Of a stretch of 58,641 bases of DNA, positions 1-58,641 are shown piece by piece; the first letter of the stretch is position 1; every line of letters starts with the position of its first letter. Below the pieces are notes generated by a model. The model was given only the letters and a program-made list of their open reading frames with translations. It was not told where the DNA came from and made no database searches. The position numbers were made by a program, and so were the translations under genes. Origin of the DNA: Thermodesulfovibrionia bacterium (lineage in GTDB: Bacteria; Nitrospirota; Thermodesulfovibrionia; UBA6902); contig CALZMZ010000003.1 of assembly GCA_945788685.1 (NCBI GenBank), positions 1-58,641 of the forward strand, read 5' to 3'.

Positions 1-68
1 GCTTCGCATGTACAGTACGATAAATGAGTAAACTGATTTGTTTAATAAATTCTGAAGGAGCATGAGAA

Positions 69-1316
69 ATGACACCACAATCATCAATAAAGGTTACCCT
101 GGATAAAGAGGAGCGATCACTGGTAAGTAAGGAAAAGACCAGCGAATGGGTCCCCAGTAAACAGTGGAATCCCTTTAACAGCTACAAACTTCTTGCTCAT
201 GTTGAGAGGTGGAAGAAGATCAAAAGGGGTAAACCCATTCCACCACCGGTCCTGATAACAGTTGATCCAACCAATGTCTGTAACCTGAACTGTGAGTGGT
301 GCAATGCAGAATTTGTTCGTAAGGAGAGAAAGGGAAAGCTGTCTGAAAAGATTCTGCTTGAACTTGCTGATTTCCTGCCAAAATGGGGAGAAGGCAGTAA
401 TAAATGGGAACCCGGAGTCCAGGCTGCATGCATTGCAGGAGGAGGGGAACCTCTCTTGAATCCTGCTACATCCAACTTCATAGATGCAACAATAGAAAAT
501 GGAGTAGAAGTTGGGATAGTCACTAATGGCACGTTTATAAATAAGTATATTGATTCTCTTTCCCACTGTACCTGGGTGGGAGTGTCTGTTGATGCAGGAG
601 CTTCAAGCACTTTTAATAAACTGAAAGGTCTTTCCCCCGGCGGAGATAAATTTGAAAGAATTATAGGGAATGTTTCAACACTTGTTGATTACTCAAAGAG
701 ACATAACAACAGACTTGGATACAAGCATCCTGCATATGGAGTCAGCTACAAATATTTGCTTTACAAAGATAACATTTCCGAAGTCTATGAAGCAGCAAAA
801 CTTGCGAAAGAGATTGGATGTAAGAATATTCATTTCAGACCCGCAGGTACGACCTGGGACAAAATAGGTACCGAAGGGGAAGTTGTGTTTACACAGGATG
901 AGGTTTCCGAATTTAGTGAGCAGATTGAAAAGGCCCTGCAGCTGGGGGATGACGCTTTTGGTGTATATGGAGTGACACATAAATTTAACTCTCAGTTCAA
1001 CAGGGCAAACCATTTTCATAAATGCTATGCAGTTTTTATGACAGCTGTTATCGAGCCCCCTGCTGTTGCTGATGGCTCACCTGATTCCATGGTATTGGGC
1101 GTATGCTGCGACAGAAGGGGTGATGAGAAACTTGAGCTGGCAAGAAATATTGAGAATGTCCATGACATACAGAGATTATGGGGGAGTGAAGCCCACTGGG
1201 ATATACATGACAAAGTGATTGTAGAAATGGAATGTCCAAGGTGCACGTATCAGCCTCACAACCAGATTTACGAGCAGGTAATTCTGAATGACAGCATGAC
1301 ACATAAATTTATTTGA
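69..1316 (+). CDS. radical SAM enzyme with C-terminal Cys-rich auxiliary motif
   Basis: 415-aa ORF with the CxxxCxxC motif 'VCNLNCEWCN' and glycine motif 'AGGGEPLL'. The C-terminal 'GVCCD...CPRC' resembles SPASM/twitch auxiliary-cluster cysteines. An SD-like 'gaaggag' lies 8 nt before the ATG. Confidence 0.8.
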   Translation: MTPQSSIKVTLDKEERSLVSKEKTSEWVPSKQWNPFNSYKLLAHVERWKKIKRGKPIPPPVLITVDPTNVCNLNCEWCNAEFVRKERKGKLSEKILLELADFLPKWGEGSNKWEPGVQAACIAGGGEPLLNPATSNFIDATIENGVEVGIVTNGTFINKYIDSLSHCTWVGVSVDAGASSTFNKLKGLSPGGDKFERIIGNVSTLVDYSKRHNNRLGYKHPAYGVSYKYLLYKDNISEVYEAAKLAKEIGCKNIHFRPAGTTWDKIGTEGEVVFTQDEVSEFSEQIEKALQLGDDAFGVYGVTHKFNSQFNRANHFHKCYAVFMTAVIEPPAVADGSPDSMVLGVCCDRRGDEKLELARNIENVHDIQRLWGSEAHWDIHDKVIVEMECPRCTYQPHNQIYEQVILNDSMTHKFI

Positions 1317-1338
1317 AAATACAGGGAGAGGATGGAAC

Positions 1339-2304
1339 ATGATCAGCACATTAACAGAAAAAAAATCAGGGGCTTCCTGGAAAATGAAGTCTGAGGATGC
1401 AGAAAAAATAATATCCAACATAAGAGCTGCAATTAAGAAATACTATGAGGAGAGCAGTCTGACTTATGCTGTATGTGGTATTTCAGGTGGGCTTGACAGT
1501 GCGGTTATTGCAGGATTGCTGAGTAACATAGAAGGGGTAAAACCAATTGGTGTGATCATGCCCTGTGAATCGGATATGGAAGCTGAAGAGATTGCAGGGA
1601 TTGTGCTTAAGCAATATAAAATACCCGCGATACGACTGGACCTGACAGCAGACTACCACCATCTTATGGGACATTACTATACCTCTGATGGCGTGCATGG
1701 CCAGCTGACATCGGTTCTTAATGGTTATGGTGATAAAGAGCTGATCAGGTCTTTTCCTCATTGCAAGCCGAGAGCTGCGGGCAATATAAAAGCAAGGCTG
1801 CGCATGATCACTCTGTATCACATAGCGCAGTTGACAGGCGGCATTGTTATATCCACGGATAATCTTTCCGAGCTTTGTATGGGCTTCTGGACTCTTAATG
1901 GTGATGTTGGGGACCTGTCCCCCATACAGTATGTTTTAAAGGGATTGGAAGAATATACAATTGCAAAAGCACTTGGCGTTCCAAAGGAAGCTCTTGAAGC
2001 TGTTCCGACAGATGGTCTTGATGTAATTCCGGGTGGCAGCGATGAGGACCAGCTTGGTTTACCCTATAAGGACCTTGACAGGGTCATAATCTCATTGCTT
2101 AAGAATAAGCTTGATAAAGAAACAATAGATAAGGACAGCCTGTCTTTGCTGTCAAAATCCCTGTCTGAAGAACTGGGTTATGAACAAAAGCAGGTTGCTC
2201 ATATTGCAAACCAGATGATGAGAACACATTTCAAACGTAACTGGCCCAAAGTCTTTAGTCGTTCTGACATAGGGCTTCCTGATATTGAGGAGATGGAAAT
2301 ATAA
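1339..2304 (+). CDS. nadE: NH3-dependent NAD+ synthetase (PP-loop ATPase)
   Basis: 321-aa ORF with the PP-loop 'GISGGLDSAV'. It carries the NadE-type stretch 'GNIKARLRMITLY...STDNLSELCMGFWTLNGDVGDLSPI' and 'SDEDQLGLPYKDLD'. Confidence 0.85.
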   Translation: MISTLTEKKSGASWKMKSEDAEKIISNIRAAIKKYYEESSLTYAVCGISGGLDSAVIAGLLSNIEGVKPIGVIMPCESDMEAEEIAGIVLKQYKIPAIRLDLTADYHHLMGHYYTSDGVHGQLTSVLNGYGDKELIRSFPHCKPRAAGNIKARLRMITLYHIAQLTGGIVISTDNLSELCMGFWTLNGDVGDLSPIQYVLKGLEEYTIAKALGVPKEALEAVPTDGLDVIPGGSDEDQLGLPYKDLDRVIISLLKNKLDKETIDKDSLSLLSKSLSEELGYEQKQVAHIANQMMRTHFKRNWPKVFSRSDIGLPDIEEMEI

Positions 2305-2325
2305 TATGAAATTTGGAGGTTTTTA

Positions 2326-3675
2326 ATGACAGGGATTTCTGTTATAGGCCTTGGGAAGCTTGGGGCCTGTTCAGCGGCCTGTTTTGCTGCAAAGGGCTAT
2401 GAAGTAATTGGAGTTGATACGAAAACCGATTATGTGAATGCAGTTAACAATGGCAAAGCGCCTGTGTGTGAACCAAGACTTCAGGAGATTATTGATAAAG
2501 CAGGAAACAGATTAAAGGCAACTCATAGCTATAGAGATGCTATGGAAAAATCTGATGTGACGTTTCTTATTGTCCCGACACCAAGCAAGGAAAACGGTCA
2601 CTTTTCAAACAAATACATGTTTAGTGCACTTGAGCCTCTTGCAGAGGCTTTAAAAAACAGCAGTAAGGCATATCACTTATTTGTCATTACTTCAACTGTC
2701 TCTCCCGGGAGCACCGATGAATTACTGATTCCGCTGATAGAAAGATTATCAGGAAGAAAACTGAATGAAGGGTTCGGCGTATGCTATAACCCTGAATTTA
2801 TTGCACTGGGAAGCGTAATAACTCATTTTCTCAATCCTGATATGGTTCTCATAGGTGAAAGCAATGAGTACGCTGGCAGGATTCTGGAAGACATATATCA
2901 CAAAGTGTGTGAGAACTCACCCTATATGGCGAGGATGTCTATTGTCAGTGCAGAGATTACAAAGATAAGTCTTAACTCATATATCACCATGAAAATAAGC
3001 TATGCAAATACCCTTGCAAATATATGCGAGAACATACCGGGTGCTGACATTGATGATATATCAGGAGCACTTGGAGCAGACAGGAGGATTTCGCCGTATT
3101 ACATCAGAGGAGGTCTCGGCTTTGGTGGGCCCTGTTTCCCTCGTGACAACAGGGCCTTTACCGCCTTTGCAGCAAAGAATGGAGTTGACGCCAAGCTGGC
3201 AAAAACTACTGATGAGGTAAATAAATTCCAGGTGGACCATCTAATTGATCTGGTTATGGAGAATGTAAATGGTGCCGAAGATGTTTCTGTATCGATATTG
3301 GGCGCGGCTTACAAACCTGATACCCCTGTTATTGAGGAGTCTCCTGCTATTGCCATCATCAACGAACTGCTTGAGAAAAATATAATGGTTAATGTATATG
3401 ACCCGCTTGCTGCTGAAAATGTAAGAGCCATATATGGAGATAAGGTTTACTGCTCGACTTCTGTCAGGGAATGTATTGAGAACTCATCAATATGCATTGT
3501 TGCAACCCATGCAGATGAATTTAAAGCAATCGATGAGAGTTACTTTATTAACAGTCATACAACAGTAATTGACTGCTGGAGGGTTTTAGATCCATTAAGA
3601 CTTGGAAATAAAGTGAAACATATTGCAATTGGAAAATCGTTTGATAGAGAATGTTTTTCTTTTACTAATGGTTAA
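2326..3675 (+). CDS. nucleotide-sugar dehydrogenase (UDP-glucose/GDP-mannose dehydrogenase family)
   Basis: 449-aa ORF with the N-terminal Rossmann motif 'VIGLGKLGACSAACFAAKGYEVIGVD'. The catalytic-Cys motif 'GFGGPCFPRD' is present. Confidence 0.85.
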   Translation: MTGISVIGLGKLGACSAACFAAKGYEVIGVDTKTDYVNAVNNGKAPVCEPRLQEIIDKAGNRLKATHSYRDAMEKSDVTFLIVPTPSKENGHFSNKYMFSALEPLAEALKNSSKAYHLFVITSTVSPGSTDELLIPLIERLSGRKLNEGFGVCYNPEFIALGSVITHFLNPDMVLIGESNEYAGRILEDIYHKVCENSPYMARMSIVSAEITKISLNSYITMKISYANTLANICENIPGADIDDISGALGADRRISPYYIRGGLGFGGPCFPRDNRAFTAFAAKNGVDAKLAKTTDEVNKFQVDHLIDLVMENVNGAEDVSVSILGAAYKPDTPVIEESPAIAIINELLEKNIMVNVYDPLAAENVRAIYGDKVYCSTSVRECIENSSICIVATHADEFKAIDESYFINSHTTVIDCWRVLDPLRLGNKVKHIAIGKSFDRECFSFTNG

Positions 3676-3678
3676 AGG

Positions 3679-4893
3679 ATGATTAAAGAAATAACTTTAG
3701 GAGAAGAACTGTTCGCGAAAGGAGACATGGAAGGTGCTCGTAATGCATTTGATACTGTGCTGAAGACAAATCCCGGTTGTGCAGATGCGCATAACAACCT
3801 TGGTGTTTTGTACTGGCAGATTGGTGAAATTCAGACGGCCATGGACCATTTCACAGAGGCACTGGAAATCAATCCTGACAACAGGGATGTTGTTGTGAAC
3901 TGTGCTGCTGTTCTCACTTCGCAGGGAGATATCGAGAATGCTGCTGCTCTGTACAAAATGTATCTGAAGTCACATCCTGGGGATATGGAAATACACAGAT
4001 TGCTCTCGGATGTGAAATCAAGAAACAATCAACAGGATGTTGATAACTTAAATGCGAGATCAAATGATTTAATTTCTGTTAGCAATAATCAAAGAGAAGG
4101 TATCAGTAAAAGTACGGAGCTACCCCGACTTTTTGCAGTAATCAGCTGGGGACATGCTGCTACATTCTGGTTAAGCAAAATGCTTAACGCACATCAAGAG
4201 GTGTTCTGTGTTCATGACATAAAACATCAATGGTCCCAGGTAACGAACAGTGAGAAACTAAACGATGATATTTTGTATATGAAAGTTCTGGAGAAGGCAG
4301 GTTTGGGTTGTCGTCTTTCAGGAGATTGTCACGGAGTAAACAGAGAAAGAATTGACGATATTAAGGAAGTTTACGGAGAGAGGTTCAGATCAGTTGTGAT
4401 TGTTCGTCATCCGATTCCCCGCATTTTGTCGTACCTGAGCCATGCTGAAAAGAAAGGAATAGACAATTACAATCTCGATTTTGAGCATATTGAAAATTCA
4501 CTGGATGACAGATTAAAGGGACGGTTAAATACTAAAAAACAGCTTTTTTTTGTACATGTTATGGATTGTGTAAATATAATTAAATATGAAGCGGACCTGG
4601 GCCCTTTATTTACTATGGAGCGGCTTACAAAAGACACGGGAGAGCTAAATAATCTGTTAAGGTATTTATCAAATGGTGAGCTTGAATTTAAGCCTGCCAT
4701 GCTTGAAGGAGCCTTCAGTAAACAGATAAATCCTCATCAAAAGTGCAGCGATCATCATATTTCAGTAAAAGAGATATATGAATCACTTCCTGAATGGCAA
4801 AAAAAGGCCTTTAGCTATCTTTTAAATCCAACGTCAAATCAATTATATCAGGATCTTGGTTATGATTTGTCATTCATACAGACTAATAAGTAG
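3679..4893 (+). CDS. TPR-cassette protein with sulfotransferase-like C-terminal domain (tentative)
   Basis: 404-aa ORF. The N-terminal ~100 aa are TPRs ('AHNNLGVLYWQIGE', 'ALEINPDNRDVVVNC', 'LYKMYLKSHPGD'). The C-terminal half has weak PAPS-binding-like motifs 'ISWGHAATFW' and 'VIVRHPIPRILS'. Confidence 0.5.
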   Translation: MIKEITLGEELFAKGDMEGARNAFDTVLKTNPGCADAHNNLGVLYWQIGEIQTAMDHFTEALEINPDNRDVVVNCAAVLTSQGDIENAAALYKMYLKSHPGDMEIHRLLSDVKSRNNQQDVDNLNARSNDLISVSNNQREGISKSTELPRLFAVISWGHAATFWLSKMLNAHQEVFCVHDIKHQWSQVTNSEKLNDDILYMKVLEKAGLGCRLSGDCHGVNRERIDDIKEVYGERFRSVVIVRHPIPRILSYLSHAEKKGIDNYNLDFEHIENSLDDRLKGRLNTKKQLFFVHVMDCVNIIKYEADLGPLFTMERLTKDTGELNNLLRYLSNGELEFKPAMLEGAFSKQINPHQKCSDHHISVKEIYESLPEWQKKAFSYLLNPTSNQLYQDLGYDLSFIQTNK

Positions 4894-4913
4894 ATAATGT
4901 AAAGGTTATTTAT

Positions 4914-5807
4914 ATGACACTGTTAACACCAGACCAGTTAATAGAAGAAATTCTAAAAGAAGTGCCTGAATTGAGGCAATCTCTGTCTGATAAAGAACAT
5001 ATTAAAACGACAACGTTGTTGAGAGAGTATGTTTACAATCACATTGTTTGGAGTAACGACGGCCTGCAGTTACATAACTATTGTGACGGGAATGTTTCGA
5101 ATCTCTCGGTCTCTCAAATAAATTTTTTATTTAACACACGGGAAATTGGCGTTTTATGCGGAGGAGTAGCGACATATTTATCAAAAATATATGAACTGTT
5201 TGGATATCATTCATCGATTTATAATTATGGCATTCCTGACATTTCAACTCACGTAACTACTGTTGTAACAGTACCTGTCAATGGAGTTATGGAAATTGTA
5301 GTTCATGATGCAACGTTTAACCTGAGCTATGTAATACAGAAGACCGGAGATCGCAGTTTTATTAATATAATGAACCTTTTAATTGAGGGCAGAAATAAAG
5401 ATATTGAAATCAAGAAGGGCGACGTTAAAGAAAAAATTATATATTTCAGTGACAACCTTGAGGGTATTGAAAATATAGAGCTCCATAAAAAAGAAAATAT
5501 GCTCTTTGAAGAACCGATTGCAGGTACTACCATGTTGACTAACAGACCTATCTTTTATGCCAGGGGTGATATCGATTTCCATTCAAGTTATGTGAGAAGG
5601 TATGAGTCAAATATTTTAAAGGCTGTTTCTGAAAGATTACAAAAAGATATCAATAATTGTAATGTGCTCGATTTGATGCTGTTCCCGTTAAACTTGCCAT
5701 ATTTTAAACACGAAGGACTGCAGGTATTGATAAATAATCTGGAGAATGATCTTCTGAATTGCAAGTTCATGAAAAATCAGAATGACCTCAAGATTGCGGT
5801 GGTTTAG
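4914..5807 (+). CDS. hypothetical protein
   Basis: 297-aa ORF packed inside the operon. A possible Cys/His/Asp arrangement ('GVLCGG', 'THV', 'VHDAT') hints at a transglutaminase/papain-like fold, but this is speculative. Confidence 0.5.
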   Translation: MTLLTPDQLIEEILKEVPELRQSLSDKEHIKTTTLLREYVYNHIVWSNDGLQLHNYCDGNVSNLSVSQINFLFNTREIGVLCGGVATYLSKIYELFGYHSSIYNYGIPDISTHVTTVVTVPVNGVMEIVVHDATFNLSYVIQKTGDRSFINIMNLLIEGRNKDIEIKKGDVKEKIIYFSDNLEGIENIELHKKENMLFEEPIAGTTMLTNRPIFYARGDIDFHSSYVRRYESNILKAVSERLQKDINNCNVLDLMLFPLNLPYFKHEGLQVLINNLENDLLNCKFMKNQNDLKIAVV

Positions 5808-5820
5808 ATGAATAATCCTA

Positions 5821-7314
5821 TTGAGCGGAAGGGTTGATATGATCAAGAGTTCACATATTAGTATGCGCGGACTTGCAACCATGCCCTGGATTCAATTATT
5901 TGCATCGCCTGCATGCAATTTAAAATGTGATTATTGCAGTCAGCAGAGCGTTAGACGCCACAAAGTTACACATGATTTTCTTCAGGACCCGGAACTTCTG
6001 GAATTTATTTGTCGTATACCTCCAACACATATATATCTGAGCGGGGGAGAACCTCTGATCCATCCTGGAACAAAGGAATTTATCTCTCTCGCAGGCAGAC
6101 GGGGTCACAAGATTTCAATCGATACAAACCTGATGATTTCAGGAAAGAAAATTGAGGAATTAATAAGCAGTTGGGATCCGGACTGGATTGGCATTGTCAA
6201 TGTAAGCCATCATCTGATTTGCGGTATAACCCTGGAAGACATTGAATCCCGTATCAGGCCGCTCAAAGAAGCAGACATTAAGCATTTTGTCAAATATATA
6301 GGAGTCCCGGAGCACTTTCCTTTAATTGAAAGATATATGAACGTGCTGAAAGACAGAGGGACGGGTGCTGCGGTAACGGTTATGCAGGGAAATTGGAAGG
6401 GCCGGACAATTCCGGAGGAATACTCACTTGATGAAACTATAACGTTGCTGGACCTCGTCACACTTAATACACATGGTCTCCAGCTCTTTGACGGTATACA
6501 TTCCAGGGGGATGTCATGCAGGGGTGGTCAGGATTTCATAGCATACAACATGCATGACGACAGAAAGATCATATCCTGTTGTCATGGCAGTTCATATCCG
6601 CTGAACATGAATGATATCTACTTTGAAACGGGAACCAGAAACTGCCTTGAATGCAGGATAGATCAGTGCATGGCTGATATGGTTTTTATATGTGGAATTA
6701 ATGGCATAACTGATGAGATAGAAAGGTTTGACAAACTGTGTAACGGAAATTTCAAGTTTCAGGGAGTCGAGTCAGTAATACATTTTGCAGAAGAGATAAT
6801 AGACAAGGGATATAGGCTTGTCAATAACAGTAAGTTTCTAGCTGTTCGTAAGCATGTATCAAATAGCTGCCATTCTGTTACGGCATCAGGTTTTAAGATT
6901 TCTTATGATGAAGAAATATCGCATATTCATTCTCCGAAAGAAATAAACCATACGGCTGAAGACAGAGTCAGGGACGGAAAGACAGAGGAGGCAAAATCAT
7001 TACTTCATAATCTCATAAGAAAGTATCCAGAAAACAGTACTGCCTTAAATAACCTGGGGGTTGTCTATTTGCAGGAAGGAGATATGGATAATGCAATTAA
7101 ATATTTCGAAGAGGCATTAGAATTTGACCCTGATAATGGTTATGCTCTTGTGAACTTTGCTGCTGCGATGGCATCTTGTGGAAATTTTGATACTGCCGCC
7201 GCTCTCTGCAAAAAATACCAACAGACAAATACGACTAACGACGAAGCTGCAGGTCTTCTGTCAATAATTGAAGAAATTCAAATTTTACATGCAAAGGGCA
7301 AAAACATTGCTTGA
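5821..7314 (+). CDS. radical SAM enzyme fused to C-terminal TPR cassette
   Basis: 497-aa ORF with a TTG start at 5821 and an ATG alternative at 5839. Motifs are 'CNLKCDYCS', 'LSGGEPLIHP' and auxiliary cysteines 'ISCCHG...CLEC'. The C-terminal TPRs read 'ALNNLGVVYLQEGDMDNAIKYFEEALEFDPDN'. Confidence 0.75.
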   Translation: MSGRVDMIKSSHISMRGLATMPWIQLFASPACNLKCDYCSQQSVRRHKVTHDFLQDPELLEFICRIPPTHIYLSGGEPLIHPGTKEFISLAGRRGHKISIDTNLMISGKKIEELISSWDPDWIGIVNVSHHLICGITLEDIESRIRPLKEADIKHFVKYIGVPEHFPLIERYMNVLKDRGTGAAVTVMQGNWKGRTIPEEYSLDETITLLDLVTLNTHGLQLFDGIHSRGMSCRGGQDFIAYNMHDDRKIISCCHGSSYPLNMNDIYFETGTRNCLECRIDQCMADMVFICGINGITDEIERFDKLCNGNFKFQGVESVIHFAEEIIDKGYRLVNNSKFLAVRKHVSNSCHSVTASGFKISYDEEISHIHSPKEINHTAEDRVRDGKTEEAKSLLHNLIRKYPENSTALNNLGVVYLQEGDMDNAIKYFEEALEFDPDNGYALVNFAAAMASCGNFDTAAALCKKYQQTNTTNDEAAGLLSIIEEIQILHAKGKNIA

Positions 7315-7491
7315 AAGAAAAGCAGAAATTGTGGGGCATTATAAAGCGCCAGGCAAAACCATCCTGGAGCGATGGCAGTTACTTAATGAAGGTCGGAGGC
7401 AAAGTTTTCTTAAGATTGCAGGTACTTTTGTGAAAACTCTGCATTTCGTTAACAGCAGGCCTGATATTGATATTTAGAGAGGAGAGATTTT

Positions 7492-8511
7492 ATGAAAGAA
7501 GTTAAAAAAGTTGAGGTTGAAGATATCAGGGGCTTCAAAAACTATCAAGACTGGCAGCGTTTTTATATGGATATGAACAACGGAGCTTTGATACCGGACA
7601 CTGAAATATGGTCTGACACAGAAATGGTAATGAGCATTAATTCTCTCGGATGTAAAGGAGAAGAAATGGAAAATGGTATTCCGATCGTTGCATTTTTTGG
7701 AGACAGTGCCACTTTCGGTGCAAGTTTTTCAATAGACAGCTGGCCGCGAAATCTTAATATCAGAGGATGTCAGTCCCTCAATGCTGCGGTTGAGGGGTAT
7801 GAAATGGAAAGAGTACTTAATAGATATAATGAAATTTCAGAAAAAGTTAATTTGGCCGGTGTAGTAGTTTATTCCGGTTGGCACAATATTATCTACGGTG
7901 AATCGACCGAGGACTACTGGAGATCGATGCTCGATCAATTCGAAGGCGATCATATACTGGCTTTCTGTACGCTTGCTACATGCCTGACTGAAGAATGCAA
8001 ACATAGGGGTATAGATTCTCTATTATGTTCTGACAGTCCAAGAAAGAATTATGCCAATTATTTCGAATACAACCTGGAAAGCTTGAACAAGAGGTATTTC
8101 AACTTCTGGTGCAACATGGAGCCATCGCTTGAAAATCTTCAAAAGGTTGTAGATGGCGTTCAAAGATATAATAATTTTCTCAAGGAATATTGTTCTGAAA
8201 AAGGCCATGTCCTTATCGACCTTTATTCACAGTTGATTCCTGCTACCTATGAAGATATTCCAAATGATTTTTATGATGTATGCCATCTGCGTCCGGCAGC
8301 TTATCAAAAGATTGGTAAGTATGTGGGAAGCCTGCTGGATATGCCACTGAAAGACTTTCTGAAAAACAGACAGGATAAATATTTTATAGATGTTATTAAT
8401 CCAGTATCCTGTCCCGAAAGATTTGCGTTAACAGAAACACATAATAGTAGAAGGGACAGACAGGGAAATGATAGCGAAGATTTGAGAAGGAATATTTATC
8501 CATTGTGGTAG
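7492..8511 (+). CDS. SGNH/GDSL-family hydrolase (possible glycan O-acyl esterase/transferase)
   Basis: 339-aa ORF with block I 'FFGDSATFG' and block V DxxH as 'YDVCHL'. A strong SD 'agaggagag' lies upstream. Confidence 0.6.
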   Translation: MKEVKKVEVEDIRGFKNYQDWQRFYMDMNNGALIPDTEIWSDTEMVMSINSLGCKGEEMENGIPIVAFFGDSATFGASFSIDSWPRNLNIRGCQSLNAAVEGYEMERVLNRYNEISEKVNLAGVVVYSGWHNIIYGESTEDYWRSMLDQFEGDHILAFCTLATCLTEECKHRGIDSLLCSDSPRKNYANYFEYNLESLNKRYFNFWCNMEPSLENLQKVVDGVQRYNNFLKEYCSEKGHVLIDLYSQLIPATYEDIPNDFYDVCHLRPAAYQKIGKYVGSLLDMPLKDFLKNRQDKYFIDVINPVSCPERFALTETHNSRRDRQGNDSEDLRRNIYPLW

Positions 8512-8512
8512 G

Positions 8513-9397
8513 GTGGGAAAAATGATACGTATCACTGACAGCGTTAAAGCATTTTACGAGGAGCTGCCTTTTAATTATGAGCAGAAGACTTCCGAACAAA
8601 CGGAGGCCATAAAAAAACTAAATCAGCTGGAAGCCTATCCTCCACTTGCCATATATCTGTCAAAAAACCCGGGCATAAAATTGCTCGATGCAGGATGCGG
8701 AGCAGGATGGTTCAGTAACTCGGCAGCATTCTGGTACGGTCTTGATGTCTGGGGTATTGATGTATGTAAAAAAGCTGTTGACAGGGCCAAAGATGTTGCC
8801 GGGGAACTTGAACTGGCATCCAGGGTGCGCTATATCAATTCTGATCTGTTCAAGCTTCCTGAAGTTATACAAGAAAAATTTGATGTTGTTAATTCGCTGG
8901 GTGTTCTGCATCACACAAAAGACTGTTATAAGGCATTCATGTTGGTCACTTCAATGATAAAAAGTGGCGGATACTTGAATATTGGACTGTATCACAGGTA
9001 TGGGAGACAGCCACTATTGGAGATGTTTCAACCTATTAGAGACAGTCTGTCGGAGGAGTTGAGTCCCTCTGAAAGAACAATTATTGAAGAGAAGGGATTC
9101 AATATGTGGAAGTCTCTCCATGGTAAATCTTTCAGTGAAATATTTCTCCGTTCATGGTACAGAGATCAGTGTTTACATCCTCATGAAACCCAGTGGACAT
9201 TAAAAGAAGTGCTTGAATGGTGTGATGTTTGCGGTATTAAACCTTTACAGACAAGTCTGGACCGCTTTCAGGAAAATCCGGATTTTAATGAAATTACACG
9301 AAATGAAAAAGATCAGGAAAAACGCGGATACACCAGGCTTCATGATGAAAAGAAATATTTCCCCGGGTTTTTCGTGTTATGGGGGCGAAAGCTATAG
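8513..9397 (+). CDS. class I SAM-dependent methyltransferase
   Basis: 294-aa ORF with a GTG at 8513 abutting the upstream stop and an ATG alternative at 8522. Motif I is 'LLDAGCGAGWF'; the post-II region is 'FDVVNSLGVLHH'. Confidence 0.8.
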   Translation: MGKMIRITDSVKAFYEELPFNYEQKTSEQTEAIKKLNQLEAYPPLAIYLSKNPGIKLLDAGCGAGWFSNSAAFWYGLDVWGIDVCKKAVDRAKDVAGELELASRVRYINSDLFKLPEVIQEKFDVVNSLGVLHHTKDCYKAFMLVTSMIKSGGYLNIGLYHRYGRQPLLEMFQPIRDSLSEELSPSERTIIEEKGFNMWKSLHGKSFSEIFLRSWYRDQCLHPHETQWTLKEVLEWCDVCGIKPLQTSLDRFQENPDFNEITRNEKDQEKRGYTRLHDEKKYFPGFFVLWGRKL

Positions 9398-9469
9398 AGT
9401 AATTAACCGATATGATTCCCGCTAACAGTAAACATAAATATTTGATAGTAGTAAACCCAGGAGGAACGA

Positions 9470-10777
9470 ATGATTGAGGCCAATCAGGATGTTAAAGTAT
9501 TTACGCCTGCTCAGGCATACTGGAACCAGAGAGAGGTGTTAAGGTCAATGAGAGACCGCATCCATGCCTTATCTGATGCAGTTGATAACAAAAGTGATCT
9601 CTGGCCGTATCAGCTTTCACAGTTAATGGCTGCCGCACTTGAGTTCAAACCCGAAGTGATTATTGAACTGGGCCGTGGAAAGGGCAACTCAACATGCGGA
9701 TTTACTGAGGTTGCCAATCATATAAGAAGGCAGGGACATAGATGTGATGTTGTGAGCCTCTGCATATCAGAGGACTGGGAACAAACGACCCAGTGGAAGG
9801 TGATGGAAATTGTTGAAAGAGACTGGTTTGAGCCCCTGAGGGCCCTGAGGGGCAATATTCTGACGTTTGATTATGATTCAATTTTAAAAGGAGCAAAAAG
9901 ATGTCTTGTGTTCTGGGATGCCCATGGATTTGATGTAGCTGAATGTGTGCTCGGTAGAATTCTGCCAAAGATACAAGAGATGGAAAATCTTATCATTATG
10001 CATGACATCTCTGACGGACGATACATTCCTCCTGAAACATCATCTTATAACGGCCAAAGACTTTGGAGAGGAAATGACTGGTCAGGGCCGCGAATACGAC
10101 TCGGATTTATGGATTCCTCGGTTGAACAGGCTGTTGCAATTGTAGACTTTACATCCCGAAACAGGATCCCATTTGATTCTGCAGACCACAGCATTAATGT
10201 AGAAATCGGCAGCGATCCTGTGAAAATGAAAGATATGGAGAATGTCCTCGGTGATCTCTTTAACCTGGGGGCACACTGGTGCTGGTTTACGCTCAATGAT
10301 GCAAAGGGTCCTTTGACATTTCCTGATTTTCAGGCAGATGTCATGAATGATCATCTTGAAATAAACATCACTGAACAGACGCAGATAATGGGAGTTTCTT
10401 TAAACAATGCCGTTTTATCACAGCCTGATCTGGTGGAAGTAATTCAGCGAGTAAACCGTTATGTCAAGATGGAAAAACCAAAGCTTGCAGCACGAATTGT
10501 GGAAAGAGAACTCGGTAATTTAAATGAAAAGAAAGATATTCTGGCAAAGCTTGGAAACACAGACTCAGAAGAGACTAATAAGACAGATCAGAATCAGATA
10601 ATGGGAATTCCTTTAAAAGCTGATGTAACGGAAGCGGTAAAGAGAGTGAACCGTTATTTAGATATAGGAAAATCAGCCCTGGCTTTAAAAATTGTAGAGA
10701 ATGAACTTGGGCATCTTCATGAATCATCTGAAATCCTTGCAAAAATTCAAAATAATGAACATGTTGCAAGTTCGTAA
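9470..10777 (+). CDS. hypothetical protein with a possible CmcI-like methyltransferase fold and a duplicated C-terminal helical module
   Basis: 435-aa ORF with SD 'aggagg'. 'IIELGRGKGNST' and 'LVFWDAHGF...LIIMHDI' resemble the CmcI/cephalosporin-hydroxylase-type fold (weak). Two ~55-aa copies of 'QIMG..L.....V..V.RVNRY......LA..IVE.ELG.L.E...ILAK' occur 71 aa apart. Confidence 0.5.
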   Translation: MIEANQDVKVFTPAQAYWNQREVLRSMRDRIHALSDAVDNKSDLWPYQLSQLMAAALEFKPEVIIELGRGKGNSTCGFTEVANHIRRQGHRCDVVSLCISEDWEQTTQWKVMEIVERDWFEPLRALRGNILTFDYDSILKGAKRCLVFWDAHGFDVAECVLGRILPKIQEMENLIIMHDISDGRYIPPETSSYNGQRLWRGNDWSGPRIRLGFMDSSVEQAVAIVDFTSRNRIPFDSADHSINVEIGSDPVKMKDMENVLGDLFNLGAHWCWFTLNDAKGPLTFPDFQADVMNDHLEINITEQTQIMGVSLNNAVLSQPDLVEVIQRVNRYVKMEKPKLAARIVERELGNLNEKKDILAKLGNTDSEETNKTDQNQIMGIPLKADVTEAVKRVNRYLDIGKSALALKIVENELGHLHESSEILAKIQNNEHVASS

Positions 10778-10794
10778 TAGAAAGGATCGTTAAG

Positions 10795-12183
10795 ATGGAG
10801 CTTAAAGGCTGCGGTCAGCCATGGTTTGAGATGCAGATTGAGTACAATGAAAAAGTTGGCTGCTGCTGTTATTACAAGTTTGAAAAGGACAACCTTACAA
10901 TGCCTCTTGATATTGACAGGTACTGGAATGGTGATTACATGAAGCAGTTACGGGGGACAATTGCTTCCAATAATGCAGACGGCACCGGCTGCGAAGGATG
11001 TCAGTATATCAAGTATGGCACTGTCTCAGGTTTCACTACGATTCCAGAGGGGTTGACGAAGATACAGAGTGATAACTGGGATAGCGCACTGACTAATTAT
11101 CATAAAAAGGAAATGGTAATAGATTCTTATCCGGTTAAATACTATATGAACTTTGGCCTGGCATGTAATCTGAATTGTGTCATGTGCAGTCAGGAGGATA
11201 TGCGTCATACAGATAGACGACAGCTGCCAGTGGAGCCTCTTCGTAAACTTAAGGATTACTTAGTAATAGCTAATGAAATTGCGATTATCGGCGGTGAGCC
11301 GCTCATGATCCCTAATTCACGAAAGTTTATAGAGACAGTTATTAATGATCCGGATTATTCAAATGTTAAACTCTCCATTTATACAAACGGCACGCTTCTG
11401 CATAACTACATAGAACCCTTCAAAAATATGAAAAGACTGGGTATATGCATCAGTCTCGACTCAGTGGGGGAGGCATATGAATATATAAGAAAGGGTGCCA
11501 GGTGGCAGAACACGGAAAGGAATATTCTGAATTTCAAGGAGACAGGTGAGAAATACGGACTGGACTGGAATGTGAGTATTGCCGCTGTTATCATGAAAAG
11601 CAGCATACCAAGAATGGTGGATTTTGTTGACTGGTGCATAGAAAATGAAACCCCGGTCCATTTTGTTCCGATTCAGAAACAGGGATTTACACAGAATGAA
11701 GAGGTCTTTAACTATCCTGAACTGCTTGATGATATTCCTGACTGGGAAGATATTTTCGATACAGCAATTGAGAAACTGAAAAATAAAGGATGGATTGCCG
11801 GTGCCGCAAACCCGTTGACAATTATGAAAGACGAAATCAAGACACAAGCGCTTGTACCCCGGGGAGAGGCTCTTTTCAGTACAGGAGATATTGAAGGAGC
11901 ACTAAAATTGTTTATTGAGGTTAGTGAAAAAGATCCTGAAAACGTTACTGCCATTAATAACATTGCTGTGTCACACTGGCAGTTGGGAAATACAGATACA
12001 TCTATGCATTATTTTTTAAAGGCACTTAAGTTAGCCCCATATGACCGGGACACAGTTATTAACTGCGGAAAGATTCTGATCAGCCTTGATCAGCCTGAGG
12101 ACGCAAAGGTACTTTATCTGTCGTACCTGCAGAAAAGTCCTGATGAAGAGATTTCAGAGTTGATGGCATGTTTAGAGGGATGA
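10795..12183 (+). CDS. radical SAM enzyme with N-terminal Cys-rich motif and C-terminal TPR cassette
   Basis: 462-aa ORF with core 'CNLNCVMCSQ' and 'IIGGEPLM'. An N-terminal motif 'CGQPWFEMQIEY..KVGCCCYY...CEGCQY' is present. The C-terminal TPRs read 'AINNIAVSHWQLGN', 'APYDRDTVINC' and 'LYLSYLQKSPDEE'. Confidence 0.75.
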   Translation: MELKGCGQPWFEMQIEYNEKVGCCCYYKFEKDNLTMPLDIDRYWNGDYMKQLRGTIASNNADGTGCEGCQYIKYGTVSGFTTIPEGLTKIQSDNWDSALTNYHKKEMVIDSYPVKYYMNFGLACNLNCVMCSQEDMRHTDRRQLPVEPLRKLKDYLVIANEIAIIGGEPLMIPNSRKFIETVINDPDYSNVKLSIYTNGTLLHNYIEPFKNMKRLGICISLDSVGEAYEYIRKGARWQNTERNILNFKETGEKYGLDWNVSIAAVIMKSSIPRMVDFVDWCIENETPVHFVPIQKQGFTQNEEVFNYPELLDDIPDWEDIFDTAIEKLKNKGWIAGAANPLTIMKDEIKTQALVPRGEALFSTGDIEGALKLFIEVSEKDPENVTAINNIAVSHWQLGNTDTSMHYFLKALKLAPYDRDTVINCGKILISLDQPEDAKVLYLSYLQKSPDEEISELMACLEG

Positions 12184-12219
12184 TGTATTGAAAAGATTTA
12201 TTCGGCTTGGAGAAGTGAC

Positions 12220-13626
12220 ATGGAACTGAAGATGTGCGGCCAACCCTGGTTTGAGATGCAGATAGAATACAGTGAGAAAGTAGGCTGCTGCTGTTACTAC
12301 AAGTTTGGCAAAGACTCACTGAATACACCCCTTGATGTAGACAGGTACTGGAACGGCAATAAGATAAAGGAAATCAGGAAGACCATATCATCGAACAATG
12401 CCGAAGGAACAGGATGTGATGGATGTCAGTATATCAAATATTCTTCTGTTAGTAATTTTGTATCTATGCCGGATAATCTTAATCCAATCCAGTCTGATAA
12501 CTGGAGCAGGGCACTGAATAACTACCATGATAAGAGAATTACTGTAGACTCATATCCTGTTAAATATTATATGAACTTCGGGTTGGCCTGCAATCTGAAA
12601 TGTATAATGTGCTGCCAGGCTGAATCAAGAAAAGTGGATAAACGTCAATTGCCTGTAGAACCGCTGCTTGAACTGAAACCTTTTTTTATTAAAGCAAATG
12701 AAATAGCGATCATAGGGGGAGAGCCTCTTATGATCCCCGATGCCCGTAAGTTCATTGATGCAATAATTCATGACCCTGATTACTCTGACGTTAAACTATC
12801 CATCTTCACGAACGGGACCCTTCTGCACAAATATATTGAACCATTCAGAAATATGAAAAGGATCGGCATATGTATAAGCCTGGATTCCATTGGAAATGCA
12901 TATGAATACATACGACAGGGCGCAAAATGGGAAGATACAGAAAATAATATTATTGAATTTAAAGAAACCGGAAAACAGCTGGGACATTCCTGGGACGTTA
13001 ATATCGCTGCAATTGTTATGAAAAGCAGCATTCCTCTCATGGATGATTTCGTTGAATGGTGCATTGCACATGATACCCCTGTACATTTCGTCCCTTTAAA
13101 TGAAGAGAATTTCACAGGAGATGAAGATGTATTCCGTAATCCTGTGTTATTGAATAATATTCCGGCTTGGGAGGATATTCTTGATAGTGCAATTAATAAG
13201 CTCGAAAAAAGAGGATGGACCGCAGGTGGAGCAAACTCATTAAAACTGATTAAAAAAGAGCTTGTATCAAGATTACTGAACTATAAGGGAGAAGAACTTT
13301 TCAACTCTGGAGATATTGAAGGATCATTTACCTTATTTGCAAAGTCGGTTGAATCTGATCCTGCATTTGTAACGGCATTTAATAATATGGGTGTCGTATG
13401 CTGGCAATCGGGTGATAGAAAAGGTGCTATAAAGCATTTCCTGAAAGCACTGAAGAATAATCCATATAACAGGGACACTGTAATGAACTGTGGACGTATA
13501 CTGGTGAATATTGATCAGCATGAAGATGCCAGAAAACTGTATAAATCATATTTGACTCTGCATCCCGACGATAATGAGATCAGAGGGTTGTACACTGAAA
13601 TTGAAGAGATTGAGTGCGTTACGTGA
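12220..13626 (+). CDS. radical SAM enzyme, tandem paralog of 10795-12183
   Basis: 468-aa ORF, collinear with and highly similar to the upstream ORF along its whole length. Matching motifs are 'CGQPWFEMQIEYSEKVGCCCYY', 'CNLKCIMCCQ' and the TPR tail 'FNNMGVVCWQSGD...NPYNRDTVMNC'. Confidence 0.75.
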   Translation: MELKMCGQPWFEMQIEYSEKVGCCCYYKFGKDSLNTPLDVDRYWNGNKIKEIRKTISSNNAEGTGCDGCQYIKYSSVSNFVSMPDNLNPIQSDNWSRALNNYHDKRITVDSYPVKYYMNFGLACNLKCIMCCQAESRKVDKRQLPVEPLLELKPFFIKANEIAIIGGEPLMIPDARKFIDAIIHDPDYSDVKLSIFTNGTLLHKYIEPFRNMKRIGICISLDSIGNAYEYIRQGAKWEDTENNIIEFKETGKQLGHSWDVNIAAIVMKSSIPLMDDFVEWCIAHDTPVHFVPLNEENFTGDEDVFRNPVLLNNIPAWEDILDSAINKLEKRGWTAGGANSLKLIKKELVSRLLNYKGEELFNSGDIEGSFTLFAKSVESDPAFVTAFNNMGVVCWQSGDRKGAIKHFLKALKNNPYNRDTVMNCGRILVNIDQHEDARKLYKSYLTLHPDDNEIRGLYTEIEEIECVT

Positions 13627-16600
13627 AGGATAATAAAAATATAAAGGTCAGTATCGTTGTAACAGCCCGTAATGATGATCATGGCGGCGGTTTCCTGCGA
13701 AGAATGCAGGTATTCGCAAATGCACTTATCGCCCAGTGCGACAGACATAAACTTAAAGCTGAACTGATCGTAATTGAATGGAACACAATGCCTGACAGGC
13801 CTGGATTGTCAGAGGTCCTGGAGTGGCCTGAGAAAAGTGATTTCTGTTCCGTCCGGTTTATAGAGGTCCCCCCTGAAATACATAATCAATATACATATTC
13901 CTCCAATCTTGGACTTTATCAGATGATTGCCAAGAACGTTGGATTCAGAAGGTCCAGAGCAGATTATTTTCTTGCTACGAATATTGACATACTTATTTCT
14001 GACGAACTGATGAAATTCATGGCTTCAGATAATTTAAGGGAAAATGTTCTTTACAGAGTTGACAGGTATGACATACCTGAAGACATTCCACTTGATGCAA
14101 CGGTTGAGGAGCAGCTTGAGTATTGCCGGAATAACCTGACAAGGAATAATGAGAGGGACGGAACCCGCAATTTTATGACAGGTAAATATTTTCCCACATA
14201 TGTCGGTCTGTACACGGATTCGACCAGACTTCATTTTAATGCCTGCGGAGATTTCACCTTAATGCACAGGAACGACTGGTATGCTCTTCGGGGATATCCG
14301 GAATTTGACATGTACTCTGCACATATGGATTCAGTAATGCTCCTTATGGCCTACAATGCAGGAATTCGCCAGGAGATACTGCCGGATGAAATGCAGACAT
14401 ATCATATTGAACATTCCTCATCCATGATTGCGGAAAAGGCAGGTAAATTATTCAAAGACCTCAAATCAGCAGGAGTACCTCAGATAAAGGTTCCTCAAAT
14501 TGAAGACTGGGCAAGGGAGATGAACAGGGCAGGTCGGCCACTCCTCTTTAACGGACCGGACTGGGGGCATGCCACAGAAGAGCTGATAGATACATATGTA
14601 ATAAGGGCTGCCTGGGACAGAGATGGCAATGGCGCACATACGTCTGAAAGTGAAAGCATTGTCAATCCGGTTTATATGAGCGTTATTGTTTCCGGAGGTA
14701 GTACTCCCGGATCTGTTAGAAAATGTCTTGATTCAATGGCTTCACAATCTCTCTCTGCTTCTGAATTTGAAGTGCTTGCAATTTTAGATGAAGACTCAGC
14801 CAGTCACGAACTGATTGAGCAATACAGGGATAGAATCGATCTCAGGATAATACATCCGGCAAATGACAGATATTCTGCTTCATACGCAGCAGGAATTACT
14901 GGGGCCAAAGGTCATGTAGTCCTGTTTATGAATCATGACAGCATTGCCGATACCAATATGCTGCATGAACACTGGCTGTTTCATAAAAATAACCCTCCAG
15001 GCAATAAAGACATCTGGGCGCATTTGAACATTGAATATCCTGTAATGATCGGTCATAGAACATGGGATAGAAATCTCAAACTAACACCTTTAATGCAACT
15101 GTCATTAAAAGACGATAAAGACATTAAAGCCGATGACATTATCAGGTGGTGGCACTTTAAATGCGATAATCTTTCCTGCAACAGGGACTTTATTGTCAGA
15201 TACGGTAATTTTGATGAAACATTTAATGCCAACAGTGATCTTGAGATTGGTTATCGACTGTCAAAAAGGAAAATGAAAATTGTTTATAGTGACAGGGCGA
15301 GAAGTTATCTTACTACACCTTTTACAATAATCAATCTTAAGGAAACAGCTTATGCAGAAGGACAGTTTGCATTTAGGTTAATAACAAAATATTCCGATCC
15401 TGAGGTTCAGGAATGGAGCAGGCTCAGCAATGCCCGGGACAGTATTTCAGATTTAAAAGAAAGCATTGCAGCTGATCTGAAGAAACTGGAAAACAGTTCT
15501 GAAGTGAATGACGGACTTAAGAACTGCTACGATCATGTTTATGCATACCATCGAGCAAAGGGTCTGATTGACGCAGAGTCTGACAAGTTAAATATTATCA
15601 AAGAAGTATTCATGGCCAAATTATATGAAAAGGCCCGAAATCCTGATGAGAAGACAATACTTATCATATCTGAAACACTTCCATTATACGATTTATATTC
15701 TGATGACAGTGATCTGTATAACATCATTAAGATACTTGCAAGAAATCATTCAGTAACATTTCTTTCAAGGAAGGGCGTTGAAAAGGGAAAGTATATAGAG
15801 GTTCTCAGGAAAATTGGAGTGAGTGTATTTTATGACGGTCAAGGACTGAATGAACAGGTACTGGTTGAATCAAAATCATTTTGTCATGCCTCCAATGTAT
15901 CTATACAGGAGCTTCTCATTCACCGTAATTATGATTTAATACTGTTTCATGGTAGTAATGTCGGAAATAAATATATAAACCCTGTTCGGGATTTTTCCTC
16001 TCAAAGCGTTGTAATGATACGTGTTTCCGATACTGGTCTTTCACCGGAAACTGGCAGTACTGATACATTCCAAGTATATGATGAGGCAGATGTAATACTG
16101 GCATCTCAAAAAGCAGCAGAAATCATTTCATCGTCACTTCCAGGGATGATAGTTAAACCCCTGCCTGACACGAAAGACACAGACAGGCTTGAAAATGCCT
16201 TGAACGCATTAATGAGTAACCTGCCTGTACCGCAAAGTAAACACGTTGAGAAATTCAGAATCTTTCCTGAAATGGTATCGGATTCAGCATTTTGCAAAAG
16301 CACGAATGAAGTGACGGTAATTTTTGTATGTGATAATAATAGTGATACATCAATTCAATCTCTTGATTCACTGTTGAAATACTCAAATCCTGAGGTTTCG
16401 AATATCGTTGTGGCTGTTAATGATAAACGTTGCGATGGTATAGGTGATAAACTGGAAAGTGAACAGAGATACTATTTCACATATAGCAATAAGAACGAGC
16501 TGGATACATATATATCCAAAATATTAACGCATTCCCCGGGCGAATATATATCTGTTGTAGAGGGCAGCGTGATAGTCTGCCCCCAATGGGACATGAGGTT

Positions 16601-18464
16601 AATGTCCCATCTTAAAAAGGACACTCAGATAAGCGTTATTACAGCAAAACCTTCAGAATTCTTTTATAACTCACTTTATGATTTTGAAGATGATGCTTAC
16701 ACACTGTTCGTGTCTAAAAGAGGTAAAAATAAAGTTTCTTCCAGAATTAATACTCCCTGTCTGATCGTAAGACGATCAATATGCCCTGGAAATCAATTCA
16801 GTGATCTCAGTGAATTAATGGGGAGCATGTTGGCCGATAAAAAAGTAGCAGAGGCACAGGACACTCTTGTTTTTTCATTCAGGAAGGGGTTAAAGAAAAA
16901 GAAGACAAAAATCCTTGATCAGACGGTTAGTAAAAAATTGAGTGTTATTATTTCTGCATTCAATAACGGGAAAAAACTCTTTACCTGCCTTGATTCCCTC
17001 TTTCATCAGAAGTGCATTAATTATGATGACATTGAAATTATTGTAATTTATACAGGCGCTGATAAGAGAGAGGGGGATCTTTTAAATGGCAGAGGAGCTC
17101 CCTGTACGTATAAATATATTATGAAGAAAGGAATGGGAATTGCAGCTTCGCTGAATCACGGGATTAAAACAGCCAAAGGGGAACATGTACTGTTTATCTC
17201 ACAGGAAGCTATTGCCGATGAGAATGTGATAAGTGAACATATAAAGACACATATAAAACATAAGCACAGAGATATTGCAGTGCTCGGGCACATTTCCTTA
17301 TCTGGCATGAATGATTCGGCTCCTTTTATTCAGTACTTATCTAAAAACCCTAAACTGCCGTTTGCATCTCCCTATGTTTATAATTTCACAGATATAAGTA
17401 ATCCGGAAAATGCAGGACATTTCTATTTGTCTAATATTTCAGTGAATAGACAAATATTCCAGAAGGTGGGGATATTTAATGAAGATATGCCTGATGAGTG
17501 GGTTGGTCTGGATTTTGGTTTAAGATTGTCACTAAAGAGGTATAAAGTAACTTATAAGCAGAATGCATTAGTAATTAATAATACCGATATTGACCTGAAT
17601 AGGTATCTCAAAGAACAGACTTCAGCCGGTAAACAGTTTGCAGTTATGGCGTATAAGCATCCGGGTGTCTGGAATATCAAAGGTGCGAAGATGCAGTGTA
17701 TGTATTTCTATTATGGTAAGCAGGCTCTGTTTAATAGAGTCAGGGAAATTGCAGGTGAGCTTGAATGTATGGGTGATGAGCTGAGAAGCAATTATAAGTA
17801 TGCAGGTGTGTCACTGCTGGACAAGTCCTTCTATATTCTTGCTAATTACTGTTTTGCTGAGGGAATTAACGAAGTAATATGCAGAGTGGAGGGAGATGAC
17901 TGGTTGAGTACGTATATAAGAGATAATGATATTGATTCTGAAAACATTATAAATGAGAATAAGGCTTTCGAAAAGCTGTTCGAAAGTTATTGGCATATTG
18001 GTAGAGGGGATTATGAGACATTTTCCAGGTTTATCGAGCAGTCTTCAGCAATGATGGAAGGGCATCCAAGCGCATATTATGCGGCAGGTAATTATTATTT
18101 TAATCTGAGTGAATATAAGCTGGCTGAAGCTACCTTTCAGGAGGGTATTGAAAAGAGAAGAAGTTATCATGAAGATTCAGTATTTCCAGGTGAAGACGAA
18201 ACTCTCTTTGCCATATGGATTGCCATGTCATGTATTCCAGAGGGTAAGTATACAAAGGCAGCCACAGTTCTTGAGGAACTTATAGCTGAAAGATTACATA
18301 TGTCTGAAGAACAGGAAGCAATGATTTACAGGTGCCTTGACCTTAGCTACAGGGGTTTGGGTGATTTAAAAAGATCAGCTTTTTGCAGGCAGGAAGCTGA
18401 CAGGCTTAATGAAATCATAAAATCAAAACAGGAGCTTCAATCCCTTGAACGTGTATCTATTTAA
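13614..18464 (+). CDS. giant multidomain glycosyltransferase (several GT-A/GT2-like modules, a GT-B-like segment and a TPR-like tail)
   Basis: 1616-aa ORF whose GTG start overlaps the upstream stop. GT2-like N-termini recur at 'VSIVVTARND' (~13650), 'MSVIVSGGSTPGSVRKCLDSMASQS' (~14676), 'VTVIFVCDNNSD' (~16311) and 'LSVIISAFNNGKKLFTCLDSLFHQ' (~16939). The C-terminus has helical TPR-like repeats. Confidence 0.75.
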   Translation: MRYVKDNKNIKVSIVVTARNDDHGGGFLRRMQVFANALIAQCDRHKLKAELIVIEWNTMPDRPGLSEVLEWPEKSDFCSVRFIEVPPEIHNQYTYSSNLGLYQMIAKNVGFRRSRADYFLATNIDILISDELMKFMASDNLRENVLYRVDRYDIPEDIPLDATVEEQLEYCRNNLTRNNERDGTRNFMTGKYFPTYVGLYTDSTRLHFNACGDFTLMHRNDWYALRGYPEFDMYSAHMDSVMLLMAYNAGIRQEILPDEMQTYHIEHSSSMIAEKAGKLFKDLKSAGVPQIKVPQIEDWAREMNRAGRPLLFNGPDWGHATEELIDTYVIRAAWDRDGNGAHTSESESIVNPVYMSVIVSGGSTPGSVRKCLDSMASQSLSASEFEVLAILDEDSASHELIEQYRDRIDLRIIHPANDRYSASYAAGITGAKGHVVLFMNHDSIADTNMLHEHWLFHKNNPPGNKDIWAHLNIEYPVMIGHRTWDRNLKLTPLMQLSLKDDKDIKADDIIRWWHFKCDNLSCNRDFIVRYGNFDETFNANSDLEIGYRLSKRKMKIVYSDRARSYLTTPFTIINLKETAYAEGQFAFRLITKYSDPEVQEWSRLSNARDSISDLKESIAADLKKLENSSEVNDGLKNCYDHVYAYHRAKGLIDAESDKLNIIKEVFMAKLYEKARNPDEKTILIISETLPLYDLYSDDSDLYNIIKILARNHSVTFLSRKGVEKGKYIEVLRKIGVSVFYDGQGLNEQVLVESKSFCHASNVSIQELLIHRNYDLILFHGSNVGNKYINPVRDFSSQSVVMIRVSDTGLSPETGSTDTFQVYDEADVILASQKAAEIISSSLPGMIVKPLPDTKDTDRLENALNALMSNLPVPQSKHVEKFRIFPEMVSDSAFCKSTNEVTVIFVCDNNSDTSIQSLDSLLKYSNPEVSNIVVAVNDKRCDGIGDKLESEQRYYFTYSNKNELDTYISKILTHSPGEYISVVEGSVIVCPQWDMRLMSHLKKDTQISVITAKPSEFFYNSLYDFEDDAYTLFVSKRGKNKVSSRINTPCLIVRRSICPGNQFSDLSELMGSMLADKKVAEAQDTLVFSFRKGLKKKKTKILDQTVSKKLSVIISAFNNGKKLFTCLDSLFHQKCINYDDIEIIVIYTGADKREGDLLNGRGAPCTYKYIMKKGMGIAASLNHGIKTAKGEHVLFISQEAIADENVISEHIKTHIKHKHRDIAVLGHISLSGMNDSAPFIQYLSKNPKLPFASPYVYNFTDISNPENAGHFYLSNISVNRQIFQKVGIFNEDMPDEWVGLDFGLRLSLKRYKVTYKQNALVINNTDIDLNRYLKEQTSAGKQFAVMAYKHPGVWNIKGAKMQCMYFYYGKQALFNRVREIAGELECMGDELRSNYKYAGVSLLDKSFYILANYCFAEGINEVICRVEGDDWLSTYIRDNDIDSENIINENKAFEKLFESYWHIGRGDYETFSRFIEQSSAMMEGHPSAYYAAGNYYFNLSEYKLAEATFQEGIEKRRSYHEDSVFPGEDETLFAIWIAMSCIPEGKYTKAATVLEELIAERLHMSEEQEAMIYRCLDLSYRGLGDLKRSAFCRQEADRLNEIIKSKQELQSLERVSI

Positions 18465-18509
18465 GATGTATTTAATCAGCATTGCTGAAACTGAGAACGG
18501 GTCTTTGAG

Positions 18510-20186
18510 ATGTTAGGTAATGCAGTCAGACATACAACTCTTGTCAAGGCAAAAAACGGTATGCTCTCTATCAGGGTAACCTGTGAAAACGATTCAGTGA
18601 AAACTCTTCACAGCCTCTACGATCCGGAAGCTGAGGCCAGGTCCATGGTCGATACCTTTCGTTTTAATGGAAAAGGGGTCCTTGTTGTCCTGGGTCTGGG
18701 GTTGGGATATCATGTGACAGAACTTACCAGATGCTATCCTGAGGCGAAAATCATAGTTGTTGAAAAGAGCAATGAAATATACAAAAATGCAGTGAGTTAC
18801 GGCCTTGTTCATGATAAAAAGCATGAGGTATTGCAAGGGCTTACTCATGGTGAGGTTATCAGTAAAATAGCTGAAATCCAGATGCGTTCGGGATTTGTCC
18901 CTGTTACAGTTTTTCCACTGCCCTCTGCAGTATCTGCATTCCCTTCGTTTTATGATCCGATACTGACTTCTCTTAAAAATACCGAGTCAGTGAAACTATG
19001 GGACAGATTAAGGTATCGCAAATTTAAAACAGAAACCCTGGCAGTTCTCATGATTGATTCCGGATACTTTCTATTAACTGAAGCTGAAAAAGCGCTGAGA
19101 TCAAACGGTCATAAGGTTGAAAAGGTCCAGGTGCATAAAAGTGATGAGGGAGACAAAGTGATTTCCGGCCTAATTGAAACCATAGTCAAATGTAAGCCGG
19201 ACTTTTTATTAACGGTAAACCATCTTGGACTGGATGAAGAGGGGAGAATTTCAGATTTCCTTAAATCCATTGAGATGCCTGTTGCATCATGGTACGTAGA
19301 CAGCCCCAATCTTATTGTTAAGGCATTTAATAAGAACGTTTCCCCGTACATGGCACTATTCATGTGGGACAGGTCTTATATACATGATATGAAATCCATG
19401 GGATTTGAGACTGTCGAATATCTCCCTCTTGCCACGGATGAAAAAGTGTTCAGACCATTTAACAACAAAAAACACAAAAAGAAACTCTCCAGATATGCCT
19501 GTGATATCAGTTTTGTTGGTAATTCCATGGTTGAGCCTGTTGAAAAATGGATGGAAAAGGTCAATGTCCATGTCCGTCCTGTTGTAGACAGGGTATGCTC
19601 AGAGATGGTGAGATCAGGAAGCATTATGGAAATGCTGAGCGATGATGACAGGAAGGTAATTCATGGTTTGAGCGAACAAGAGAAAATGGACTTTGAAGCA
19701 GCTGTTATCTGGAAGGCGACCCAGCATTACAGGCTCGGGTGCATTGATACAATCAGGAACAGGGGGCTGCGGATTTATGGTGATAATCAGTGGAAGAGCC
19801 TGCTTCATGATAATGCTGAAATATATCCGTCTGTTAATTATTACAAAGAGCTTCCCTATCTTTTTAACGCAACCAGGATCAATTTTAATGCTACCAGCAT
19901 GCAGATGAAGGAGGCGGTCAACCAGAGGGTATTTGATGTACCTGCATGCGGATCATTTTTAATCACAGATGACCAGCAGAGTCTGCATGATCTGTTTGAA
20001 CATGGAAGGGAAGTTATTACATATAGAGATAAAGAAGAAATTCCCGGGTTGGTTGAGTTTTATCTTGACAATCCATCAGCAAGGGACAGGGTGAGCCAGA
20101 GAGCAAGAGACAGGGTGCTGAAAGAGCATACATATAAACACAGAATTGAGAGGGTTATTAAAACCTTAAGGGGGACGTTCTCATGA
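18510..20186 (+). CDS. Maf-N-like / CgeB-like (GT1-type C-terminal domain) putative protein glycosyltransferase
   Basis: 558-aa ORF. The N-terminal 'LHSLYDPEAEARSM...VVLGLGLGYHV' resembles motility-accessory-factor N-termini. The C-terminal 'RVFDVPACGSFLITDD...EVITYRD...RDRVLKEHTYKHR' resembles the CgeB/DUF3880-type domain. Both assignments are from memory. Confidence 0.55.
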   Translation: MLGNAVRHTTLVKAKNGMLSIRVTCENDSVKTLHSLYDPEAEARSMVDTFRFNGKGVLVVLGLGLGYHVTELTRCYPEAKIIVVEKSNEIYKNAVSYGLVHDKKHEVLQGLTHGEVISKIAEIQMRSGFVPVTVFPLPSAVSAFPSFYDPILTSLKNTESVKLWDRLRYRKFKTETLAVLMIDSGYFLLTEAEKALRSNGHKVEKVQVHKSDEGDKVISGLIETIVKCKPDFLLTVNHLGLDEEGRISDFLKSIEMPVASWYVDSPNLIVKAFNKNVSPYMALFMWDRSYIHDMKSMGFETVEYLPLATDEKVFRPFNNKKHKKKLSRYACDISFVGNSMVEPVEKWMEKVNVHVRPVVDRVCSEMVRSGSIMEMLSDDDRKVIHGLSEQEKMDFEAAVIWKATQHYRLGCIDTIRNRGLRIYGDNQWKSLLHDNAEIYPSVNYYKELPYLFNATRINFNATSMQMKEAVNQRVFDVPACGSFLITDDQQSLHDLFEHGREVITYRDKEEIPGLVEFYLDNPSARDRVSQRARDRVLKEHTYKHRIERVIKTLRGTFS

Positions 20187-22417
20187 GAATATCAGTTACG
20201 ATGATAACAATGAATGAGGAGAAGAATATTGAGAGGGCATTAAGCTCATGCAGCTTTGCAGATGAAATAGTTGTAGTTGACGGTGGGAGCACAGACGGTA
20301 CACTTGATATCCTTAAAGCGAATAACAAGGTTACATTGATACAGCACCCCTGGGGCAATCATTTTGGCAGGCAGAGACAGGTCTCTCTTGAACACTGCTC
20401 CGGAGAATGGGTAATAAGGCTTGATGCTGACGAGGCCTTTTCCCTGAAGTTTGAACATTTCATCAGAAATCTGCTTTCATCAACCCCGGACTCTGTCGCG
20501 GGTTATAAAGTGAGACAGTGCAACCTTGTGGGAAATGAAAAGCACTATTCAAAGATATTTGATGATTTCGAGGCCATTCCCAGAATATGGAGAAATACTC
20601 CAGATGTCAGGTGGGAACGACAGATACATGAGACATTAACCGGTATAAAAGGCGAATTGAAGTTATGTGAAGTGTATGTAGTCCATTACGGATTCCTGGA
20701 TAAAAAACGATATTGGCAGAAGGGTAAATATTATTCTCAAGTTCCTGACAGTGGTTTTAATAAGGCTGAACAGCTTTATTTCAGGGAGTATGATATTCAG
20801 CCAAGGCCTCCTGAATCAGTAGTAGCAGAACATGTACCAGAATATGTATCTGAGTCTGAAATGTCAACGTCCGGAGAGGTAGCAATTATCGGGCAATGCA
20901 CCAATACCTTAAAGGGGATTAATTTTAATAAATTATCAGATACATATAATCTGACGATCTGTCTGGATGAAAAAACTGACATTGATAATTCTCATGAGGA
21001 ATGCTGTTTTATTAAATTTCCATATGATCCGGAAGGTTCCGGAAAAATGATCGGGCTTGAGTTTGAACTCATTGACAAGGACATAATCTTTACAGAGGGG
21101 ATCGCATCGCCATGTACCTATCAGGCGATACTGGCAAAACTCAAATTCGGAATTAAGGTAATCACAATAACAACTGACGCCAGCCCTGTTGATAATGCAG
21201 TTGATAATGATACCCGTGCAATGAAAGAAATTGCCGGAAAATATGTAGATGTATTTATCGTTAATTCAGAAAATACCAGAGATGCTCTGCTGTCAGATGG
21301 AGTATCGAATAGCAAGATTGTGTTAATGCCTGTTGGTGAAAAAATTGGTGAGATGGTGATTGAAAACCCTGCATCAGCAATGAAATACAGTAATGTAATC
21401 GAGCTGATCGATCATGTGTATCTATCAACATTTAAAGGCGCAATATCAGAACTTGCAGAATTTGTACATCTGACAGAGAAAAATACATTGAAGCGCATTC
21501 GCTCTGTTTACGCGCAGCAGCTTAAGGAATGGCGGGGGGCTGTTGGAAAAGATGTAACAAAAAGCAGGGTCGCTGCATTCTACAGCGATACTGATTCATA
21601 TCTCTTTGACCTTATTCAATACAATTATGAGAGCAGTACCTACATGAAATGGTCCCAGGATCTGTTTAATCTGCTCGCAGATCTGAATAAAGCGCAGGGC
21701 CATCTGGATATATTGGACTTTGGAGGAGGGATAGGGAGCCAGCTTATTAATGTTTCATCACTTAAAGGCGCAGCGCTCAACTATGCTGATATTCCGGGCA
21801 AGACGTTTGAATTTGCACAGTGGAGATTCAACAGGAGGATGTTGAACATTAACATGATTGATGCCACAAAAGAGGATTATCTTGGCAATATGCTGTTTGA
21901 TGTTGTGTTTGCATTTGATGTCCTGGAACATCTCGTAGATCCGGAGAAATCCGTTGATTATCTTATCAGACATATTAAACCTGATGGTTTTCTGGTTGCC
22001 ATTACATCGTTTGTTGATAATGACGGAGATGCAGGCTGGCATCTGAACGTCGATAAATATACCGATGAAGGATTTTACAGTGTAATAAAGTCACTGGGGA
22101 TGGAGATGATGAATGAGGGGATACCCAGGGTCTTCAGAAAAGACAGGGAGCTTTCTGTTCTGTTATCAGAGCTGAAAACGGCAGAAATTGAGAACAGGCT
22201 TGTTGATGCCAGAACATATATGGAGCAATACCTTGAGATGAGGCCTGTTGATTTACAGATGTTGCTTCGACACGCTGATCTGTGCACAAGACTGCATGAC
22301 AGGGAAGCAACTCAGGCAAGTCTGAACAAGGTCAGGCTGTTTAATCCTGATATGCCCGAGGTCCGGGCAATTGAAGAGTTGATCAATAAGGAGAAGAATG
22401 AAGTTACATCTTGTTAA
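20183..22417 (+). CDS. GT2 glycosyltransferase - methyltransferase - TPR fusion protein
   Basis: 744-aa ORF whose ATG overlaps the upstream stop. The GT2 N-terminus reads 'ISVTMITMNEEKNIERALSS...IVVVDGGSTDGT' with 'RLDADE'. Methyltransferase motif I is 'ILDFGGGIGSQL' with 'FDVVFAFDVLEHL'. The tail is TPR-like. Confidence 0.75.
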   Translation: MRISVTMITMNEEKNIERALSSCSFADEIVVVDGGSTDGTLDILKANNKVTLIQHPWGNHFGRQRQVSLEHCSGEWVIRLDADEAFSLKFEHFIRNLLSSTPDSVAGYKVRQCNLVGNEKHYSKIFDDFEAIPRIWRNTPDVRWERQIHETLTGIKGELKLCEVYVVHYGFLDKKRYWQKGKYYSQVPDSGFNKAEQLYFREYDIQPRPPESVVAEHVPEYVSESEMSTSGEVAIIGQCTNTLKGINFNKLSDTYNLTICLDEKTDIDNSHEECCFIKFPYDPEGSGKMIGLEFELIDKDIIFTEGIASPCTYQAILAKLKFGIKVITITTDASPVDNAVDNDTRAMKEIAGKYVDVFIVNSENTRDALLSDGVSNSKIVLMPVGEKIGEMVIENPASAMKYSNVIELIDHVYLSTFKGAISELAEFVHLTEKNTLKRIRSVYAQQLKEWRGAVGKDVTKSRVAAFYSDTDSYLFDLIQYNYESSTYMKWSQDLFNLLADLNKAQGHLDILDFGGGIGSQLINVSSLKGAALNYADIPGKTFEFAQWRFNRRMLNINMIDATKEDYLGNMLFDVVFAFDVLEHLVDPEKSVDYLIRHIKPDGFLVAITSFVDNDGDAGWHLNVDKYTDEGFYSVIKSLGMEMMNEGIPRVFRKDRELSVLLSELKTAEIENRLVDARTYMEQYLEMRPVDLQMLLRHADLCTRLHDREATQASLNKVRLFNPDMPEVRAIEELINKEKNEVTSC

Positions 22418-25352
22418 TGATCAGGCACGAAGTGCTGACAGGCCAAAGCTCGGTCTTGGTTATATTTCTTCCTATCTGAAAAAATATTGTGATGATATAG
22501 AGATAAGTGTTTCCTTTCAGGGTGATGATACTATCGGTATGATAAAGAGTTTGAAGCCTGATATTGTTGGTCTCACCGCTACAACAGAAACATTTAACAA
22601 TACTGTCAGCATTGCCCGGGACATAAAGGAATCACTGGGGATGCCCCTCCTTATCGGAGGGACCCATATTACCATTCTTCCACAGCATCTGCCGGAATGG
22701 ATTGATGCAGGGGTCATAGGAGAGGGAGAAGAAACCATACGTGAGATTATTTCATCATTCAGGAAATACGGTACAGTTGCTCATGAGAACCTGAATGGCA
22801 TTGTTTTCATGGACGGTCAACATCTGATCAGGACAGATGAGAGAAAACTGATTGATCCCCTGGACAGCATACCATTTCCTGACTGGGACATGCTGGGTCT
22901 GTCAAATACCGGCCCCGGACATATTATAACTTCCAGAGGCTGTACATATAAGTGTGTATTCTGTGCATCTGCAGCCATATGGAAAAAAATCAGGTTCTTC
23001 TCTCCAGAATATGTAGTGAATGAAATAAAGACAATTGTTGAAAAGTTCGGGAGACAGGAGATTCTCATTTATGATGATCTTTTCACTGCGAACAGCAAAA
23101 GAGTGCGGCGTATAAGTGAACTTATATGTCAGGAAGGTCTGGACAGGTCAGTCAGGTTTGAGTGTCTGAGCAATGTCAACCATTTCAGTCAGGAGACAGC
23201 ACAGGACCTCAAAAAGATGAATGTGCACAGAATAAGTTTCGGGATGGAGTCAGGTTCCCCGAAAATGCTCACATATCTCAAAAAGGGGACAGTTACTACA
23301 GAAAAGATCCGGAGCGCTGTTAAAGCGGGAGTCGATAATGGACTGGAAGTCCTCGGGTCGTTTATGATCGGCACTCCGGGAGAGACTGAAGATGATATGA
23401 AAATGACATATGATTTTATTAAGGGTCTTGGATTGACAGAGGTCGGCATAAATGTAGCAACTCCTTTTCCAGGCACAGATTTATGGAACTATGCTGTTGA
23501 AAACAACTATATAAAAGATGCATGGGACGACAGCATATATGCCATGAAAACGATAACTCCGGAAACTATCAAGGACAAACAGCTTCTCTGTTCAGTTGAA
23601 AAAGACAGGTTTATTGAAATATATAAAAAATTGATAGATCTGGACAGCATGCTGATTGACCGCCGTATCAGGGTACGGACATTGAGAGATATCGTCCTGA
23701 ATACATTCGGGAAGGATATGACCCGCTCATCAACATGTAAGGTGCTGGATGTCAGCTGCGAGGACGGTGCCCTGGGTGCTGCTATTAAATCAAGGATTGA
23801 TGCTGAGGTCACAGGCATGAATCCTGATCTGCATTATGCAGCAGACTGTGAGAGAAGGCTGGATAGTGTGATAAGAGGGGACCTGAATGAAGTCGGGGTA
23901 AAATATGCTGGGGGTTATTTTGATGTAATTCTTTTTAATGAACTGATGCCTGATCATGAGACCTTCAAACATTATAATGCCCTTCTCAAACCGGAAGGTG
24001 TTATAGCGGGAACGTTTGCAAACAGGATGCATTTCTCGTACCTTGCTTACTCAGTCTTAGGCATAAACAGGCCTCTGTTTGAAACAACAGATGGCACGCT
24101 GCAGTATATGAAATGGGGTATGCCTGAAAAAGACAGGTTTCCGGGCAATGTGTTGAAAGACCTTGAATCCTTCTTAAAGAAAGAGGATTACAGCATCTCA
24201 ATTTACGAGTTCAAAGGTCTTGATAATATTTTTTCGCAAGAGTTATTACATTATCTGGGATCCTACCTGTCTCATCCTGATGAATTTTATTACGAATCAA
24301 AAGTGATAAGATATTTTTTTATGGCAGAGAATAAAACCGTATCACCTGAATTTCATAAGGAAGATAAAGCCATGGTGCGTCATGATGAGAATTGTGTTCA
24401 GGATAGCAGAAGCGGAAGCATTAAGATGAAAAAGGATAATAAAGAATCTATTGAAAATTTGGCATCTCTTGTGCCTGATCAGGCAAAGAAGATTATGCAC
24501 CCTGGATGCGGAGACGGGGAACTTGGCAAAGAACTTTTAGCCAGGGGTGCAGAAACAGTTATCGGGATTGAACGAGATACTTCAAAGTGTGAAAAAGCCC
24601 GCAGCAGCATTACTGAAGTTATATGTGGAGATATCGAAGAGGCAGATCTTCAATATGATAGTGGGTATTTCGACTGCATCATATGTGATGGTATTCTTGA
24701 ATACCTCAAAGATCCGCTTCATATCTTAAAGAAACTGAAAGACTGCCTGTCTGACACAGGTACGATTGTCGCTGTTATAGCCAATACCGGAACTATTCAC
24801 CATATTAACAAACTGATAGACGGGCAATGGAACTCGGATCATATTGATGGTCCGGATGGTATTCCCCTGAGATTTTATACAAGAAAAGAAATAGAGAATC
24901 TGTTTGATGCATCCGGTTTTGAATTGACCGGATTAAGCCCGGGTGCAATGCATCCTGAGTATCATGAGGTTGATGCTACAGCATCTCATAATGCGACAGC
25001 TGGACGTGTTTCATTGAAAGGACTGACCCCTGAAGAATTGAGAGATATGTATACTGTGAATTATCTGATCAGGGCAGGGAAGAAAGGTGTTGAGTTAGAA
25101 ATTCTCACCAGCCATGTTAACTCATTGTTGCATGATGAAAAGATAAAGGAAGCGGAACAGGCAGTTCAGAAATACCTGGAGGTCCACCTTGCTGACACCA
25201 ATGCACTTTTATTGCACGCTGATATATGTGTAATGCAGGACTTATATGAAAAGGCTCTGGAAAGTATAAATAAGGTGCTTCTTTTTGAACCGGAAAGACA
25301 GGATGCGATTGAGCTGAAAAGCAGGATACAGAAATCCGGAGTCGTTGCCTGA
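22398..25352 (+). CDS. B12-binding (class B) radical SAM enzyme fused to two class I methyltransferase modules and TPR tail
   Basis: 984-aa ORF. The N-terminal cobalamin-binding-type region reads 'DIVGLTATTE...LLIGGTHIT'. The radical SAM motif is 'SRGCTYKCVFCAS'. The two methyltransferase-like motifs are 'VLDVSCEDGALG' and 'IMHPGCGDGELG...FDCIICDGILEYL'. TPRs occupy the C-terminus. Confidence 0.8.
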   Translation: MKLHLVNDQARSADRPKLGLGYISSYLKKYCDDIEISVSFQGDDTIGMIKSLKPDIVGLTATTETFNNTVSIARDIKESLGMPLLIGGTHITILPQHLPEWIDAGVIGEGEETIREIISSFRKYGTVAHENLNGIVFMDGQHLIRTDERKLIDPLDSIPFPDWDMLGLSNTGPGHIITSRGCTYKCVFCASAAIWKKIRFFSPEYVVNEIKTIVEKFGRQEILIYDDLFTANSKRVRRISELICQEGLDRSVRFECLSNVNHFSQETAQDLKKMNVHRISFGMESGSPKMLTYLKKGTVTTEKIRSAVKAGVDNGLEVLGSFMIGTPGETEDDMKMTYDFIKGLGLTEVGINVATPFPGTDLWNYAVENNYIKDAWDDSIYAMKTITPETIKDKQLLCSVEKDRFIEIYKKLIDLDSMLIDRRIRVRTLRDIVLNTFGKDMTRSSTCKVLDVSCEDGALGAAIKSRIDAEVTGMNPDLHYAADCERRLDSVIRGDLNEVGVKYAGGYFDVILFNELMPDHETFKHYNALLKPEGVIAGTFANRMHFSYLAYSVLGINRPLFETTDGTLQYMKWGMPEKDRFPGNVLKDLESFLKKEDYSISIYEFKGLDNIFSQELLHYLGSYLSHPDEFYYESKVIRYFFMAENKTVSPEFHKEDKAMVRHDENCVQDSRSGSIKMKKDNKESIENLASLVPDQAKKIMHPGCGDGELGKELLARGAETVIGIERDTSKCEKARSSITEVICGDIEEADLQYDSGYFDCIICDGILEYLKDPLHILKKLKDCLSDTGTIVAVIANTGTIHHINKLIDGQWNSDHIDGPDGIPLRFYTRKEIENLFDASGFELTGLSPGAMHPEYHEVDATASHNATAGRVSLKGLTPEELRDMYTVNYLIRAGKKGVELEILTSHVNSLLHDEKIKEAEQAVQKYLEVHLADTNALLLHADICVMQDLYEKALESINKVLLFEPERQDAIELKSRIQKSGVVA

Positions 25353-25598
25353 TTTTATGCCTGGGAATTTCTACAGATTTCTTGACGTAAAAAGTAAACT
25401 CACTCCAGTTAGTCTTTTCAATCAATATGAATAAAGTTGTCATTCCCATGATCTGTTTTCCGTAATACTTTGAAGGATGAGCAACGGGAATCCAGTCTCT
25501 TCAGCTTTGATATTGAGAAAAATCTGTTTGAGAGAATCTGGAAAAAATGATCTGTGTATTGATAACAGTGCGGACCCAGGGGGCTCCGGAGCGCACAT

Positions 25599-26477
25599 TT
25601 ATACAAACATTCGATCACAGGTTATCAACTTATTATTTGAATTGATAATCATTTGTGTGTATTTCGTGCCATGATGCCGAACCAGCCCAAATTCTGGAAT
25701 TGCGGGGGTATCGCCGTCCATTTTCAAAGGTACGACACGACTGTGTTCAGCCCCATGTGGAATATTTTCAAACGCAAGCCCCATAGATGAGCAATCAGCC
25801 AGAGGCCATTGCCGGATACCGGTCAATCCGCGACAGATATCTGGGTTTATCGACCTGCTCGTGATATAGATTTCTGCATCTTCCTGATCAAGAATCATTG
25901 CTCCGTAATAAGGGTTAACCAGAGTTACAAAACAATTAACATCGGGATGATTTATTGTGACTTTACTCATAGTAAATGTATGCCCCGGACCCAGATTCAG
26001 AGTATCTTTGCGCAAATCCAGCTGATCATAATTATCAAACGGGACATTATGCCCCTGAAACTTTTCATAGCGACAGAAACCAGGACGGAATCCGGTACGT
26101 GCTAAAAGAGGTTTGAACTCAGCCCAGTACGAAAAGTTCTGCCAGGTAAGGTGCATATCATTCTCTGCATAAATATAGTAGCCATAATTACCTTTCTTTA
26201 CTGCATCAATAAGATCAAATTTATGAGCCCAGGTAAGTGCCCAATCCTTAAACATAGGCCTGGCAACTAACACATGGCAGGAAAGGTTCTCAAATGCTTC
26301 AACAATATGCTGCAGATCTCCACATATATCTTTCGACTCAAGGTCTATATAAATAAAACAGTCAATATCAGCTTCCCAGGCTTCATAATCTTCTAAAACT
26401 GACATCATCGTATCGATATTAGACATTGGTTTGTGTGCAGCTAAAGAAAGCCAAATTTTAGGTTTTTTTTGGAACAC
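25599..26477 (-). CDS. hypothetical protein
   Basis: 292-aa ORF, the only reverse-strand gene in the first 35 kb and convergent with the big operon. No confident motif was found; 'YIYAENDM' could be a DxD-like site. Confidence 0.5.
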   Translation of the reverse strand: MFQKKPKIWLSLAAHKPMSNIDTMMSVLEDYEAWEADIDCFIYIDLESKDICGDLQHIVEAFENLSCHVLVARPMFKDWALTWAHKFDLIDAVKKGNYGYYIYAENDMHLTWQNFSYWAEFKPLLARTGFRPGFCRYEKFQGHNVPFDNYDQLDLRKDTLNLGPGHTFTMSKVTINHPDVNCFVTLVNPYYGAMILDQEDAEIYITSRSINPDICRGLTGIRQWPLADCSSMGLAFENIPHGAEHSRVVPLKMDGDTPAIPEFGLVRHHGTKYTQMIINSNNKLITCDRMFV

Positions 26478-26945
26478 TTACTCCCTCCGGAATTGACGGC
26501 AATGTTGAAGATAAGCCACGGGCCAAATATATATGTTTCGTTTCATATAGACATAAAATAATTTTCATAATATTGAAATATAACAAGGGATCATGCATGG
26601 AAAAACCATCATTGTCAGAGGTATAGAAATATGTGCATTCATAGAGCCTCATTAGGAAAAAGTATATCCCATTTCATTATTACGGAGCAAGGATAAAATG
26701 CATGACGCATTGACACTAATTATAGATTTACAATGAAAATGTTCAGTGACACAGCGCAGTCCTGCATTGAAGATATTCAGATAGTATTTTCAGATGTGAA
26801 GTGATTGCCGGAATCAAGCTAATAGTGTTTTATCATCAGAAGCCTGCCTGCTTCGACATTACATACAAGAGGGAATTAAATAGAATACAAATGCTAATTC
26901 AGATTACACGTTAACACACCTAAAGCTCATTCACACTGACCATTA

Positions 26946-26961
26946 TTATTGACGTCAATAA
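26946..26961. promoter_or_regulatory. perfect 16-bp palindrome TTATTGACGTCAATAA, candidate activator (UAS) site
   Basis: The sequence is exactly self-complementary. It lies ~125-140 bp upstream of the sigma54-like -24/-12 element at 27084-27099. Confidence 0.3.
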
Positions 26962-27083
26962 ATTGACTGAGAATTCAGAAAACTTAATATAAAAATTATT
27001 TTTCGGCTATCCCTCTATCGTAATCCATGATTAATCAAGCAGTTAGGAACTCTTATGTATATCAATTCCATATGCCCGGATCT

Positions 27084-27099
27084 TGGCAACGGAATTGCA
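27084..27099 (+). promoter_or_regulatory. sigma54 (RpoN)-type -24/-12 promoter
   Basis: The sequence TGGCAA-CGGAA-TTGCA has the invariant GG and GC at the canonical spacing of TGGCACG-N4-TTGCA. It lies 38-53 nt upstream of the candidate starts of the 27137 ORF. Confidence 0.5.
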
Positions 27100-27136
27100 G
27101 TATATTGCTCAGGATTAATATCACGTTTGGCGTGAT

Positions 27137-28915
27137 GTGTTAAAACGGATTATGATTTTTAAGAAAAACATACAGCAACTCAGGCTGACTGACCGGGAAC
27201 TTGCAGACGGGATATCAAACGCAGGACAGTCTGTTGACGTAGTAATTTCTGAATCAAGGTCAGGTGCACCGACATTGCAGGTAAATAATACCTATATTCA
27301 CAGTTCATATGATCCTGTTAAGGAAGCAAAAGAGTGGTTAAAAAATAATGAACAATACATTCACGGGGCTGACAATATCGTTGTGTTTGGTTTCGGTCTG
27401 GGATTTCACCTGAATGAACTTTGCACAAGCACTCAAAAACAGATCACCGTGTTTGAACCTAACCTTCATGTGCTGAAGGCAGCATTTCAGAGTCAGGATT
27501 TAGAAGCTGTACTATCGAGAATTAAAATAATTACAGATGTTTCCGCACCATACTTTGAAGACGATACAGCTGTGCTGACTCTTCAGTCATCTCTGAAGTT
27601 GACCCCGGAATATTTTGATCAGGTCCTCTTAAAACTGAAAGCCAGAGACATATTAGCAAGTGGTTTGAGAATCATGGTTGTCGGTCCTGTATATGGTGGT
27701 TCACTTGAGGTTGCAAAGTACTGCTCATCATCATTGATAAACATGGGACATACAGTCGAGCTGGTTGATAACAGCAGATTTGATGACACACTGTTTTATA
27801 TAAGGGAAATAACCAGTAATAAGAACCACTATGATGCCCTTGTCGAAAAGTTTACAGCGTTGCTGTCTGAATTCATTCTGGCCCGCTGTGAGGAGTTTCA
27901 GCCCGATATTGTTATTAATCTTGCCCAGGCACCTGTAACAACTGACTGTATTGAGAGAATCAAACATTATGGTGTCAAGACCGCCTACTGGTTTGTCGAA
28001 GACTTCAGATTCATGGAATACTGGAAACAGGTAGCCGGCAGTGTTGACCATTTTTTTACCATTCAAAAAGATGATTTCTTTGAAGAAATGAAACAGTCAG
28101 GATTAGACAATTATCATTATCTCCCCATGGCAGCGTATCCTCAGGTACACAGACCTGTTGATCTGTCAGAGGAGGAAAAAAAGTATTATGGAAGTGAAAT
28201 TTCATTTGTCGGAGCCGGATATTACAACCGGAAACATTTCTTTAATGGATTCATTGACCATGATCTGAAAATCTGGGGGACTGACTGGGACATGCATTCA
28301 AAGCTTGCCGGCTTTATCCAGCGGTCAGGCAGCAGGGTAGATACGGATGAGATAGTGAGGATTTATAATGCCAGCAGGATCAATATTAATCTTCATTCAT
28401 CAACATATCATAAAGGAGTAAACCCTTTTGGAGATTTTGTTAACCCCAGGACATTTGAGATCATGTCCTGTGGAGGATTTCAGCTTGTGGACAGAAGGAG
28501 CGGACTCGATGGACTGTTTGAGGAAGGAGAAGAGGTTGTTATATTCAATGACCAGAATGACCTGCGTCAGAAGATACAACATTATCGTGAACATCCGGAG
28601 GAAGCAAAAAGAATCTCAGAGAAAGGAAGAAACAGGGTCTTAAGAGACCATACATATGAAAAGAGGATGCAGGAGATGCTTGAAGTAATAGTTGCAGATG
28701 ATTATGAACCTGCCTGCTGGGCAGATAACAGAGAGCTTGTACAGGACCTGATTACAGAGGCTGATGCAGAAACAGAGGTGGGAAGATACCTGTCACAATT
28801 TAATGAACATGAACACATAGCCCTGTCTGATATCATTGAGAAAATATCAAATGAAGATGGAGACTTATCAAGAACAGAGTCAATATTTATGATGATGAAT
28901 GAGTTTAAAGGCTGA
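27137..28915 (+). CDS. Maf-N-like / CgeB-like putative protein glycosyltransferase, paralog of 18510-20186
   Basis: 592-aa ORF with a GTG start at 27137 and an ATG alternative at 27152. 'IHSSYDPVKEAKEW...VVFGFGLGFHL' and the C-terminal 'RTFEIMSCGGFQLVD...EVVIFND...RNRVLRDHTYEKR' are collinear with the 18510 ORF. Confidence 0.55.
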   Translation: MLKRIMIFKKNIQQLRLTDRELADGISNAGQSVDVVISESRSGAPTLQVNNTYIHSSYDPVKEAKEWLKNNEQYIHGADNIVVFGFGLGFHLNELCTSTQKQITVFEPNLHVLKAAFQSQDLEAVLSRIKIITDVSAPYFEDDTAVLTLQSSLKLTPEYFDQVLLKLKARDILASGLRIMVVGPVYGGSLEVAKYCSSSLINMGHTVELVDNSRFDDTLFYIREITSNKNHYDALVEKFTALLSEFILARCEEFQPDIVINLAQAPVTTDCIERIKHYGVKTAYWFVEDFRFMEYWKQVAGSVDHFFTIQKDDFFEEMKQSGLDNYHYLPMAAYPQVHRPVDLSEEEKKYYGSEISFVGAGYYNRKHFFNGFIDHDLKIWGTDWDMHSKLAGFIQRSGSRVDTDEIVRIYNASRININLHSSTYHKGVNPFGDFVNPRTFEIMSCGGFQLVDRRSGLDGLFEEGEEVVIFNDQNDLRQKIQHYREHPEEAKRISEKGRNRVLRDHTYEKRMQEMLEVIVADDYEPACWADNRELVQDLITEADAETEVGRYLSQFNEHEHIALSDIIEKISNEDGDLSRTESIFMMMNEFKG

Positions 28916-28919
28916 ATAC

Positions 28920-30632
28920 ATGAGACAGATTTTAATCATAAATCTTACGAGAATGGGGGACCTGCTCCAGACTACGCCTCTTATGGCCGGTATCAAGTCC
29001 AAATATCCCGGCAGCAGGATCAGTCTACTGGTAAATTCAGCCTTTACAGAAGTGTGCAGAGGTATCCCCTGCATAGACGACCTGATTGAGTTTGATATGA
29101 AAGGATACCTTGTGAGACGTATGGAGGGGAAACACTCACTGGTTGAGAACTACAGGATTCTGGAAGCCCTGGTCAACAGCATTAATAACAGGGAATATGA
29201 TCTTGCGGTAAATGTAACGCATTCATCAGTCAGTGCAGTGCTTGTATCGCTTATAAGGGCAAAAGAGGTGAGAGGATTTACCATAAGTTCAGAAGGACAC
29301 AGGGTGATAAAACACCCATGGGTAAGGTATTTTTTCAATGTTATACCAAACCGCAATTATAATCCCTTTCATATAGTGGATATGTATCTCAAAATAGGAG
29401 ATGTCAGTCCGGTAACCAGAGGGCTGGTATACGATATATTTCCAGATGACGAAGAAAGGGCTGACCAGATACTTGCCAGGGAAGGCATACATAATGAGGT
29501 CCTGGTGGGCCTGCATCTTGGTGCCAGCAAAGATGAAAAAGCATGGCCGGTTTCATCTTATGCCGGGCTTGCAGATATGATATGCAAACAACTTGGGGTA
29601 AAAATAATTCTCTTTGGAACATCATCGGAAGCTCTGCTTGCATCAGAATTTGAAAAATATGCGGAAACCAGACCCGTAAATCTCGTGGGTAAGACGGGGG
29701 TCGGAGATCTTGCATCGCTGCTTAAGAAATGCAGTCTTTTCATCAGCAATGATACCGGTCCGCTGCATGTTGCTACATCAGCAGGCACAACGGTCATAGA
29801 TATATCCTTGGCAAATGTCCATTTTATGGAGACGGGACCTTTTGGAGAAGGGCACTATGTACTACAGTCTGATCTGCCATGTTCTCCGTGCGGTTTTGAT
29901 GTGCAGTGCAATGACAGGGTATGTAACTCCCTCATTACACCGGATAAGGTATTTGAGGTGGTGAAAGCAGCACTGGACGGAGCAGGGGACAACATTGAAT
30001 TGAGTACTGAAAAAATGGAGCAGGTCCAGGTGTACAGATCTTATTTTCAGGAAGATGGATATCTTGATTATAGACCTTTGATAAAACGTTCACTTGAGGT
30101 TAATGTGCTTTATCGTTTGATATACAGACAGGTCCTGAATACGGAGTCAGGGAAGATTGACTCCGGGACTGCCGGTATTTGTGAACGTATATGTAAAGAT
30201 ATTGAAGAACTCTACCTGAATGAAAGTGTACGTTTGTGTATGGAAGTCATTAGTGATGATCTGGATGTACTTGCACATCTGGTCAGACTGACAGAACAAG
30301 CATTGCGTCATCTCAGGAATCTGGAGCAGGGAGTCAGCAGAGACATCAGAGACAATAAAGAGATAAAAAATATCTGGAAAAAAATTGAACCGCTTGAAGA
30401 TGAAATTAATCTCATAGGAGACACGCATCACTGTTTTAAGCCCTTGACACTGCTTTTTGATTATTCAAGGGAGGCATTGGAAGGGGATGACCTTGAAATT
30501 CTTGTAAAGGAGTCAATTGAAATATATGAAGGCCTCTTAATTAAGGGAGAAAATATGCAGGCAATAATGACAGGAATGAAATCTGTATTGAATGTTCAAA
30601 CAGAGAACAGTAAGCTTGCCATGACGTCTTAA
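28920..30632 (+). CDS. glycosyltransferase family 9 (heptosyltransferase-like) with ~230-aa helical C-terminal extension
   Basis: The start 'MRQILIINLTRMGDLLQTTPL' is typical of GT9. 'SNDTGPLHVA' is present, as is the Cys cluster 'CSPCGFDVQCNDRVC'. The ORF track also allows a start at 28899, overlapping the upstream gene. Confidence 0.75.
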   Translation: MRQILIINLTRMGDLLQTTPLMAGIKSKYPGSRISLLVNSAFTEVCRGIPCIDDLIEFDMKGYLVRRMEGKHSLVENYRILEALVNSINNREYDLAVNVTHSSVSAVLVSLIRAKEVRGFTISSEGHRVIKHPWVRYFFNVIPNRNYNPFHIVDMYLKIGDVSPVTRGLVYDIFPDDEERADQILAREGIHNEVLVGLHLGASKDEKAWPVSSYAGLADMICKQLGVKIILFGTSSEALLASEFEKYAETRPVNLVGKTGVGDLASLLKKCSLFISNDTGPLHVATSAGTTVIDISLANVHFMETGPFGEGHYVLQSDLPCSPCGFDVQCNDRVCNSLITPDKVFEVVKAALDGAGDNIELSTEKMEQVQVYRSYFQEDGYLDYRPLIKRSLEVNVLYRLIYRQVLNTESGKIDSGTAGICERICKDIEELYLNESVRLCMEVISDDLDVLAHLVRLTEQALRHLRNLEQGVSRDIRDNKEIKNIWKKIEPLEDEINLIGDTHHCFKPLTLLFDYSREALEGDDLEILVKESIEIYEGLLIKGENMQAIMTGMKSVLNVQTENSKLAMTS

Positions 30633-30697
30633 AAAAATACATGAAAGGGACAAAATTCCTGATGCTGATGTATTCAATATAAAACAAGGAGGAAAAA

Positions 30698-31126
30698 ATG
30701 AATGAAACAAAAGTTGTAACAGAGCAGCCTGAGATACTCCAGGCTATTAAAAACAGTGTAGGAGATGCAAGGCATGTAGTAAAAGAACTTGCAGAGGTTT
30801 TTACTGAACGTATCCAGCCGTTAAGACTGGAAGAAAGTGAAAGTGTTTTCAATGATCTGACCCAGAATATTTATGATCTCCAGGGCCTGATGGAGTTTAT
30901 TATGGAACTGAAGAACGGTATGAACTATTTTGAAGGATTCGGTTTACCGGCTGATCCCATAACATCCGATGGCAGCGGGCTTGCATTGTTCAATGAGATG
31001 CATACTTCCATGGAATCCAAGGACTGGGTAATGCTGGCAGATCTTATTGAATATGAATTGTCACCGCTCCTGCTTAAAGAGGCAGAATGGTTAGGTGAAC
31101 TGAATGACATACTCATGGAGTATTAG
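30698..31126 (+). CDS. hypothetical small acidic helical protein
   Basis: 142-aa ORF with strong SD 'aaggagg'. No motif was recognised. Confidence 0.5.
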   Translation: MNETKVVTEQPEILQAIKNSVGDARHVVKELAEVFTERIQPLRLEESESVFNDLTQNIYDLQGLMEFIMELKNGMNYFEGFGLPADPITSDGSGLALFNEMHTSMESKDWVMLADLIEYELSPLLLKEAEWLGELNDILMEY

Positions 31127-31238
31127 GACAGGCTACGTTCAAGATTTGATAATGGTCAACCGATTAGTAAAGAGAGACCTTTATTATTTGTCCTTAACCC
31201 ATGTAATAAATGGTTCGGATATATTGAAAATAAACTGG

Positions 31239-31808
31239 ATGAGGGAGAAAATCCTTGTTGCTGATGATGATTATATAGTCAGGGATCTTGTTGTCAAATT
31301 TTTATCAGACGAAGGATACGCAGTAGCCGTAGCAAGCGATGGTATTGAAGCTTTCAATATGCTCAGACGTGAAGACTTTAAACTTGTACTTTCCGATCTC
31401 AGGATGCCCGGTGCAGATGGGATGGAAGTACTGAGGGCAGCTATCAGAACAGATCCCAATATTGCGGTAGTGATTATTACAGCATATGGAACGCTTGATA
31501 CGGCACTTGAGGCCATGAATGAAGGAGCGTATGACTATATTGTAAAACCGTTTGTAATGCAGCAGTTGCTCCTGGTTGTTAGAAATGCATATAGAATGGC
31601 GATATTAATCGAAGAAAATGAAAAGCTGGCATTACAGCTTAAAGAAACATATAGATCACTTGAGGCCTGTAAGTCGACCAATGCACGGAGTTCAGCTATG
31701 AACGACAGGCCTGATCCGGAAACGGACAATAACCATGAAGCAGATGAAGTCAACAGAGAAAGTATAAAAAAATATAATTCTCTGGTTAATGGACTTAAAA
31801 TTAATTAA
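31239..31808 (+). CDS. response regulator, receiver domain with coiled-coil tail and no recognisable output domain
   Basis: CheY-like motifs are 'ILVADDD', phospho-Asp 'LVLSDLRMPGADG', 'VVIITAYG' and 'DYIVKPF'. The start is placed at the internal ATG ('MREKILVADDD'), because the ORF-track start at 31104 overlaps the upstream gene. Confidence 0.8.
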   Translation: MREKILVADDDYIVRDLVVKFLSDEGYAVAVASDGIEAFNMLRREDFKLVLSDLRMPGADGMEVLRAAIRTDPNIAVVIITAYGTLDTALEAMNEGAYDYIVKPFVMQQLLLVVRNAYRMAILIEENEKLALQLKETYRSLEACKSTNARSSAMNDRPDPETDNNHEADEVNRESIKKYNSLVNGLKIN

Positions 31809-31852
31809 TCGTGAAATGTAATGGCAGTATTTAAGAAAAATCGGAGGCCAAG

Positions 31853-32458
31853 ATGACCGATGAAGAAAAAGAAATAAAACAGGGTGAAGAGAGAAGAAGA
31901 TATTTCAGGGTTGATGATGTGATATCTGTAGTTGCAAATCCCATTCATGTTGATAAAGAAAAGAGTGATGAATTTGCAAAGACTATTGCTACATCCCGGG
32001 CATTTTCTCTTGTGGAAGGTCAGAATTTGGATGCAGCTGACAACGATAATTCAGTGCCTCTTGATTCTGACAATAAAAAATTATATGAAATGATGACAGA
32101 ACTGAAAGCAAAACTTGATTTTATCATCAACCAGTTTATGCTGGAAAAAGAAGGGTTGAATAATCCGGAAAAGAAGTTTGTTAACATCAGTGCGTCCGGA
32201 ATCAGGTTCACTGTCGATCATCCCGTGAATGAGGGTGACATAATGGATATAAAGCTTCTTTTGCCTACATACCCCCCCGTAGCTGTCTTTGCCTATGGAG
32301 AAGTATTAAGAGCAGTTCCTCTGGACAATGGAAAGTATGATGTAGCTCTTGAGTATCTCAACATGTCTGAATCAGTAAAAAACGAAATTATACAGTATGC
32401 CTTTGCGCATCAGCGGGATACAATCCGCAAAACAAAGAGCGCGGAGAATAATGAATAA
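31853..32458 (+). CDS. PilZ-domain c-di-GMP receptor with a long insertion between its binding motifs
   Basis: 201-aa ORF. RRxxxR is at residues 14-19 ('RRRYFR') and (D/N)xSxxG at residues 111-116 ('NISASG'). Its stop overlaps the downstream motA-like start (ATGAATAA). Confidence 0.75.
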   Translation: MTDEEKEIKQGEERRRYFRVDDVISVVANPIHVDKEKSDEFAKTIATSRAFSLVEGQNLDAADNDNSVPLDSDNKKLYEMMTELKAKLDFIINQFMLEKEGLNNPEKKFVNISASGIRFTVDHPVNEGDIMDIKLLLPTYPPVAVFAYGEVLRAVPLDNGKYDVALEYLNMSESVKNEIIQYAFAHQRDTIRKTKSAENNE

Positions 32459-33209
32459 AGCGAGCATATTAGGTGTATTAGTTGGTATCCTGGCCATCCT
32501 TGGTGGCAATGCGCTGGAAGGCGGAAATGCCGGATCCATATTGCAGGGATCTGCAGCGCTGATAGTTTTTGGCGGCACATTCGGCGCAACTGTTTTAAGC
32601 TTTTCGGGAAAAGACATTATGCTGGCAGCAAGGATGTGTAAAAGCGTATTTTATGATAATAAATTACTGCCAAATGAAGAGTCGATAATATCGGATATGG
32701 TGCAATTTGCTTCAAAAGCCAGAAAAAACGGGATACTCTCTCTTGATAGAGACATGTCCAGACTGCAGTATGGTTTTTTCAGAAGAGCTGTCAGGCTGGC
32801 AATAGATGGCATTGATCCAAATACTATCCAGACTACACTTGATCAGGAGAACAAGACCTTTGAGGAAGAAAGAGGCAGAGCAGCAAAAGTGTTTGAAGCT
32901 GCAGGCGGTTATGCTCCCACCATTGGAATTATAGGTGCGGTCCTTGGACTTATACATGTTATGGAAAATCTGAGTGACCCGACCAAGCTCGGCTCTGGCA
33001 TAGCTGTTGCATTCGTGGCAACCGTATATGGTGTAGCTTCTGCAAATCTCATACTTTTACCAATGGCAAAAAAAATGATCAACAATATTAAAGATGAAAT
33101 ATTTGTTAGAGAGATTATTGTGGAAGGCGTGTCAAGCATACAGGCAGGCAAGAGCCCTTTCTATCTGAAAGAGCATTTAAGCGCATTTGCCTCAAAACAT
33201 AAAAACTGA
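32451..33209 (+). CDS. MotA/PomA-family stator channel protein
   Basis: The protein is ~252 aa starting 'MNKASILGVLVGILAILGG'. The C-terminal TM pair with 'APTIGIIGAVLGLI' and 'AFVATVYGVASANLILLP' is typical of the MotA/TolQ/ExbB family. Confidence 0.85.
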   Translation: MNKASILGVLVGILAILGGNALEGGNAGSILQGSAALIVFGGTFGATVLSFSGKDIMLAARMCKSVFYDNKLLPNEESIISDMVQFASKARKNGILSLDRDMSRLQYGFFRRAVRLAIDGIDPNTIQTTLDQENKTFEEERGRAAKVFEAAGGYAPTIGIIGAVLGLIHVMENLSDPTKLGSGIAVAFVATVYGVASANLILLPMAKKMINNIKDEIFVREIIVEGVSSIQAGKSPFYLKEHLSAFASKHKN

Positions 33210-33252
33210 CAAAAAAGTCGATTTATTTTTATTACACTGTACAGCTATAGCT

Positions 33253-33960
33253 ATGAGAAAGAAAAGGAAAGAAGTTAAGAGTCATGAGAATGTTGAAAGG
33301 TGGATGGTGTCATACGCTGATTTTGTTACGCTGTTATTCTGTTTTTTTACGGCAATGTATGCTATCAGTAATGTAGACACCAACAAGCTTGAGAAATTTG
33401 CATCTTCCATGAAGACAGCGTTTAATGATGGCGAAAAAGTGAAAAATTTTTCGGTTATTGATGATGTCCAGGTTCTACTCCCTACTTCAGCGGAGACTGA
33501 ATCCAGCATAAGAGAGATGCTGAGTACCATCATAAAGGAATCTGATGGATCGCTAGATGTTAAAAGGGACAAAAGGGGGATTGTGATTGCAGTTGCCGAT
33601 AAGATGCTTTACAAATCAGGTTCGGCGGAACTGAAAGAAGATGCTGTAAACTTTCTTGATCAATTGGTACAACCGATTCTGGAGTATCCAAACCCGGTAA
33701 GGATTGAAGGGCACACAGACAATATTCCCATCCATACGAAATCGTTCCCTTCAAACTGGGAATTGTCAGCATCCAGGGCAATTAACGTCGCAAAATATTT
33801 TGTTGATAAACATGATGTTGATCCTGGAAGGATTACCTCCATAGGTTATGCAGAACACAAACCGGTTGCATCAAATGACAGCCCTGATGGACGTGCCAAA
33901 AACAGGCGGGTAGATATAGTTCTCTTAAGTGACAAGGAAAGCAGAAAAGAACCGTACTAG
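33253..33960 (+). CDS. MotB/PomB-family stator protein (OmpA-like C-terminus)
   Basis: 'WMVSYADFVTLLFCFF' is the plug/TM segment with the conserved Asp. The OmpA-like domain reads 'RIEGHTDNIP...SNWELSASRA...NRRVDIVL'. The start is set at the ATG giving 'MRKKRKE'. Confidence 0.85.
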   Translation: MRKKRKEVKSHENVERWMVSYADFVTLLFCFFTAMYAISNVDTNKLEKFASSMKTAFNDGEKVKNFSVIDDVQVLLPTSAETESSIREMLSTIIKESDGSLDVKRDKRGIVIAVADKMLYKSGSAELKEDAVNFLDQLVQPILEYPNPVRIEGHTDNIPIHTKSFPSNWELSASRAINVAKYFVDKHDVDPGRITSIGYAEHKPVASNDSPDGRAKNRRVDIVLLSDKESRKEPY

Positions 33961-33961
33961 A

Positions 33962-33996
33962 CAATTTCCAATTTCCAAGCTCAAATGCCAAATACA
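33962..33996. repeat. decaying period-7 tandem array (CAATTTC-like units)
   Basis: The units are caatttc caatttc caagctc aaatgcc aaataca. The array starts 2 nt after the motB-like stop codon. Confidence 0.5.
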
Positions 33997-34042
33997 TGCC
34001 CAACCTGACTCAATGTTATAATTCATACGCCTGATACGTTAG

Positions 34043-34155
34043 GTCATTCCCGCAGTTTTTTAAGCGGGAATCCCTAGTGATGCTAGTTTTCTGGATTCTC
34101 GATGCGAGTCTACGCGAGAGTCGCTCCGACCCGCTCAACTGACCGCGGGAATGAC
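34043..34155. repeat. small palindromic intergenic element with 11-nt terminal inverted repeats GTCATTCCCGC...GCGGGAATGAC
   Basis: The terminal inverted repeats were read directly. An inner 8-bp hairpin pairs ATTCCCGC with GCGGGAAT at 34046-34071. A related copy lies at 44970-45046. Confidence 0.55.
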
Positions 34156-34231
34156 GGGTATATGCAGTGGACATGTTATAAGTATTTTCAGCTCTTTATT
34201 AAATCTGACAGTTTCTGACAAAATAAGAACC

Positions 34232-35332
34232 ATGACTGTTCCGGAAAAAGACAACGAAACAGAACTGAAACAGCAGTCATTGCTGTTCAGACAGATTTTT
34301 AAGAGTCAGAAGTGGTGGCAGAATATTATTGATGCAATTACGGATTATCTTTTTGTAATTGATCAGGAATATAAAATACTGCGGACGAACAAGGCGTTTG
34401 CAAATTTGTTTGACAAGGATCCCGCCAATATAATTATGACACCATATTATGAACTTTTTGATCTGACCGGTCCTCATGAGTGGGCGACTCTCCTGATAGA
34501 AAAGGAAAGCTTACAGCCCAAGTCGGTCGAGAGGGAAATAAACGGTTCAACATATCTTATCAGTTCATATCCGATTTATTTTGATGAGCATGATGCGACC
34601 GTTTATATCATGAAGGATATCACTGAAACGAGAAGATTGAAGGACCAGGTGTATCACCTTGATAAGTTATCATCGCTGGGTACGTTGACATCAGGTGTTG
34701 CACATGAGATCAATAATCCTTTGACCGGCATTATCGGGTATACGGAAATGCTCTTAATGAAGAACAAGGATGACACTCATAAAAAATACCTTCAAAATGT
34801 CTATGACTCTGCAATCAGGTGCAAGAAAATAGTTGAGAACATGCTGACCTTTTCGAGACAGCACAGAGCAGAGAAAAGCATAGAAAAGGTCAATGACCTT
34901 ATAAACAGGACTGTTGAGCTTCATGAATACTGGCTTAAATCTACAAACATCAAGATAATAAGGGACTACGGAGATGTCCCGGGTATTTCTATAGACCGCC
35001 AGCAGTTCCAGCAGGTCATCCTTAATCTTCTGATTAATGCTGAACATGCCATTTCAGAGAGAAATGTCAAAGGTGAAATTGCTTTTAGAACATCTTACAA
35101 TGAGAAAACAGGCAGCGTTAATATAATAGTTTCTGATAACGGTTCAGGAATACCACCTGATGTCCTTGCAAAAATATTTGATCCGTTTTTCACTACCAAA
35201 CCTGTAAATAAGGGGACAGGTCTTGGTCTTTCCATAGCCCACGGTATCATTGCTGAACAGGGTGGAACAATAGAGGTTGAGAGTAGTATGGGAAAAGGTA
35301 CTTCATTTATCATTAACCTTCCATGCTCGTAA
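34232..35332 (+). CDS. cytoplasmic PAS sensor histidine kinase
   Basis: Motifs are H-box 'GVAHEINNPLTGIIGYTEML', N-box 'LLINAEHAI', G1 'DNGSGIP' and G2 'GTGLGLSIAHG'. No TM segment is apparent. The start is set at ATG 34232, because the ORF-track ATG at 34151 lies inside the repeat element. Confidence 0.85.
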   Translation: MTVPEKDNETELKQQSLLFRQIFKSQKWWQNIIDAITDYLFVIDQEYKILRTNKAFANLFDKDPANIIMTPYYELFDLTGPHEWATLLIEKESLQPKSVEREINGSTYLISSYPIYFDEHDATVYIMKDITETRRLKDQVYHLDKLSSLGTLTSGVAHEINNPLTGIIGYTEMLLMKNKDDTHKKYLQNVYDSAIRCKKIVENMLTFSRQHRAEKSIEKVNDLINRTVELHEYWLKSTNIKIIRDYGDVPGISIDRQQFQQVILNLLINAEHAISERNVKGEIAFRTSYNEKTGSVNIIVSDNGSGIPPDVLAKIFDPFFTTKPVNKGTGLGLSIAHGIIAEQGGTIEVESSMGKGTSFIINLPCS

Positions 35333-35655
35333 CAGTTCAGGTTTACAATTGAAGTGAAATGATAACCTGAAGTGTTAAATGTTTGCAAAGGCTTTTCCTT
35401 TTTCGGCTGATAAATTACAAATAAATTACAAGATCCAAATTCCAAAAAATGAACTACCGCCCGACTATGGATAATAAGACAGTAGTCTTATGTTCCGGAG
35501 CGTTACCTTAACCGGTTCTCCTGGTCTTCTCACGTTTTGATAATTGGTGCTTATTTGATATTTGTATTTTATTATTTGTTATTTATGCCCTGAGAAAGCA
35601 GGAAAAGCGTTTACAGACATTGAATGTGCATCTAGTGTTCAGAACTATTGAAGCA

Positions 35656-36681
35656 TTAGAAAACCGGATTCCATCCTTTTTTATCAATTACAGGTGAAAA
35701 GTCGTTTTCAGAAGCATCCCCGGTCCGGCTTTCCTTGGGGGAGGATGGAGCAGTTTCAGGCTTTTTATCGATTTTCGGTTCTTCGATAACAACCTTGATT
35801 GAATCTTTATCGTTATTACCCCTGGCCGTAACTGTTGATTTGTCTATTATTTGCAATAGTTCCTTTGACATTTTCTTTGCAGGGTCATTGTCGTTTATTA
35901 ACGGGTTTTTAGGTTTCTTCTTCTGGGGGAACTTAAGAATGATGCTTATCCTCCTGTTTCGGGCATCATTCGGGTCCTCCTTTATGAGTGGATCAGTGTC
36001 AGCAAACCCTGCTACACTGACAAGTCTTTCAGGATCGAGCCCATTAGCTTCAAGTTCTCTTCTCGCTGAAGATGCCCTTTCAGTGGAAAGTTCCCAGTTA
36101 CTGTAATTTTTTCCTGCAAAGGGCAGAGCGTCTGTATGTCCCTCAATGCTGACCCGATTTTTAATGGATTTGATATTTTCAGCAATTATGCTCAGGATCT
36201 CGCTGGCCTTTGAAGTCATTTTATTACTTCCGCGCTGGAACATGGTACTGCCTTCATTGTCTGTAAGGTGTATCCTAATTCCATCCCGGACTTTCTCTAT
36301 TAACACCTGGTCTTCAAGATCACCCAGTTTGTCTGAAATCGCTTTACTTAAGCTTTCCTGAATTTCATCAGCAGCATCATCATCTCCCTCCCGTTCTATC
36401 AATACCTTTTCATTTCCCTGTCCAGCTGTATTGAATAAATCTGCTTCTGCACCGCCAAGGAAGGAACTTCCGCTTTCTGAATAGAGGCTGAAATTCTTAT
36501 AATATTCAGATATACGTGCCCTTTTCTCGTCAGAGACCATTGAAAGAAGCCATAAAAGCAGAAAAAAGGCCATCATGGCAGTGACAAAATCAGCGTAAGC
36601 TACTTTCCATGCTCCGCCATGATGACCGCCACCTGTAACTTTCTTTATTTTCTTTATAATAACAGGCTTGCGATTGCTCAT
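35656..36681 (-). CDS. motB: flagellar stator protein MotB with Lys/Pro-rich C-terminal extension
   Basis: 341-aa ORF with 'AWKVAYADFVTAMMAFFLLLWLL' and the OmpA-like 'SIEGHTDALPF...SNWELSTERA...NRRISIIL'. Its start overlaps the motA stop. Confidence 0.85.
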   Translation of the reverse strand: MSNRKPVIIKKIKKVTGGGHHGGAWKVAYADFVTAMMAFFLLLWLLSMVSDEKRARISEYYKNFSLYSESGSSFLGGAEADLFNTAGQGNEKVLIEREGDDDAADEIQESLSKAISDKLGDLEDQVLIEKVRDGIRIHLTDNEGSTMFQRGSNKMTSKASEILSIIAENIKSIKNRVSIEGHTDALPFAGKNYSNWELSTERASSARRELEANGLDPERLVSVAGFADTDPLIKEDPNDARNRRISIILKFPQKKKPKNPLINDNDPAKKMSKELLQIIDKSTVTARGNNDKDSIKVVIEEPKIDKKPETAPSSPKESRTGDASENDFSPVIDKKGWNPVF

Positions 36682-37526
36682 GACCTGAGGGATTCTTCAA
36701 GTTCTGTGAAACCCGGCTTTGCTACGGAAGGGATGACCCGTCTCGCATATTCAACAGCTATTTGCGGTGCAGCGCCTCCAACGAATGACACCAATGCTAT
36801 CTTGATTACTTTAAAAGCGAGCATATCTTCTTCAGCAATATGCTCAAGATTTGTGCCGATAGGTCCGACAAATCCATAACTTAAAAGAACACCGAGAAAT
36901 GTCCCGACCAGTGCCGCACCAATGCTTGCTCCTAATATTTCGGGCGGTTCGCTGACCTTTCCCATAGTTATTACGACGCCTAGAACAGCTGCAACAATTC
37001 CCAGGGCAGGAAGTCCATCCGCAATCTTATTAATACTGTGAGCAGGAATCAGTGCCTCATGATGATGGGCCTCCATCTCGATTTCCATAACATCATCAAG
37101 CTCATGAGGTGTGACATTGGTCGATATTATTACTTTGAGATTATCGCACAGGTAATTCAGGGCATGATGATTTTTGAGAAGGCTCGGGTACTTGGTGAAT
37201 ATGGGACTTTCAGCAGGATTTTCAATATCACCTTCAATGGCTATAAGTCCCTCTTTTCTCATTTTTGAAAAAACCGCATTCAGCACACCTAAAATTTCAA
37301 GGAATTCTCCCTTGCTGGTACTCTTTGATGAAAGCACTCTCATCATGTTCTTAAGCACCAAGCCAAGAATTTTCCCCGGTGACGAAATAATGAATGCTCC
37401 TACTGCGGCCCCACCGATTATAAGCAGTTCCGTAGGTTGAAACAGAACATGCAGGTTACCGTGATGCAGGACGTAACCACCAATAACAGATCCAAAAACA
37501 ACAATCAGGCCTATTATTACGAGCAT
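36678..37526 (-). CDS. motA: flagellar stator protein MotA
   Basis: 282-aa ORF starting 'MLVIIGLIVVFGSVIGGYVLHHGNL'. 'GLPALGIVAAVLGVVITM' and 'GAALVGTFLGVLLSYGFVGP' are classical MotA motifs. SD 'aggaagg' is present. Confidence 0.9.
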   Translation of the reverse strand: MLVIIGLIVVFGSVIGGYVLHHGNLHVLFQPTELLIIGGAAVGAFIISSPGKILGLVLKNMMRVLSSKSTSKGEFLEILGVLNAVFSKMRKEGLIAIEGDIENPAESPIFTKYPSLLKNHHALNYLCDNLKVIISTNVTPHELDDVMEIEMEAHHHEALIPAHSINKIADGLPALGIVAAVLGVVITMGKVSEPPEILGASIGAALVGTFLGVLLSYGFVGPIGTNLEHIAEEDMLAFKVIKIALVSFVGGAAPQIAVEYARRVIPSVAKPGFTELEESLRS

Positions 37527-37587
37527 GTCATTCCTTCCTGATATTTCATAAATTTTCTTCCAGGTTCCGAGATCCTTCTAGGTATAT

Positions 37588-37614
37588 ATTCGGTCAATGA
37601 CAATCAAAACTTTA
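37588..37614 (-). promoter_or_regulatory. sigma28 (FliA)-like promoter for motAB
   Basis: The reverse complement reads TAAAGTTT-tgattgtcatt-GACCGAAT, compared with the consensus TAAAGTTT-N11-GCCGATAA. The -35 element is exact. The -10 keeps the CCGA core. It lies ~60 nt upstream of the motA ATG. Confidence 0.4.
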
Positions 37615-37761
37615 ACCTGGCTTATAATCTCTGGTTCACCATAACATATTTAATTAAAAGGAAAAAATATATTTGTACTTACGTGAAGAACCTGATGTAC
37701 TTGAATTAAGTGATTACATCTATTAATGTTATTTAATCTATATTCTAAGGAGGTTATTGGT

Positions 37762-37950
37762 ATGGAATGCAGGATGGAGAAACATAAGCCCGATTGCAAC
37801 TGCACGTATGAGCCGTGCAGCAGAAAGCATAAATGCTGCGAATGTCTGCATTATCACAGAAGGAACAATGAACTTCCTGCCTGTTTTTTTAACAGTGAAC
37901 AGGAAGCAACATACGACAGGTCTGTCCGTTATTTTATAAGCACACGGTAA
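37762..37950 (+). CDS. small Cys-rich protein (conserved hypothetical)
   Basis: The start at '[32 protein letters not shown]...LPACFF' is preceded by SD 'aaggagg'. There are nine Cys in about 50 residues. Confidence 0.55.
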
Positions 37951-38163
37951 AAATATGAGCTGTCAGATGATAGACTTTATTGCCGGCAGAATGATATCTT
38001 GTGACACGGAATCTCACTTTAAATTCGGCAAACCGACATTTGGTAATTAGTAATATTTATGTCTGGTTCATGTCTGCAAAAAAAAGTATTGATAATTTTT
38101 TCAAAAAAGTGCAGATTAGTATAGTTCAATGATGAACGCATAAACCTAATGTAGGAGGAGAGA

Positions 38164-38607
38164 ATGGCAAAAAAGAAAGCAGCGAAGAAGAAGGCAGTAA
38201 AGAAAAAAGCAGCAAAGAAAAAGGCAGCTAAGAAGAAAGTAGCTAAGAAGAAAACAGCCAAGAAAAAAACCACTAAGAAAAAAGCCGCAAAGAAAAAGGT
38301 TGCAAAGAAGAAAGTAGCGAAGAAGAAAACTGCAAAGAAAAAAGCCGCTAAAAAGAAGAGAAAACCTAATCCTGCATTTATGAGGCCTGTGAGTATCAGT
38401 GATGCACTGGCACAGATAGTCGGCAGCAAACCTATTCCCAGGACCGAGGTCACAAAAAAGCTCTGGGCATACATTAAGAAGAACAAGCTGCAGGACTCTG
38501 TCAATAAGAGAATGATCAACGCTGATGCCAAGTTGAAAGCAGTTCTCAAGAAAGCCAAGGTATCAATGTTTGAGATGACCAAACTGGTCAGTAAGCATCT
38601 CAGCTAG
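38164..38607 (+). CDS. SWIB/MDM2-domain protein with histone-H1-like Lys/Ala repeat N-terminus
   Basis: 147-aa ORF with SD 'aggagg'. The N-terminus is ~12 tandem A(A/V)KKK pentapeptides. The C-terminal 'RPVSISDALAQIVGSKPIPRTEVTKKLWAYIKKNKLQD' is SWIB-like. Confidence 0.8.
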   Translation: MAKKKAAKKKAVKKKAAKKKAAKKKVAKKKTAKKKTTKKKAAKKKVAKKKVAKKKTAKKKAAKKKRKPNPAFMRPVSISDALAQIVGSKPIPRTEVTKKLWAYIKKNKLQDSVNKRMINADAKLKAVLKKAKVSMFEMTKLVSKHLS

Positions 38608-38840
38608 TTTTTTTACAGGGTTCCATTACCTGTAAAAGAAGTTAGACAGATATTCTGAACAGTCGTTGGTTGAATGTATGAATGGTGCTGGTCTGCGTGC
38701 TGTCACACGTTTTATGCTGTTCATTGCACAAAACAGATCATGTGAACATCTTTTTTGCCATTACACATGATAGCATGTCCAGTCACTATTGCCAGGTGAT
38801 ACTGGATCGGGATCATTGTACCATCAGATAATAATTATGA

Positions 38841-38878
38841 ACAGGAAATTACAATTCTGTAATTTCCTGTTTTTTCTT
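38841..38878 (+). terminator. rho-independent terminator
   Basis: A perfect 13-bp stem pairs ACAGGAAATTACA with TGTAATTTCCTGT around a 4-nt loop, followed by a T-run. Confidence 0.65.
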
Positions 38879-39240
38879 TATTCTGTCCCATGAATTATGT
38901 TCTGCTAAACATCTGCTATAGCTGTAATAGATTCATTGTGGCGATACTAATTATGTTCAGAATTAGAGAACAAAGAAAAATCACTATATCTGTATTATCA
39001 ATGAAATATAACCTATCTCCATTCTGAAGATTGGTTGAAGTTATTAATAAAGAAGACGCCCATCAAATGGTAAAGATTTTAATTGTCAATTCACATCCAT
39101 TCATTTCAATATACATTTCAAAAGTAAGGATTCCTTACACAATGAGAGTCTTGCATTAAACCACGTGTCATTCCTTTTTAATCCTGCTGTTTTCGTCAGA
39201 TCCATGTCTTGAGAAAAACCTTTAACCTTTTTAAAAAAAC

Positions 39241-39268
39241 TAAATAATTAGATGAATAATACCGATAA
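39241..39268 (+). promoter_or_regulatory. sigma28-like promoter upstream of PilZ gene
   Basis: The sequence is TAAATAAT-N12-ACCGATAA, with a -10 that matches 7 of 8 positions of GCCGATAA. The TAAA-N16-CCGA spacing is the same as in the motAB candidate. It lies 68 nt upstream of ATG 39336. Confidence 0.35.
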
Positions 39269-39335
39269 GATTACATATTAATTAAACCGAATAACTTTTG
39301 GCCTTAAGAACTTATTGCAGGAGAAGTAAGACAAA

Positions 39336-39701
39336 ATGAAAAAACAGATGGAAAGAAATATTTATCAGGAAGAAACAGCAGAACGTCCTGCAAGGAAATC
39401 TGCTCAGTTTCCCATTACTCTAATTGTAGGTGACAACAGGTATGCCGGCAATATAATGAATATATCAGTGAACGGAGTCGCAATATTTGTGGATACCCAT
39501 TTCCCTGAAAAAACTATAGATTGTAAAAAAAGAGAAATCCTTACACTTGAGGTACAATCTCCACTTGGAAAATTAATAAAGTTGAAGTGCAGGATCATAT
39601 GGCTCCGCTTTCAACAGTATTCGGAAGGCCTTACAACCAGTATGGGAATGGAAATTATAGATCCGCCAGAAGATTTCATAAACCTGTTCAAAAATTTATA
39701 G
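39336..39701 (+). CDS. single-domain PilZ protein (N-terminal Arg motif degenerate)
   Basis: 121-aa ORF with 'NISVNGVAIF' matching (D/N)xSxxG. The upstream 'ERPARKS' is only an RxxR. The size and beta-rich pattern fit PilZ. Confidence 0.6.
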   Translation: MKKQMERNIYQEETAERPARKSAQFPITLIVGDNRYAGNIMNISVNGVAIFVDTHFPEKTIDCKKREILTLEVQSPLGKLIKLKCRIIWLRFQQYSEGLTTSMGMEIIDPPEDFINLFKNL

Positions 39702-40254
39702 TGTATAAAACATATTATTGCAGCAGGTTATGTATCCGCTTAATCTTTTACCTTGATTAACTCTACTTCAAAATCAGGATCGAATATGGGCCAATTTCAC
39801 GTCCTGCACCACGCTCACCACAGATAGGAACGGAATGTATATAGGGTTGCTCCTTTTCCGGTTCACTTTCAAACGTTAATCATCAAGTTTGATATCTTCT
39901 CAGTTTCTCGATAACATGATTTATTGATTACCTGATGACCTCATTAATTTTGAACATGTATCGGAATAGGCCTGACGATCTATCAATAACGTCAATATCT
40001 ATTCATTCTCATATGTTAGTTTTATCACTTTACTGAATATGTTAATTGTAAATCAATAAGTATTCAGGACAGGTTTTTATACATATAGTTTTGTTGATTT
40101 CTCAAATGACCTTACTTATAATAAATGCATCTTTTCTAATCTCATCAATCTTTAAGCAATGCGAAAAGGGGGAAGGACAAGGTCGCTATTTTCTGCTACA
40201 GTTTTTTATAATAGGTTGCACGAAGGTTGAAAAAACCGTTTAAAATCAATAAGA

Positions 40255-40340
40255 GCCGGAGTGGTGGAATGGCAGACGCGGTGGACTCAAAATCCATTGT
40301 CCGCAAGGACGTGCGGGTTCAACTCCCGCCTCCGGCACCA
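40255..40340 (+). tRNA. tRNA-Leu (anticodon CAA), CCA encoded
   Basis: The acceptor stem pairs GCCGGAG with CTCCGGC. The anticodon loop is CTCAAAA, the variable arm is long, and the T-arm is GCGGGTTCAACTCCCGC. The sequence closely resembles E. coli tRNA-Leu(CAA). Confidence 0.9.
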
Positions 40341-40367
40341 TACTATTAGTGCGATCAATATTATCTT

Positions 40368-40823
40368 ATGATTAATACCATCAAACAGTTTTTTGAAAAA
40401 AACATACAGACGTCGCCTGATTCTTCAGAAAAAATCTCAGAGCATTCTCTTCAACTTGCCACCGCATCATTGATGATCGAGATGATGAGAGCTGATGCTG
40501 AGATCAGTGATGAAGAGCAAAGCTCAATAACAAATGCCATAAAGTCGAAATTTAACCTGAGTGAAGAAGAGACGGAAAATATAATAAAGCTTGCTGAAGA
40601 GGAGATATCCAGAGCAACCGGGTATTTTGAATTTACCTCGCTGATTAATAAAGGATATACATATGATCAGAAGCTGAAGGTTATTGAGCATCTCTGGGAA
40701 GTAGCATTTTCGGATGCGGTTCTTGATAAATATGAAGAGCACATGGTCCGTAAAATAGCAGACCTTATACATGTTTCTCATAAAGATTTTATTGATGCAA
40801 AATTAAGAGTACGCAATAAATAA
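40368..40823 (+). CDS. TerB-family (tellurite-resistance-like) protein
   Basis: 151-aa ORF. '[21 protein letters not shown]' and '[30 protein letters not shown]' form the two-helix-pair pattern of the TerB fold. Confidence 0.6.
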
Positions 40824-40852
40824 TGGTCATCTCCTGAAGAGTTGCGACAAGG

Positions 40853-41047
40853 TGAGGGTCCAAGGGGTCAAGGATTCAAGTGAAATATAAAAAATATCAG
40901 AACAGACATCGTCTGGAATTTACTCAGTCATTAAATGAAACAGTTTTATAATAGATAATATATAAAGGAAGTTTAGTCAGGACGTAAAAAGTACTTTATA
41001 ATTGTTAAAAGTATTCACTTCAACCCTTGAATCCTCGAATCCTATTC
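40853..41047. repeat. inverted pair of period-8 arrays (TCAAGGNN / NNCCTTGA) flanking an AT-rich spacer
   Basis: The left arm is 'tccaaggg gtcaagga ttcaagtg' (40859-40882). The right arm is 'cacttcaa cccttgaa tcctcgaa tcctattc' (41016-41047), which is the reverse complement of the same unit family. Confidence 0.5.
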
Positions 41048-41169
41048 AGCAAGTAATGGGAGAAGAACATAAATAATCAGCTCCATTTCTGGCTGTAGGA
41101 TAAACACTTACAATTTGCTCGGACTGATTCCACTTATTAATGTCAGGTGTCAGATGATATAATTCCAAT

Positions 41170-41376
41170 ATGGGACTTCTACAAAAACGGGTTTTGGAAG
41201 TCATTGATAATCTGAACTGGCTTTTGGAATCGCATGACAGCTCCGTTGAACTGCTTGAAGTTAAGGGTAATAAAGTAGTGATTCATTGTGAAGGCCAGTG
41301 CATGGACTGTGAAACAGACTGTGTTAATGTGGCATTCAGAGAGAGAATGCCTGAAGTAGAACTGGTATTCCAGTAA
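41170..41376 (+). CDS. small NifU-C-terminal-like protein (tentative)
   Basis: 68-aa ORF. 'VLEVIDNLNWLLESHDSSVELLEVKGNKVVIHCEGQCMDC' follows the Nfu/NifU C-terminal domain pattern, including CxxC. Confidence 0.45.
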   Translation: MGLLQKRVLEVIDNLNWLLESHDSSVELLEVKGNKVVIHCEGQCMDCETDCVNVAFRERMPEVELVFQ

Positions 41377-41520
41377 TATTAAGCAGGTTAACGTCTTTCC
41401 TTTTTTTCCAACGAAAAGTATCCAAAGCAGCCGATACTTGTCTATCATTGCAAAAAAATATAAAATAGTCTGTACGTTTATTTCGTATAGTGCTTTATTG
41501 CCTATCAGAACGGAATAATA

Positions 41521-42054
41521 ATGAATAATAAATTGAATTATAAAATAGGTATCATTTCTCTTGGACTACTCCTTGCGCTGTCATTACCAGGAGGAAATGT
41601 TGCAGATGGTTTTAATTCAGAAGCATTTGCCGCCGGGACAGGTACAGAAGCTCCCGGGTTTGTTCTGCATAGCCTTTCCGGTGATAAAGTATCATTGCAA
41701 TCATTTAAAGGCAAACCTGTTTTATTGAATTTCTGGGCCACATGGTGTCCGTATTGCAGGAAAGAGCGTGCTCACCTTAATAAACTGTATAAGGAGTACG
41801 AAGATAAAGGGCTGGTCATATTATCAGTGTCTACAGACAGGTCCATTAAAAAGCTGAAAAAATACATGGATGATACACCGGCTGAATTTATTGTGCTGTC
41901 TGACAGGGAAGGTCGTGTATCATCATCCTATAATATAATGGGACTGCCCTCATCACTTCTGATAAATCGAGAGGGAATAATCAAATACAGGTTTACCGGG
42001 TTCAGGGAATGGACAAGTAAGGACTCAAAAAGAGTCATCGACAGTCTTTTTTAA
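41521..42054 (+). CDS. secreted TlpA/ResA-family thiol:disulfide oxidoreductase
   Basis: 177-aa ORF with signal peptide 'IISLGLLLALSLPGG'. The thioredoxin motif is 'NFWATWCPYCRKE', and 'GLPSSLLINREG' is present. Confidence 0.8.
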   Translation: MNNKLNYKIGIISLGLLLALSLPGGNVADGFNSEAFAAGTGTEAPGFVLHSLSGDKVSLQSFKGKPVLLNFWATWCPYCRKERAHLNKLYKEYEDKGLVILSVSTDRSIKKLKKYMDDTPAEFIVLSDREGRVSSSYNIMGLPSSLLINREGIIKYRFTGFREWTSKDSKRVIDSLF

Positions 42055-42149
42055 CTGCTGTACATTGTTGACAAAATATCAATCTATGATTAGAATTTCA
42101 CACACATTTTTAATATTCATATAACTTTTACAATGTAAAGGAGGGGGTT

Positions 42150-42545
42150 ATGTATCCTGATGACCTTAAATACCACAAAGAGCACACATGGGTAAGAGTA
42201 GACGGTAACAGGGCAACAGTTGGAATTACATTTTATGCACAGGAGACTCTTGGAGACATTGTGTATATTGATGAACCGGATATTGATTCATCTGCCGAAT
42301 CCGATATAGAGTTTACCCAGATTGAGTCTACAAAAGCCACTTCAGCAGTTATCAGTCCTGTAAGCGGAAAAGTAATTGAGTTTAATGAAGAGCTCACCGA
42401 TTCACCGGAAATAATTAATGAAGATCCATATGGCAAAGGATGGATAGTTGTAGTTGAGCTGGAAGATGAATCCGAGCTTGACAAGCTGCTGGATGCAGGA
42501 TCGTATGAAAAGTATGTGGAAGAAGAGGTGAAAGAGAAAGAATGA
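42150..42545 (+). CDS. gcvH: glycine cleavage system protein H
   Basis: 131-aa ORF with 'HTWVRVDGNRATVGITFYAQE'. The lipoyl-Lys motif is 'ESTKATSAVISPVSGKV', and 'INEDPYGKGW' is present. SD 'aaggaggg' lies upstream. Confidence 0.9.
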   Translation: MYPDDLKYHKEHTWVRVDGNRATVGITFYAQETLGDIVYIDEPDIDSSAESDIEFTQIESTKATSAVISPVSGKVIEFNEELTDSPEIINEDPYGKGWIVVVELEDESELDKLLDAGSYEKYVEEEVKEKE

Positions 42546-43936
42546 AAATAACTGTACTGGGAGCCGGACCCGGAGGATATGTTGCTGCAATCAAGGCTGC
42601 ACAGCTTGGCGCTGAAGTTACGGTAATTGAAGATGGCGAAGTAGGTGGTACCTGTCTGCACTGGGGATGCATTCCTACCAAAACTCTCATAGCATCAGCC
42701 GAGGTTCTTCATAAAATGAAAAATGCAAAGAATTATGGTCTTGAGCTTGAAGGCACGGTTACTCCCAATATAGAAAAAATAGTTGACAGAAAGAACAAGG
42801 TTGTAAGCACACAGACAAAAGGGATACGCGGACTCTTTAAATCATGGGGTGTCAGTTTAATTGAAGGTCGTGGAGTCATTATTGATCCAAAAACAATCCA
42901 GGTGACGCTTAAGGACGGATCAACACAGGATGTTAATACTGACAAAATAATAATTGCAACCGGATCAAGACCGGCCCAGATTCCTGTTTTTCCCTTTGAC
43001 GGTAAAAGGATAATTTCCAGTGATAATGCAGTAAATCCTGATTCAATTCCTGAAAGTTTGCTTATCGTTGGCGCAGGGGTAATAGGGTGTGAGTTTGCGT
43101 TCATATACAAAGAATTCGGTGCTGAAGTGACCATGGTTGAAATGATGCCAAACGCAGTATCAACAGAGGATGAAGAGATCTCACAGATTCTGGAGAGAGA
43201 ATTGAAGAAAAACAAGATCAAGCTCCTTACCAATACAAGTGTAGAAAAAGTGAATGTCAAAGATAATGGTGTTTCTGTGCAGCTTGCCGACGGAAAATCC
43301 ATAGAGGCTGAAAAGGTGCTTGTATCGATCGGACGTGCTGTTAACAGTGAGAACATCGGACTTGAAGATGTGGGTGTTAATAAGGGACAGCGTGGAGACA
43401 TTATTGTAGATGAAAAACTTCAGACAAGCGTTGACGGCATTTATGCAATTGGAGATGTTATTGGTGGTATAATGCTTGCCCATCTTGCTTCAAAGGAAGG
43501 TATCGTGGCTGCGGAAAATGCCATGGGAGGAAACTCAAAGGTCAACTATGATGTTGTGCCCGCTGCCATCTTTACAAGCCCTGAAATAGGTTCTGTAGGT
43601 CTGAGAGAAAAGCAGGTCGCTGAAAAAGGCATAAATTATAAAGTAGGAAGATTTCAGTTCAGGGGACTGGGAAAGGCCCATGCCATGGGTGAAATTTCCG
43701 GACTGTTTAAGATAATTTCCGAACAGGAGTCAGATAAAATACTCGGTGCTCATATCATCGGTGCTCATGCATCTGACCTGGTTCATGAGATTGCAGTAGC
43801 CATGGAAAAAGGTCTGACCGTAAAGGACATCGCACATACCATTCATGCGCATCCAACTCTTGCAGAGGGAATCATGGAAGCTGCAGAAGATGTCCATGAC
43901 ATGGCAATTCACTCACCGAAGCGCGTAAGTTCGTAA
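42542..43936 (+). CDS. lpdA: dihydrolipoyl dehydrogenase
   Basis: 464-aa ORF with FAD motif 'VLGAGPGGYVAA' and redox disulfide 'GGTCLHWGCIPTK'. The C-terminal 'HAHPTLAE' is present. The start overlaps the gcvH stop (ATGA). Confidence 0.9.
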   Translation: MKITVLGAGPGGYVAAIKAAQLGAEVTVIEDGEVGGTCLHWGCIPTKTLIASAEVLHKMKNAKNYGLELEGTVTPNIEKIVDRKNKVVSTQTKGIRGLFKSWGVSLIEGRGVIIDPKTIQVTLKDGSTQDVNTDKIIIATGSRPAQIPVFPFDGKRIISSDNAVNPDSIPESLLIVGAGVIGCEFAFIYKEFGAEVTMVEMMPNAVSTEDEEISQILERELKKNKIKLLTNTSVEKVNVKDNGVSVQLADGKSIEAEKVLVSIGRAVNSENIGLEDVGVNKGQRGDIIVDEKLQTSVDGIYAIGDVIGGIMLAHLASKEGIVAAENAMGGNSKVNYDVVPAAIFTSPEIGSVGLREKQVAEKGINYKVGRFQFRGLGKAHAMGEISGLFKIISEQESDKILGAHIIGAHASDLVHEIAVAMEKGLTVKDIAHTIHAHPTLAEGIMEAAEDVHDMAIHSPKRVSS

Positions 43937-43968
43937 GATCGTAAGCGCGTAAGATATTAAGTTCACTT
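43921..43968. repeat. period-8 tandem array (NNNCGTAA units) spanning the lpdA stop codon
   Basis: The units are gcgcgtaa gttcgtaa gatcgtaa gcgcgtaa gatattaa gttcactt. The lpdA TAA (43934-43936) is the end of unit 2. Confidence 0.7.
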
Positions 43969-44048
43969 CCCCACTTCCTCACTAAAGGCAGATTTTATGT
44001 TAATTTATATGTCAGCGAGTTATATAATTTATTAAGAGAAAAAATGTT

Positions 44049-44885
44049 ATGACAACCCGTGAAATCAGTGCAGGAAACATAAAAATTGGAAACAGCAATC
44101 CTCTTGCATTCATTGCAGGCCCCTGTGTAATTGAAAGCGGGGAGTCTACTCTTAAAGCTGCTCATCAAATTAAAGAAATATCAGAACGTCTGAATGTTCC
44201 GGTTATTTTTAAAAGTTCATATGATAAGGCAAATAGAACTTCACTGGCGTCATTCAGGGGGCCGGGTATTAAAGAAGGGCTGGCCATACTGGACAGGGTA
44301 AAGAAAGAAACCGGAATGGCCGTGCTCTCTGACATACATTCCGTAGATGAGATTGAGAAGGCGGCTGAGGTGCTTGACATAATACAGATACCGGCTTTTT
44401 TATGCCGACAGACAGAGATAGTGCTGGAGGCTGCAAGGACCGGCAGAACCGTCAATGTCAAGAAGGGACAGTTTCTGGCGCCGCCGGATGTGGAAAACAT
44501 AATCGAGAAAATAACATCTGAGAATAACTTCAACATAATCATTACTGAAAGAGGCACTTCATTCGGATATAATAATCTGGTTGTGGATATGAGGGGCATA
44601 CCAGTCATGCAGGGTTTTGGATTCCCTGTAGTATTTGATGCTACTCACAGTGTGCAGCTTCCGGGAGGACAGGGCGGCAGTTCAGGGGGAGAGCGCGAAT
44701 TCATAGAGACCCTTTCCAGATCTGCTGTAGCTGCAGGCTGCGATGCAGTGTTTATGGAGGTCCATGAAGACCCTGATAACGCTCCCTGTGATGGTCCTAA
44801 TATGCTGCCTCTTGGGAGATTCTCTGATCTTGCCGGAAGATTAATGGAACTTCATAAGATGATTAAAAAATGGGAATCCGGTTAA
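44049..44885 (+). CDS. kdsA: 3-deoxy-8-phosphooctulonate (KDO-8-P) synthase
   Basis: 278-aa ORF with 'FKSSYDKANRTS', 'VFDATHSVQLPGG' and 'IQIPAFLCRQT'. Confidence 0.9.
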   Translation: MTTREISAGNIKIGNSNPLAFIAGPCVIESGESTLKAAHQIKEISERLNVPVIFKSSYDKANRTSLASFRGPGIKEGLAILDRVKKETGMAVLSDIHSVDEIEKAAEVLDIIQIPAFLCRQTEIVLEAARTGRTVNVKKGQFLAPPDVENIIEKITSENNFNIIITERGTSFGYNNLVVDMRGIPVMQGFGFPVVFDATHSVQLPGGQGGSSGGEREFIETLSRSAVAAGCDAVFMEVHEDPDNAPCDGPNMLPLGRFSDLAGRLMELHKMIKKWESG

Positions 44886-44969
44886 TATTTAATGGTTATT
44901 AGTTATTATATTAAATAATTTTGCTGCTGAGACCGCAGAATATTTAAAATTTGTATATTGGTTTTCAGT

Positions 44970-45046
44970 GTCATTCCCGCTTGTCGGGAATCATCTAGCC
45001 TGATGGTTCATGTTTGTATGAATGATGCTGGACAGGCCAGAATGAC
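44970..45046. repeat. second copy of the GTCATTC...GAATGAC palindromic element family
   Basis: The left end is GTCATTCCCGC with the hairpin ATTCCCG-cttgt-CGGGAAT. The right end is CCAGAATGAC. It is intergenic, upstream of kdsD. Confidence 0.4.
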
Positions 45047-45103
45047 AGAAATATTGAACTGCGGAATAAACAGCAGGATATTTAATTGATAAATATTATA
45101 TGA

Positions 45104-46081
45104 ATGATGGATATGAATGAAATTATTGATGAAGCAAAGAATATACTCAAGATAGAGGCCGAAGCTGTTGAAGCGCTTATCAACAGAATAGACGAGTCTT
45201 TTGTTGAAGCCATAAATATTATGTATACCTGCTCCGGTAAGGTAGTCGTTACCGGCATGGGAAAGTCAGGCATTATTGGTAAAAAGATTGCCGCCACACT
45301 TGCTTCTACAGGTACACCTGCACTGTTTCTGAATCCGGCTGAAGGTAGTCACGGTGATGTAGGGATGGTATCAAAAGGGGACGTCATGCTGGCAATTTCA
45401 AACAGCGGGGACACTGACGAGATAACCAGATTATTACCTACCCTGAAGAGACTGGATATAAAGATAGTAAGCATGACCGGCAGCAAAGGATCATTACTTG
45501 CCAGGTCTTCAGATGTATCTCTTGATATATCGGTCAATGAAGAGGCATGTCCCATGGGTCTGGCACCAACCGCTTCTACCACTGCGACACTTGCAATGGG
45601 AGATGCACTGGCAATTTCTCTTCTCAATAAAAAAGGATTTACCGAGGAGGACTTCGCACTGTTTCATCCGGGAGGTCATCTGGGCAAAAGGCTTCTGCTG
45701 ACTGTCGAAGACCTTATGCATACGGGTGATGCCGTGCCTGTTGTCCTTAATGATATCCTTATGAAAAATGCGATAATCGAAATATCATCAAAAAGACTGG
45801 GTATTACTGCTGTTGTGAATGATGACCGCATTCTGGAGGGTGTCATTACAGACGGCGACCTGAGAAGAGGACTGGAAAAATGGGGTGAGGAATTTTTCTC
45901 CTTAAAAGCCGGTGATGTTATGACGTACAATCCAAAGATCCTGAGAAAGAACATGCTTGCCGCCAAAGCGGTCTCAATGATGGAAAAGTACTCAATCACG
46001 GTTCTCATGGTGACCGATGATGATAATAATATTGAAGGGATTCTTCATCTGCATGATCTGCTGAAGGCAGGAATTGTTTAA
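45104..46081 (+). CDS. kdsD: arabinose-5-phosphate isomerase (SIS domain + two CBS domains)
   Basis: 325-aa ORF with the SIS motif 'VVVTGMGKSGIIGKKIAATLASTGTPA'. The C-terminus has tandem CBS-like segments. Confidence 0.9.
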   Translation: MMDMNEIIDEAKNILKIEAEAVEALINRIDESFVEAINIMYTCSGKVVVTGMGKSGIIGKKIAATLASTGTPALFLNPAEGSHGDVGMVSKGDVMLAISNSGDTDEITRLLPTLKRLDIKIVSMTGSKGSLLARSSDVSLDISVNEEACPMGLAPTASTTATLAMGDALAISLLNKKGFTEEDFALFHPGGHLGKRLLLTVEDLMHTGDAVPVVLNDILMKNAIIEISSKRLGITAVVNDDRILEGVITDGDLRRGLEKWGEEFFSLKAGDVMTYNPKILRKNMLAAKAVSMMEKYSITVLMVTDDDNNIEGILHLHDLLKAGIV

Positions 46082-46084
46082 AAT

Positions 46085-46119
46085 AATTACGAATTACGAA
46101 TTACAAATTTCAAATAATG
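46085..46119. repeat. heptanucleotide tandem array (AATTACG x5, degenerating)
   Basis: The units are aattacg aattacg aattaca aatttca aataatg. The array fills the kdsD-kdsC spacer, and the last unit contains the kdsC ATG. Confidence 0.8.
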
Positions 46120-46644
46120 GATAAAAAAATTATAGAAAAGGCCAGCAAAATTAAACTGCTTATCCTTGATGTAGATGGTGTTATGACAGACGGCAGTATC
46201 ATTCTTGACAATGAGGGGAATGAACTGAAGAGGTTTCATGTAAGGGATGGTCATGGTATTAAAATGCTTGGCAAGGCCGGTATTGAGACCGCTATCATAA
46301 CAGGCAGGCAATCAAAAGTAGTTGAGTTGCGGGCAAAAGAACTCGGGATAAAGGATGTATATCAGAAGATATTTGTTAAATCAGAAATATATGAGCAGTT
46401 ACGCAAAAAATATGAGTGTGAGAATGAAAACATTGCTTTTATGGGGGACGACGTTGTAGATCAGGAACTTTTTAAAAGGGCAGGTCTGACTGCTGCTCCG
46501 GCAGATGCTGAAGAATCTGCAAAAAAATGGGCCGATATAGTATCCGGCAAAAATGGCGGCAGGGGAGCGGTCAGGGAATTCGCAGATATTATTCTTAAAG
46601 CAACAGGCAAGTGGGAACAGGTCTCCGGGGAATCCCTTGGTTAA
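46117..46644 (+). CDS. kdsC: KDO-8-phosphate phosphatase (HAD, YrbI family)
   Basis: 175-aa ORF with HAD motif I 'LLILDVDGVMTDG'. 'AIITGRQS' and 'AFMGDDVVD' are present. Confidence 0.85.
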   Translation: MDKKIIEKASKIKLLILDVDGVMTDGSIILDNEGNELKRFHVRDGHGIKMLGKAGIETAIITGRQSKVVELRAKELGIKDVYQKIFVKSEIYEQLRKKYECENENIAFMGDDVVDQELFKRAGLTAAPADAEESAKKWADIVSGKNGGRGAVREFADIILKATGKWEQVSGESLG

Positions 46645-47179
46645 TCTGCCCACCATAATTACTGTCAGCAGAATCATCATAATTCTTCCATTTGTTCTTG
46701 TTGCTCCCCAAAGTCCGTTTTGGGGCGCCATACTCTTTTCAATAGCAGCCATTACTGACTACTTTGACGGATACTTTGCGCGCAAAACAAAACAGGTCAC
46801 GAAATTCGGAATTCTCCTTGATCCCATAGCTGACAAGCTCCTGGTAATGTCAGCATTAATTCTGTTTGTAGACATGGAATTGATACCGGCCTGGATAGCC
46901 ATAGTAATCATTACGCGGGAGTTCATTGTTACCGGATTGAGAATAGTTGCATTAACAATGGACATAGTCATACCTGCTGAAATGGGTGGTAAAGTCAAAG
47001 TGACCGCTCAGATTGCATCCATAATAACGCTTCTGGTTGACAGGACATTTATTGCCATTGATTTTTATGGTTTGGGAATTCTGTTACTCTGGATTGCCAT
47101 GATTGTGGGACTTATTTCAGGTATTCAGTATTTTATTTTATTCTGGAAAACGATAGACATGACAGACAGGGATTCTTGA
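46637..47179 (+). CDS. pgsA: CDP-diacylglycerol--glycerol-3-phosphate 3-phosphatidyltransferase
   Basis: The CDP-alcohol phosphatidyltransferase motif DGxxAR-x8-G-x3-D-x3-D appears as 'DGYFARKTKQVTKFGILLDPIAD'. The start is placed at TTG 46637 ('LVNLPTIITVSR'), overlapping the kdsC stop. The ORF-track ATG at 46553 would overlap kdsC by 92 nt. Confidence 0.8.
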   Translation: MVNLPTIITVSRIIIILPFVLVAPQSPFWGAILFSIAAITDYFDGYFARKTKQVTKFGILLDPIADKLLVMSALILFVDMELIPAWIAIVIITREFIVTGLRIVALTMDIVIPAEMGGKVKVTAQIASIITLLVDRTFIAIDFYGLGILLLWIAMIVGLISGIQYFILFWKTIDMTDRDS

Positions 47180-47247
47180 GAAGTCAGAAGTAAGAAGTCA
47201 GAAGTAAGAAGTAGGAAGTGAGAAGTGAGAAGTAACGAGTGACAGTT
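47178..47247. repeat. heptanucleotide tandem array (NNGAAGT x10)
   Basis: The units are gagaagt cagaagt aagaagt cagaagt aagaagt aggaagt gagaagt gagaagt aacgagt gacagtt. The array begins inside the pgsA TGA. Confidence 0.9.
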
Positions 47248-47267
47248 TCCATTAAAGAGAGTTTTAA

Positions 47268-47774
47268 ATGAATACAGACTTACTCTTATATATGTTGGTT
47301 CCAGCAGCATTTCTGCTGGGCTCTGTTCCATTTGGACTTATTTTTACGAGAGGATCGGGAGTAGATCTCAGAAGCACGGGCAGCAGGAATATCGGTGCAA
47401 CAAATGTATTAAGAAGTGTCGGTAAAATACCCGCTATACTTACCCTGCTGTTTGATGGATTAAAGGGTGCTGTTCCACTCATCATGTGCAGATATCTTCT
47501 CAGCATGAACTATCCGGAGCTTTCAGCCGGGGAGCTGTGGATGTCTGTTATTGGTTTGACTGTTGTACTGGGTCACATGTATTCGGTCTTTTTAGGATTT
47601 GAAGGTGGTAAAGGGGTTGCCACAGGCATAGGTGTGATAGCTGCCTATAGTCCATCAGTGTCAATTATATTGATAATAATATGGATACTGGTCGCAATAA
47701 TTTCAAAATACTCCTCTCTTGCTGCGCTGGTTTCAGTTGCTGCACTTGGCCGGGAAAGAATCGAGGATGGGTAA
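47268..47774 (+). CDS. plsY: glycerol-3-phosphate acyltransferase PlsY (unusually short C-terminus)
   Basis: 168-aa ORF with 'GSRNIGATNVLR', 'DGLKG' and 'GHMYSVFLGFEGGKGVATG'. It ends 'AALGRERIEDG' directly at the next heptamer array. Confidence 0.8.
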   Translation: MNTDLLLYMLVPAAFLLGSVPFGLIFTRGSGVDLRSTGSRNIGATNVLRSVGKIPAILTLLFDGLKGAVPLIMCRYLLSMNYPELSAGELWMSVIGLTVVLGHMYSVFLGFEGGKGVATGIGVIAAYSPSVSIILIIIWILVAIISKYSSLAALVSVAALGRERIEDG

Positions 47775-47841
47775 GAAGAAAGAAGTGGGAAGTGAAAAAT
47801 GAGAGGTAAGAGGTGAGAAGTACGAGGTGATGGGTAGTGCG
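47772..47841. repeat. heptanucleotide tandem array (TNNGARG x10)
   Basis: The units are taagaag aaagaag tgggaag tgaaaaa tgagagg taagagg tgagaag tacgagg tgatggg tagtgcg. The first unit is the plsY TAA and the last contains the queC GTG. Confidence 0.9.
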
Positions 47842-48622
47842 TAAAAAGGCTATAGTTCTGTTAAGCGGTGGACTTGATTCTGCTACTACTTTTGCGGTGG
47901 CAATTGCAGAAGGGTATGAGGTTTATGCGCTCAGCTTTGATTATGGTCAGAGACATAAAGTGGAACTTGATGCATCCCGGCGCATAGCTGAATATTATAA
48001 AGTAGATAAACATCTTGTTATTGATATCAATTTAAGAGGGATCGGCGGGTCTGCATTAACTTCAGATATTGAGGTTCCTAAGAACAGACAACAGAGCACA
48101 GAATACAGAACGCAAGACACAATTTACAGATCACAGATTACAGATCTTAGATTACAGAAAGAAACACAAATTCCTGTTACCTATGTCCCTGCCAGGAATA
48201 CAATATTCCTTTCATTAGCACTGGCATGGGCGGAGACGTTGAAAGCGTCTGATATTTTCATCGGGGTCAATGCAATAGACTACAGCGGCTATCCTGATTG
48301 CAGACCTGAATATATACAGGCATTTGAAGATATGGCCAATCTTGCGACAAAGGTTTCGGTGGAAGGAGATATCAAGTTTGAAATCCGCACACCGCTTATT
48401 GTACTTTCCAAGGCTGAGATTATAAAAAAGGGGAGGGAACTTGGCGTTGACTATTCGCTTACCTGGAGCTGTTATGATCCGCAAGAATCAGAGAACAGAG
48501 CACAGAACACAGAACATAGACAAGAATACATTCCATGTGGCAAATGTGACAGTTGTATTCTCCGGGCCAGGGGCTTTGAAGAAGCCGGATTATCAGATCC
48601 TCTGAAACCTCCTGTGGAGTGA
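47837..48622 (+). CDS. queC: 7-cyano-7-deazaguanine synthase QueC carrying two in-frame repeat-derived insertions
   Basis: 261-aa ORF with a GTG start and the PP-loop '[12 protein letters not shown]'. '[13 protein letters not shown]', '[11 protein letters not shown]' and the Zn-type cysteines 'SCY...CGKCDSC' are present. Confidence 0.85.
48084..48167. repeat. heptanucleotide array (ACAGANN x12, 84 nt) inside queC, in frame
   Basis: The units are acagaca acagagc acagaat acagaac gcaagac acaattt acagatc acagatt acagatc ttagatt acagaaa gaaacac. The array encodes '[28 protein letters not shown]'. Confidence 0.85.
48481..48529. repeat. second heptanucleotide array (ACAGARC-like, ~6-7 units) inside queC
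   Basis: The units are gcaagaa tcagaga acagagc acagaac acagaac atagaca agaatac. The array encodes '[16 protein letters not shown]', between 'SCYDP' and 'CGKCDSC'. Confidence 0.75.
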
Positions 48623-48625
48623 ATA

Positions 48626-48646
48626 TATCGAAGTTGATCTTCGATA
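48626..48646 (+). terminator. hairpin immediately after queC (weak terminator candidate)
   Basis: An 8-bp perfect stem pairs TATCGAAG with CTTCGATA around a 5-nt loop, 4 nt after the stop. The downstream U-tract is poor. Confidence 0.3.
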
Positions 48647-48887
48647 GACGGAATTATATTATTTGCATTTTCAGTCCCTCACCACAGGCCCACACAAATC
48701 TTATTGAGCAGATCGACAAATTAGAGGTTTTTAAAACATTGATTATATTTTTCAATTGCACAAATAGATCATTTAGTGATAAATTATAGATGTAGGCGTT
48801 TTCTATCGTTGATCATTTAAAAAGCTCTCTTTCATAAATAAAATACTGATGTTAAGTGAACCAGACTGTGATTGAGTCTGAAACATT

Positions 48888-49577
48888 ATGAAAAACAGAA
48901 GAAACTATTACCGCATACTTCAGGTTCAGCCGGATGCTCCTCTTGAAATAATCCGTGCAAGTTATCGCACGATTATGAGGGAATTGATGGGGCACCCGGA
49001 TTTTGGAGGTGATCATCATGATGCCATTATTTTTAATGAAGCTTATGCGACGTTGAGTGATAGTGTTAAACGTGCTGAATATGACAAAAAATATTTAAAA
49101 TATATTTCTAATAAAACAGCAGATGAATTAAATATCAGAAAAGAGTCTTCTACAAATATTAACGACCCTCTCCGAACAAGACCTTTTACCCGTCAAACAA
49201 AAGATGTTAAGGACAGTCAGGATTATACGGACCTGAAATCAAAAAAAACTCAAAAGGCATATTGTGAGAACTTTTATCGTGCTGTTAATCGTGTGAAAAT
49301 GAAAGGAACAGAGCTGTACTATTTCACCTCTTCAAATAAAAAACGGCAAGCAAAAATACTGGACCTGTCTCCAAAAGGAATTCGTTTTACCAGCACAGAG
49401 AAATTGACTCGTGAGTCAAATATTAAGATAGGATGTTCTTTATTTAAAGCTGAAGCTGAGGTGGTAAATTATAATCAGGACCTCTCAAGTGACAGGCCCG
49501 TTTATTCAGTTGGGGCCCGCTTCCTCAAGGTTAAGTTTAAGAATCAGACAAGCTCTTTTTATTCTAAATTCGTATAA
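48888..49577 (+). CDS. J-domain (DnaJ-like) - PilZ fusion protein
   Basis: 229-aa ORF. The N-terminal J domain reads 'NYYRILQVQPDA...MGHPDFGGD...AYATLSD..KRAEYD' with HPD. The C-terminal PilZ motifs are RxxxR ('YRAVNR') and DxSxxG ('DLSPKG'). Confidence 0.7.
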   Translation: MKNRRNYYRILQVQPDAPLEIIRASYRTIMRELMGHPDFGGDHHDAIIFNEAYATLSDSVKRAEYDKKYLKYISNKTADELNIRKESSTNINDPLRTRPFTRQTKDVKDSQDYTDLKSKKTQKAYCENFYRAVNRVKMKGTELYYFTSSNKKRQAKILDLSPKGIRFTSTEKLTRESNIKIGCSLFKAEAEVVNYNQDLSSDRPVYSVGARFLKVKFKNQTSSFYSKFV

Positions 49578-49584
49578 TTACCAT

Positions 49585-49809
49585 ATAGAATCTGTCCTCA
49601 TATGCCTGCTTGGAGGTATAATTGGCGCCGCTCTCGGTACAGGTTCTGTTGTTGCCATATCGCATCTGAGCAATAAACCCATACTTCTGGCTACTGAATA
49701 TATTGGAATAGCATTGTGCATATCCATTATCGTCGGTATTGTATCGGGCATTTACCCTGCGGCCAGAGCAGCGTCCATGGACCCGGTGGATGCCCTGCGA
49801 TTTGAATAA
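49585..49809 (+). pseudogene. 3' remnant of an FtsX/MacB-type ABC transporter permease gene
   Basis: It encodes only the last ~74 aa, 'IESVLICLLGGIIGAALG...IVGIVSGIYPAARAASMDPVDALRFE', which is the conserved C-terminal helix of FtsX-like permeases. There is no upstream permease or ATPase sequence, and it abuts the stop of the DnaJ-PilZ gene. Confidence 0.7.
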
Positions 49810-49875
49810 ATAATAACGTTGCAGCATTAATAGGTATCTGGATTAGTAGTTTAAAAAGATCAGTCGAACAGAATG

Positions 49876-50412
49876 TTATCTGTATTTCAATCCAACAGAT
49901 ATCCAGAAGAATGGATTTATTACTCTTATTAATGAAGATGCTCTGTTAGACTTGTAAACAGCAATCGCCCGGTCTATATAATCTATTGCTATATCCGGTT
50001 CAATATCATTACGGCCAAGATTGAAAATATTAAGTATCAAATTTATATTTTTGCCGTGTTCCCTGACAGATACCGAAGGGGTAGAGACAGTATAGGTTTT
50101 TATTCCTGCATGACTTATTATTGCGTAAGCATTCTTTATGATCAGATTAATGCTTTTCTTTGCATCTGCTGCTTCCGGCTTTTCATTATACGTACCGGAT
50201 ACCATATTGAGTATGCTGTTATCAAAATATGTTTGCACCAATGACCGAAATTGTGTTAATAATTTTAGTCGTGCCCTGTTTTCCCAGTAGGGTATATCTT
50301 TATAATTTTTTCTTGCCTGCTTCATTAATTTTCTAACGTATTTGTATTCGATCCGTATTTGATATGCAGGATATTTTCTGCCTGTACCTATTATTCGGTC
50401 TGGAAGTCGCAA
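49876..50412 (-). CDS. hypothetical protein
   Basis: 178-aa ORF with a TTG start and an internal ATG alternative at 'MKQARKNY'. No motif was recognised. It is isolated on the reverse strand. Confidence 0.4.
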   Translation of the reverse strand: MRLPDRIIGTGRKYPAYQIRIEYKYVRKLMKQARKNYKDIPYWENRARLKLLTQFRSLVQTYFDNSILNMVSGTYNEKPEAADAKKSINLIIKNAYAIISHAGIKTYTVSTPSVSVREHGKNINLILNIFNLGRNDIEPDIAIDYIDRAIAVYKSNRASSLIRVINPFFWISVGLKYR

Positions 50413-50617
50413 TTCTTGATGTATCGGGCATCAGTCGGACATTTCACGTTTTCGCGCTTTTTGTAATTTATATCACGGATTTTCAATGAAAAAAAAGATT
50501 ATCTTATTACATTAATGACCCGCAACTAATGATGGCAGGAGATTATTGTAATACTCAAGAATACATGAGGATGTTCCGGTAATGTTAATGATATTAATTA
50601 AATTCAGGAGGTAATGT

Positions 50618-51206
50618 ATGCTTAAAAAATGGGGATCAGAAAAAAGTAATGGTAATTCTGATAGTTCTAAAAAGGACATTCAGAAGGATATTGATGATAA
50701 TGCAGAAAATGTGACATCCGATAAAGGCACTGGTGACAGAAAGGTAAATAACATCCTCAAGGGATGCAAAGTAACAGGAAATATCAATGTAACCTGTGAC
50801 ATGGTATTAAGTGGAGATGTGGAAGGTAATATAATGTAAGGGCAATATTGAGTCCGGGAGTGGAGATGTTGACATCAGGGGAGAGTTAAGGAAAGGAAAC
50901 ATAACAACAGGCGGCAATGTATCAATCTCCGGAAAATTCACCGGAGGAGAAGTAAAAGCAAAGGGCAAGATATTTGTAAACTGTGAATTTACAGGTAAGC
51001 TGGAAGGAAATGAGATCGAAATCGGTGCGAATGCTCATGTCAGGGGAGAATTATTTTACACAGAGTATATCTCGGTGGCCAGAGGTGCCAAAGTGGAAGT
51101 ACATCTTTGTCGTATCCCGGATGAGAGTAAAGGAGAAAATAAAACGCAGCAGAAAAAAGTTCCGGACATGAAGCCGCCCGTGAAAGAATTGGTTGGTGTG
51201 AAATAA
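50618..51206 (+). pseudogene. bactofilin (DUF583-type polymer-forming protein) interrupted by a +1 frameshift near 50835-50840
   Basis: Frame 1 (50618-50839) ends 'ILKGCKVTGNINVTCDMVLSGDVEGNIM*'. The +1 frame is open from 50835 to 51206 with no start codon. It continues the beta-helix repeat: 'GNIESGSGDVDIRGEL.KGNITTGGNVSISGKFTGGEVKAKGKIFVN..FTGKLEGNEIEIGANAHVRGEL'. Confidence 0.65.
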
Positions 51207-51460
51207 ATAGAGCAGTACAATGTGAAATGAAATATATTGCTTATGTTTCATCATTATATATAAAAGATTTGCAATTACATAATATGACCTGAATTACAAA
51301 AGCCTTTACAAGTTTTGTAAAGGCTTTTCTTAACTTGATCCTGGATCCCATGCTGTTTTCAATGTAATTTTCATTCACCTCAACTTTTAACTTATAAGTT
51401 GTTATATTTGTGAATGATGAAGGTAATCGGATAGTTGAGAAAATAAAGGAGACTGAAACT

Positions 51461-53578
51461 ATGGCACTTCTCCAGGACATAATGAATGCAGAGAAATGGA
51501 ATCCCGGTATTAAAAAGGATTCCAATGCAAATGATGAAAAAGAAATTACAATTACCAAGGTTGATGGCGATAACATATCTATTGAAGGTTCTTCTCAAAA
51601 CACCACAAAGCATAAAGAATTGAATTCATTGATAATGGAGCAACATCCGGGTGCATTGCAGCACGATACATCTACAGTAGAAAACATCAAGGGATTACAA
51701 TCTTCATCCAGACAAGTATCTGTGAAATCAGCCTCTATAACGGATACAGCTGAAATGAATTTCACTCAACCCAAACCATCTTCGGTCAGCGCCTTTAAGA
51801 CAAAAAAAAGAGTGAGAAAAAACGGTAAGCTGTGGATCTTACTTATGGCAGGCCTCCTCATCAGTATAGTGTCAGGTGCCGGTATGGCTCTATGGCTGTC
51901 AGGCTCTGACAGCAACACGGATAACAGTCTGCAGGCAAACTATGTTGAAAATAGTGATATGGTCTTAAGTGGAGATGATGAAGATTATATTACTGACGAT
52001 GGCGGTATTGCCATGGGAAATGAGAGTGATTTTCCGGATGAAGATCTGTATGCCGTCATGGATGGCGATAATGAACATATTATTGAAGAAGGCGAACTTT
52101 ACAAGGGAAGTGAAAGTGGAATTCTTGATGAAGATCTGTATGCTGTCATGGATGAAAATGATATGGAATTAAATGACATGGAATATGCTGAAGATGATCT
52201 TTCAGATATTGCATTGGAAGATTCTTCTTTTAATGAAGAAATTGCAGTGGCATCAGTTCATGGTAACAAGCCGGGTACGCTTGAAGAAAACGGCGAAATC
52301 ACTATGAAAGAGGAGTCTCCATCAGACGATAAGATAGCAGCTGCTATTTCCTCACTGAAAGAAAATAGAGACAAAGAAATAATAATAGAGAAAGAAGTAC
52401 AGGAAAAACCTGTTACGCCGAAATCCACGGAAAAAGTCAAACAGCCGACGGTAAAGAAGTCATCCTCTGTATTTGCAGAGAAGAAACAATTAACAATAGT
52501 AAAGCCTGTTTCACAAGAAACAGAAGTGAATAAGAAAATATCCGATACAAAAAAATTTACAGTTAATAACGGAACTCAGTCAATAAGCAACAGTGCACAA
52601 AAAACTGATAAACTGGCAAATCAGAAATCAAGTGAAGCTCCAATTACTTCCACAAATAAAGTTCTGGAGCCTCATAAAGCAGAGCCTGTTGAAGTATCTG
52701 TCAAAGAAATACTGCAGCTGGCCCCTGTTAAGTTGAAAGAGTCAATTAAAATACCCGTTAAGACAGCATCAAAGCAGGAAAAGCCTTTTTTCAGTAATAC
52801 TGAGGTTAAAGCTGTACCAGTCGATATTCCTGTGGTTAAAGAAAAAGAAATAACAGCATCGAAACAGAAAAAGACAGCCATTGGCATTACCGGGATTAAT
52901 ACTCTCCCAACCGGGATAGCTTCAGCTAAGGATCATGTTGTGACAGCTTCAAAACAGGATAAACCTTATCCCGGGAATACAAAGATTAAATCTCCTCAAA
53001 CCGGAATATCATCAATTCTCAAGGAAATGAGTGTAAATTATGAGGACCAGTTTAACAGCAATACAAACAACTGGCCGGAATATGACATCAGTAAAGCCTC
53101 TGCAGTCATAGCAAAGGGAGCGTATCACATTGAAAACAGGGTGCGCACAGGTACTCATGCGCTGGTCCACCCTGATGGGGTGCCAATTGATATGGATTTA
53201 ATGATTGATGTTTCAATCGGGTCGGTCCGTAGTTCAGGCAACAATTCTTATGGCTTCATTTTTGGTGCAAAAGATACCAGTAATAATTATGCATTTCTTG
53301 TTAGGAACGGTCAGTTTTATTCAATAGAAAAAATGACTGGAGGTAAAAGTACGGAAATGCGGGGAGGACAGATAGATAACATATTCATAAGCGGGGACTC
53401 TCAAAAGTCAATGAAAATAGTAAAACGGAAGAATATAATCCGTTTTTATATCGATGGTCATCTGATTGATGAAATTGCAGATATTGACTATTTCGGAAAT
53501 AAGATAGGGTTTCTTATAAGAGGAAAAGCAAGGATGTCTGTTGACCGTACACGAACGCAGATCAGGTTTCAGAAATAA
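51461..53578 (+). CDS. single-pass membrane protein with acidic and Lys-rich repeat regions and a C-terminal ~180-aa domain shared with 53728-54399
   Basis: The ATG at 51461 has SD 'aaggag'; the ORF track starts at GTG 51410. The TM helix is 'LWILLMAGLLISIVSGAGMALWL'. Repeats are 'DEDLYAVMD' x2 and 'TASKQ.KP' x3. The C-terminal domain runs 'NNWPEYD...YGFIFGAKDTSNNYAFLV...IRFYIDGHLIDE'. Confidence 0.6.
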   Translation: MALLQDIMNAEKWNPGIKKDSNANDEKEITITKVDGDNISIEGSSQNTTKHKELNSLIMEQHPGALQHDTSTVENIKGLQSSSRQVSVKSASITDTAEMNFTQPKPSSVSAFKTKKRVRKNGKLWILLMAGLLISIVSGAGMALWLSGSDSNTDNSLQANYVENSDMVLSGDDEDYITDDGGIAMGNESDFPDEDLYAVMDGDNEHIIEEGELYKGSESGILDEDLYAVMDENDMELNDMEYAEDDLSDIALEDSSFNEEIAVASVHGNKPGTLEENGEITMKEESPSDDKIAAAISSLKENRDKEIIIEKEVQEKPVTPKSTEKVKQPTVKKSSSVFAEKKQLTIVKPVSQETEVNKKISDTKKFTVNNGTQSISNSAQKTDKLANQKSSEAPITSTNKVLEPHKAEPVEVSVKEILQLAPVKLKESIKIPVKTASKQEKPFFSNTEVKAVPVDIPVVKEKEITASKQKKTAIGITGINTLPTGIASAKDHVVTASKQDKPYPGNTKIKSPQTGISSILKEMSVNYEDQFNSNTNNWPEYDISKASAVIAKGAYHIENRVRTGTHALVHPDGVPIDMDLMIDVSIGSVRSSGNNSYGFIFGAKDTSNNYAFLVRNGQFYSIEKMTGGKSTEMRGGQIDNIFISGDSQKSMKIVKRKNIIRFYIDGHLIDEIADIDYFGNKIGFLIRGKARMSVDRTRTQIRFQK

Positions 53579-53727
53579 ACAGATATGCTGATGTATTTCA
53601 CCATAAGTACAACTAAACATAACAGGGTAAAACCTTCAATATACATTAAAGAAAAGTTCATATATGCATAGTTGTGAGCTGTGTCCGGCTTACTGCCGGA
53701 GTAAATTAAAAAATGAGAGGTGATCAG

Positions 53728-54399
53728 ATGAGAAAAATTGGCTGCATAATTCTTTCAGGTTTTTTAATGGCTGTTTTAATAACGGCACATGCATCTTTTG
53801 CACAGGATAATGGGTCCGGGATATCTTCTACTTTAAGAGAGATGTCTGTCGTGTATGAGGACAAGTTCGATACACACTCCAACAACTGGCCTGAATATGA
53901 AAACAGTTTATCTTCGGCCCTGATAAATGATGGAGAATACCATATTGAAAATAATGAAAAAGGGAGCCTGCATGTTGTTCTGCATCCTAATGGTATTTCC
54001 ATGGGAATGGACTCCATGATTCAGGTCTCGATCAGTGATATTCGGGGGGCAGGAAGGTATTCTTACGGGTTTGTCTTTGGTGCTAAAGACACGTCCAATA
54101 ACTATTCACTCCAGGTCACGAACGAAAATCTGTATATCGTCGAAAAAATGGTCAATGGAAAACGTAAAGAAGTTGCAAGAGGGCCGATCGACAATGTTTT
54201 TTCCAGCGACAGTTTTGGCAAGACCCTTAAGCTGGTAAAACAGCGGGATAAAATAAGGTTTTATGTCGATGATAACTATGTTGACGAGCTGCTCATTTCC
54301 GACGCCAAATTTCCGGGAGACCTGGTCGGGTTCCTTGTCAGTGGCAGGGCAAAAATATCGGTAGACTGGACGAGGACACAGATTAAATACAAAGGGTAG
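53728..54399 (+). CDS. secreted protein consisting of the shared ~180-aa domain (possible lectin/jelly-roll fold)
   Basis: The signal peptide is 'MRKIGCIILSGFLMAVLITAHASFAQ'. The rest aligns by eye with the C-terminus of the upstream ORF: 'NNWPEYE', 'YGFVFGAKDTSNNYSLQV', 'IRFYVDDNYVDE', 'VDWTRTQIKY'. Confidence 0.65.
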   Translation: MRKIGCIILSGFLMAVLITAHASFAQDNGSGISSTLREMSVVYEDKFDTHSNNWPEYENSLSSALINDGEYHIENNEKGSLHVVLHPNGISMGMDSMIQVSISDIRGAGRYSYGFVFGAKDTSNNYSLQVTNENLYIVEKMVNGKRKEVARGPIDNVFSSDSFGKTLKLVKQRDKIRFYVDDNYVDELLISDAKFPGDLVGFLVSGRAKISVDWTRTQIKYKG

Positions 54400-54538
54400 A
54401 AGCTGTAATATAAGCAGGATCAGGCGTATATTGAGTTATTGATTAAATTATGACGTAAATGTATTTACTCAGGGGCGGTTTTCAAACCTCATATCATAAA
54501 TCAAGGGAGGATCCCTCGTTCCCTACTTATGAATGATG

Positions 54539-57500
54539 TTATGAATTTAAAATATTTCTTTCAATTGCTTCTCCGGCAATATGATCTCCGAGTGCCCGGT
54601 AAGCCTCAAACTGGGCGTCATCAAAGAATTGATCTGCTGTTGTCTGATGAGGGAAGTCCGCGTTGTCTTTTTGGTAATTCTTCACATGAACAGGCAGTTT
54701 ATATTTCCTTTTCACATTCTTTCCATATTTTTCTTTTTCTAATACGATTTCAGGCTCACTCAATGATGATTTTAGATAGATAAGTCTTCCGTCCTTTTCT
54801 TCATCATATTCTACATCATTCCCTTTATGGGGTGGATATTTGATAGTTCCTATGGCAACGCTGCTCTTACTCAATTGATACGTTCCGTCCTTATTTTTCT
54901 CAGGAACAATTTTGGACAGATCGATATCAATCTTTATGTTCTCTTCAATATAGGCCATTCTCACGACATTGTTAAAGGATGTAAAACTGTAATTGCCGTC
55001 ATCCTCACCATCGCAAATGACGATCAACTTGACGCGCCTTTGCAGGAGAGGCAGAAACCCGAGATTATCGCCTGTGTGTCCGCCATCGGATACATTAACA
55101 AGACGCTTACGTGCATCACACAAATCAAATAGCTCATATCCCAGCCACATTGGCCAGTATGTTGGCCAGTGTATCGGTTTTTTCACGCGTTTATTGGTTT
55201 TTTTTGTCAGACAACACCAGAGATTTACAATCCATGTTGGCCAGTAAATTGGTTCTGTCTCAGTTTTAGAGCCTCTTTTTCTAACGTAGCTCCAGTGATC
55301 TGTATCCCACATTCGCCAGTATATTGGTTTTTTTTCTGGATTAACTTTTATCTTATTACAGTAAGCCCATGGATTTGCCATCCAGTAACCGAGTCTGATA
55401 TTAAAAAGAGTTGCAGCAAACGCCTGAGCGCCGAAGGAATGAAAGCCCATGGCCGAGCCTGCAGCAGCAGCGGAAATTGTCATGGCCCTTGCAAGTTTGG
55501 TTTCACCATCACGATACGCGCTTGTCTTGACATAGCCCGTTACTCGGGAACCAACATAGTTTTTACTGAAAATGAAATGTTCTGATAGCATCCTCTTTCT
55601 GTTTAGCTCTTTGGAGCCCTGAAGGTTTAGGGCAGCGACAATAATATGATATGGACCGCGATTGTTATTTTCCCCTATATCCATTAATTTGAGATCGTCA
55701 TGATTCCGGATATTTTTCAATGGCATGCCCTGCTGTTTACACTTATCATCTTTTGCCCGTCTGATACGGGCGTCAGTCTTCAGATAAGCCTCGGTCAGAC
55801 GGTCTCGATAGAAATAATGGGGGGAAACCCTGTTTGAATCAACTATGATACCCAGTCCGCTGAATATAAGAAAGGCAACAACAGCGATCACTGATTCAAA
55901 CCAGGGTGATAAGAAGCGAAAGACCGGGTCAAGGTAAATGTGATGTGTGATTATTTTTGACACAACATCAAAACTGAGGGCAAGGAACAGAAATACAAGC
56001 AGTGAAAGGAGCGGCTTGCGTATTGTATCCATCATTTTACTGAATTTACCACCCTGACCTGTCTTCTGTTTCAGGACTAGAAAACTAAACAAAAGAGTTA
56101 TGGCTGTCCACCAGAATTTCATCGAAAAGTAGCTGAGTGAGAACAGGAATACTATTATTACCGGTACGATTATAGCGAGAACAATCCCGTAGAACGTAGC
56201 GCCCTGGATTGCACTGTAGAGGGAGCGATGGACCCGGTCTACTTCATCTTCAGATTTAAAACACAATCCCGCGTGAACAACCAACAGGGATATAATTTTG
56301 CCGCCAAATGCATAGCTCAGGGGGAGAAACAATACAGATAGTTGGTAAGGGTCTTCATGTGTCCATTGATACGTTAATGCAGCAATTATCGTGGCAATCA
56401 CTGCCACAATAACAGAGTAAATATTCAATCCGTGAATAAATTTAATTTCATAGTGGTCCTCAATATTAAATCCAGCCTTTGTATCCATGGTTGGATTTGG
56501 AGCATTCTTATTAATTTTTTCCCGTATTATATTTGCACGATAAATAAAAGATAAAGTCGTAATAAATCCAAGCAGAATAAAAAAAATATGAACTTTCCAA
56601 ATTTGTGGGTATCCTGTATAGAACATATTATATAGCGGTACGCCAATCCGTGAGTACCCCCATGCTTTCAGTTCATTTAATAGATATTCCGTGCTGGACT
56701 CTTCCACGTTGCTTGCGTGATTAAGAAGCGATTTTTGATGCTCTGTAGAGACAAGGGGATGAGACAGTTTTTGCTGCTTGGAAGAATTATCGAAATTAAG
56801 CGATTTCCCCAGAGTTTCCAGGAAATTGTCAGTACCTTTGGAGAACTCTATGTCCTTGTATCGCTTTAATTTATTAACAACATCATCAGGAACACCCTCA
56901 ATGGTTAAATATGATAGTGTCTTGTCGGTGATAATATATCTGTATTTTACGTCATAATTGAGTTCGTCTAACATTTTAAGAGGGCTGCCTGCTGCTAAAA
57001 TAAGTAAAAAATGTATGAGAGAAGTGGCCATGATGATTAACAGCGTATACAGGACTAAATGATGGAAGATGCCGGTTGTAAGTGTACCGACTACACGCTG
57101 CAGGCCGCGGCTGAGAATGTCCTTCCGTGGAAGAATATACTCGCCATGAGTTCTCAAGTGATGGATTTGATGCCGAACACTGAGGCTGGCATCTTCACCT
57201 GTTTCATATGATACTACCTTGCCTGATTCATCAATTTTTTCTAAATCAACAAAAGGAGAGTTTTCAGGATCAACCCCGGTACCATCTGTTGCGCCAGAAG
57301 CATCTTGTGTTAACAAAGAAGTCAAACAGCTGCCAATATACCCACCTCCGGAAACTGTGCTCAGATAGTCAAATCTTCTAAATATCTTCTCCCTGATGAG
57401 TTTCTGCATCATTCCCAGACAGAGGGTTGCCGATCGAATGCCTCCACCTGAAAAACAGATACCCAAGGCGTCCTTTGAATCTTCGATTGTATCTTGTATG

Positions 57501-57604
57501 TTATTCTTTGCACGACGCTTGTTGATGTATTCAATTTCAGAATCAATAACTGCCTGCAAATCATCTGTATAAAAGTCATTTTTTGGATTAGTTTCAGAGT
57601 TCAT
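54539..57604 (-). CDS. patatin/cPLA2-like phospholipase with a large multi-TM insertion between the catalytic Ser and Asp motifs
   Basis: 1021-aa ORF. The oxyanion motif is 'FSGGGIRSA', the nucleophile elbow is 'STVSGGGY' and the catalytic Asp motif is 'VSDGGHTGDNLG'. About 400 aa of hydrophobic helices separate Ser from Asp. Family-typical 'FYRDRLTEAYL' and 'NIRLGYWMANP' are present. Confidence 0.8.
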   Translation of the reverse strand: MNSETNPKNDFYTDDLQAVIDSEIEYINKRRAKNNIQDTIEDSKDALGICFSGGGIRSATLCLGMMQKLIREKIFRRFDYLSTVSGGGYIGSCLTSLLTQDASGATDGTGVDPENSPFVDLEKIDESGKVVSYETGEDASLSVRHQIHHLRTHGEYILPRKDILSRGLQRVVGTLTTGIFHHLVLYTLLIIMATSLIHFLLILAAGSPLKMLDELNYDVKYRYIITDKTLSYLTIEGVPDDVVNKLKRYKDIEFSKGTDNFLETLGKSLNFDNSSKQQKLSHPLVSTEHQKSLLNHASNVEESSTEYLLNELKAWGYSRIGVPLYNMFYTGYPQIWKVHIFFILLGFITTLSFIYRANIIREKINKNAPNPTMDTKAGFNIEDHYEIKFIHGLNIYSVIVAVIATIIAALTYQWTHEDPYQLSVLFLPLSYAFGGKIISLLVVHAGLCFKSEDEVDRVHRSLYSAIQGATFYGIVLAIIVPVIIVFLFSLSYFSMKFWWTAITLLFSFLVLKQKTGQGGKFSKMMDTIRKPLLSLLVFLFLALSFDVVSKIITHHIYLDPVFRFLSPWFESVIAVVAFLIFSGLGIIVDSNRVSPHYFYRDRLTEAYLKTDARIRRAKDDKCKQQGMPLKNIRNHDDLKLMDIGENNNRGPYHIIVAALNLQGSKELNRKRMLSEHFIFSKNYVGSRVTGYVKTSAYRDGETKLARAMTISAAAAGSAMGFHSFGAQAFAATLFNIRLGYWMANPWAYCNKIKVNPEKKPIYWRMWDTDHWSYVRKRGSKTETEPIYWPTWIVNLWCCLTKKTNKRVKKPIHWPTYWPMWLGYELFDLCDARKRLVNVSDGGHTGDNLGFLPLLQRRVKLIVICDGEDDGNYSFTSFNNVVRMAYIEENIKIDIDLSKIVPEKNKDGTYQLSKSSVAIGTIKYPPHKGNDVEYDEEKDGRLIYLKSSLSEPEIVLEKEKYGKNVKRKYKLPVHVKNYQKDNADFPHQTTADQFFDDAQFEAYRALGDHIAGEAIERNILNS

Positions 57605-57830
57605 ATCAAATCCCTTTCATATACAGGTTTAGTCCTATCTCTTTCTGTTCACCGGGTTTGAAAATAACTATCATGGAGCCTCGCTGACTGGAAGTATATC
57701 CGATCTTATGCCCATATGCAAGAAAATAAATTATATATGCGAAGGCATTGAAATTATTAATTATACATGTTAATGTGGGCAAAGGTTTAACAAAAAAGCG
57801 CGGTTTTTCTAAGGAAAAAGAGGAGGGAAT

Positions 57831-58641
57831 ATGGAAATCTTAAAAAGGCTCTTTGGCGATTTCAGATTCTTGATATTGTGTCGTGTTTTATCGCTGGTTG
57901 TTTTATTTAATGTTGGAGCATCTTATGCTGAGCAGGAAAATGCAAATGCAGACAGGAGGGGTAATCTGCAGGTGAGATTTCATAATGGTCTGGTGATTGA
58001 AAATTTTGCATCTGGTGAGCGTGACAACTATCTGAATCCGGATGAGGCATCAAGAGCCGTTACGCTGTTGGCTTGGATTTTGCCTACCGGCTTTATGGGA
58101 ACTCTGATCCGGTTACATGGTTTGATAATCCTCAGATATGGTTGTATGGCAATACCCTCCATGGAGTGCGAAGCACTGAAGTTAATTGCGATGATCATCC
58201 CAAACTGAATTTCTGCAAAAATAACGTGAATATTGATCCGAATGCGTCGGAGAATCTGTATATATTGAGAAATGCAACAAGCCTGGAAGGTTTTTTAGGG
58301 ATACGATATGAGTTTCATACACTGCAGGGAGAAAGCAGCGGATCAGACAAGGGACCGGCAGCCAATGTGTATTTTAGCGGTCAGTTAGGATTACTCACAG
58401 TTTCTGATAGCGGTGGTGATGTTATTGATGTCCATCATTTATCTACAGGTGTTGTCATTACAGCAGGTGACTTCAGAAACAGTTTTATAGAAGCGGGTTA
58501 TGGAAAAAATGATTTATTTGAAAAAAACAGAAACCGGAGGTTTAAAGTTAATGCCATGGCAATGTGGCGTTCCAGCAAAATAGTGAAAGAGGTACCATTA
58601 CTGGCACAATTTGCTATCTTTGCAAAGATAGCCGCTGATAC
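57831..58641 (+). pseudogene. signal-peptide protein (beta-rich, possibly outer-membrane) with an apparent -1 frameshift near 58045-58060; 3' end outside window
   Basis: Frame A gives the signal peptide 'LSLVVLFNVGASYAEQ' and then turns into hydrophobic nonsense before its stop at 58208. A second frame is open from 58046 to the window end with no start codon. It reads like a real protein: 'YRLYGNSDPVTWFDNPQIWLYGNTLHG...LGIRYEFHTLQGES...'. Confidence 0.4.

What the first reader, a model, noticed from the sequence alone, without database searches (positions are those of the whole stretch)
69..25352. 25-kb operon of tailoring enzymes in which almost every enzyme is fused to a TPR cassette
Sixteen + strand ORFs are packed with gaps of 0-70 nt or with overlaps at 8511/8513, 13614/13626, 20183/20186 and 22398/22417.

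Together they encode:
- four radical-SAM cores (CxxxCxxC at ~280, ~5920, ~11165 and ~12590, plus a B12-class core at ~22940);
- at least five GT-A-like modules;
- at least four class I methyltransferase motifs;
- a sulfotransferase-like domain, an SGNH hydrolase, a nucleotide-sugar dehydrogenase and NadE.

Seven of the proteins carry TPRs. Four of them (3679-3995, ~6973-7231, ~11848-12160, ~13282-13600) share one recognisable cassette: 'NNLGV.Y.Q.G...A...F..AL...P.NRD.V.NC......DA..LY..YL...P.D.EI'.

I saw no Wzx/Wzy, no ABC exporter and no polyprenyl-phosphate priming transferase in the window. A TPR fused to a GT is the architecture of protein-directed glycosyltransferases such as OGT and the flagellin glycosyltransferase FlmG.

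My inference is a protein-targeted assembly line (flagellin, S-layer or pilin) that builds and modifies a glycan. The shared TPR would act as a common docking or scaffolding module, and the radical-SAM enzymes would carry out the tailoring chemistry.
Basis: partly seen in the sequence, partly recalled or inferred. Interest (0 to 1): 0.8.

Follow-up and report, generated by a model that had tools for sequence, protein, structure and literature searches.

The report
Flagellin glycosylation island with TPR-tagged radical-SAM enzymes
This 25-kb gene block is most likely a very elaborate version of the cytoplasmic machinery that puts sugars on the flagellar filament protein, unusual because it holds five radical-SAM enzymes, three of them fused to protein-binding TPR domains.

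Summary
The block is real: 15 (not 16) co-directional ORFs at 69-25352. HMMs confirm five radical-SAM cores (one B12-class), three GT2 domains, four class I methyltransferase domains, a nucleotide-sugar dehydrogenase and a NadE-family protein. The sulfotransferase call is unconfirmed and the SGNH call is sub-threshold.

Pfam finds TPRs in 4 of the 15 proteins, not in "almost every enzyme". Three (ORF4, ORF10, ORF11) carry one specific 3-TPR-plus-cap cassette. ORF6's TPR is only generic.

The protein-glycosylation inference holds and narrows to flagellin. A 99.93%-identical sibling contig places fliS just upstream of ORF1. Related loci have fliD-fliS-fliT, fliS or fliW-csrA directly upstream. 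Downstream come a Maf-N-domain glycosyltransferase, a GT9-like protein and motAB. No product has a transmembrane helix, and no flippase, polymerase, ABC exporter or priming transferase was seen here or in five Pfam-annotated homologous loci.

The cassette sits N-terminally, internally or C-terminally on unrelated enzymes across genomes. It is better conserved than the divergent domains it joins. It probably docks on flagellin as in FlmG and Maf-1, but this is untested.

Verdict: new variant of a known kind, moderately interesting.

The parts
69..1316 (+). ORF1, radical SAM enzyme (415 aa, CNLNCEWC at aa 71), no TPR. It is the first gene after fliS.
   Evidence: PF04055 47.7 bits. It is 69-78% identical in L001, L004 and L006. 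The C-terminal 25 residues are identical in L001 and L004. fliS is upstream in L041.
1339..2304 (+). ORF2, NadE-family PP-loop ATP pyrophosphatase. It may be a sugar-carboxylate amidoligase (inference).
   Evidence: PF02540 136 bits. TIGR00552 143.9 bits against a cutoff of 63.65. The L004 homologue is 63% identical.
2326..3675 (+). ORF3, nucleotide-sugar 6-dehydrogenase.
   Evidence: Three UDPG_MGDP_dh Pfam domains. TIGR03026 346 bits. It is co-conserved with the ORF10-type radical SAM in every related locus examined in detail, L001-L013, L037 and L038.
3679..4893 (+). ORF4, an N-terminal TPR cassette (aa 3-112, nt 3685-4014) fused to an orphan C-terminal domain. That domain has sulfotransferase-like motifs that are not confirmed.
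   Evidence: The cassette scores 152 bits against the profile. The C-domain has Sulfotransfer_2 E = 0.15, no PDB sequence hit and no database homologue. Its only relative is L010 6271-7068, at 31% identity. In the AF2 model the TPR has pLDDT 77-94 and the rest is below 50.
4914..5807 (+). ORF5, orphan protein of 297 aa.
   Evidence: No Pfam or NCBIfam hit. No homologue in the related loci.
5821..7314 (+). ORF6, radical SAM (CNLKCDYC at aa 32) with a C-terminal 3-TPR unit (aa 373-482, nt 6937-7266) that is only generically TPR-like.
   Evidence: PF04055 42.5 bits plus TPR families. The TPR scores 70 bits in the leave-one-out test, within the generic TPR range.
7492..8511 (+). ORF7, SGNH/GDSL-like hydrolase or acyltransferase (sub-threshold).
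   Evidence: Lipase_GDSL_2 30.7 bits against a cutoff of 32.9. GDS and DxxH motifs are visible in the sequence.
8513..9397 (+). ORF8, class I SAM methyltransferase.
   Evidence: Methyltransf_31, _11 and _25 at 51-58 bits.
9470..10777 (+). ORF9, an uncharacterised conserved family that is always adjacent or fused to the ORF10-type radical SAM. It has a Rossmann-like IIELGRGxGNST motif and two C-terminal ~60-aa helical repeats.
   Evidence: No Pfam hit. The weak NF045824 hit has E = 0.0024. It is 37-74% identical in L001, L004, L006, L008, L011 and L012.
10795..12183 (+). ORF10, radical SAM with an N-terminal Cys-rich (twitch-like) domain and a C-terminal TPR cassette (aa 352-458, nt 11848-12168).
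   Evidence: PF04055 56.7 bits. NF033640 152.9 bits, below its cutoff of 170. AF2 pLDDT 93. Foldseek's top hits are BlsE, SuiB, MoaA, viperin and DesII, and the TPR matches HOP TPR1. The cassette scores 148 bits.
12220..13626 (+). ORF11, a paralogue of ORF10 (63% identical overall) with a TPR cassette (aa 351-461, nt 13270-13602).
   Evidence: The cassette scores 164 bits.
13614..18464 (+). ORF12, a 1616-aa multi-glycosyltransferase. Its parts are a GT-A-like N-domain (1-345), GT2 (346-660), an unknown region (661-880), a doubtful GT-A (881-1100), GT2 (1101-1400) and a helical, weakly TPR-like tail (1401-1616).
   Evidence: Pfam on the whole protein and on segments. hhalign between the domains. 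Homologues are 39-59% identical in L001, L004 and L008.
18510..20186 (+). ORF13, a CgeB-like glycosyltransferase (DUF3880 + Glyco_trans_1_2) with a weak Maf N-terminal domain. It is a candidate flagellin-directed transferase.
   Evidence: PF13524 113.8 bits and PF12996 48.9 bits. PF20157 scores 19.2 bits, below its cutoff. It is ~50% identical in L001, L004 and L008.
20183..22417 (+). ORF14, GT2 + unknown middle region + class I methyltransferase + a ~55-aa helical tail shared with ORF15.
   Evidence: Pfam. The tails are 35% identical with E 2e-9. hhalign of the tail against the cassette gives probability 14%.
22398..25352 (+). ORF15, B12-binding radical SAM (CTYKCVFC at aa 182) + two methyltransferase domains + a helical tail.
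   Evidence: PF02310 51 bits, PF04055 93 bits and Methyltransf_23 65 bits. A second, weak methyltransferase lies at aa ~446-540.
27137..28915 (+). The island continues here.
   Evidence: PF20157 36.6 bits against a cutoff of 23.5. PF13524 137 bits. A homologue follows the cluster in L004.
28899..30632 (+).
   Evidence: PF01075 87.6 bits. GT9 genes also occur in L006 and next to the TPR-only protein P0244.

Best explanation
The block is the main part of a flagellin glycosylation island. This is a wholly cytoplasmic, soluble pathway that builds an unusual, heavily tailored glycan on flagellin before export. The island runs from upstream of fliS (off the window's left end) to about 30632.

Likely flow; every step below is inferred:
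1. ORF3 oxidises a nucleotide sugar to the uronic acid. ORF1 (radical SAM) and ORF2 (NadE-family amidoligase) modify it further.
2. The Maf-N-domain/CgeB-like transferases (ORF13 and 27137-28915) and the multi-GT proteins (ORF12, ORF14, the GT9-like protein) attach and extend the glycan.
3. Methyltransferases (ORF8, ORF14, ORF15), the B12 radical-SAM enzyme (ORF15), the SGNH-like enzyme (ORF7), and the TPR-tagged enzymes (ORF4, ORF10, ORF11 and perhaps ORF6) tailor it.

The shared 3-TPR-plus-capping-helix cassette is a portable peptide- or protein-binding domain. It most likely tethers these enzymes to flagellin, or to a flagellin-bound complex, as the TPR domains of FlmG and Maf-1 do. On that reading the radical chemistry acts on the protein-linked glycan rather than on free nucleotide sugars.

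Shown: gene content, domain assignments, flagellar context, absence of membrane or export components, and the distinctness and portability of the cassette.
Inferred: the target protein, the order of steps, the chemistry, and what the TPR binds.
For: Flagellar context:
- L041 (GCA_945786975.1) is 99.93% identical to the window over 14.9 kb. It carries fliS about 390 nt upstream of ORF1.
- L001/L009 (a Nitrospiraceae MAG) has fliD-fliS-fliT directly upstream of the ORF1 homologue.
- L004/L005 has fliS directly upstream, with near-complete synteny to the window.
- L038 has fliW-csrA directly upstream of dehydrogenase + radical SAM + a 2101-aa multi-GT-TPR protein.
- Downstream in the window are a Maf_flag10_N glycosyltransferase, a GT9-like protein, a response regulator, a PilZ protein and motAB.

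Cytoplasmic pathway:
- None of the 15 products, the Maf-N glycosyltransferase or the GT9-like protein has a predicted transmembrane helix.
- No Wzx, Wzy, ABC exporter or priming transferase family was found in the window or in L001, L004, L006, L037 or L038.

The cassette:
- It forms a distinct subfamily: 115-165 bits for members against <=84 bits for generic TPR proteins.
- It occurs N-terminally (ORF4), C-terminally (ORF10, ORF11, the L008 895-aa protein) and internally (the L004 1117-aa B12-rSAM-TPR-MT protein).
- The L008 895-aa protein shares 46-49% cassette identity with the ORF10-type proteins but only 27-30% catalytic-domain identity.
- Its model matches the peptide-binding HOP TPR1 domain (target-normalised TM-score 0.86).

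Precedent: the TPR domains of FlmG and Maf-1 bind flagellin and are required for its glycosylation (bioRxiv 10.1101/2023.12.03.569772, which also cites the FlmG work, eLife 2020, PMC7591256).
Against: - No flagellin gene is visible in the window or in any related locus within +/-10 kb.
- The more distant, TPR-less versions of the core module (ORF10-type radical SAM + ORF9 + ORF12 N-domain + dehydrogenase) show no flagellar neighbours in L006, L011 and L037. In alphaproteobacterial L011 the module follows tol-pal/ftsH/folP. The chemistry module is therefore not exclusive to flagella.
- No canonical flagellin glycosyltransferase is present. There is no MAF_flag10/DUF115 domain and no FlmG-type TPR-GT-B protein.
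- What the TPR binds was not tested.
- ORF6's TPR is not a clear cassette member.
- The radical-SAM folds resemble both nucleoside/sugar-acting enzymes (BlsE, viperin, DesII) and peptide-acting ones (SuiB, CteB), so the substrate class is open.
Confidence: 0.75

Rival explanations
1. Same flagellin glycosylation island, but the TPR cassette does not bind flagellin. Instead it assembles the enzymes into a multi-enzyme complex (metabolon), or binds a chaperone or adaptor such as FliS or a tail motif of a partner enzyme. The radical-SAM enzymes then act on nucleotide-sugar or enzyme-bound intermediates.
For: - The cassette has the 3-TPR-plus-cap architecture of HOP TPR1, which recognises short C-terminal peptides of partner proteins.
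- Several cluster proteins have conserved helical tails: ORF14, ORF15 and the protein upstream of fliS in L041.
- TPR-only proteins made of tandem cassette-like units occur next to glycosyltransferases elsewhere (P0244/L040, and the TPR-only proteins of L006).
- TPR-less orthologues of the ORF10-type radical SAM exist, so docking is dispensable for catalysis.
Against: - The only experimentally characterised TPRs in flagellin glycosylation bind flagellin itself.
- No conserved partner tail motif was found. The tail of ORF2 is only loosely conserved.
Confidence: 0.25
2. It is a polysaccharide (O-antigen, capsule or EPS) or other non-protein glycoconjugate cluster that merely lies next to flagellar genes.
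For: - It contains GT2, GT9-like and nucleotide-sugar dehydrogenase genes, and kdsA/kdsD/kdsC lie 19 kb downstream.
- The distant TPR-less core modules are not near flagellar genes.
Against: - None of the 15 products, the Maf-N transferase or the GT9-like protein has a transmembrane helix.
- No flippase, polymerase, ABC exporter or polyprenyl-phosphate priming transferase was found here or in five Pfam-annotated homologous loci.
- fliS, fliD or fliW adjacency recurs in four independent lineages.
- The Maf N-terminal domain is present.
Confidence: 0.07
3. It is a RiPP-like or direct protein-modification system. The TPR-tagged radical-SAM enzymes modify amino-acid residues of a peptide or of flagellin itself (cross-links, C-methylation, epimerisation), and the TPR acts as the substrate-recognition element.
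For: - Foldseek and NCBIfam hits include peptide-modifying radical-SAM maturases (SuiB, CteB, anSME, PapB, HxsC).
- The ORF14 N-terminus weakly resembles the SunS peptide S-glycosyltransferase (E 1.4e-11).
- TPR proteins accompany some RiPP radical-SAM systems (HaaT hit).
Against: - No precursor peptide, leader peptidase or exporter gene is evident.
- The ORF10-type radical SAM is strictly co-conserved with a nucleotide-sugar dehydrogenase and GT-A domains, and is sometimes fused to GT2 (P0029, P0032, P0036, P0037).
- The best structural match is BlsE, which acts on a glucuronide.
Confidence: 0.08

Closest known systems
Flagellin glycosylation islands (Campylobacter, Aeromonas, Pseudomonas, Shewanella, Clostridium) with Maf-type transferases
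   Same: - Position in the flagellar gene neighbourhood (fliS, fliD).
- A soluble cytoplasmic pathway.
- Sugar-nucleotide synthesis genes together with transferases and methyltransferases.
- A PP-loop amidoligase-type enzyme, comparable from my own knowledge to PseA/WbpG.
- The Maf N-terminal domain, present in 27137-28915.
   Different: - No MAF_flag10/DUF115 catalytic domain.
- No nonulosonic-acid (Pse/Leg) synthesis genes were seen.
- The Maf-N domain is instead joined to a CgeB-like Glyco_trans_1_2 domain.
- Five radical-SAM enzymes are present. Two full-text searches of the held library turned up no paper describing radical SAM in a flagellin glycosylation island.
FlmG (Caulobacter, Brevundimonas) and Maf-1 (Shewanella): flagellin glycosyltransferases with a flagellin-binding TPR domain
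   Same: A TPR domain is fused, N- or C-terminally, to an enzyme of a flagellin glycosylation pathway. [quoted passage not shown]
   Different: Here the cassette is a short 3-TPR unit fused to radical-SAM enzymes and an orphan domain, not to the glycosyltransferases. In related loci it is fused to a B12-rSAM/methyltransferase. Binding to flagellin is untested.
BlsE (blasticidin S pathway), DesII and viperin: radical-SAM enzymes acting on sugar or nucleoside substrates
   Same: - BlsE is the best structural match of the ORF10 model (7vob, E 5.7e-7). DesII and viperin also match.
- BlsE decarboxylates a glucuronide after glycosyl transfer (my own knowledge). This parallels the strict co-occurrence here of a sugar 6-dehydrogenase, GT-A domains and the radical SAM.
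   Different: - Only 13-21% identity and low query-normalised TM-scores (0.30-0.37).
- ORF10 has an extra N-terminal Cys-rich domain and a TPR cassette.
- No functional residues were compared.
- Peptide-acting radical-SAM enzymes match about as well.
OGT / SPINDLY (eukaryotic TPR-GT41 protein O-glycosyltransferases)
   Same: The cassette's closest natural PDB sequence matches are the OGT and SPINDLY TPRs. The general logic is the same: a TPR selects the protein substrate.
   Different: - There is no GT41 domain.
- OGT has a long superhelix of many repeats, whereas this is a 3-repeat capped unit.
- The similarity largely reflects closeness to the TPR consensus.

Membership tests
Flagellin glycosylation island | Located within or next to the flagellar filament genes (flagellin, fliD, fliS) | tested here: met
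   fliS lies about 390 nt upstream of ORF1 in the 99.93%-identical contig L041. fliD-fliS-fliT, fliS or fliW-csrA lie upstream in L001, L004 and L038. No flagellin gene itself was seen.
Flagellin glycosylation island | Encodes a cytoplasmic protein glycosyltransferase of a flagellin-specific class (Maf, FlmG, Fgt) | tested here: inconclusive
   The Maf_flag10_N domain is present in 27137-28915 (36.6 bits against a cutoff of 23.5) and is sub-threshold in ORF13. The catalytic part is DUF3880 + Glyco_trans_1_2, not MAF_flag10.
Flagellin glycosylation island | Flagellin is actually glycosylated in a manner dependent on these genes | not testable with these tools
   This needs mass spectrometry and genetics. 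The organism is known only from metagenome assemblies.
Maf (motility-associated factor) glycosyltransferases | MAF_flag10 / DUF115 catalytic domain (PF01973) | tested here: not met
   No PF01973 hit at E <= 0.001 in ORF13 or 27137-28915. Only the N-terminal domain PF20157 was found.
FlmG-class flagellin glycosyltransferases | An N-terminal TPR domain and a C-terminal GT-B domain in one polypeptide | tested here: not met
   The TPR cassettes are on ORF4, ORF6, ORF10 and ORF11 (an orphan domain and radical-SAM enzymes). The GT-B-like ORF13 has no TPR.
Radical SAM superfamily | CxxxCxxC cluster motif and a PF04055 score above the gathering cutoff | tested here: met
   ORF1, ORF6, ORF10, ORF11 and ORF15 score 42.5-93.1 bits against a cutoff of 29.5. 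The motifs are at aa 71, 32, 124, 124 and 182.
Class B (cobalamin-dependent) radical SAM enzymes | An N-terminal B12-binding domain followed by the radical-SAM core | tested here: met
   ORF15 has PF02310 at 51.2 bits (aa 14-117) and PF04055 at 93.1 bits. No equivalog model reaches its cutoff, so the reaction is unknown.
NF033640 N-terminal twitch-domain radical SAM subfamily | Score at or above the curated cutoff (170 bits) | tested here: not met
   ORF10 scores 152.9 bits over profile positions 5-300 of 398. It is related to the subfamily but below the cutoff.
Specific 3-TPR 'island cassette' (defined here) | Per-domain score clearly above generic TPR proteins against a profile that does not include the sequence | tested here: met
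   Met for ORF4, ORF10 and ORF11, but those three were in the training set (148-165 bits). Five true hold-outs (P0005, P0006, P0008, P0009, P0013) score 115-157 bits, against <=84 bits for generic TPR proteins. Not met for ORF6, which scores 70 bits when left out.
Sulfotransferases | HMM or structural match to a sulfotransferase fold with the PAPS-binding motifs | tested here: inconclusive
   - Sulfotransfer_2 E = 0.15.
- No PDB sequence hit.
- hhalign against a Sulfotransfer_3 domain gives probability 1%.
- The AF2 single-sequence model has pLDDT < 50.
- Only motif-level resemblance remains (WGxxxT/SxWL and VRxPxxRxxS).
SGNH/GDSL hydrolases | Pfam score above the gathering cutoff, plus GDS and DxxH blocks | tested here: inconclusive
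   ORF7 scores 30.7 bits against a cutoff of 32.9. FFGDSATFG and DVCH motifs are present in the sequence.
NAD+ synthetase (NadE) | Score above the TIGR00552 cutoff | tested here: met
   143.9 bits against a cutoff of 63.65. Whether it makes NAD or amidates a sugar acid was not testable.

The most novel reading that the evidence does not exclude
A dedicated 3-TPR cassette tethers radical-SAM enzymes to flagellin. Other tailoring enzymes carry it too: an orphan, possibly sulfotransferase-like domain here, and a B12-rSAM/methyltransferase in a relative. Radical chemistry, for example BlsE-like decarboxylation or another C-H functionalisation of a uronic-acid residue, would then be carried out on a glycan already attached to a protein. 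That would be the first radical-SAM tailoring of a protein-linked glycan and a new, portable 'substrate-docking tag' logic for glycan tailoring.
Probability: 0.35. Interest if true: 0.8.

Novelty: new variant of a known kind. Interest (0 to 1): 0.6.

Why it matters
Flagellin glycosylation is widespread and often essential for filament assembly. The known systems are chemically narrow, mostly nonulosonic acids put on by Maf or FlmG.

This island would show three things:
- Uncultured Nitrospirota/Desulfobacterota-like bacteria build far more elaborate flagellar glycans.
- It would bring radical-SAM and cobalamin-dependent chemistry into protein glycan tailoring.
- It would provide a compact, portable TPR tag as a natural way of recruiting different tailoring enzymes to one protein substrate. 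That is directly testable with two-hybrid, pull-down or co-folding experiments, and could be useful for glyco-engineering.

It also defines several families with no assigned function that are now tied to a biological context:
- the ORF9 family;
- the ORF1 radical SAM, with a C-terminus that barely varies among three loci;
- the ORF10-type N-twitch radical SAM, about 40 strong matches among 5.8 billion sequences.

Tried and rejected
1. Cassette profile against the 5.8-billion-protein index. It returned only short generic TPR proteins and not even the window's own proteins, so it says nothing about the cassette's distribution.
2. Cassette profile against 1.84 billion representatives. The ranking was swamped by giant multi-TPR proteins (487,736 hits at E <= 0.001). 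Its only use was that re-scoring per domain showed no generic protein above 105 bits. It also revealed tandem-cassette proteins: P0208 (Sulfotransfer_3 + TPR), P0244, P0197 and P0226.
3. The ORF4 C-domain. A homologue search found only the protein itself, there was no PDB sequence hit, the single-sequence AF2 model failed, and BLAST and hhalign against a genuine Sulfotransfer_3 domain were not significant. The sulfotransferase call could be neither confirmed nor excluded.
4. ORF9 against Methyltransf_24 proteins of related loci by hhalign: not significant.
5. PDB sequence searches for ORF1, ORF9 and ORF13: nothing useful.
6. A conserved C-terminal peptide that might be the TPR ligand. ORF2's acidic tail (DIEEMEI) is only loosely conserved (DIQDIKI in L004), so I dropped the idea.
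7. Organism identification. The genome-collection scan did not contain the window's own species. The nearest relatives are a Deltaproteobacteria MAG (59% identity) and a Nitrospiraceae MAG (55%).
8. Literature. No paper in the held library describes radical SAM enzymes in a flagellin glycosylation island, or links CgeB or DUF3880 to flagellin.
9. Terminator and promoter scans around 24800-27300 gave no more hits than shuffled sequence.

Full report
**1. What is in the sequence**

A 16th could only be a 56-69 aa ORF in the 177-nt gap 7314-7492. A 56-aa gene is called there in a sibling assembly.

The remaining gaps are 1-72 nt. The true overlaps are at 13614/13626, 20183/20186 and 22398/22417. 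The pair '8511/8513' is a 1-nt gap.

**2. Domain assignments**

Five radical-SAM cores are confirmed by motif and by Pfam: ORF1, ORF6, ORF10, ORF11 and ORF15. ORF15 also has a B12-binding domain.

ORF3 is a nucleotide-sugar dehydrogenase (TIGR03026, 346 bits). ORF2 is a NadE-family protein (TIGR00552, 144 bits).

Methyltransferase domains are found in ORF8, ORF14 and ORF15. ORF15 has one strong domain and one weak one.

GT2 domains are confirmed in ORF12 at aa 346-660 and 1101-1400, and at the ORF14 N-terminus. The conserved N-domain of ORF12 (aa 1-345) is GT-A-like only by profile-profile comparison (probability 75-85%). The region at aa 881-1100 is doubtful at 15%.

ORF13 is a CgeB-like DUF3880 + Glyco_trans_1_2 protein. 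ORF7 is a sub-threshold GDSL match, 30.7 bits against a cutoff of 32.9. ORF5 and ORF9 have no family.

The 'sulfotransferase-like' C-domain of ORF4 could not be confirmed by any method.

**3. The TPR claim**

ORF12 has only a sub-threshold TPR_8 hit in its helical tail.

ORF14 and ORF15 share a different ~55-aa helical tail (35% identity, E 2e-9). That tail is not demonstrably TPR: hhalign against the cassette gives probability 14%. So 'almost every enzyme' and 'seven proteins' are overstated.

The four TPR segments align ungapped and in register at 28-51% identity. The segments are 25-27% identical to the designed consensus protein CTPR3, and their best PDB matches are designed consensus TPRs and OGT.

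To separate 'same cassette' from 'just TPR' I built a profile from the cassettes and scored individual domains:
- ORF4, ORF10, ORF11 and their relatives, including five sequences not used for training, score 115-165 bits.
- The best ordinary TPR proteins returned by a 5.8-billion-protein search score <=84 bits.
- The best single domains among the top 150 of 1.84 billion representatives score <=105 bits. Those belong to proteins made of tandem cassette-like units.
- With ORF6 left out of the profile, it scores only 70 bits.

So three of the four proteins carry one specific cassette, marked by GE.LF..GD..GA, NNxGV..WQ.G and NRDTVLNCG. ORF6 carries a generic 3-TPR unit.

**4. The cassette is portable and under its own constraint**

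In related loci the same cassette sits at three different positions:
- at the C-terminus of ORF10-type radical-SAM enzymes;
- in the middle of an 1117-aa B12-rSAM-TPR-methyltransferase protein (L004);
- at the end of an 895-aa protein whose catalytic part is only 27-30% identical to ORF10 (L008).

Orthologous pairs keep their own cassettes: ORF10 and L004_463 are 52% identical in the cassette, and ORF11 and L004_468 are 56%. Across unrelated catalytic partners, cassette identity stays at 37-49%. A common ligand would explain this pattern.

The AF2 model of ORF10 has pLDDT 93. It shows three TPRs plus a capping helix, and superposes on the peptide-binding HOP TPR1 domain with a target-normalised TM-score of 0.86.

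**5. Context**

The window begins at the first gene of the block, so the decisive neighbour is off its left end. A second assembly, L041 (GCA_945786975.1, CALZGL010000366.1), is 99.93% identical to the window over 14,893 nt and extends 1,497 nt further upstream. It carries fliS (Pfam FliS, 49.5% identical to the L001 FliS). Before fliS it carries the end of another enzyme with an ORF14/15-type tail.

Related loci show similar neighbours:
- The closest syntenic locus, L004/L005, has fliS directly upstream of the ORF1 homologue. ORF1 is 78% identical, ORF3 75%, ORF9 74%, ORF10 70%, ORF12 59% and ORF13 51%.
- A Nitrospiraceae MAG, L001/L009, has fliD-fliS-fliT directly upstream.
- L038 has fliW-csrA directly upstream of dehydrogenase + radical SAM + FkbM methyltransferase + a 2101-aa multi-GT-TPR protein.

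Downstream in the window the island continues with a Maf_flag10_N + CgeB-like glycosyltransferase (27137-28915) and a GT9-like protein (28899-30632). These are followed by a response regulator, a PilZ protein and motAB.

None of the 15 products, the Maf-N transferase or the GT9-like protein has a predicted transmembrane helix. No Wzx, Wzy, ABC-exporter or priming-transferase family appears in the window or in the five homologous loci with Pfam tables.

**6. Caveats**

No flagellin gene is visible in any locus.

A TPR-less core module also occurs without visible flagellar neighbours. The module is an ORF10-type radical SAM, ORF9, the ORF12 N-domain and the dehydrogenase. Examples are L006, L037 and the alphaproteobacterial L011, where it follows tol-pal/tilS/ftsH/folP. 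The chemistry module is therefore older and more general than its flagellar use.

In this small sample the cassette-bearing versions are the ones seen next to flagellar genes.

There is no canonical Maf (DUF115) or FlmG protein, so I do not file the system under either family.

**7. Mechanism (inferred)**

ORF3 makes a uronic-acid nucleotide sugar. ORF1 and ORF2 sit with it and lack TPRs, so they probably act at the nucleotide-sugar stage. ORF1 is 69-78% identical across the three loci, and its C-terminal 25 residues are identical in L001 and L004. ORF2 may amidate the carboxylate, much as PP-loop amidotransferases do in other flagellin sugar pathways (my own knowledge).

The Maf-N/CgeB-like transferases and the multi-GT proteins would attach and extend the glycan. 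The methyltransferases, the B12 radical SAM, the SGNH-like enzyme and the TPR-tagged enzymes would tailor it.

The best structural match of ORF10 is BlsE. BlsE decarboxylates a glucuronide after glycosyl transfer. The ORF10 family always co-occurs with a sugar 6-dehydrogenase and GT-A domains, and is sometimes fused to GT2. This suggests it acts on a uronic-acid residue that has already been transferred.

A flagellin-binding TPR, as shown experimentally for FlmG and Maf-1, would then make sense on exactly these enzymes. Peptide-acting radical-SAM folds match about as well as BlsE, so direct modification of flagellin residues is not excluded.

**8. Novelty**

Flagellin glycosylation islands and TPR-guided flagellin glycosyltransferases are known. 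Four things are new here:
- the content, with five radical-SAM enzymes including a cobalamin-dependent one;
- the CgeB-like transferases joined to a Maf N-domain;
- several orphan families;
- a dedicated short TPR cassette fused to tailoring enzymes rather than to the transferase.

The ORF10 family is rare, with about 40 strong matches in 5.8 billion sequences. Full-text searches of the held library found no paper that describes radical SAM enzymes in a flagellin glycosylation island.

I rate it a new variant of a known kind, with interest 0.6. The more novel reading, radical-SAM tailoring of a protein-bound glycan through a portable docking tag, has roughly a one-in-three chance and would be of high interest.

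Noticed in passing
L041 3-506 and 812-1177 (upstream of window position 1): The sibling contig shows the island continuing upstream of fliS. The C-terminal end of another protein there carries a helical tail similar to those of ORF14 and ORF15 (…KVLIFDPMNRRAHVLIDRI…). fliS is therefore embedded inside the glycosylation island.
   Followed up: partly
window 25599-26477 (- strand) and 26478-27136: A 292-aa minus-strand ORF with no Pfam or NCBIfam match, plus a 660-nt gap, interrupts the + strand island between ORF15 and the Maf-N glycosyltransferase. GC skew drops to ~0 in 26001-28000. It may be a spurious ORF or an insertion.
   Followed up: no
window 31104-37526 and 39336-39701: There are two motAB pairs: 32397-33960 on the + strand and 35656-37526 on the - strand. 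With them are a response regulator (31104-31808), a PilZ protein directly before motA (31853-32458), a PAS histidine kinase (34151-35332) and a second small PilZ protein (39336-39701). This suggests dual stators with c-di-GMP control.
   Followed up: no
window 9470-10777; L001 5495-8275; L004 7555-9957: The ORF9 family has no Pfam model but has strongly conserved motifs: AYWNQR, IIELGRGxGNST, WDAHG, MHDxSD, ADHS and HWxWFTLN. It is always adjacent to an ORF10-type radical SAM. It is fused to a radical SAM in L004, and to an ORF12-N-domain/FkbM protein in L001.
   Followed up: partly
window 69-1316 (ORF1 C-terminus): The last 25 residues of ORF1 (RCTYQPHNQIYEQVILNDSMTHKFI) are identical in a Nitrospiraceae MAG (L001) and a JGI metagenome contig (L004). 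They differ at two positions in GCA_003575185.1 (L006). That is unusually strong conservation for a tail.
   Followed up: no
L039 3074-5164 (P0208) and L040 2317-3561 (P0244): Proteins made of tandem cassette-like 3-TPR units occur elsewhere. One is fused to a Sulfotransfer_3 domain next to a GT25 gene. Another is a TPR-only protein next to a GT9-GT4 fusion. The cassette type may be a more general partner of protein- or glycan-modifying enzymes.
   Followed up: partly
window 38164-38607: A SWIB/MDM2-domain protein (147 aa, 99.7 bits), an uncommon domain in bacteria. It overlaps a minus-strand ORF at 38019-38582.
   Followed up: no
window 51410-53578 and 54539-57604: Two large proteins of unknown role: a 722-aa protein with no Pfam match on the + strand, and a 1021-aa protein on the - strand whose only hit is a weak, sub-threshold patatin-like N-terminal match (27.3 bits against a cutoff of 27.7).
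   Followed up: no

Follow-up and report, generated by a model that had tools for sequence, protein, structure and literature searches.

The region described here joins two sets of flagellar genes in the genome of an uncultured Thermodesulfovibrionia bacterium (Nitrospirota), and we consider it likely, judging from sequence, that it carries a second, MotCD-type stator beside a PilZ protein of the c-di-GMP-sensing type and a kinase/receiver pair, downstream of enzymes that probably glycosylate flagellin. It lies in a window (the whole stretch of DNA analyzed) of 58,641 nt, contig CALZMZ010000003.1 of the Thermodesulfovibrionia bacterium assembly GCA_945788685.1; the loci compared with it are labelled L001, L003, L005 and so on up to L047. 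The locus arranges known parts in a new way; it is not a novel class of machine. Open reading frames and a Pfam scan agree with the eight genes and domains given in the first-pass annotation, whose first reading, a regulated auxiliary flagellar stator together with flagellin-glycosylating enzymes, is largely right: it is favoured by the MotC/MotD-type stator, the intact PilZ motifs, a receiver (REC) and a kinase that are both intact in the window, the flagellar synteny, and a retained sigma54-type motif. Two elements of the framing need revision: the coupling of the glycosyltransferases (GTs) to the stator is not obligate, and a single sigma54-driven operon is improbable.

The A subunit of the new stator, MotA2 (32,451-33,209, plus strand; MotA_N and MotA_ExbB domains in Pfam), scores 277.6 bits on the MotC-type equivalog model NF006583, above the cutoff of 237, and reaches 155 bits on the PomA model, whose cutoff is 341; for the genes first called PomA/PomB-like, MotC/MotD-type is the more exact description. 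MotB2 (33,253-33,960, plus strand; MotB_plug and OmpA, 74.8 and 69.8 bits in Pfam) carries the transmembrane aspartate (SYADFVTLL), the plug, and an OmpA-like peptidoglycan-binding domain, and its top NCBIfam model is MotD (NF006541), at 228.6 bits and under the cutoff of 283. Downstream and convergent on the minus strand, as annotated earlier, are a classical E. coli-type MotA1 (36,678-37,526; TIGR03818, 374 bits against a cutoff of 303.8) and a classical MotB1 (35,656-36,681; Pfam; PRK09041, 239.5 bits, below its equivalog cutoff). On sequence grounds, then, the window encodes two flagellar stators, the classical MotAB and the MotCD-type MotA2B2. It had also been proposed that MotA2B2 is an ion-driven motor in a non-flagellar, glycan-related envelope machine (similar to AglRQS, ExbBD, or TolQR), for which adjacency to glycosyltransferases is the only argument; we find this highly improbable and close to refuted, since MotA2 scores only 19 bits on TolQ, matches solved flagellar MotA proteins in the PDB with E-values from 9e-55 (9lu9) to 1e-29, and has, in the alignment to solved MotA, the rotor-facing charged pair (ARK...LD) and both conserved prolines, MotB2 has a flagellar plug domain, the module sits among flagellar late genes in relatives, and motCD is found without GTs.

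The PilZ gene (31,853-32,458, plus strand; PF07238) is translationally coupled to motA2: its TAA stop (32,456-32,458) runs past the motA2 ATG at 32,451, as first noted, and this 8-nt overlap is kept across relatives in which MotA2 identity ranges from 91% down to about 50%. The encoded protein resembles, in its predicted fold, the tetrameric-PilZ (tPilZ) type, and has intact c-di-GMP motifs (RxxxR at R15xxxR19 and NxSxxG at N111xSxxG116), which lie 92 aa apart and are invariant in 16 homologues. The AF2 model, of moderate confidence (pLDDT 64), places helices between beta1 and beta2 and ends in an Arg/Lys-rich C-terminal helix; its best Foldseek matches are to XCC6012 (3ph1/3rqa; E 3e-5, about 182 columns), and the second-best fold match, MotI, extends over 92 columns, all of them in the PilZ barrel. 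The tPilZ interlocking motif is mismatched at its first position, and a sequence-level search against solved tPilZ proteins gave no match.

Upstream of the PilZ gene is a stand-alone REC of the NtrC/AtoC type (31,239-31,808, plus strand; 99.6 bits in Pfam, with no further domain) that ends in a coiled-coil-like tail; its translation shows the phospho-acceptor Asp together with the T and K residues, and its best NCBIfam matches are NtrX/AtoC/NtrC receivers. The presumed partner of this REC is the histidine kinase (34,232-35,332, plus strand), which is soluble, as first described, with a PAS-HisKA-HATPase architecture in Pfam, an AtoS-like sequence (267 bits on the AtoS model), and no hydrophobic segment; its homologue always follows PilZ or motB2 in the Nitrospirota relatives and in L043, L046, and L047. 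The repeat seen earlier between motB2 and the kinase gene is a 113-bp MITE-like inverted-repeat element (34,043-34,155) with 26-nt imperfect terminal inverted repeats and a related copy at 44,970; the element is missing from the orthologous spacer of L001.

A 25-kb glycan biosynthesis and modification island (69-25,352, all genes on the plus strand) occupies the upstream part of the window. According to Pfam scans it encodes radical-SAM/TPR proteins, a PseA-like NAD-synthase-family protein, a UDP-sugar dehydrogenase, methyltransferases, and GT2 enzymes; it also holds a paralogue (18,510-20,186) of the Maf-N/CgeB-like GT described below, and is a probable flagellin-glycosylation island. Homologues of its last gene (22,398-25,352) stand before the GT trio in L011 and L019, and a true Maf (PF01973 plus TPR) is found two genes upstream of the trio in L005 and nearby in L025 as well.

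The trio itself begins with GTm (27,137-28,915, plus strand, GTG start), a CgeB-like GT-B enzyme with Maf_flag10_N, DUF3880, and Glyco_trans_1_2 domains (137, 55, and 37 bits in Pfam, all above cutoff) and 46-74% identity across syntenic loci. It is followed by a GT9-family glycosyltransferase (28,920-30,632, plus strand; PF01075, 87.6 bits; the reading frame opens at 28,899, with 28,920 the likely start), whose domain stops near residue 331-357 of 577, leaving the long C-terminal extension noted earlier, about 220 aa by Pfam boundaries; protein length is maintained among relatives (570-606 aa), and the nearest solved structure is 3tov. The first-pass annotation had held that its idea would fail if the stator grouped with canonical flagellar proteins and the GTs were LPS-core enzymes: MotA2 and MotB2 do group with canonical MotC/MotD (MotA2 passing the MotC-type equivalog), but the GTs do not appear to be LPS-core enzymes, since GT9 falls under the cutoff of every LPS heptosyltransferase equivalog model in NCBIfam. 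The third member (30,698-31,126, plus strand, 142 aa) has no match in the Pfam scan and belongs to DUF8042 (PF26154) by precomputed assignment; in keeping with its earlier description as helical, it is predicted to be a four-helix bundle (AF2 model, pLDDT 83.8), with a conserved C-terminal motif, DWxxLxDLIEYELSPLL. A fold search with the DUF8042 protein matched nothing significant, and by hhalign it is unrelated to FliS and FlgN. The cytoplasmic substrate of the trio is most probably flagellin or some other exported flagellar protein; no flagellin gene lies within the window, so we infer this target from context only.

The sigma54-type -24/-12 motif of the first-pass annotation, P1 (TGGCAACGGAATTGCA; 27,084-27,099, plus strand), is present 38 nt before the GTm start, and it is kept in relatives: in about 20 loci TGGCAAG-N4-TTGCT immediately precedes the GTm orthologue, and only 34 sites of P1 quality occur on the plus strand across 555 kb of loci. 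A sigma28-like motif, P2 (TCAAGATTT-N11-ACCGATTA; 31,139-31,166, plus strand), sits in the spacer between the DUF8042 and REC genes, so the simple sigma54-driven operon first proposed is unlikely, and the window, as far as such motifs indicate, probably holds two nested transcription units. When six loci, some with the GT trio and some lacking it, are aligned, the P2 block TT[C/A]AAGnTTT...CCGAT[T/A]A does not vary; the motif has TCAAG against the consensus TAAAG and is missing from most other loci with the full gene order. The sigma28-like promoter claimed for the classical motAB has a counterpart upstream of motA1 (TTAAAGTTTT...ACCGAATA; 37,587-37,615, minus strand), though an imperfect one in the window; several relatives have TAAA-N16-ACCGATAA at this position.

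The full gene order, whose conservation had been put forward as a test, is present in about 20 distinct Nitrospirota (Thermodesulfovibrionia) loci, with PilZ identity down to 53%, and also in the deeper relatives L043, L046, and L047, with PilZ proteins 35-41% identical; recurrence in some 20 loci is far beyond chance. The GT trio and motCD have nevertheless been gained or lost independently, all four combinations being seen, so the coupling of GTs to stator is not obligate; the part of the module that never varies, its core, is REC-PilZ-kinase next to stator genes rather than a GT-stator unit. Several loci have filament genes next to this core. For example, L025, L030, and L031 read Maf-FliC-FliD-FliS-FlgN-REC-PilZ-HK-motB1A1; L020 reads FliS-FlgN-...-REC-PilZ-A2-B2-HK (with a 175-aa AfsA/hotdog-like ORF between FlgN and REC); L046 reads GT9-DUF8042-FliS-...-REC-HDGYP-PilZ-A2-B2-HK; and L047 reads FlgJMNKL/FlaF/FlbT/flagellin/FliS-REC-HDGYP-PilZ-A2-B2-HK-A1-B1. 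In the deeper relatives a REC-HD-GYP phosphodiesterase gene is inside the module, between REC and PilZ. A Mariprofundus homologue adjoins flgBC and sigma54 activators, and more distant members of the PilZ family occur in non-flagellar settings.

The independent presence of trio and motCD, the distinct P1 and P2 motifs, and the loci with filament genes rather than GT genes before the module would also suit pure juxtaposition, in which the trio is the last operon of the glycosylation island, REC-PilZ-kinase regulates a non-stator target (chemotaxis adaptation or filament assembly, for instance), and trio and stator module share only membership of the flagellar regulon. We regard this as improbable, because the translational coupling of PilZ to motA2 is conserved, the module abuts motAB wherever motCD is missing, and the sigma54-trio-REC order, with spacers of 35-118 bp, holds at deep divergence. 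PilZ domains also gate cellulose or alginate synthases, and a further alternative takes the GT trio plus REC-PilZ-kinase as the functional unit: c-di-GMP and phosphorylation would govern glycosylation, the PilZ protein or REC~P would turn GTm/GT9 on or off, and motCD would be a passenger insertion. The trio is indeed directly followed by REC-...-PilZ-kinase without motA2B2 in L041 and in L039/L040 (the latter at only 27-41% identity), in L003 trio and module have moved together to an unrelated gene neighbourhood, and a distant PilZ relative adjoins a polysaccharide (EPS) export cluster in L045. Yet REC-PilZ-kinase occurs without the trio in at least seven loci (L018, L035, L020, L025, L030, L031, and L047), always by stator or filament genes, the PilZ gene overlaps motA2 rather than any GT gene, and in L046 trio and PilZ are kept apart by FliS, a small ORF, REC, and the HD-GYP gene; we judge this alternative unlikely.

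Among known systems, the closest parallel to a regulated second flagellar stator is Pseudomonas aeruginosa MotAB/MotCD, where E. coli MotA-type and MotC/MotD-type stators likewise serve one flagellar system, and where FlgZ, a PilZ protein that binds c-di-GMP, is proposed to act on the stator of MotC type. Pseudomonas flgZ adjoins flgMN, and in some relatives a flgN-like gene lies a short way upstream of the PilZ gene. Unlike FlgZ, the window PilZ protein lacks a YcgR-N/PilZN domain and is of the inserted-helix (tPilZ) type; its gene overlaps the motC-type gene in the same transcription unit, a dedicated REC/PAS-kinase pair, joined by HD-GYP in relatives, borders it in place of the che cluster found in Pseudomonas, and sigma54-driven glycosyltransferase genes stand immediately upstream. 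The c-di-GMP effectors that brake or clutch the flagellar motor, YcgR (E. coli), MotI/DgrA (B. subtilis), and MotL (Shewanella), also differ from it in architecture, the window protein having no PilZN domain, and their genes are not translationally coupled to a stator gene.

Campylobacter jejuni FlgX is a tetrameric PilZ protein beneath the MotA pentamer (PMC11725899). The window protein shares its tPilZ-like topology, in which helices separate beta1 from beta2 and the C-terminal helix is rich in Arg/Lys. Both proteins are also tied to stator units, FlgX physically and the window protein through its genomic location; sequence similarity between the two is undetectable, both c-di-GMP motifs are invariantly retained in the window protein in contrast to FlgX, and flgX neighbours ubiA and flgW, away from motAB, whereas the window PilZ gene overlaps motA2. 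Inserted-helix PilZ proteins of the PA2989/"cluster 12" group bind c-di-GMP (bioRxiv 10.1101/2020.02.11.943704) and, compared by description, likewise retain both motifs with more than 90 residues from RxxxR to the second motif, a gap explained by the helical insert; they have no assigned function or stator linkage.

The trio, for its part, recalls the Maf flagellin-glycosylation islands of Campylobacter, Magnetospirillum, and others: GTm has a Maf N-terminal domain, the trio closes a large sugar-modification island, true Maf is nearby in L005 and L025, and FliS follows DUF8042 in L046. Flagellin-glycosylation genes of Campylobacter are under sigma54 control. The catalytic domain of GTm, however, has the CgeB-like GT-B fold and is not a Maf/MptE-like domain, and GTm is paired with a GT9 carrying the 220-aa extension and with the DUF8042 four-helix bundle, both uncharacterised.

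We propose that sigma54-dependent P1 would drive GTm, GT9, and DUF8042 as the closing part of the glycan island and, by read-through, reach REC, tPilZ, MotA2, MotB2, and the PAS kinase, and that the REC-to-kinase module is probably also served by P2 as its own late-flagellar promoter. The PilZ protein would bind c-di-GMP and dock, from the cytoplasmic side, on the pentamer of stator A subunits, much as tPilZ FlgX does under Campylobacter MotA or FlgZ on Pseudomonas MotC, and so may govern the engagement of MotCD and/or MotAB units with the rotor, either its occurrence or its stability. Phosphorylation of REC by the soluble PAS kinase would be a second input. The REC-HD-GYP gene appears to have been lost in the window's lineage; in the deeper relatives that have it, the kinase probably also controls this phosphodiesterase, which would tie the phosphorelay to local c-di-GMP.

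We recovered all eight genes of the block that the first-pass annotation had described, each on the + strand (ORF list and Pfam scan): GTm, a glycosyltransferase gene encoding Maf_flag10_N, DUF3880, and Glyco_trans_1_2 domains (27137-28915; Pfam); a gene for a 577-aa GT9 protein (28899/28920-30632), whose GT9 domain ends at about residue 331-357; a gene for a 142-aa DUF8042 protein (30698-31126; ORF list); REC, encoding a receiver-only response regulator (31239-31808; ORF list and Pfam); a PilZ gene (31853-32458; Pfam PF07238 at residues 108-184); motA2 (32451-33209; MotA_N and MotA_ExbB by Pfam); motB2 (33253-33960; MotB_plug and OmpA by Pfam); and a gene for a PAS-HisKA-HATPase kinase that has no hydrophobic segments (34232-35332; Pfam). 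The first three genes are referred to here as the GT trio, and motA2B2 also as motCD. The overlap between the PilZ stop and the motA2 start is real and spans 8 nt (aATGAATAAa, with GGAG just 5′ of it), and the convergent classical pair is present as well, with MotA1 at 36678-37526 (374 bits against TIGR03818, cutoff 304) and MotB1 at 35656-36681. The "repeat element" reported between motB2 and the kinase gene is a 113-bp MITE-like element (34043-34155) with imperfect terminal inverted repeats of 26 nt (family termini GTCATTCCCGC...GCGGGAATGAC); kdsA and kdsD flank a related, shorter copy (44970-45055), and the element is absent from the orthologous motB2-kinase spacer of L001, the locus of the closest relative. 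Isolated terminal motifs of this kind are also found in the loci L010, L012, L013, and L018 of other relatives.

One genome per species was scanned with the PilZ alignment and the gene context was read from the homologues' loci; all window proteins were mapped onto these loci by tblastn, and further contigs were covered through precomputed Pfam annotation. The window is a complete contig of 58.6 kb from an uncultured Nitrospirota bacterium, and the relatives carry the names Nitrospiraceae, Nitrospirae, or Thermodesulfovibrionia. The gene order is conserved: the full series GTm-GT9-DUF8042-REC-PilZ-MotA2-MotB2-kinase recurs in about 20 distinct loci of Nitrospirota, whose PilZ proteins are 53-81% identical to that of the window, and again at much deeper divergence in L043 (identities of 37% for PilZ, 57% for MotA2, and 42% for the GT9 protein). 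Other relatives carry the GT trio and lack motA2B2 (L041, and L039/L040 at 27-41% identity); apart from motA2B2, the synteny of L041 is exactly that of the window, down to ahpC-gcvH-lpd-kdsA. Still others have motA2B2 and no GT trio (L018 and L035, with housekeeping genes upstream; L020, with fliS and a flgN-like gene upstream; and L047), and L025, L030, and L031 have neither, their order being Maf-FliC-FliD-FliS-FlgN-like-REC-PilZ-kinase followed by convergent motB1-motA1. Since all four arrangements of GT trio and motCD occur, the invariant core is REC-PilZ-kinase beside stator genes, and the GT trio and motCD each come as an independent, optional addition. The eight-gene block is also able to move as a unit, since in L003 it sits in an unrelated neighbourhood, with neither motAB nor a glycan island. 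In L020, the flgN-like gene and REC are separated by a 175-aa ORF (1547-2147) that has an AfsA/hotdog-like 'DHVPG' motif (seen by eye only) and its own sigma54-like site upstream (TGGCAAAGGATTTGCA). Our literature searches found no published description of this gene cluster.

MotA2 scores 277.6 bits against NF006583 (PRK09109, the MotC-type "flagellar motor protein" equivalog; cutoff 237), so the earlier label "PomA-like" holds at the level of the MotC/PomA/MotP clade but not for PomA proper (155 bits, cutoff 341); against the TolQ model the score is 19 bits. Solved flagellar MotA structures match MotA2 with E-values from 9e-55 (9lu9) to 1e-29, and in the alignment with 9lu9 ARKNGILSLD pairs with ARREGVLALE, keeping the FliG-facing charged residues (equivalents of E. 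coli R90/E98), while both conserved prolines of TM3/TM4 are kept in GGYAPTIG and LILLPMA. MotB2 has MotB_plug (74.8 bits) and OmpA (69.8 bits) domains and the ion-binding transmembrane Asp in SYADFVTLL; its best model is MotD (NF006541), which it matches at 228.6 bits, below the cutoff of 283, so by its profile scores MotB2 is MotD-like and falls short of a certified equivalog. The flagellar context is explicit in the relatives: FliC-FliD-FliS-FlgN in some, FliS in L046, the series FlgJ-FlgM-FlgN-FlgK-FlgL/FlaF/FlbT/flagellin/FliS in L047, and, beside a 29%-identical Mariprofundus homologue, flgBC and two sigma54 activators. Judged from its sequence, MotA2B2 is a flagellar stator, which together with MotA1/MotB1 would make up a dual-stator set of the same type as that of Pseudomonas; its putative incorporation at the rotor and generation of torque are suggested by the genomic context. 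The other reading offered by the first-pass annotation, an ion-driven motor recruited to a non-flagellar, glycan-related envelope machine, finds no support: the MotC-type score agrees with one half of what that annotation itself had named as grounds for dropping the idea, a stator that groups with canonical flagellar PomAB/MotCD.

In the PilZ protein, the motifs R15xxxR19 and N111xSxxG116, 92 residues apart, are kept in 16 homologues of 54-100% identity, with R15, R19, S113, and G116 invariant and N111 nearly so (at least 90%); with both motifs intact, the protein is a predicted c-di-GMP binder. Sequence comparison of its profile with the PDB gave no match even at E ≤ 10, and only fold comparison was informative. 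In the AF2 model (pLDDT 64, moderate), beta1 spans residues 20-31 and the barrel 107-169; between them come a short helix (38-44) and a long one (72-100), and a long Arg/Lys-rich helix forms the C-terminus. The top seven Foldseek matches are all XCC6012 (3ph1/3rqa; about 182 columns, almost the whole protein, E 3e-5, TM 0.47-0.57), followed by MotI, whose match is restricted to the PilZ barrel. According to this model, the window PilZ is a member of the "inserted two-helix" class and resembles the tetrameric-PilZ (tPilZ) type. The long inserted helix of tPilZ proteins carries a domain-interlocking motif, [DENH]x[KR]h[DEN], which reads DAKLD in XCC6012; here the sequence is KAKLD, with K at the first position, where a few homologues have N. 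Among homologues, K87 and D89 do not vary and L88 hardly does (at least 90% conserved). FlgX of Campylobacter jejuni fails this motif (PMC11725899). PF07238 is the only Pfam match, and because the PilZN (YcgR-N) domain is absent, the protein is not a homologue of FlgZ, YcgR, or MotI in architecture.

FlgX is a tPilZ protein unable to bind c-di-GMP; its half-rings sit beneath each MotA pentamer and it is required for stator-ring assembly, and its authors called for tests, in other phyla, of a tPilZ association with 5:2 stators (PMC11725899). Unlike FlgX, in which the c-di-GMP motifs are not kept, the window protein keeps both; some other members of the inserted-helix class (PA2989, "cluster 12") also keep the motifs and bind c-di-GMP (10.1101/2020.02.11.943704). 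The overlap between the PilZ gene and the motC-type gene is conserved while MotA2 identity falls from 91% to about 50%, and such an overlap of a predicted tPilZ-like gene with a stator gene is genomic evidence for tPilZ-stator association in other phyla. With E ≤ 1e-10 as the limit, an exhaustive PilZ profile search returned 479 clusters formed at 50% identity; the nearer clusters (about 250 aa, with an N-terminal extension) retain the stator context and the more distant ones do not, one being a stand-alone gene in Desulforhabdus and one lying beside an EPS export cluster.

The receiver has the complete set of acidic pocket, phospho-Asp, Thr, and Lys (DDD...D52...T...K) and resembles the receivers of NtrC/AtoC, and the kinase, with the H-box AHEINNPL and HisKA and HATPase_c domains, resembles AtoS. 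The two genes co-occur in all loci with enough sequence, and their products are plausibly a cognate pair. A REC-(GAF)-HD-GYP phosphodiesterase gene lies between REC and PilZ in four deeper relatives (L036 8401-9981, L039 5500-7032, L046 8521-10011, and L047 8527-10011), and in many loci the kinase bears its own N-terminal receiver; therefore, the ancestral module probably linked a phosphorelay to c-di-GMP hydrolysis beside the effector, and the HD-GYP gene has since been lost in the window's lineage. A conserved small ORF (70-96 aa) precedes the HD-GYP gene, and both are missing in the window's lineage.

A sigma54-dependent promoter is expected to show GG-N10-GC (consensus TGGCAC-N5-TTGCW) at an intergenic place close 5′ of a gene, with conservation at the orthologous position. 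The −24/−12 motif reported before GTm, TGGCAACGGAATTGCA (27084-27099), fits the sigma54 pattern very well and lies 38 nt ahead of the GTG start, and TGGCAAG-N4-TTGCT stands directly 5′ of the orthologous gene in about 20 loci; sites of this quality number only 34 on the + strand of 555 kb. This site, P1, is thus a predicted sigma54-dependent promoter. Pattern matches at 30970-30985 (within the DUF8042 gene) and 32996-33011 (within motA2), both on the + strand, have no conserved counterparts in relatives and probably arose by chance; no conserved sigma54 site was found before REC, and Pfam scans found no sigma54 activator gene in the window. A second motif, P2, is sigma28-like (TCAAGATTT-N11-ACCGATTA; 31139-31166, + strand) and lies in the 112-bp spacer between the DUF8042 gene and REC. 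In alignments, this block coincides with a near-consensus sigma28 motif (TTAAAGTTTT-N11-CCCGATAA) of the GT-less loci L018, L026, and L035, and it also aligns with L001 and L007; most other full-order loci are without the motif, and their spacers are short (35-118 bp). Terminator hits in 26400-38200 were no more numerous than in shuffled sequence, and none lay between the GT genes and REC. P1 would likely drive the GT trio and, as no terminator was seen, read through into the stator module, and P2 likely gives this module its own late-flagellar promoter in the window's clade. Of the single sigma54-driven operon proposed earlier, the conserved promoter stands, but an internal sigma28-like promoter is probably present.

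In GTm, the Maf N-terminal domain (36.6 bits, cutoff 23.5) is joined to DUF3880 and Glyco_trans_1_2, a CgeB-like GT-B arrangement. Pfam found no PF01973 (the MAF_flag10/MptE-like catalytic domain), which is central in the Maf flagellin glycosyltransferases, so that GTm shares only their N-terminal domain; no solved-structure relative of GTm was found. The GT9 protein (domain score 87.6 bits) does not reach the level of an LPS-core enzyme such as RfaC, RfaF, or RfaQ, an identity weighed in the first-pass annotation: its LPS heptosyltransferase scores of 79-87 bits are far below every cutoff (135-467); the long C-terminal extension noted earlier is confirmed (about 220 aa, conserved) and is not found in those heptosyltransferases. 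DUF8042 is predicted with confidence to fold as a four-helix bundle (pLDDT 84), for which structure and profile comparisons gave nothing informative, Foldseek returning generic four-helix bundles only. Neither BLASTP nor hhalign linked it to FliS or FlgN-like profiles (probability about 1%), and a role as an Hpt protein was rejected because the family has no invariant His.

We infer a flagellar protein, most simply flagellin, as the target of the GT trio from four lines of context: a glycan island lies upstream of the trio, a true Maf is two genes upstream in L005, FliS directly follows DUF8042 in L046, and fliC-fliD-fliS-flgN fill the position of the trio in GT-less relatives. The window itself has no flagellin gene. 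The island (69-25352, 25 kb, + strand throughout) encodes, according to Pfam scans, five radical-SAM proteins, TPR proteins, a PseA-like NAD-synthase-family protein, a UDP-sugar dehydrogenase, methyltransferases, GT2 enzymes, and a GTm paralogue. Three of the radical-SAM proteins are paralogues with TPR (5821-7314, 10795-12183, and 12220-13626, + strand), and two more are at 69-1316 and 22398-25352 (+ strand), the latter a fusion with B12-binding and methyltransferase domains; the five suggest unusual sugar tailoring. A 1616-aa protein in the island (13614-18464, +) has GT2, near residue 1110, as its sole recognised domain. Between the island and P1, on the opposite strand, is a 292-aa protein with no family match (25599-26477, −).

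The block is followed downstream by housekeeping genes, among them ahpC, gcvH, lpd, kdsA, and kdsD. A small, canonical PilZ gene, the second in the window, lies slightly past the classical motAB (39336-39701, +), and two deep relatives have an extra PilZ gene directly 3′ of motB1 (L043 13609-14007 and L047 15343-16398); these genes hint at a second PilZ effector, one linked with the MotAB stator. A SWIB/MDM2-domain protein (38164-38607, +) begins with about 65 aa of (A/V/T)KKK repeats, and an antisense "ORF" at 38019-38582 was rejected as an artefact of this repeat. A tRNA gene (40255-40337, +; RF00005, 54.7 bits) was the only match of an Rfam scan of 25000-41000, which found no riboswitch. 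Farther downstream, a 1021-aa protein (54539-57604, −) has only a weak, patatin-like N-terminal match.

The first of the two earlier readings, a regulated auxiliary flagellar stator co-expressed with flagellin-glycosylating enzymes, is largely right: the second stator is flagellar, now refined to the MotCD type, with a PilZ effector of tPilZ type and a REC-PilZ-kinase core. Its coupling of glycosyltransferases to the stator survives as an adjacency conserved in about 20 loci, but is not obligate. This adjacency is a separable neighbourhood in the flagellar regulon and creates no new glycan-driving motor, and the locus is a variant on what is known from dual stators that have a PilZ effector. 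We propose tentatively, as a possibility that we hold to be rather doubtful, that REC-(REC-HD-GYP)-tPilZ-MotC-MotD-(REC-)PAS-kinase-MotA-MotB forms a self-contained device for stator selection that several lineages have conserved. The cytoplasmic PAS kinase would set the phosphorylation of the small receiver and, ancestrally, of the HD-GYP phosphodiesterase; this control would tune c-di-GMP locally at the motor, and a tetrameric PilZ that responds to c-di-GMP, docked beneath the pentamer of the stator, would pick which of the two stator types engages the rotor. The sigma54-driven GT trio might also match filament glycosylation to motor output.

Dual stators (MotAB and MotCD) and PilZ brakes or clutches on the flagellar motor are already known. 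What is new is a tPilZ-like effector of the FlgX type that keeps its c-di-GMP motifs and whose gene is translationally coupled to a MotC-type stator gene, within a conserved module that has its own kinase and receiver and, in relatives, an HD-GYP phosphodiesterase. This coupling of a predicted c-di-GMP-competent tPilZ gene to a stator gene is the main point of interest, and it makes the locus family a testable case in which tPilZ-stator association could be ligand-regulated. If the stator-selection device proposed above exists, FlgX-like tPilZ docking would be a widespread, ligand-regulated mechanism and not a structural feature specific to Campylobacterota.

Follow-up and report, generated by a model that had tools for sequence, protein, structure and literature searches.

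Heptanucleotide tandem arrays at gene junctions and in QueC loops of a Thermodesulfovibrionia operon, most likely of replication-slippage origin

Head-to-tail arrays of 7-nt units occupy gene junctions and two disordered QueC loops in an operon of a Thermodesulfovibrionia bacterium (Nitrospirota). They are probably heptanucleotide simple-sequence repeats of the STRR type that characterize Thermodesulfovibrionia-like Nitrospirota as a lineage and persist at indel-tolerant sites, and their origin most likely lies in replication slippage rather than in a new regulatory device. The slippage reading is backed by the specificity of the period, by the persistence of the sites while the units turn over, by quantised lengths and by intact queC ORFs. 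Throughout, the window denotes the whole stretch of 58,641 nucleotides that we analyzed.

NCBIfam profiles bear out the identities of lpdA, kdsA, kdsD, kdsC, pgsA, plsY and queC, the last five of which are placed as follows.

45104 to 46081, plus strand: kdsD, arabinose-5-phosphate isomerase (NCBIfam NF008141/TIGR00393).
46117 to 46644, plus strand: kdsC, KDO-8-phosphate phosphatase (NCBIfam TIGR01670).
46637 to 47179, plus strand: pgsA (NCBIfam TIGR00560), start inferred as the TTG at 46637.
47268 to 47774, plus strand: plsY, 168 aa (NCBIfam profile match 4-150 of 196).
47837 to 48622, plus strand: queC, 7-cyano-7-deazaguanine synthase (NCBIfam TIGR00364), ORF intact.

The inferred pgsA start overlaps the kdsC stop by 8 nt, as it does in six of seven relatives (tblastn and a listing of junctions). 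The closest genomes are Thermodesulfovibrionia/Nitrospirota MAGs, with KdsD identities of up to 90%, and the gene order lpdA-kdsA-kdsD-kdsC-pgsA-plsY-queC is conserved in relatives. The exact KdsC protein of the window is absent from the sequence collections, and the nearest QueC is 78 to 79% identical. The repeat features of the window are these.

46085 to 46119, plus strand: array 1, AATTACG x5, filling the kdsD-kdsC spacer, with the kdsC ATG in its last unit.
47177 to 47246, plus strand: array 2, TRAGAAG x10, its first triplet being the pgsA TGA.
47772 to 47841, plus strand: array 3, TRAGARG x10, running from the plsY TAA to the queC GTG (47837).
48084 to 48167, plus strand: in-frame array at QueC loop site 1, ACAGANN x12, 28 aa, following EVPK.
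48484 to 48525, plus strand: in-frame array at QueC loop site 2, ACAGAAC family x6, 14 aa.
44882 to 44919, plus strand: decayed tract at the end of kdsA, TTAATNN x5, starting in the kdsA stop TAA (44883-44885).
43921 to 43984, plus strand: period-8 pair in the lpdA-kdsA spacer, CGTAAGNN x5, then CACTTCCN x3.
33957 to 33998, plus strand: weak ATTTCCA-like heptamer tract, starting at the motB stop (MotB by Pfam).
35412 to 35446, plus strand: weak AAATTAC-like tract downstream of a histidine kinase gene.
35548 to 35588, plus strand: weak TATTTGT-like tract in a convergent intergenic region.

The five main arrays comprise 5, 10, 10, 12 and 6 units, all of 7 nt, head to tail and in at least the three copies expected of an STRR; adjacent copies match at 68 to 94% (TRF), which makes them imperfect repeats. 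TRF recovers the period-7 arrays found by tract counting. Direct reading of the letters bears out the three spacer arrays of the preliminary description, with array 2 at 47177-47246. Array 1 reads AATTACG AATTACG AATTACA AATTTCA AATAATG, the kdsC ATG beginning at 46117; array 2 reads TGAGAAG TCAGAAG TAAGAAG TCAGAAG TAAGAAG TAGGAAG TGAGAAG TGAGAAG TAACGAG TGACAGT; and array 3 reads TAAGAAG AAAGAAG TGGGAAG TGAAAAA TGAGAGG TAAGAGG TGAGAAG TACGAGG TGATGGG TAGTGCG. The claim that the arrays fill entire spacers stands for array 1 and for array 3, whose first triplet is the plsY TAA and whose last unit holds the queC GTG, but not for array 2, which covers about 70 of 88 spacer bases and leaves about 21 non-repeat bases before the plsY ATG at 47268. 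The units had also been said to differ from array to array; arrays 2 and 3 share one family (TRAGAAG/TRAGARG), so that this is true only of array 1 against the others. Decayed tracts reported near motB and at about 35537-35585 were found at 33957-33998 and 35548-35588, but they are weak, with TRF scores of 34 to 36.

Beyond that earlier account lie the tracts at 44882-44919 (best period-7 score 16/21 in junction scoring) and 35412-35446, the pair at 43921-43984, in which the CGTAAGNN x5 repeat includes the lpdA TAA at 43934-43936, and the queC arrays at 48084-48167 and 48484-48525. The tract at 35548-35588 approximates the reverse complement of the one at 35412.

The constancy of the 7-nt period, claimed from the outset, is borne out. 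Defining a period-7 tract as at least 18 of 28 matches and using Markov shuffles as the control, we count 10 tracts in the 58.6 kb of the window, where shuffled sequence gives 0.6. Background levels (0 to 2 tracts) are seen at periods 4-6, 9-11 and 13. The excess is smaller at periods 8, 12 and 15 (3, 6 and 4 tracts), and the 7 tracts at period 14 appear because the same period-7 arrays are detected again. A scan stratified by period over the window and related loci (967 kb) yields 60 arrays at period 7 and 0 in shuffled sequence, with 9 at period 6, 3 each at periods 8 and 9 and 0 at periods 10-14; the related loci share phylogeny, and these counts are not independent events.

Seven of the 10 tracts in the window are intergenic. 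Junctions account for about 13% of the sequence across all loci but hold about 25 of the 60 arrays, an enrichment. The remaining 35 are in-frame parts of genes, queC alone having 24, and most spacers of the window are array-free; the phenomenon is thus not specific to intercistronic spacers. A general role in such spacers is rejected as well: period-7 scores are at background for the 15 junctions within the long gene string upstream (69-25352) and for most other junctions. Among about 30 measurable window junctions, period-7 scores of at least 14/21 occur only at those of this operon and at two near motB and the histidine kinase gene. Array density is 3.0/kb in the kdsD-kdsC spacer, 0.93/kb in queC and 0.03/kb elsewhere, and the other six operon genes contain 0 arrays across 221 kb (window and related loci). 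Coding arrays also occur in KdsB, PriA and a GTPase. No array inside a gene contains a stop codon. The arrays of this operon are rich in A and in purines on the sense strand, where purines are in excess for 15 of 16 arrays in spacers and for 18 of 23 in queC.

The sites recur in relatives, and the units change. Period-7 arrays are often found at the kdsD-kdsC and plsY-queC junctions and in the two disordered QueC loops of related loci, with units as varied as AATTACG, AAGGGTC, TGACCAA, AAGTTCA, AAGTCAG and AAAAACT; where arrays are absent, the relatives' junctions measure 2-12 nt (L003, with TAATG, L021, L022, L044 and L057). Array 1 has homologues in L009 and L001. The orthologue of array 2 in L096, (TAAGAAC/TAAAAAC) x9, spans stop to start, and the 3' half of array 3 is homologous to the 3' tail of plsY and the queC SD (AGGTGAT repeats) of L009, L001 and L017. 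Unit number differs among the orthologous arrays of the window, L096, L009 and L001, and with the 7-aa steps in QueC described below this upholds, on an evolutionary scale, the slipped-strand variability proposed in the preliminary description. In a test of concerted evolution, units were not significantly more alike within a locus than between loci (p = 0.24). A single unit family does nevertheless recur at several neighboring sites in each of the window, L096, L095 and L048.

Recurrence across data sets also bears on a possible origin of the arrays in faulty assembly. The window lies on a MAG contig, the related contig L015 is a palindromic artefact (it is 100% identical to L017, and the two were rejected as a population pair), and mis-assembly is in principle a possible source of an in-frame internal deletion of about 35 aa, at 47747/47748, in the window plsY relative to all relatives (206-214 aa). 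The arrays themselves, however, are just 35-84 nt long, orthologous arrays are present in independent assemblies from NCBI, JGI, ENA and Logan, and the queC reading frames are kept, which together leave an artefactual origin extremely improbable.

Both QueC inserts sit in loops that the B. subtilis enzyme (3BL5) does not have, site 2 lying between the conserved SCYDP cysteine and the PCGKCDSC cysteine motif; at site 1 the AF2 pLDDT is below 50 (residues 72-118), and the inserts fall in low-pLDDT segments. Among the 14 closest homologues, insert lengths form 7-aa-spaced series (21 nt, or three units), namely 8/15/22/29 and 11/18/25/32 aa at site 1 (chi-square p = 4e-6, control moduli not significant), and lengths at site 2 are likewise quantised (p = 5e-4). 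The queC ORF is intact in 35 of 35 loci, with 0 out of frame. Length differences in multiples of three units point to selection against frameshifts, and the 7-aa series is the mark left by slippage of units once changes that break the reading frame have been filtered out.

The same data speak against a phase-variable contingency locus, in which gain or loss of one unit would switch queC off or on and spacer changes would switch the downstream genes. A 7-nt unit does shift the frame of a coding region, and phase variation by a heptamer SSR is known for the hmw genes of Haemophilus influenzae (PMC12721329). The 35 queC genes include no OFF allele, however, lengths differ by three units at a time, and the imperfect units do not form long perfect tracts; we consider such a switch highly improbable.

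As RNA, the window arrays are A/purine-rich on the sense strand, without G-runs and unstructured, with folding z-scores of about -0.2 to +2.0 (array 2, at +2.0, is less stable than its shuffles); the exception is a weak hairpin (z = -1.9) within the queC site-1 array. Rfam returns no match at E <= 1, the preQ1 riboswitch included, in 43500-49000, and its sole match in the whole window is a tRNA. A search of the spacers for intrinsic terminators found no terminator-like site overlapping any array. SD-like motifs had been described as reiterated before start codons, which is correct for array 3, where four sites are complementary to the anti-SD and the last of them lies 5-6 nt upstream of the GTG, but not for array 2, whose one strong site lies about 46 nt and a weaker one about 38 nt upstream, nor for array 1, which has none. 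The kdsD-kdsC junction units of relatives are mostly not SD-like. The pyrimidine tract at 43961-43984 is complementary to array 2 (RNAduplex -24.6 kcal/mol); this duplex ranks as the third locus among 2377 scanned windows and is not unique.

These properties invite a regulatory reading, in which selection keeps the arrays as cis-regulatory modules of the polycistronic mRNA and unit number tunes the ratio of KdsD, KdsC, PgsA, PlsY and QueC. The arrays would then act as unstructured linkers, rich in A and purines, on which ribosomes stand by or re-initiate, or as a platform for a protein, perhaps of the cold-shock type, that binds single strands with a footprint of 7 nt. The retention of sites over deep divergence, the purine/A bias of the sense strand, the absence of structure and the four anti-SD sites of array 3, the last correctly spaced, are consistent with such modules. 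Translational regulation and CspB-type heptamer binding have been proposed for TAACTGA repeats (MacGregor 2015, PMC4679880), and the (ATCTTTC)n repeats of H. influenzae hmw demonstrate that expression can be set by a heptamer SSR located in a 5'-UTR (PMC12721329). The units lack a conserved sequence, however, so that a sequence-specific factor does not fit; many relatives lack arrays and have junctions of 2-12 nt; most window junctions lack them also; similar arrays lie within coding loops of QueC, KdsB, PriA and a GTPase; and arrays 1 and 2 have no properly placed SD. On balance, selected modules of this kind are unlikely.

A further reading is prompted by inverted arrays. Neighboring arrays are reverse-complementary in 5 of 18 pairs against a 1% background, as expected from template switching. 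In L095 both QueC sites hold a composite (AAGAGTT)4-loop-(AACTCNN)4, with left arms identical over 27 nt and hairpins that fold with z = -5.0 and -4.1, and kdsB of L071 contains a (GTAACGA)n/(TCGTTAC)n hairpin (z = -3.7). Some units turn up repeatedly in separate genes and contigs: AAACTCC is shared by L004, L037 and L048 (L071 has its near-variant AACTCCG), and AAAAGTT is present in five loci. The arrays might accordingly be, or derive from, very small mobile hairpin elements (MITE-/SDR-like) of inverted heptamer arrays that insert at preferred sites, also in frame, with the single-arm arrays of the window as decayed remnants; small mobile repeats nested in heptamer arrays were reportedly described in Nostoc by Elhai et al. 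in 2008. We see no terminal repeats, target-site duplications or associated transposase, however; the window arrays have one arm each and can be aligned with the orthologous junctions of relatives; length varies by units and not by presence or absence of a whole element; and template switching accounts equally for the inverted pairs. A mobile hairpin is, in our judgment, decidedly improbable.

Heptamer repeats have a history in other bacteria. STRR heptanucleotides of heterocystous cyanobacteria, reportedly described by Mazel et al. in 1990, have the consensus units CCCCAAT, TTGGTCA and CAACAGT, none of which occurs in tandem in the window. Anabaena PCC 7120, for instance, carries GGGGATT/GGGGACT arrays (Rehm et al. 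2015, PMC4692102). The resemblance noted at the outset, in kind and not in unit, is sound. Shared features are 7-nt head-to-tail units in about 4-25 copies, several unit families per genome and a function that is not established. STRRs lie mostly between genes, also within operons (pecE-pecF); so do 7 of the 10 window tracts, but not most of the 60 arrays counted across all loci. Relatives of the window even carry tandem CCCCAAT/AATCCCC (L037 780-818) and TGACCAA, the reverse complement of TTGGTCA (L031 1151-1197). The present host, in contrast, is a member of the Nitrospirota and not a heterocystous cyanobacterium, the window units are AATTACG, TRAGAAG and ACAGAAC, and a large share of arrays is translated in frame.

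TAACTGA direct repeats are known from marine Beggiatoaceae, some cyanobacteria and some Bacteroidetes (MacGregor 2015, PMC4679880). They too lie directly 5' of start codons, carry stop codons in the forward unit, occur occasionally within ORFs in the stop-free orientation, have relatives with shorter, repeat-free spacers, and have a translational role that is proposed and not shown. That system has one dominant unit, whereas ours has many, and TAACTGATAACTGA is found on neither strand of the window or loci L001-L094. GGGAATC arrays of Xanthomonas lie between the same genes in two species, where they differ in how long they are and in their sequence (Rehm et al. 2015, PMC4692102); shared junctions, inverted pairs and the invocation of polymerase slippage are common to both systems, but the Xanthomonas arrays are G-rich and form G-quadruplexes, unlike the A/purine-rich, unstructured arrays of the window. 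The (ATCTTTC)n SSR in the hmw1A/hmw2A 5'-UTR of H. influenzae (PMC12721329) is likewise a transcribed heptamer array upstream of a gene, and its hairpin form resembles the inverted pairs of L095, L071 and L001; its repeats, however, are perfect and hypervariable, control an adhesin and form an RNase III hairpin shown experimentally, while the window arrays are imperfect, single-armed and in housekeeping genes. According to the summaries in PMC4679880 and PMC4692102, heptanucleotide repeats form the largest class of long SSRs in many bacteria, polymerase slippage has been proposed for them, and Mrazek et al. 2007 found heptanucleotide long SSRs over-represented genome-wide in prokaryotes. Compared with that survey, the excess of period 7 over 5, 6, 8 and 9 and the intergenic enrichment are alike, and the in-frame persistence of 7-nt arrays via three-unit quanta sets our case apart.

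Replication slippage with template switching in a 7-nt register would amplify a short sequence at an insertion-tolerant place and then repeatedly re-homogenize the array, which would survive only at indel-tolerant sites, namely originally tight gene junctions and two disordered QueC surface loops. At junctions the amplified heptamer would consist of the stop codon and the SD already present there (in array 3, T[GA]A plus GAGG, homologous to the AGGTGAT repeats of the plsY tail and queC SD in relatives), and it is presumably because of this that arrays start with a stop codon and that array 3 is SD-like. An overlapping or 2-12 nt junction would thereby become an unstructured linker of 35-90 nt, a likely consequence being looser direct translational coupling, and at the queC junction array 3 would offer several standby SD sites. 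Several data sit poorly with slippage. Same-site periodicity across proteins 55-60% identical outlasts the expectation for a purely neutral SSR; the strong concentration in this operon and queC comes without a mechanistic explanation; orientation bias and start-codon proximity could reflect function instead of a filter; and the test for greater unit similarity within loci was, as noted, non-significant.

A lineage-specific mechanism might instead actively install and maintain heptamer arrays at defined sites, in frame in queC, kdsB and priA too, as tunable RNA modules. We regard this as quite unlikely. Were it true, the agent could be an enzyme dedicated to the task or a mobile hairpin element of very small size, standby/re-initiation tracks or RNase III hairpins would set the stoichiometry of a KDO/phospholipid/queuosine operon, and the occurrence of some heptamer units in cyanobacteria as well would be due to horizontal spread of the system.

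Heptanucleotide repeats were already known, without explanation, from cyanobacteria, Beggiatoaceae, Xanthomonas and Geobacter; the literature searched makes no mention of such repeats in the Nitrospirota. Our findings extend heptanucleotide-repeat biology to the Nitrospirota, and they carry a warning for annotation, in that odd low-complexity QueC inserts and long operon "spacers" are repeat-derived. They also supply an unusually clean natural series, with the same two protein loops and junctions, different units, dozens of lineages and three-unit quanta, that is usable to measure slippage dynamics and the effect of arrays on translational coupling and that could show how coding regions absorb units that are not a multiple of three.

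A clear signal in the operon running from lpdA to queC is that heptanucleotide tandem arrays occupy its gene boundaries and also enter its coding sequence. The preliminary description held that period-7 arrays fill three spacers of this operon, and direct reading of 45000-48700, phasing in sevens and TRF confirm that all three exist.

Genes and repeat tracts of the operon (genes assigned by NCBIfam)
42542-43936: lpdA
43921-43984: period-8 pair across the lpdA stop, newly recognized
44049-44885: kdsA
44882-44919: tract beginning within the kdsA stop codon, newly recognized
45104-46081: kdsD
46085-46119: array 1, AATTACG x5, ending in the kdsC ATG
46117-46644: kdsC
46637-47179: pgsA, from a presumed TTG start at 46637
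47177-47246: array 2, TRAGAAG x10, its first triplet being the pgsA TGA
47268-47774: plsY
47772-47841: array 3, TRAGARG x10, from the plsY TAA to around the queC GTG at 47837
47837-48622: queC
48084-48167: in-frame queC array, 12 units, 28 aa, newly recognized
48484-48525: in-frame queC array, 6 units, 14 aa, newly recognized

Arrays 1 and 3 do fill their spacers, but array 2 ends ~21 nt short of the plsY ATG; and the unit, said to differ between arrays, belongs to one common family in arrays 2 and 3.

The period itself is specific. Sliding autocorrelation recovered 10 period-7 tracts in the window versus 0.6 in Markov shuffles, with lesser excesses at periods 8, 12 and 15, re-detection of the period-7 arrays at period 14, and only background levels at periods 4 to 6, 9 to 11 and 13. 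Over 967 kb (the window plus related loci), a period-stratified scan gave 60 period-7 arrays and 0 in shuffles, alongside 9 arrays of period 6, 3 each of periods 8 and 9, and none of any longer period. Their density is 3.0 arrays per kb in the kdsD-kdsC spacer, 0.4 to 1.2 in the remaining operon spacers, 0.93 in the queC coding sequence, 0.03 in all other sequence, and 0 in 221 kb of lpdA, kdsA, kdsD, kdsC, pgsA and plsY coding sequence; a role specific to spacers is not upheld. Among ~30 measurable junctions of the window, those of the operon have period-7 scores of at least 15 of 21, and those outside it mostly 4 to 13, with 15 and 14 near motB and the histidine kinase gene. The tracts reported near 33960 and 35550 are present but weak. 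One follows the first motB and the other falls in the convergent spacer 35412-35588, whose two tracts are roughly each other's reverse complement; two separate motA-motB pairs, 32397-33960 (+) and 35656-37526 (-), flank the PAS histidine kinase gene (34151-35332). Other features of the window include a tRNA-Leu(CAA) at 40255-40340, a weak heptad tract (GAGGGTC CAAGGGG TCAAGGA TTC, ~40855-40885) downstream of an ORF at 40368-40823, and a 15-nt/75-nt tandem repeat (38167-38358) encoding the (AKKK)n lysine-rich N-terminus of the protein at 38164-38607 (+), whose C-terminal domain appears SWIB-like by eye and which may be a histone-like DNA-binding protein.

Comparison with related loci (L001 to L096) indicates that the sites endure as the units turn over. 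Searching genomes with KdsD yielded Thermodesulfovibrionia/Nitrospirota MAGs, among them L009 (CP070632.1; 90% KdsD identity to the window), L001 (89%) and L002 to L007 (69 to 80%), all of which keep the order lpdA-kdsA-kdsD-kdsC-pgsA-plsY-queC; a further 80 loci came from a metagenome search with a KdsC alignment, and L095 and L096 from two look-ups of exact proteins. At the kdsD-kdsC site the unit differs widely from locus to locus: AATTACG/A in the window, L001 and L009; AAGGGTC, which also resembles the weak window tract at ~40855-40885, in L004, L026 and L077-like loci; TGACCAA in L031; AAGTTCA in L030 and L036; AAGTCAG in L058; and AAAAACT in L029. Because array-free relatives have junctions of 2 to 12 nt there (TAATG in L003, for example), the arrays are insertions into a once-tight junction, and in some distant loci (L073, L080) the translated array forms an N-terminal extension of KdsC. 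L096, the closest relative by QueC, carries (TAAGAAC/TAAAAAC) x9 between pgsA and plsY and (TAAGAAC) x4 between plsY and queC, each from stop to start; orthologues of arrays 2 and 3 therefore exist in which the unit deviates slightly and the number of copies differs. That the arrays are assembly artefacts is, given such recurrence at orthologous junctions, a scarcely credible reading, although one metagenome contig (PVMS01089720.1; L015/L016) is itself a palindromic artefact, its two halves matching L017 at 100% identity but on opposite strands. Certain metagenome contigs are notably heptamer-rich, holding 8 arrays (L084, 3467-14607, including a perfect GAGTTCA x17 at 13966-14084) and 6 (L037, 248-5774) within ~20 kb.

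The units of arrays 2 and 3 consist of a stop codon (TGA or TAA) followed by GAAG or GAGG, which gives the arrays the look of a locally amplified "stop + SD" heptamer from a tight junction. This composition explains why they begin at the stop codon, and, the unit length of 7 not being divisible by 3, stops are presented in all three frames. DNA alignment shows the 3' half of array 3 to be homologous to the final plsY codons and queC SD of L009, L001 and L017, which already have AGGTGAT AGGTGAT there. The proposal that purine-rich arrays reiterate SD motifs holds for queC only: a hybridization scan found four anti-SD sites in array 3 (-9.1, -7.2, -11.7 and -13.3 kcal/mol, the last 5 to 6 nt before the GTG), distant sites in array 2 (a strong one ~46 nt and a weaker one ~38 nt upstream) and none in array 1. 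Amplification of the junction heptamer would have turned a tightly coupled junction into an extended, unstructured linker that at queC would also offer standby SD sites. As RNA the window arrays are essentially unstructured, with minimum free energies of about -1 to -6 kcal/mol in four of five regions folded (z-scores -1.9 to +0.5) and -12.1 kcal/mol in the 121-nt array 2 region, which is weaker than its own shuffles (z = +2.0); they matched no Rfam family, and no terminator-like site overlaps an array. Purines exceed pyrimidines on the sense strand in 15/16 spacer arrays and 18/23 queC arrays of the operon across loci. The pyrimidine repeat CACTTCCN x3 at 43961-43984, in the spacer between lpdA and kdsA, complements array 2 (47195-47240); the predicted duplex (-24.6 kcal/mol) ranks third among 2377 windows scanned, and the two may pair over long range within the operon transcript. 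Selection for the arrays as translational or RNA-protein modules, to which the queC SD sites and the absence of structure would both lend themselves, strikes us as unlikely.

How array 3 is read also depends on plsY. The window PlsY has 168 aa versus 206 to 214 in all relatives, owing to an in-frame internal deletion of ~35 residues (L009 residues ~161-195; junction ~47747/47748): ...VSVAAL|GRERIEDG* in the window, ...VSVALL-PLIY...IIVKHKTNINNLLS-GRESKIGNKK...* in L009. The lost segment, aligning to ...ALIIYRHRENINRLL... of Aquifex PlsY 5XJ5, includes the final transmembrane segment as well as the conserved KH..NI..LL motif. No second plsY lies in the window, and the gene may be defective, unless the deletion is a mis-assembly.

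Arrays also lie inside queC. An alignment of QueC from 35 loci has two insertion sites, site 1 after EVPK and site 2 flanked by the conserved cysteine of SCYDP on one side and the PCGxCDSC cysteine motif on the other. Both inserts are missing from B. subtilis QueC 3BL5 and fall in low-confidence loops of the AlphaFold model (residues 72-118 and 224-228, pLDDT <50; the core is confident, and 128 residues are at or above 90), and the ORF is continuous through the array in every case examined, evidence that they occupy what would be tolerated loops. Hypervariability and a visible 7-aa periodicity (TEHRTQN, RVKSQEL and NSKLQTP, for example) mark the inserts of 62 homologues. Insert lengths of the 14 closest homologues form series spaced by 7 aa, 8/15/22/29 and 11/18/25/32 aa at site 1 (length mod 7, chi-square p = 4e-6) and 10/17/24, 16/23 and 25/32 aa at site 2 (p = 5e-4), p-values that overstate independence because the sequences are related, the differing lengths within each series being nonetheless real; control moduli 5, 6, 8 and 9 gave no significance at site 1. 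Seven residues are 21 nt, or three heptamers, and these steps bear the mark of unit slippage from which only in-frame changes survive, so that the slipped-strand variability proposed earlier is borne out on an evolutionary scale. Phase variation, for which the (ATCTTTC)n tract of H. influenzae hmw, acting via RNase III and a hairpin in the 5'-UTR, is a functional precedent (PMC12721329), is very improbable here, the frames being intact. The phase-variable hmw1 tract adjoins yrbI = kdsC, the gene bordering array 1, probably by coincidence (PMC12721329). The queC unit ACAGAAC is stop-free in every phase and shares AGAAC with the L096 spacer unit. In-frame arrays also occur in kdsB (L071), priA (L036), a TGS-domain GTPase gene (L043), and a tetrapyrrole methylase gene and its neighbor (L037).

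Relatives hold a second form, inverted array pairs: neighboring arrays are reverse-complementary in 5/18 pairs versus 1% of random pairs. Both QueC sites of L095 (1371-1448, 1761-1862) carry one and the same in-frame (AAGAGTT)4-loop-(AACTCNN)4 composite; the left arms show no difference across 27 nt, the RNA hairpins have z-scores of -5.0 and -4.1, and kdsB of L071 (5272-5362) has a similar in-frame hairpin (z = -3.7). The shared composite suggests that one site was copied to the other, or that a tiny mobile element is at work; that the arrays at large are mobile hairpin elements is rather improbable.

Among long SSRs, heptanucleotides are the commonest class in many bacterial genomes, as summarized in PMC4679880 and PMC4692102, with polymerase slippage put forward as the cause. 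The closest analogues are cyanobacterial STRRs, Anabaena GGGGATT arrays (one between pecE and pecF) and Xanthomonas GGGAATC arrays, the last at the same gene junctions in two species with variable length and sequence (PMC4692102). Beggiatoaceae TAACTGA repeats likewise lie directly upstream of start codons with stop codons within the unit, and copies in ORFs take the stop-free orientation only (PMC4679880); in Geobacter metallireducens, GGGACCG x4 elements are found at 49 places, both between and within genes. The window holds no canonical STRR-unit or TAACTGA tandem; tandem CCCCAAT and TGACCAA are present in its relatives. L037 carries AATCCCC x5 at 780-818, the unit being a circular permutation of cyanobacterial CCCCAAT.

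The STRR-like nature first suggested for these arrays is upheld, and our literature search found no paper linking heptamer repeats with Nitrospirota. We consider it likely that they are STRR-type heptanucleotide SSRs, a trait of this Nitrospirota lineage, which replication would create and re-homogenize by slipping and switching templates in a register of 7 nt and which would be kept only where length change is tolerated. Such a neutral model is weakest in explaining periodicity that lasts at the same sites across proteins only 55 to 60% identical, and in accounting for why arrays concentrate so strongly in the operon and in queC. Less familiar from known heptamer repeats are the conserved hot spots in QueC, the steps of three units at a time and the hairpin pairs that stay in frame.
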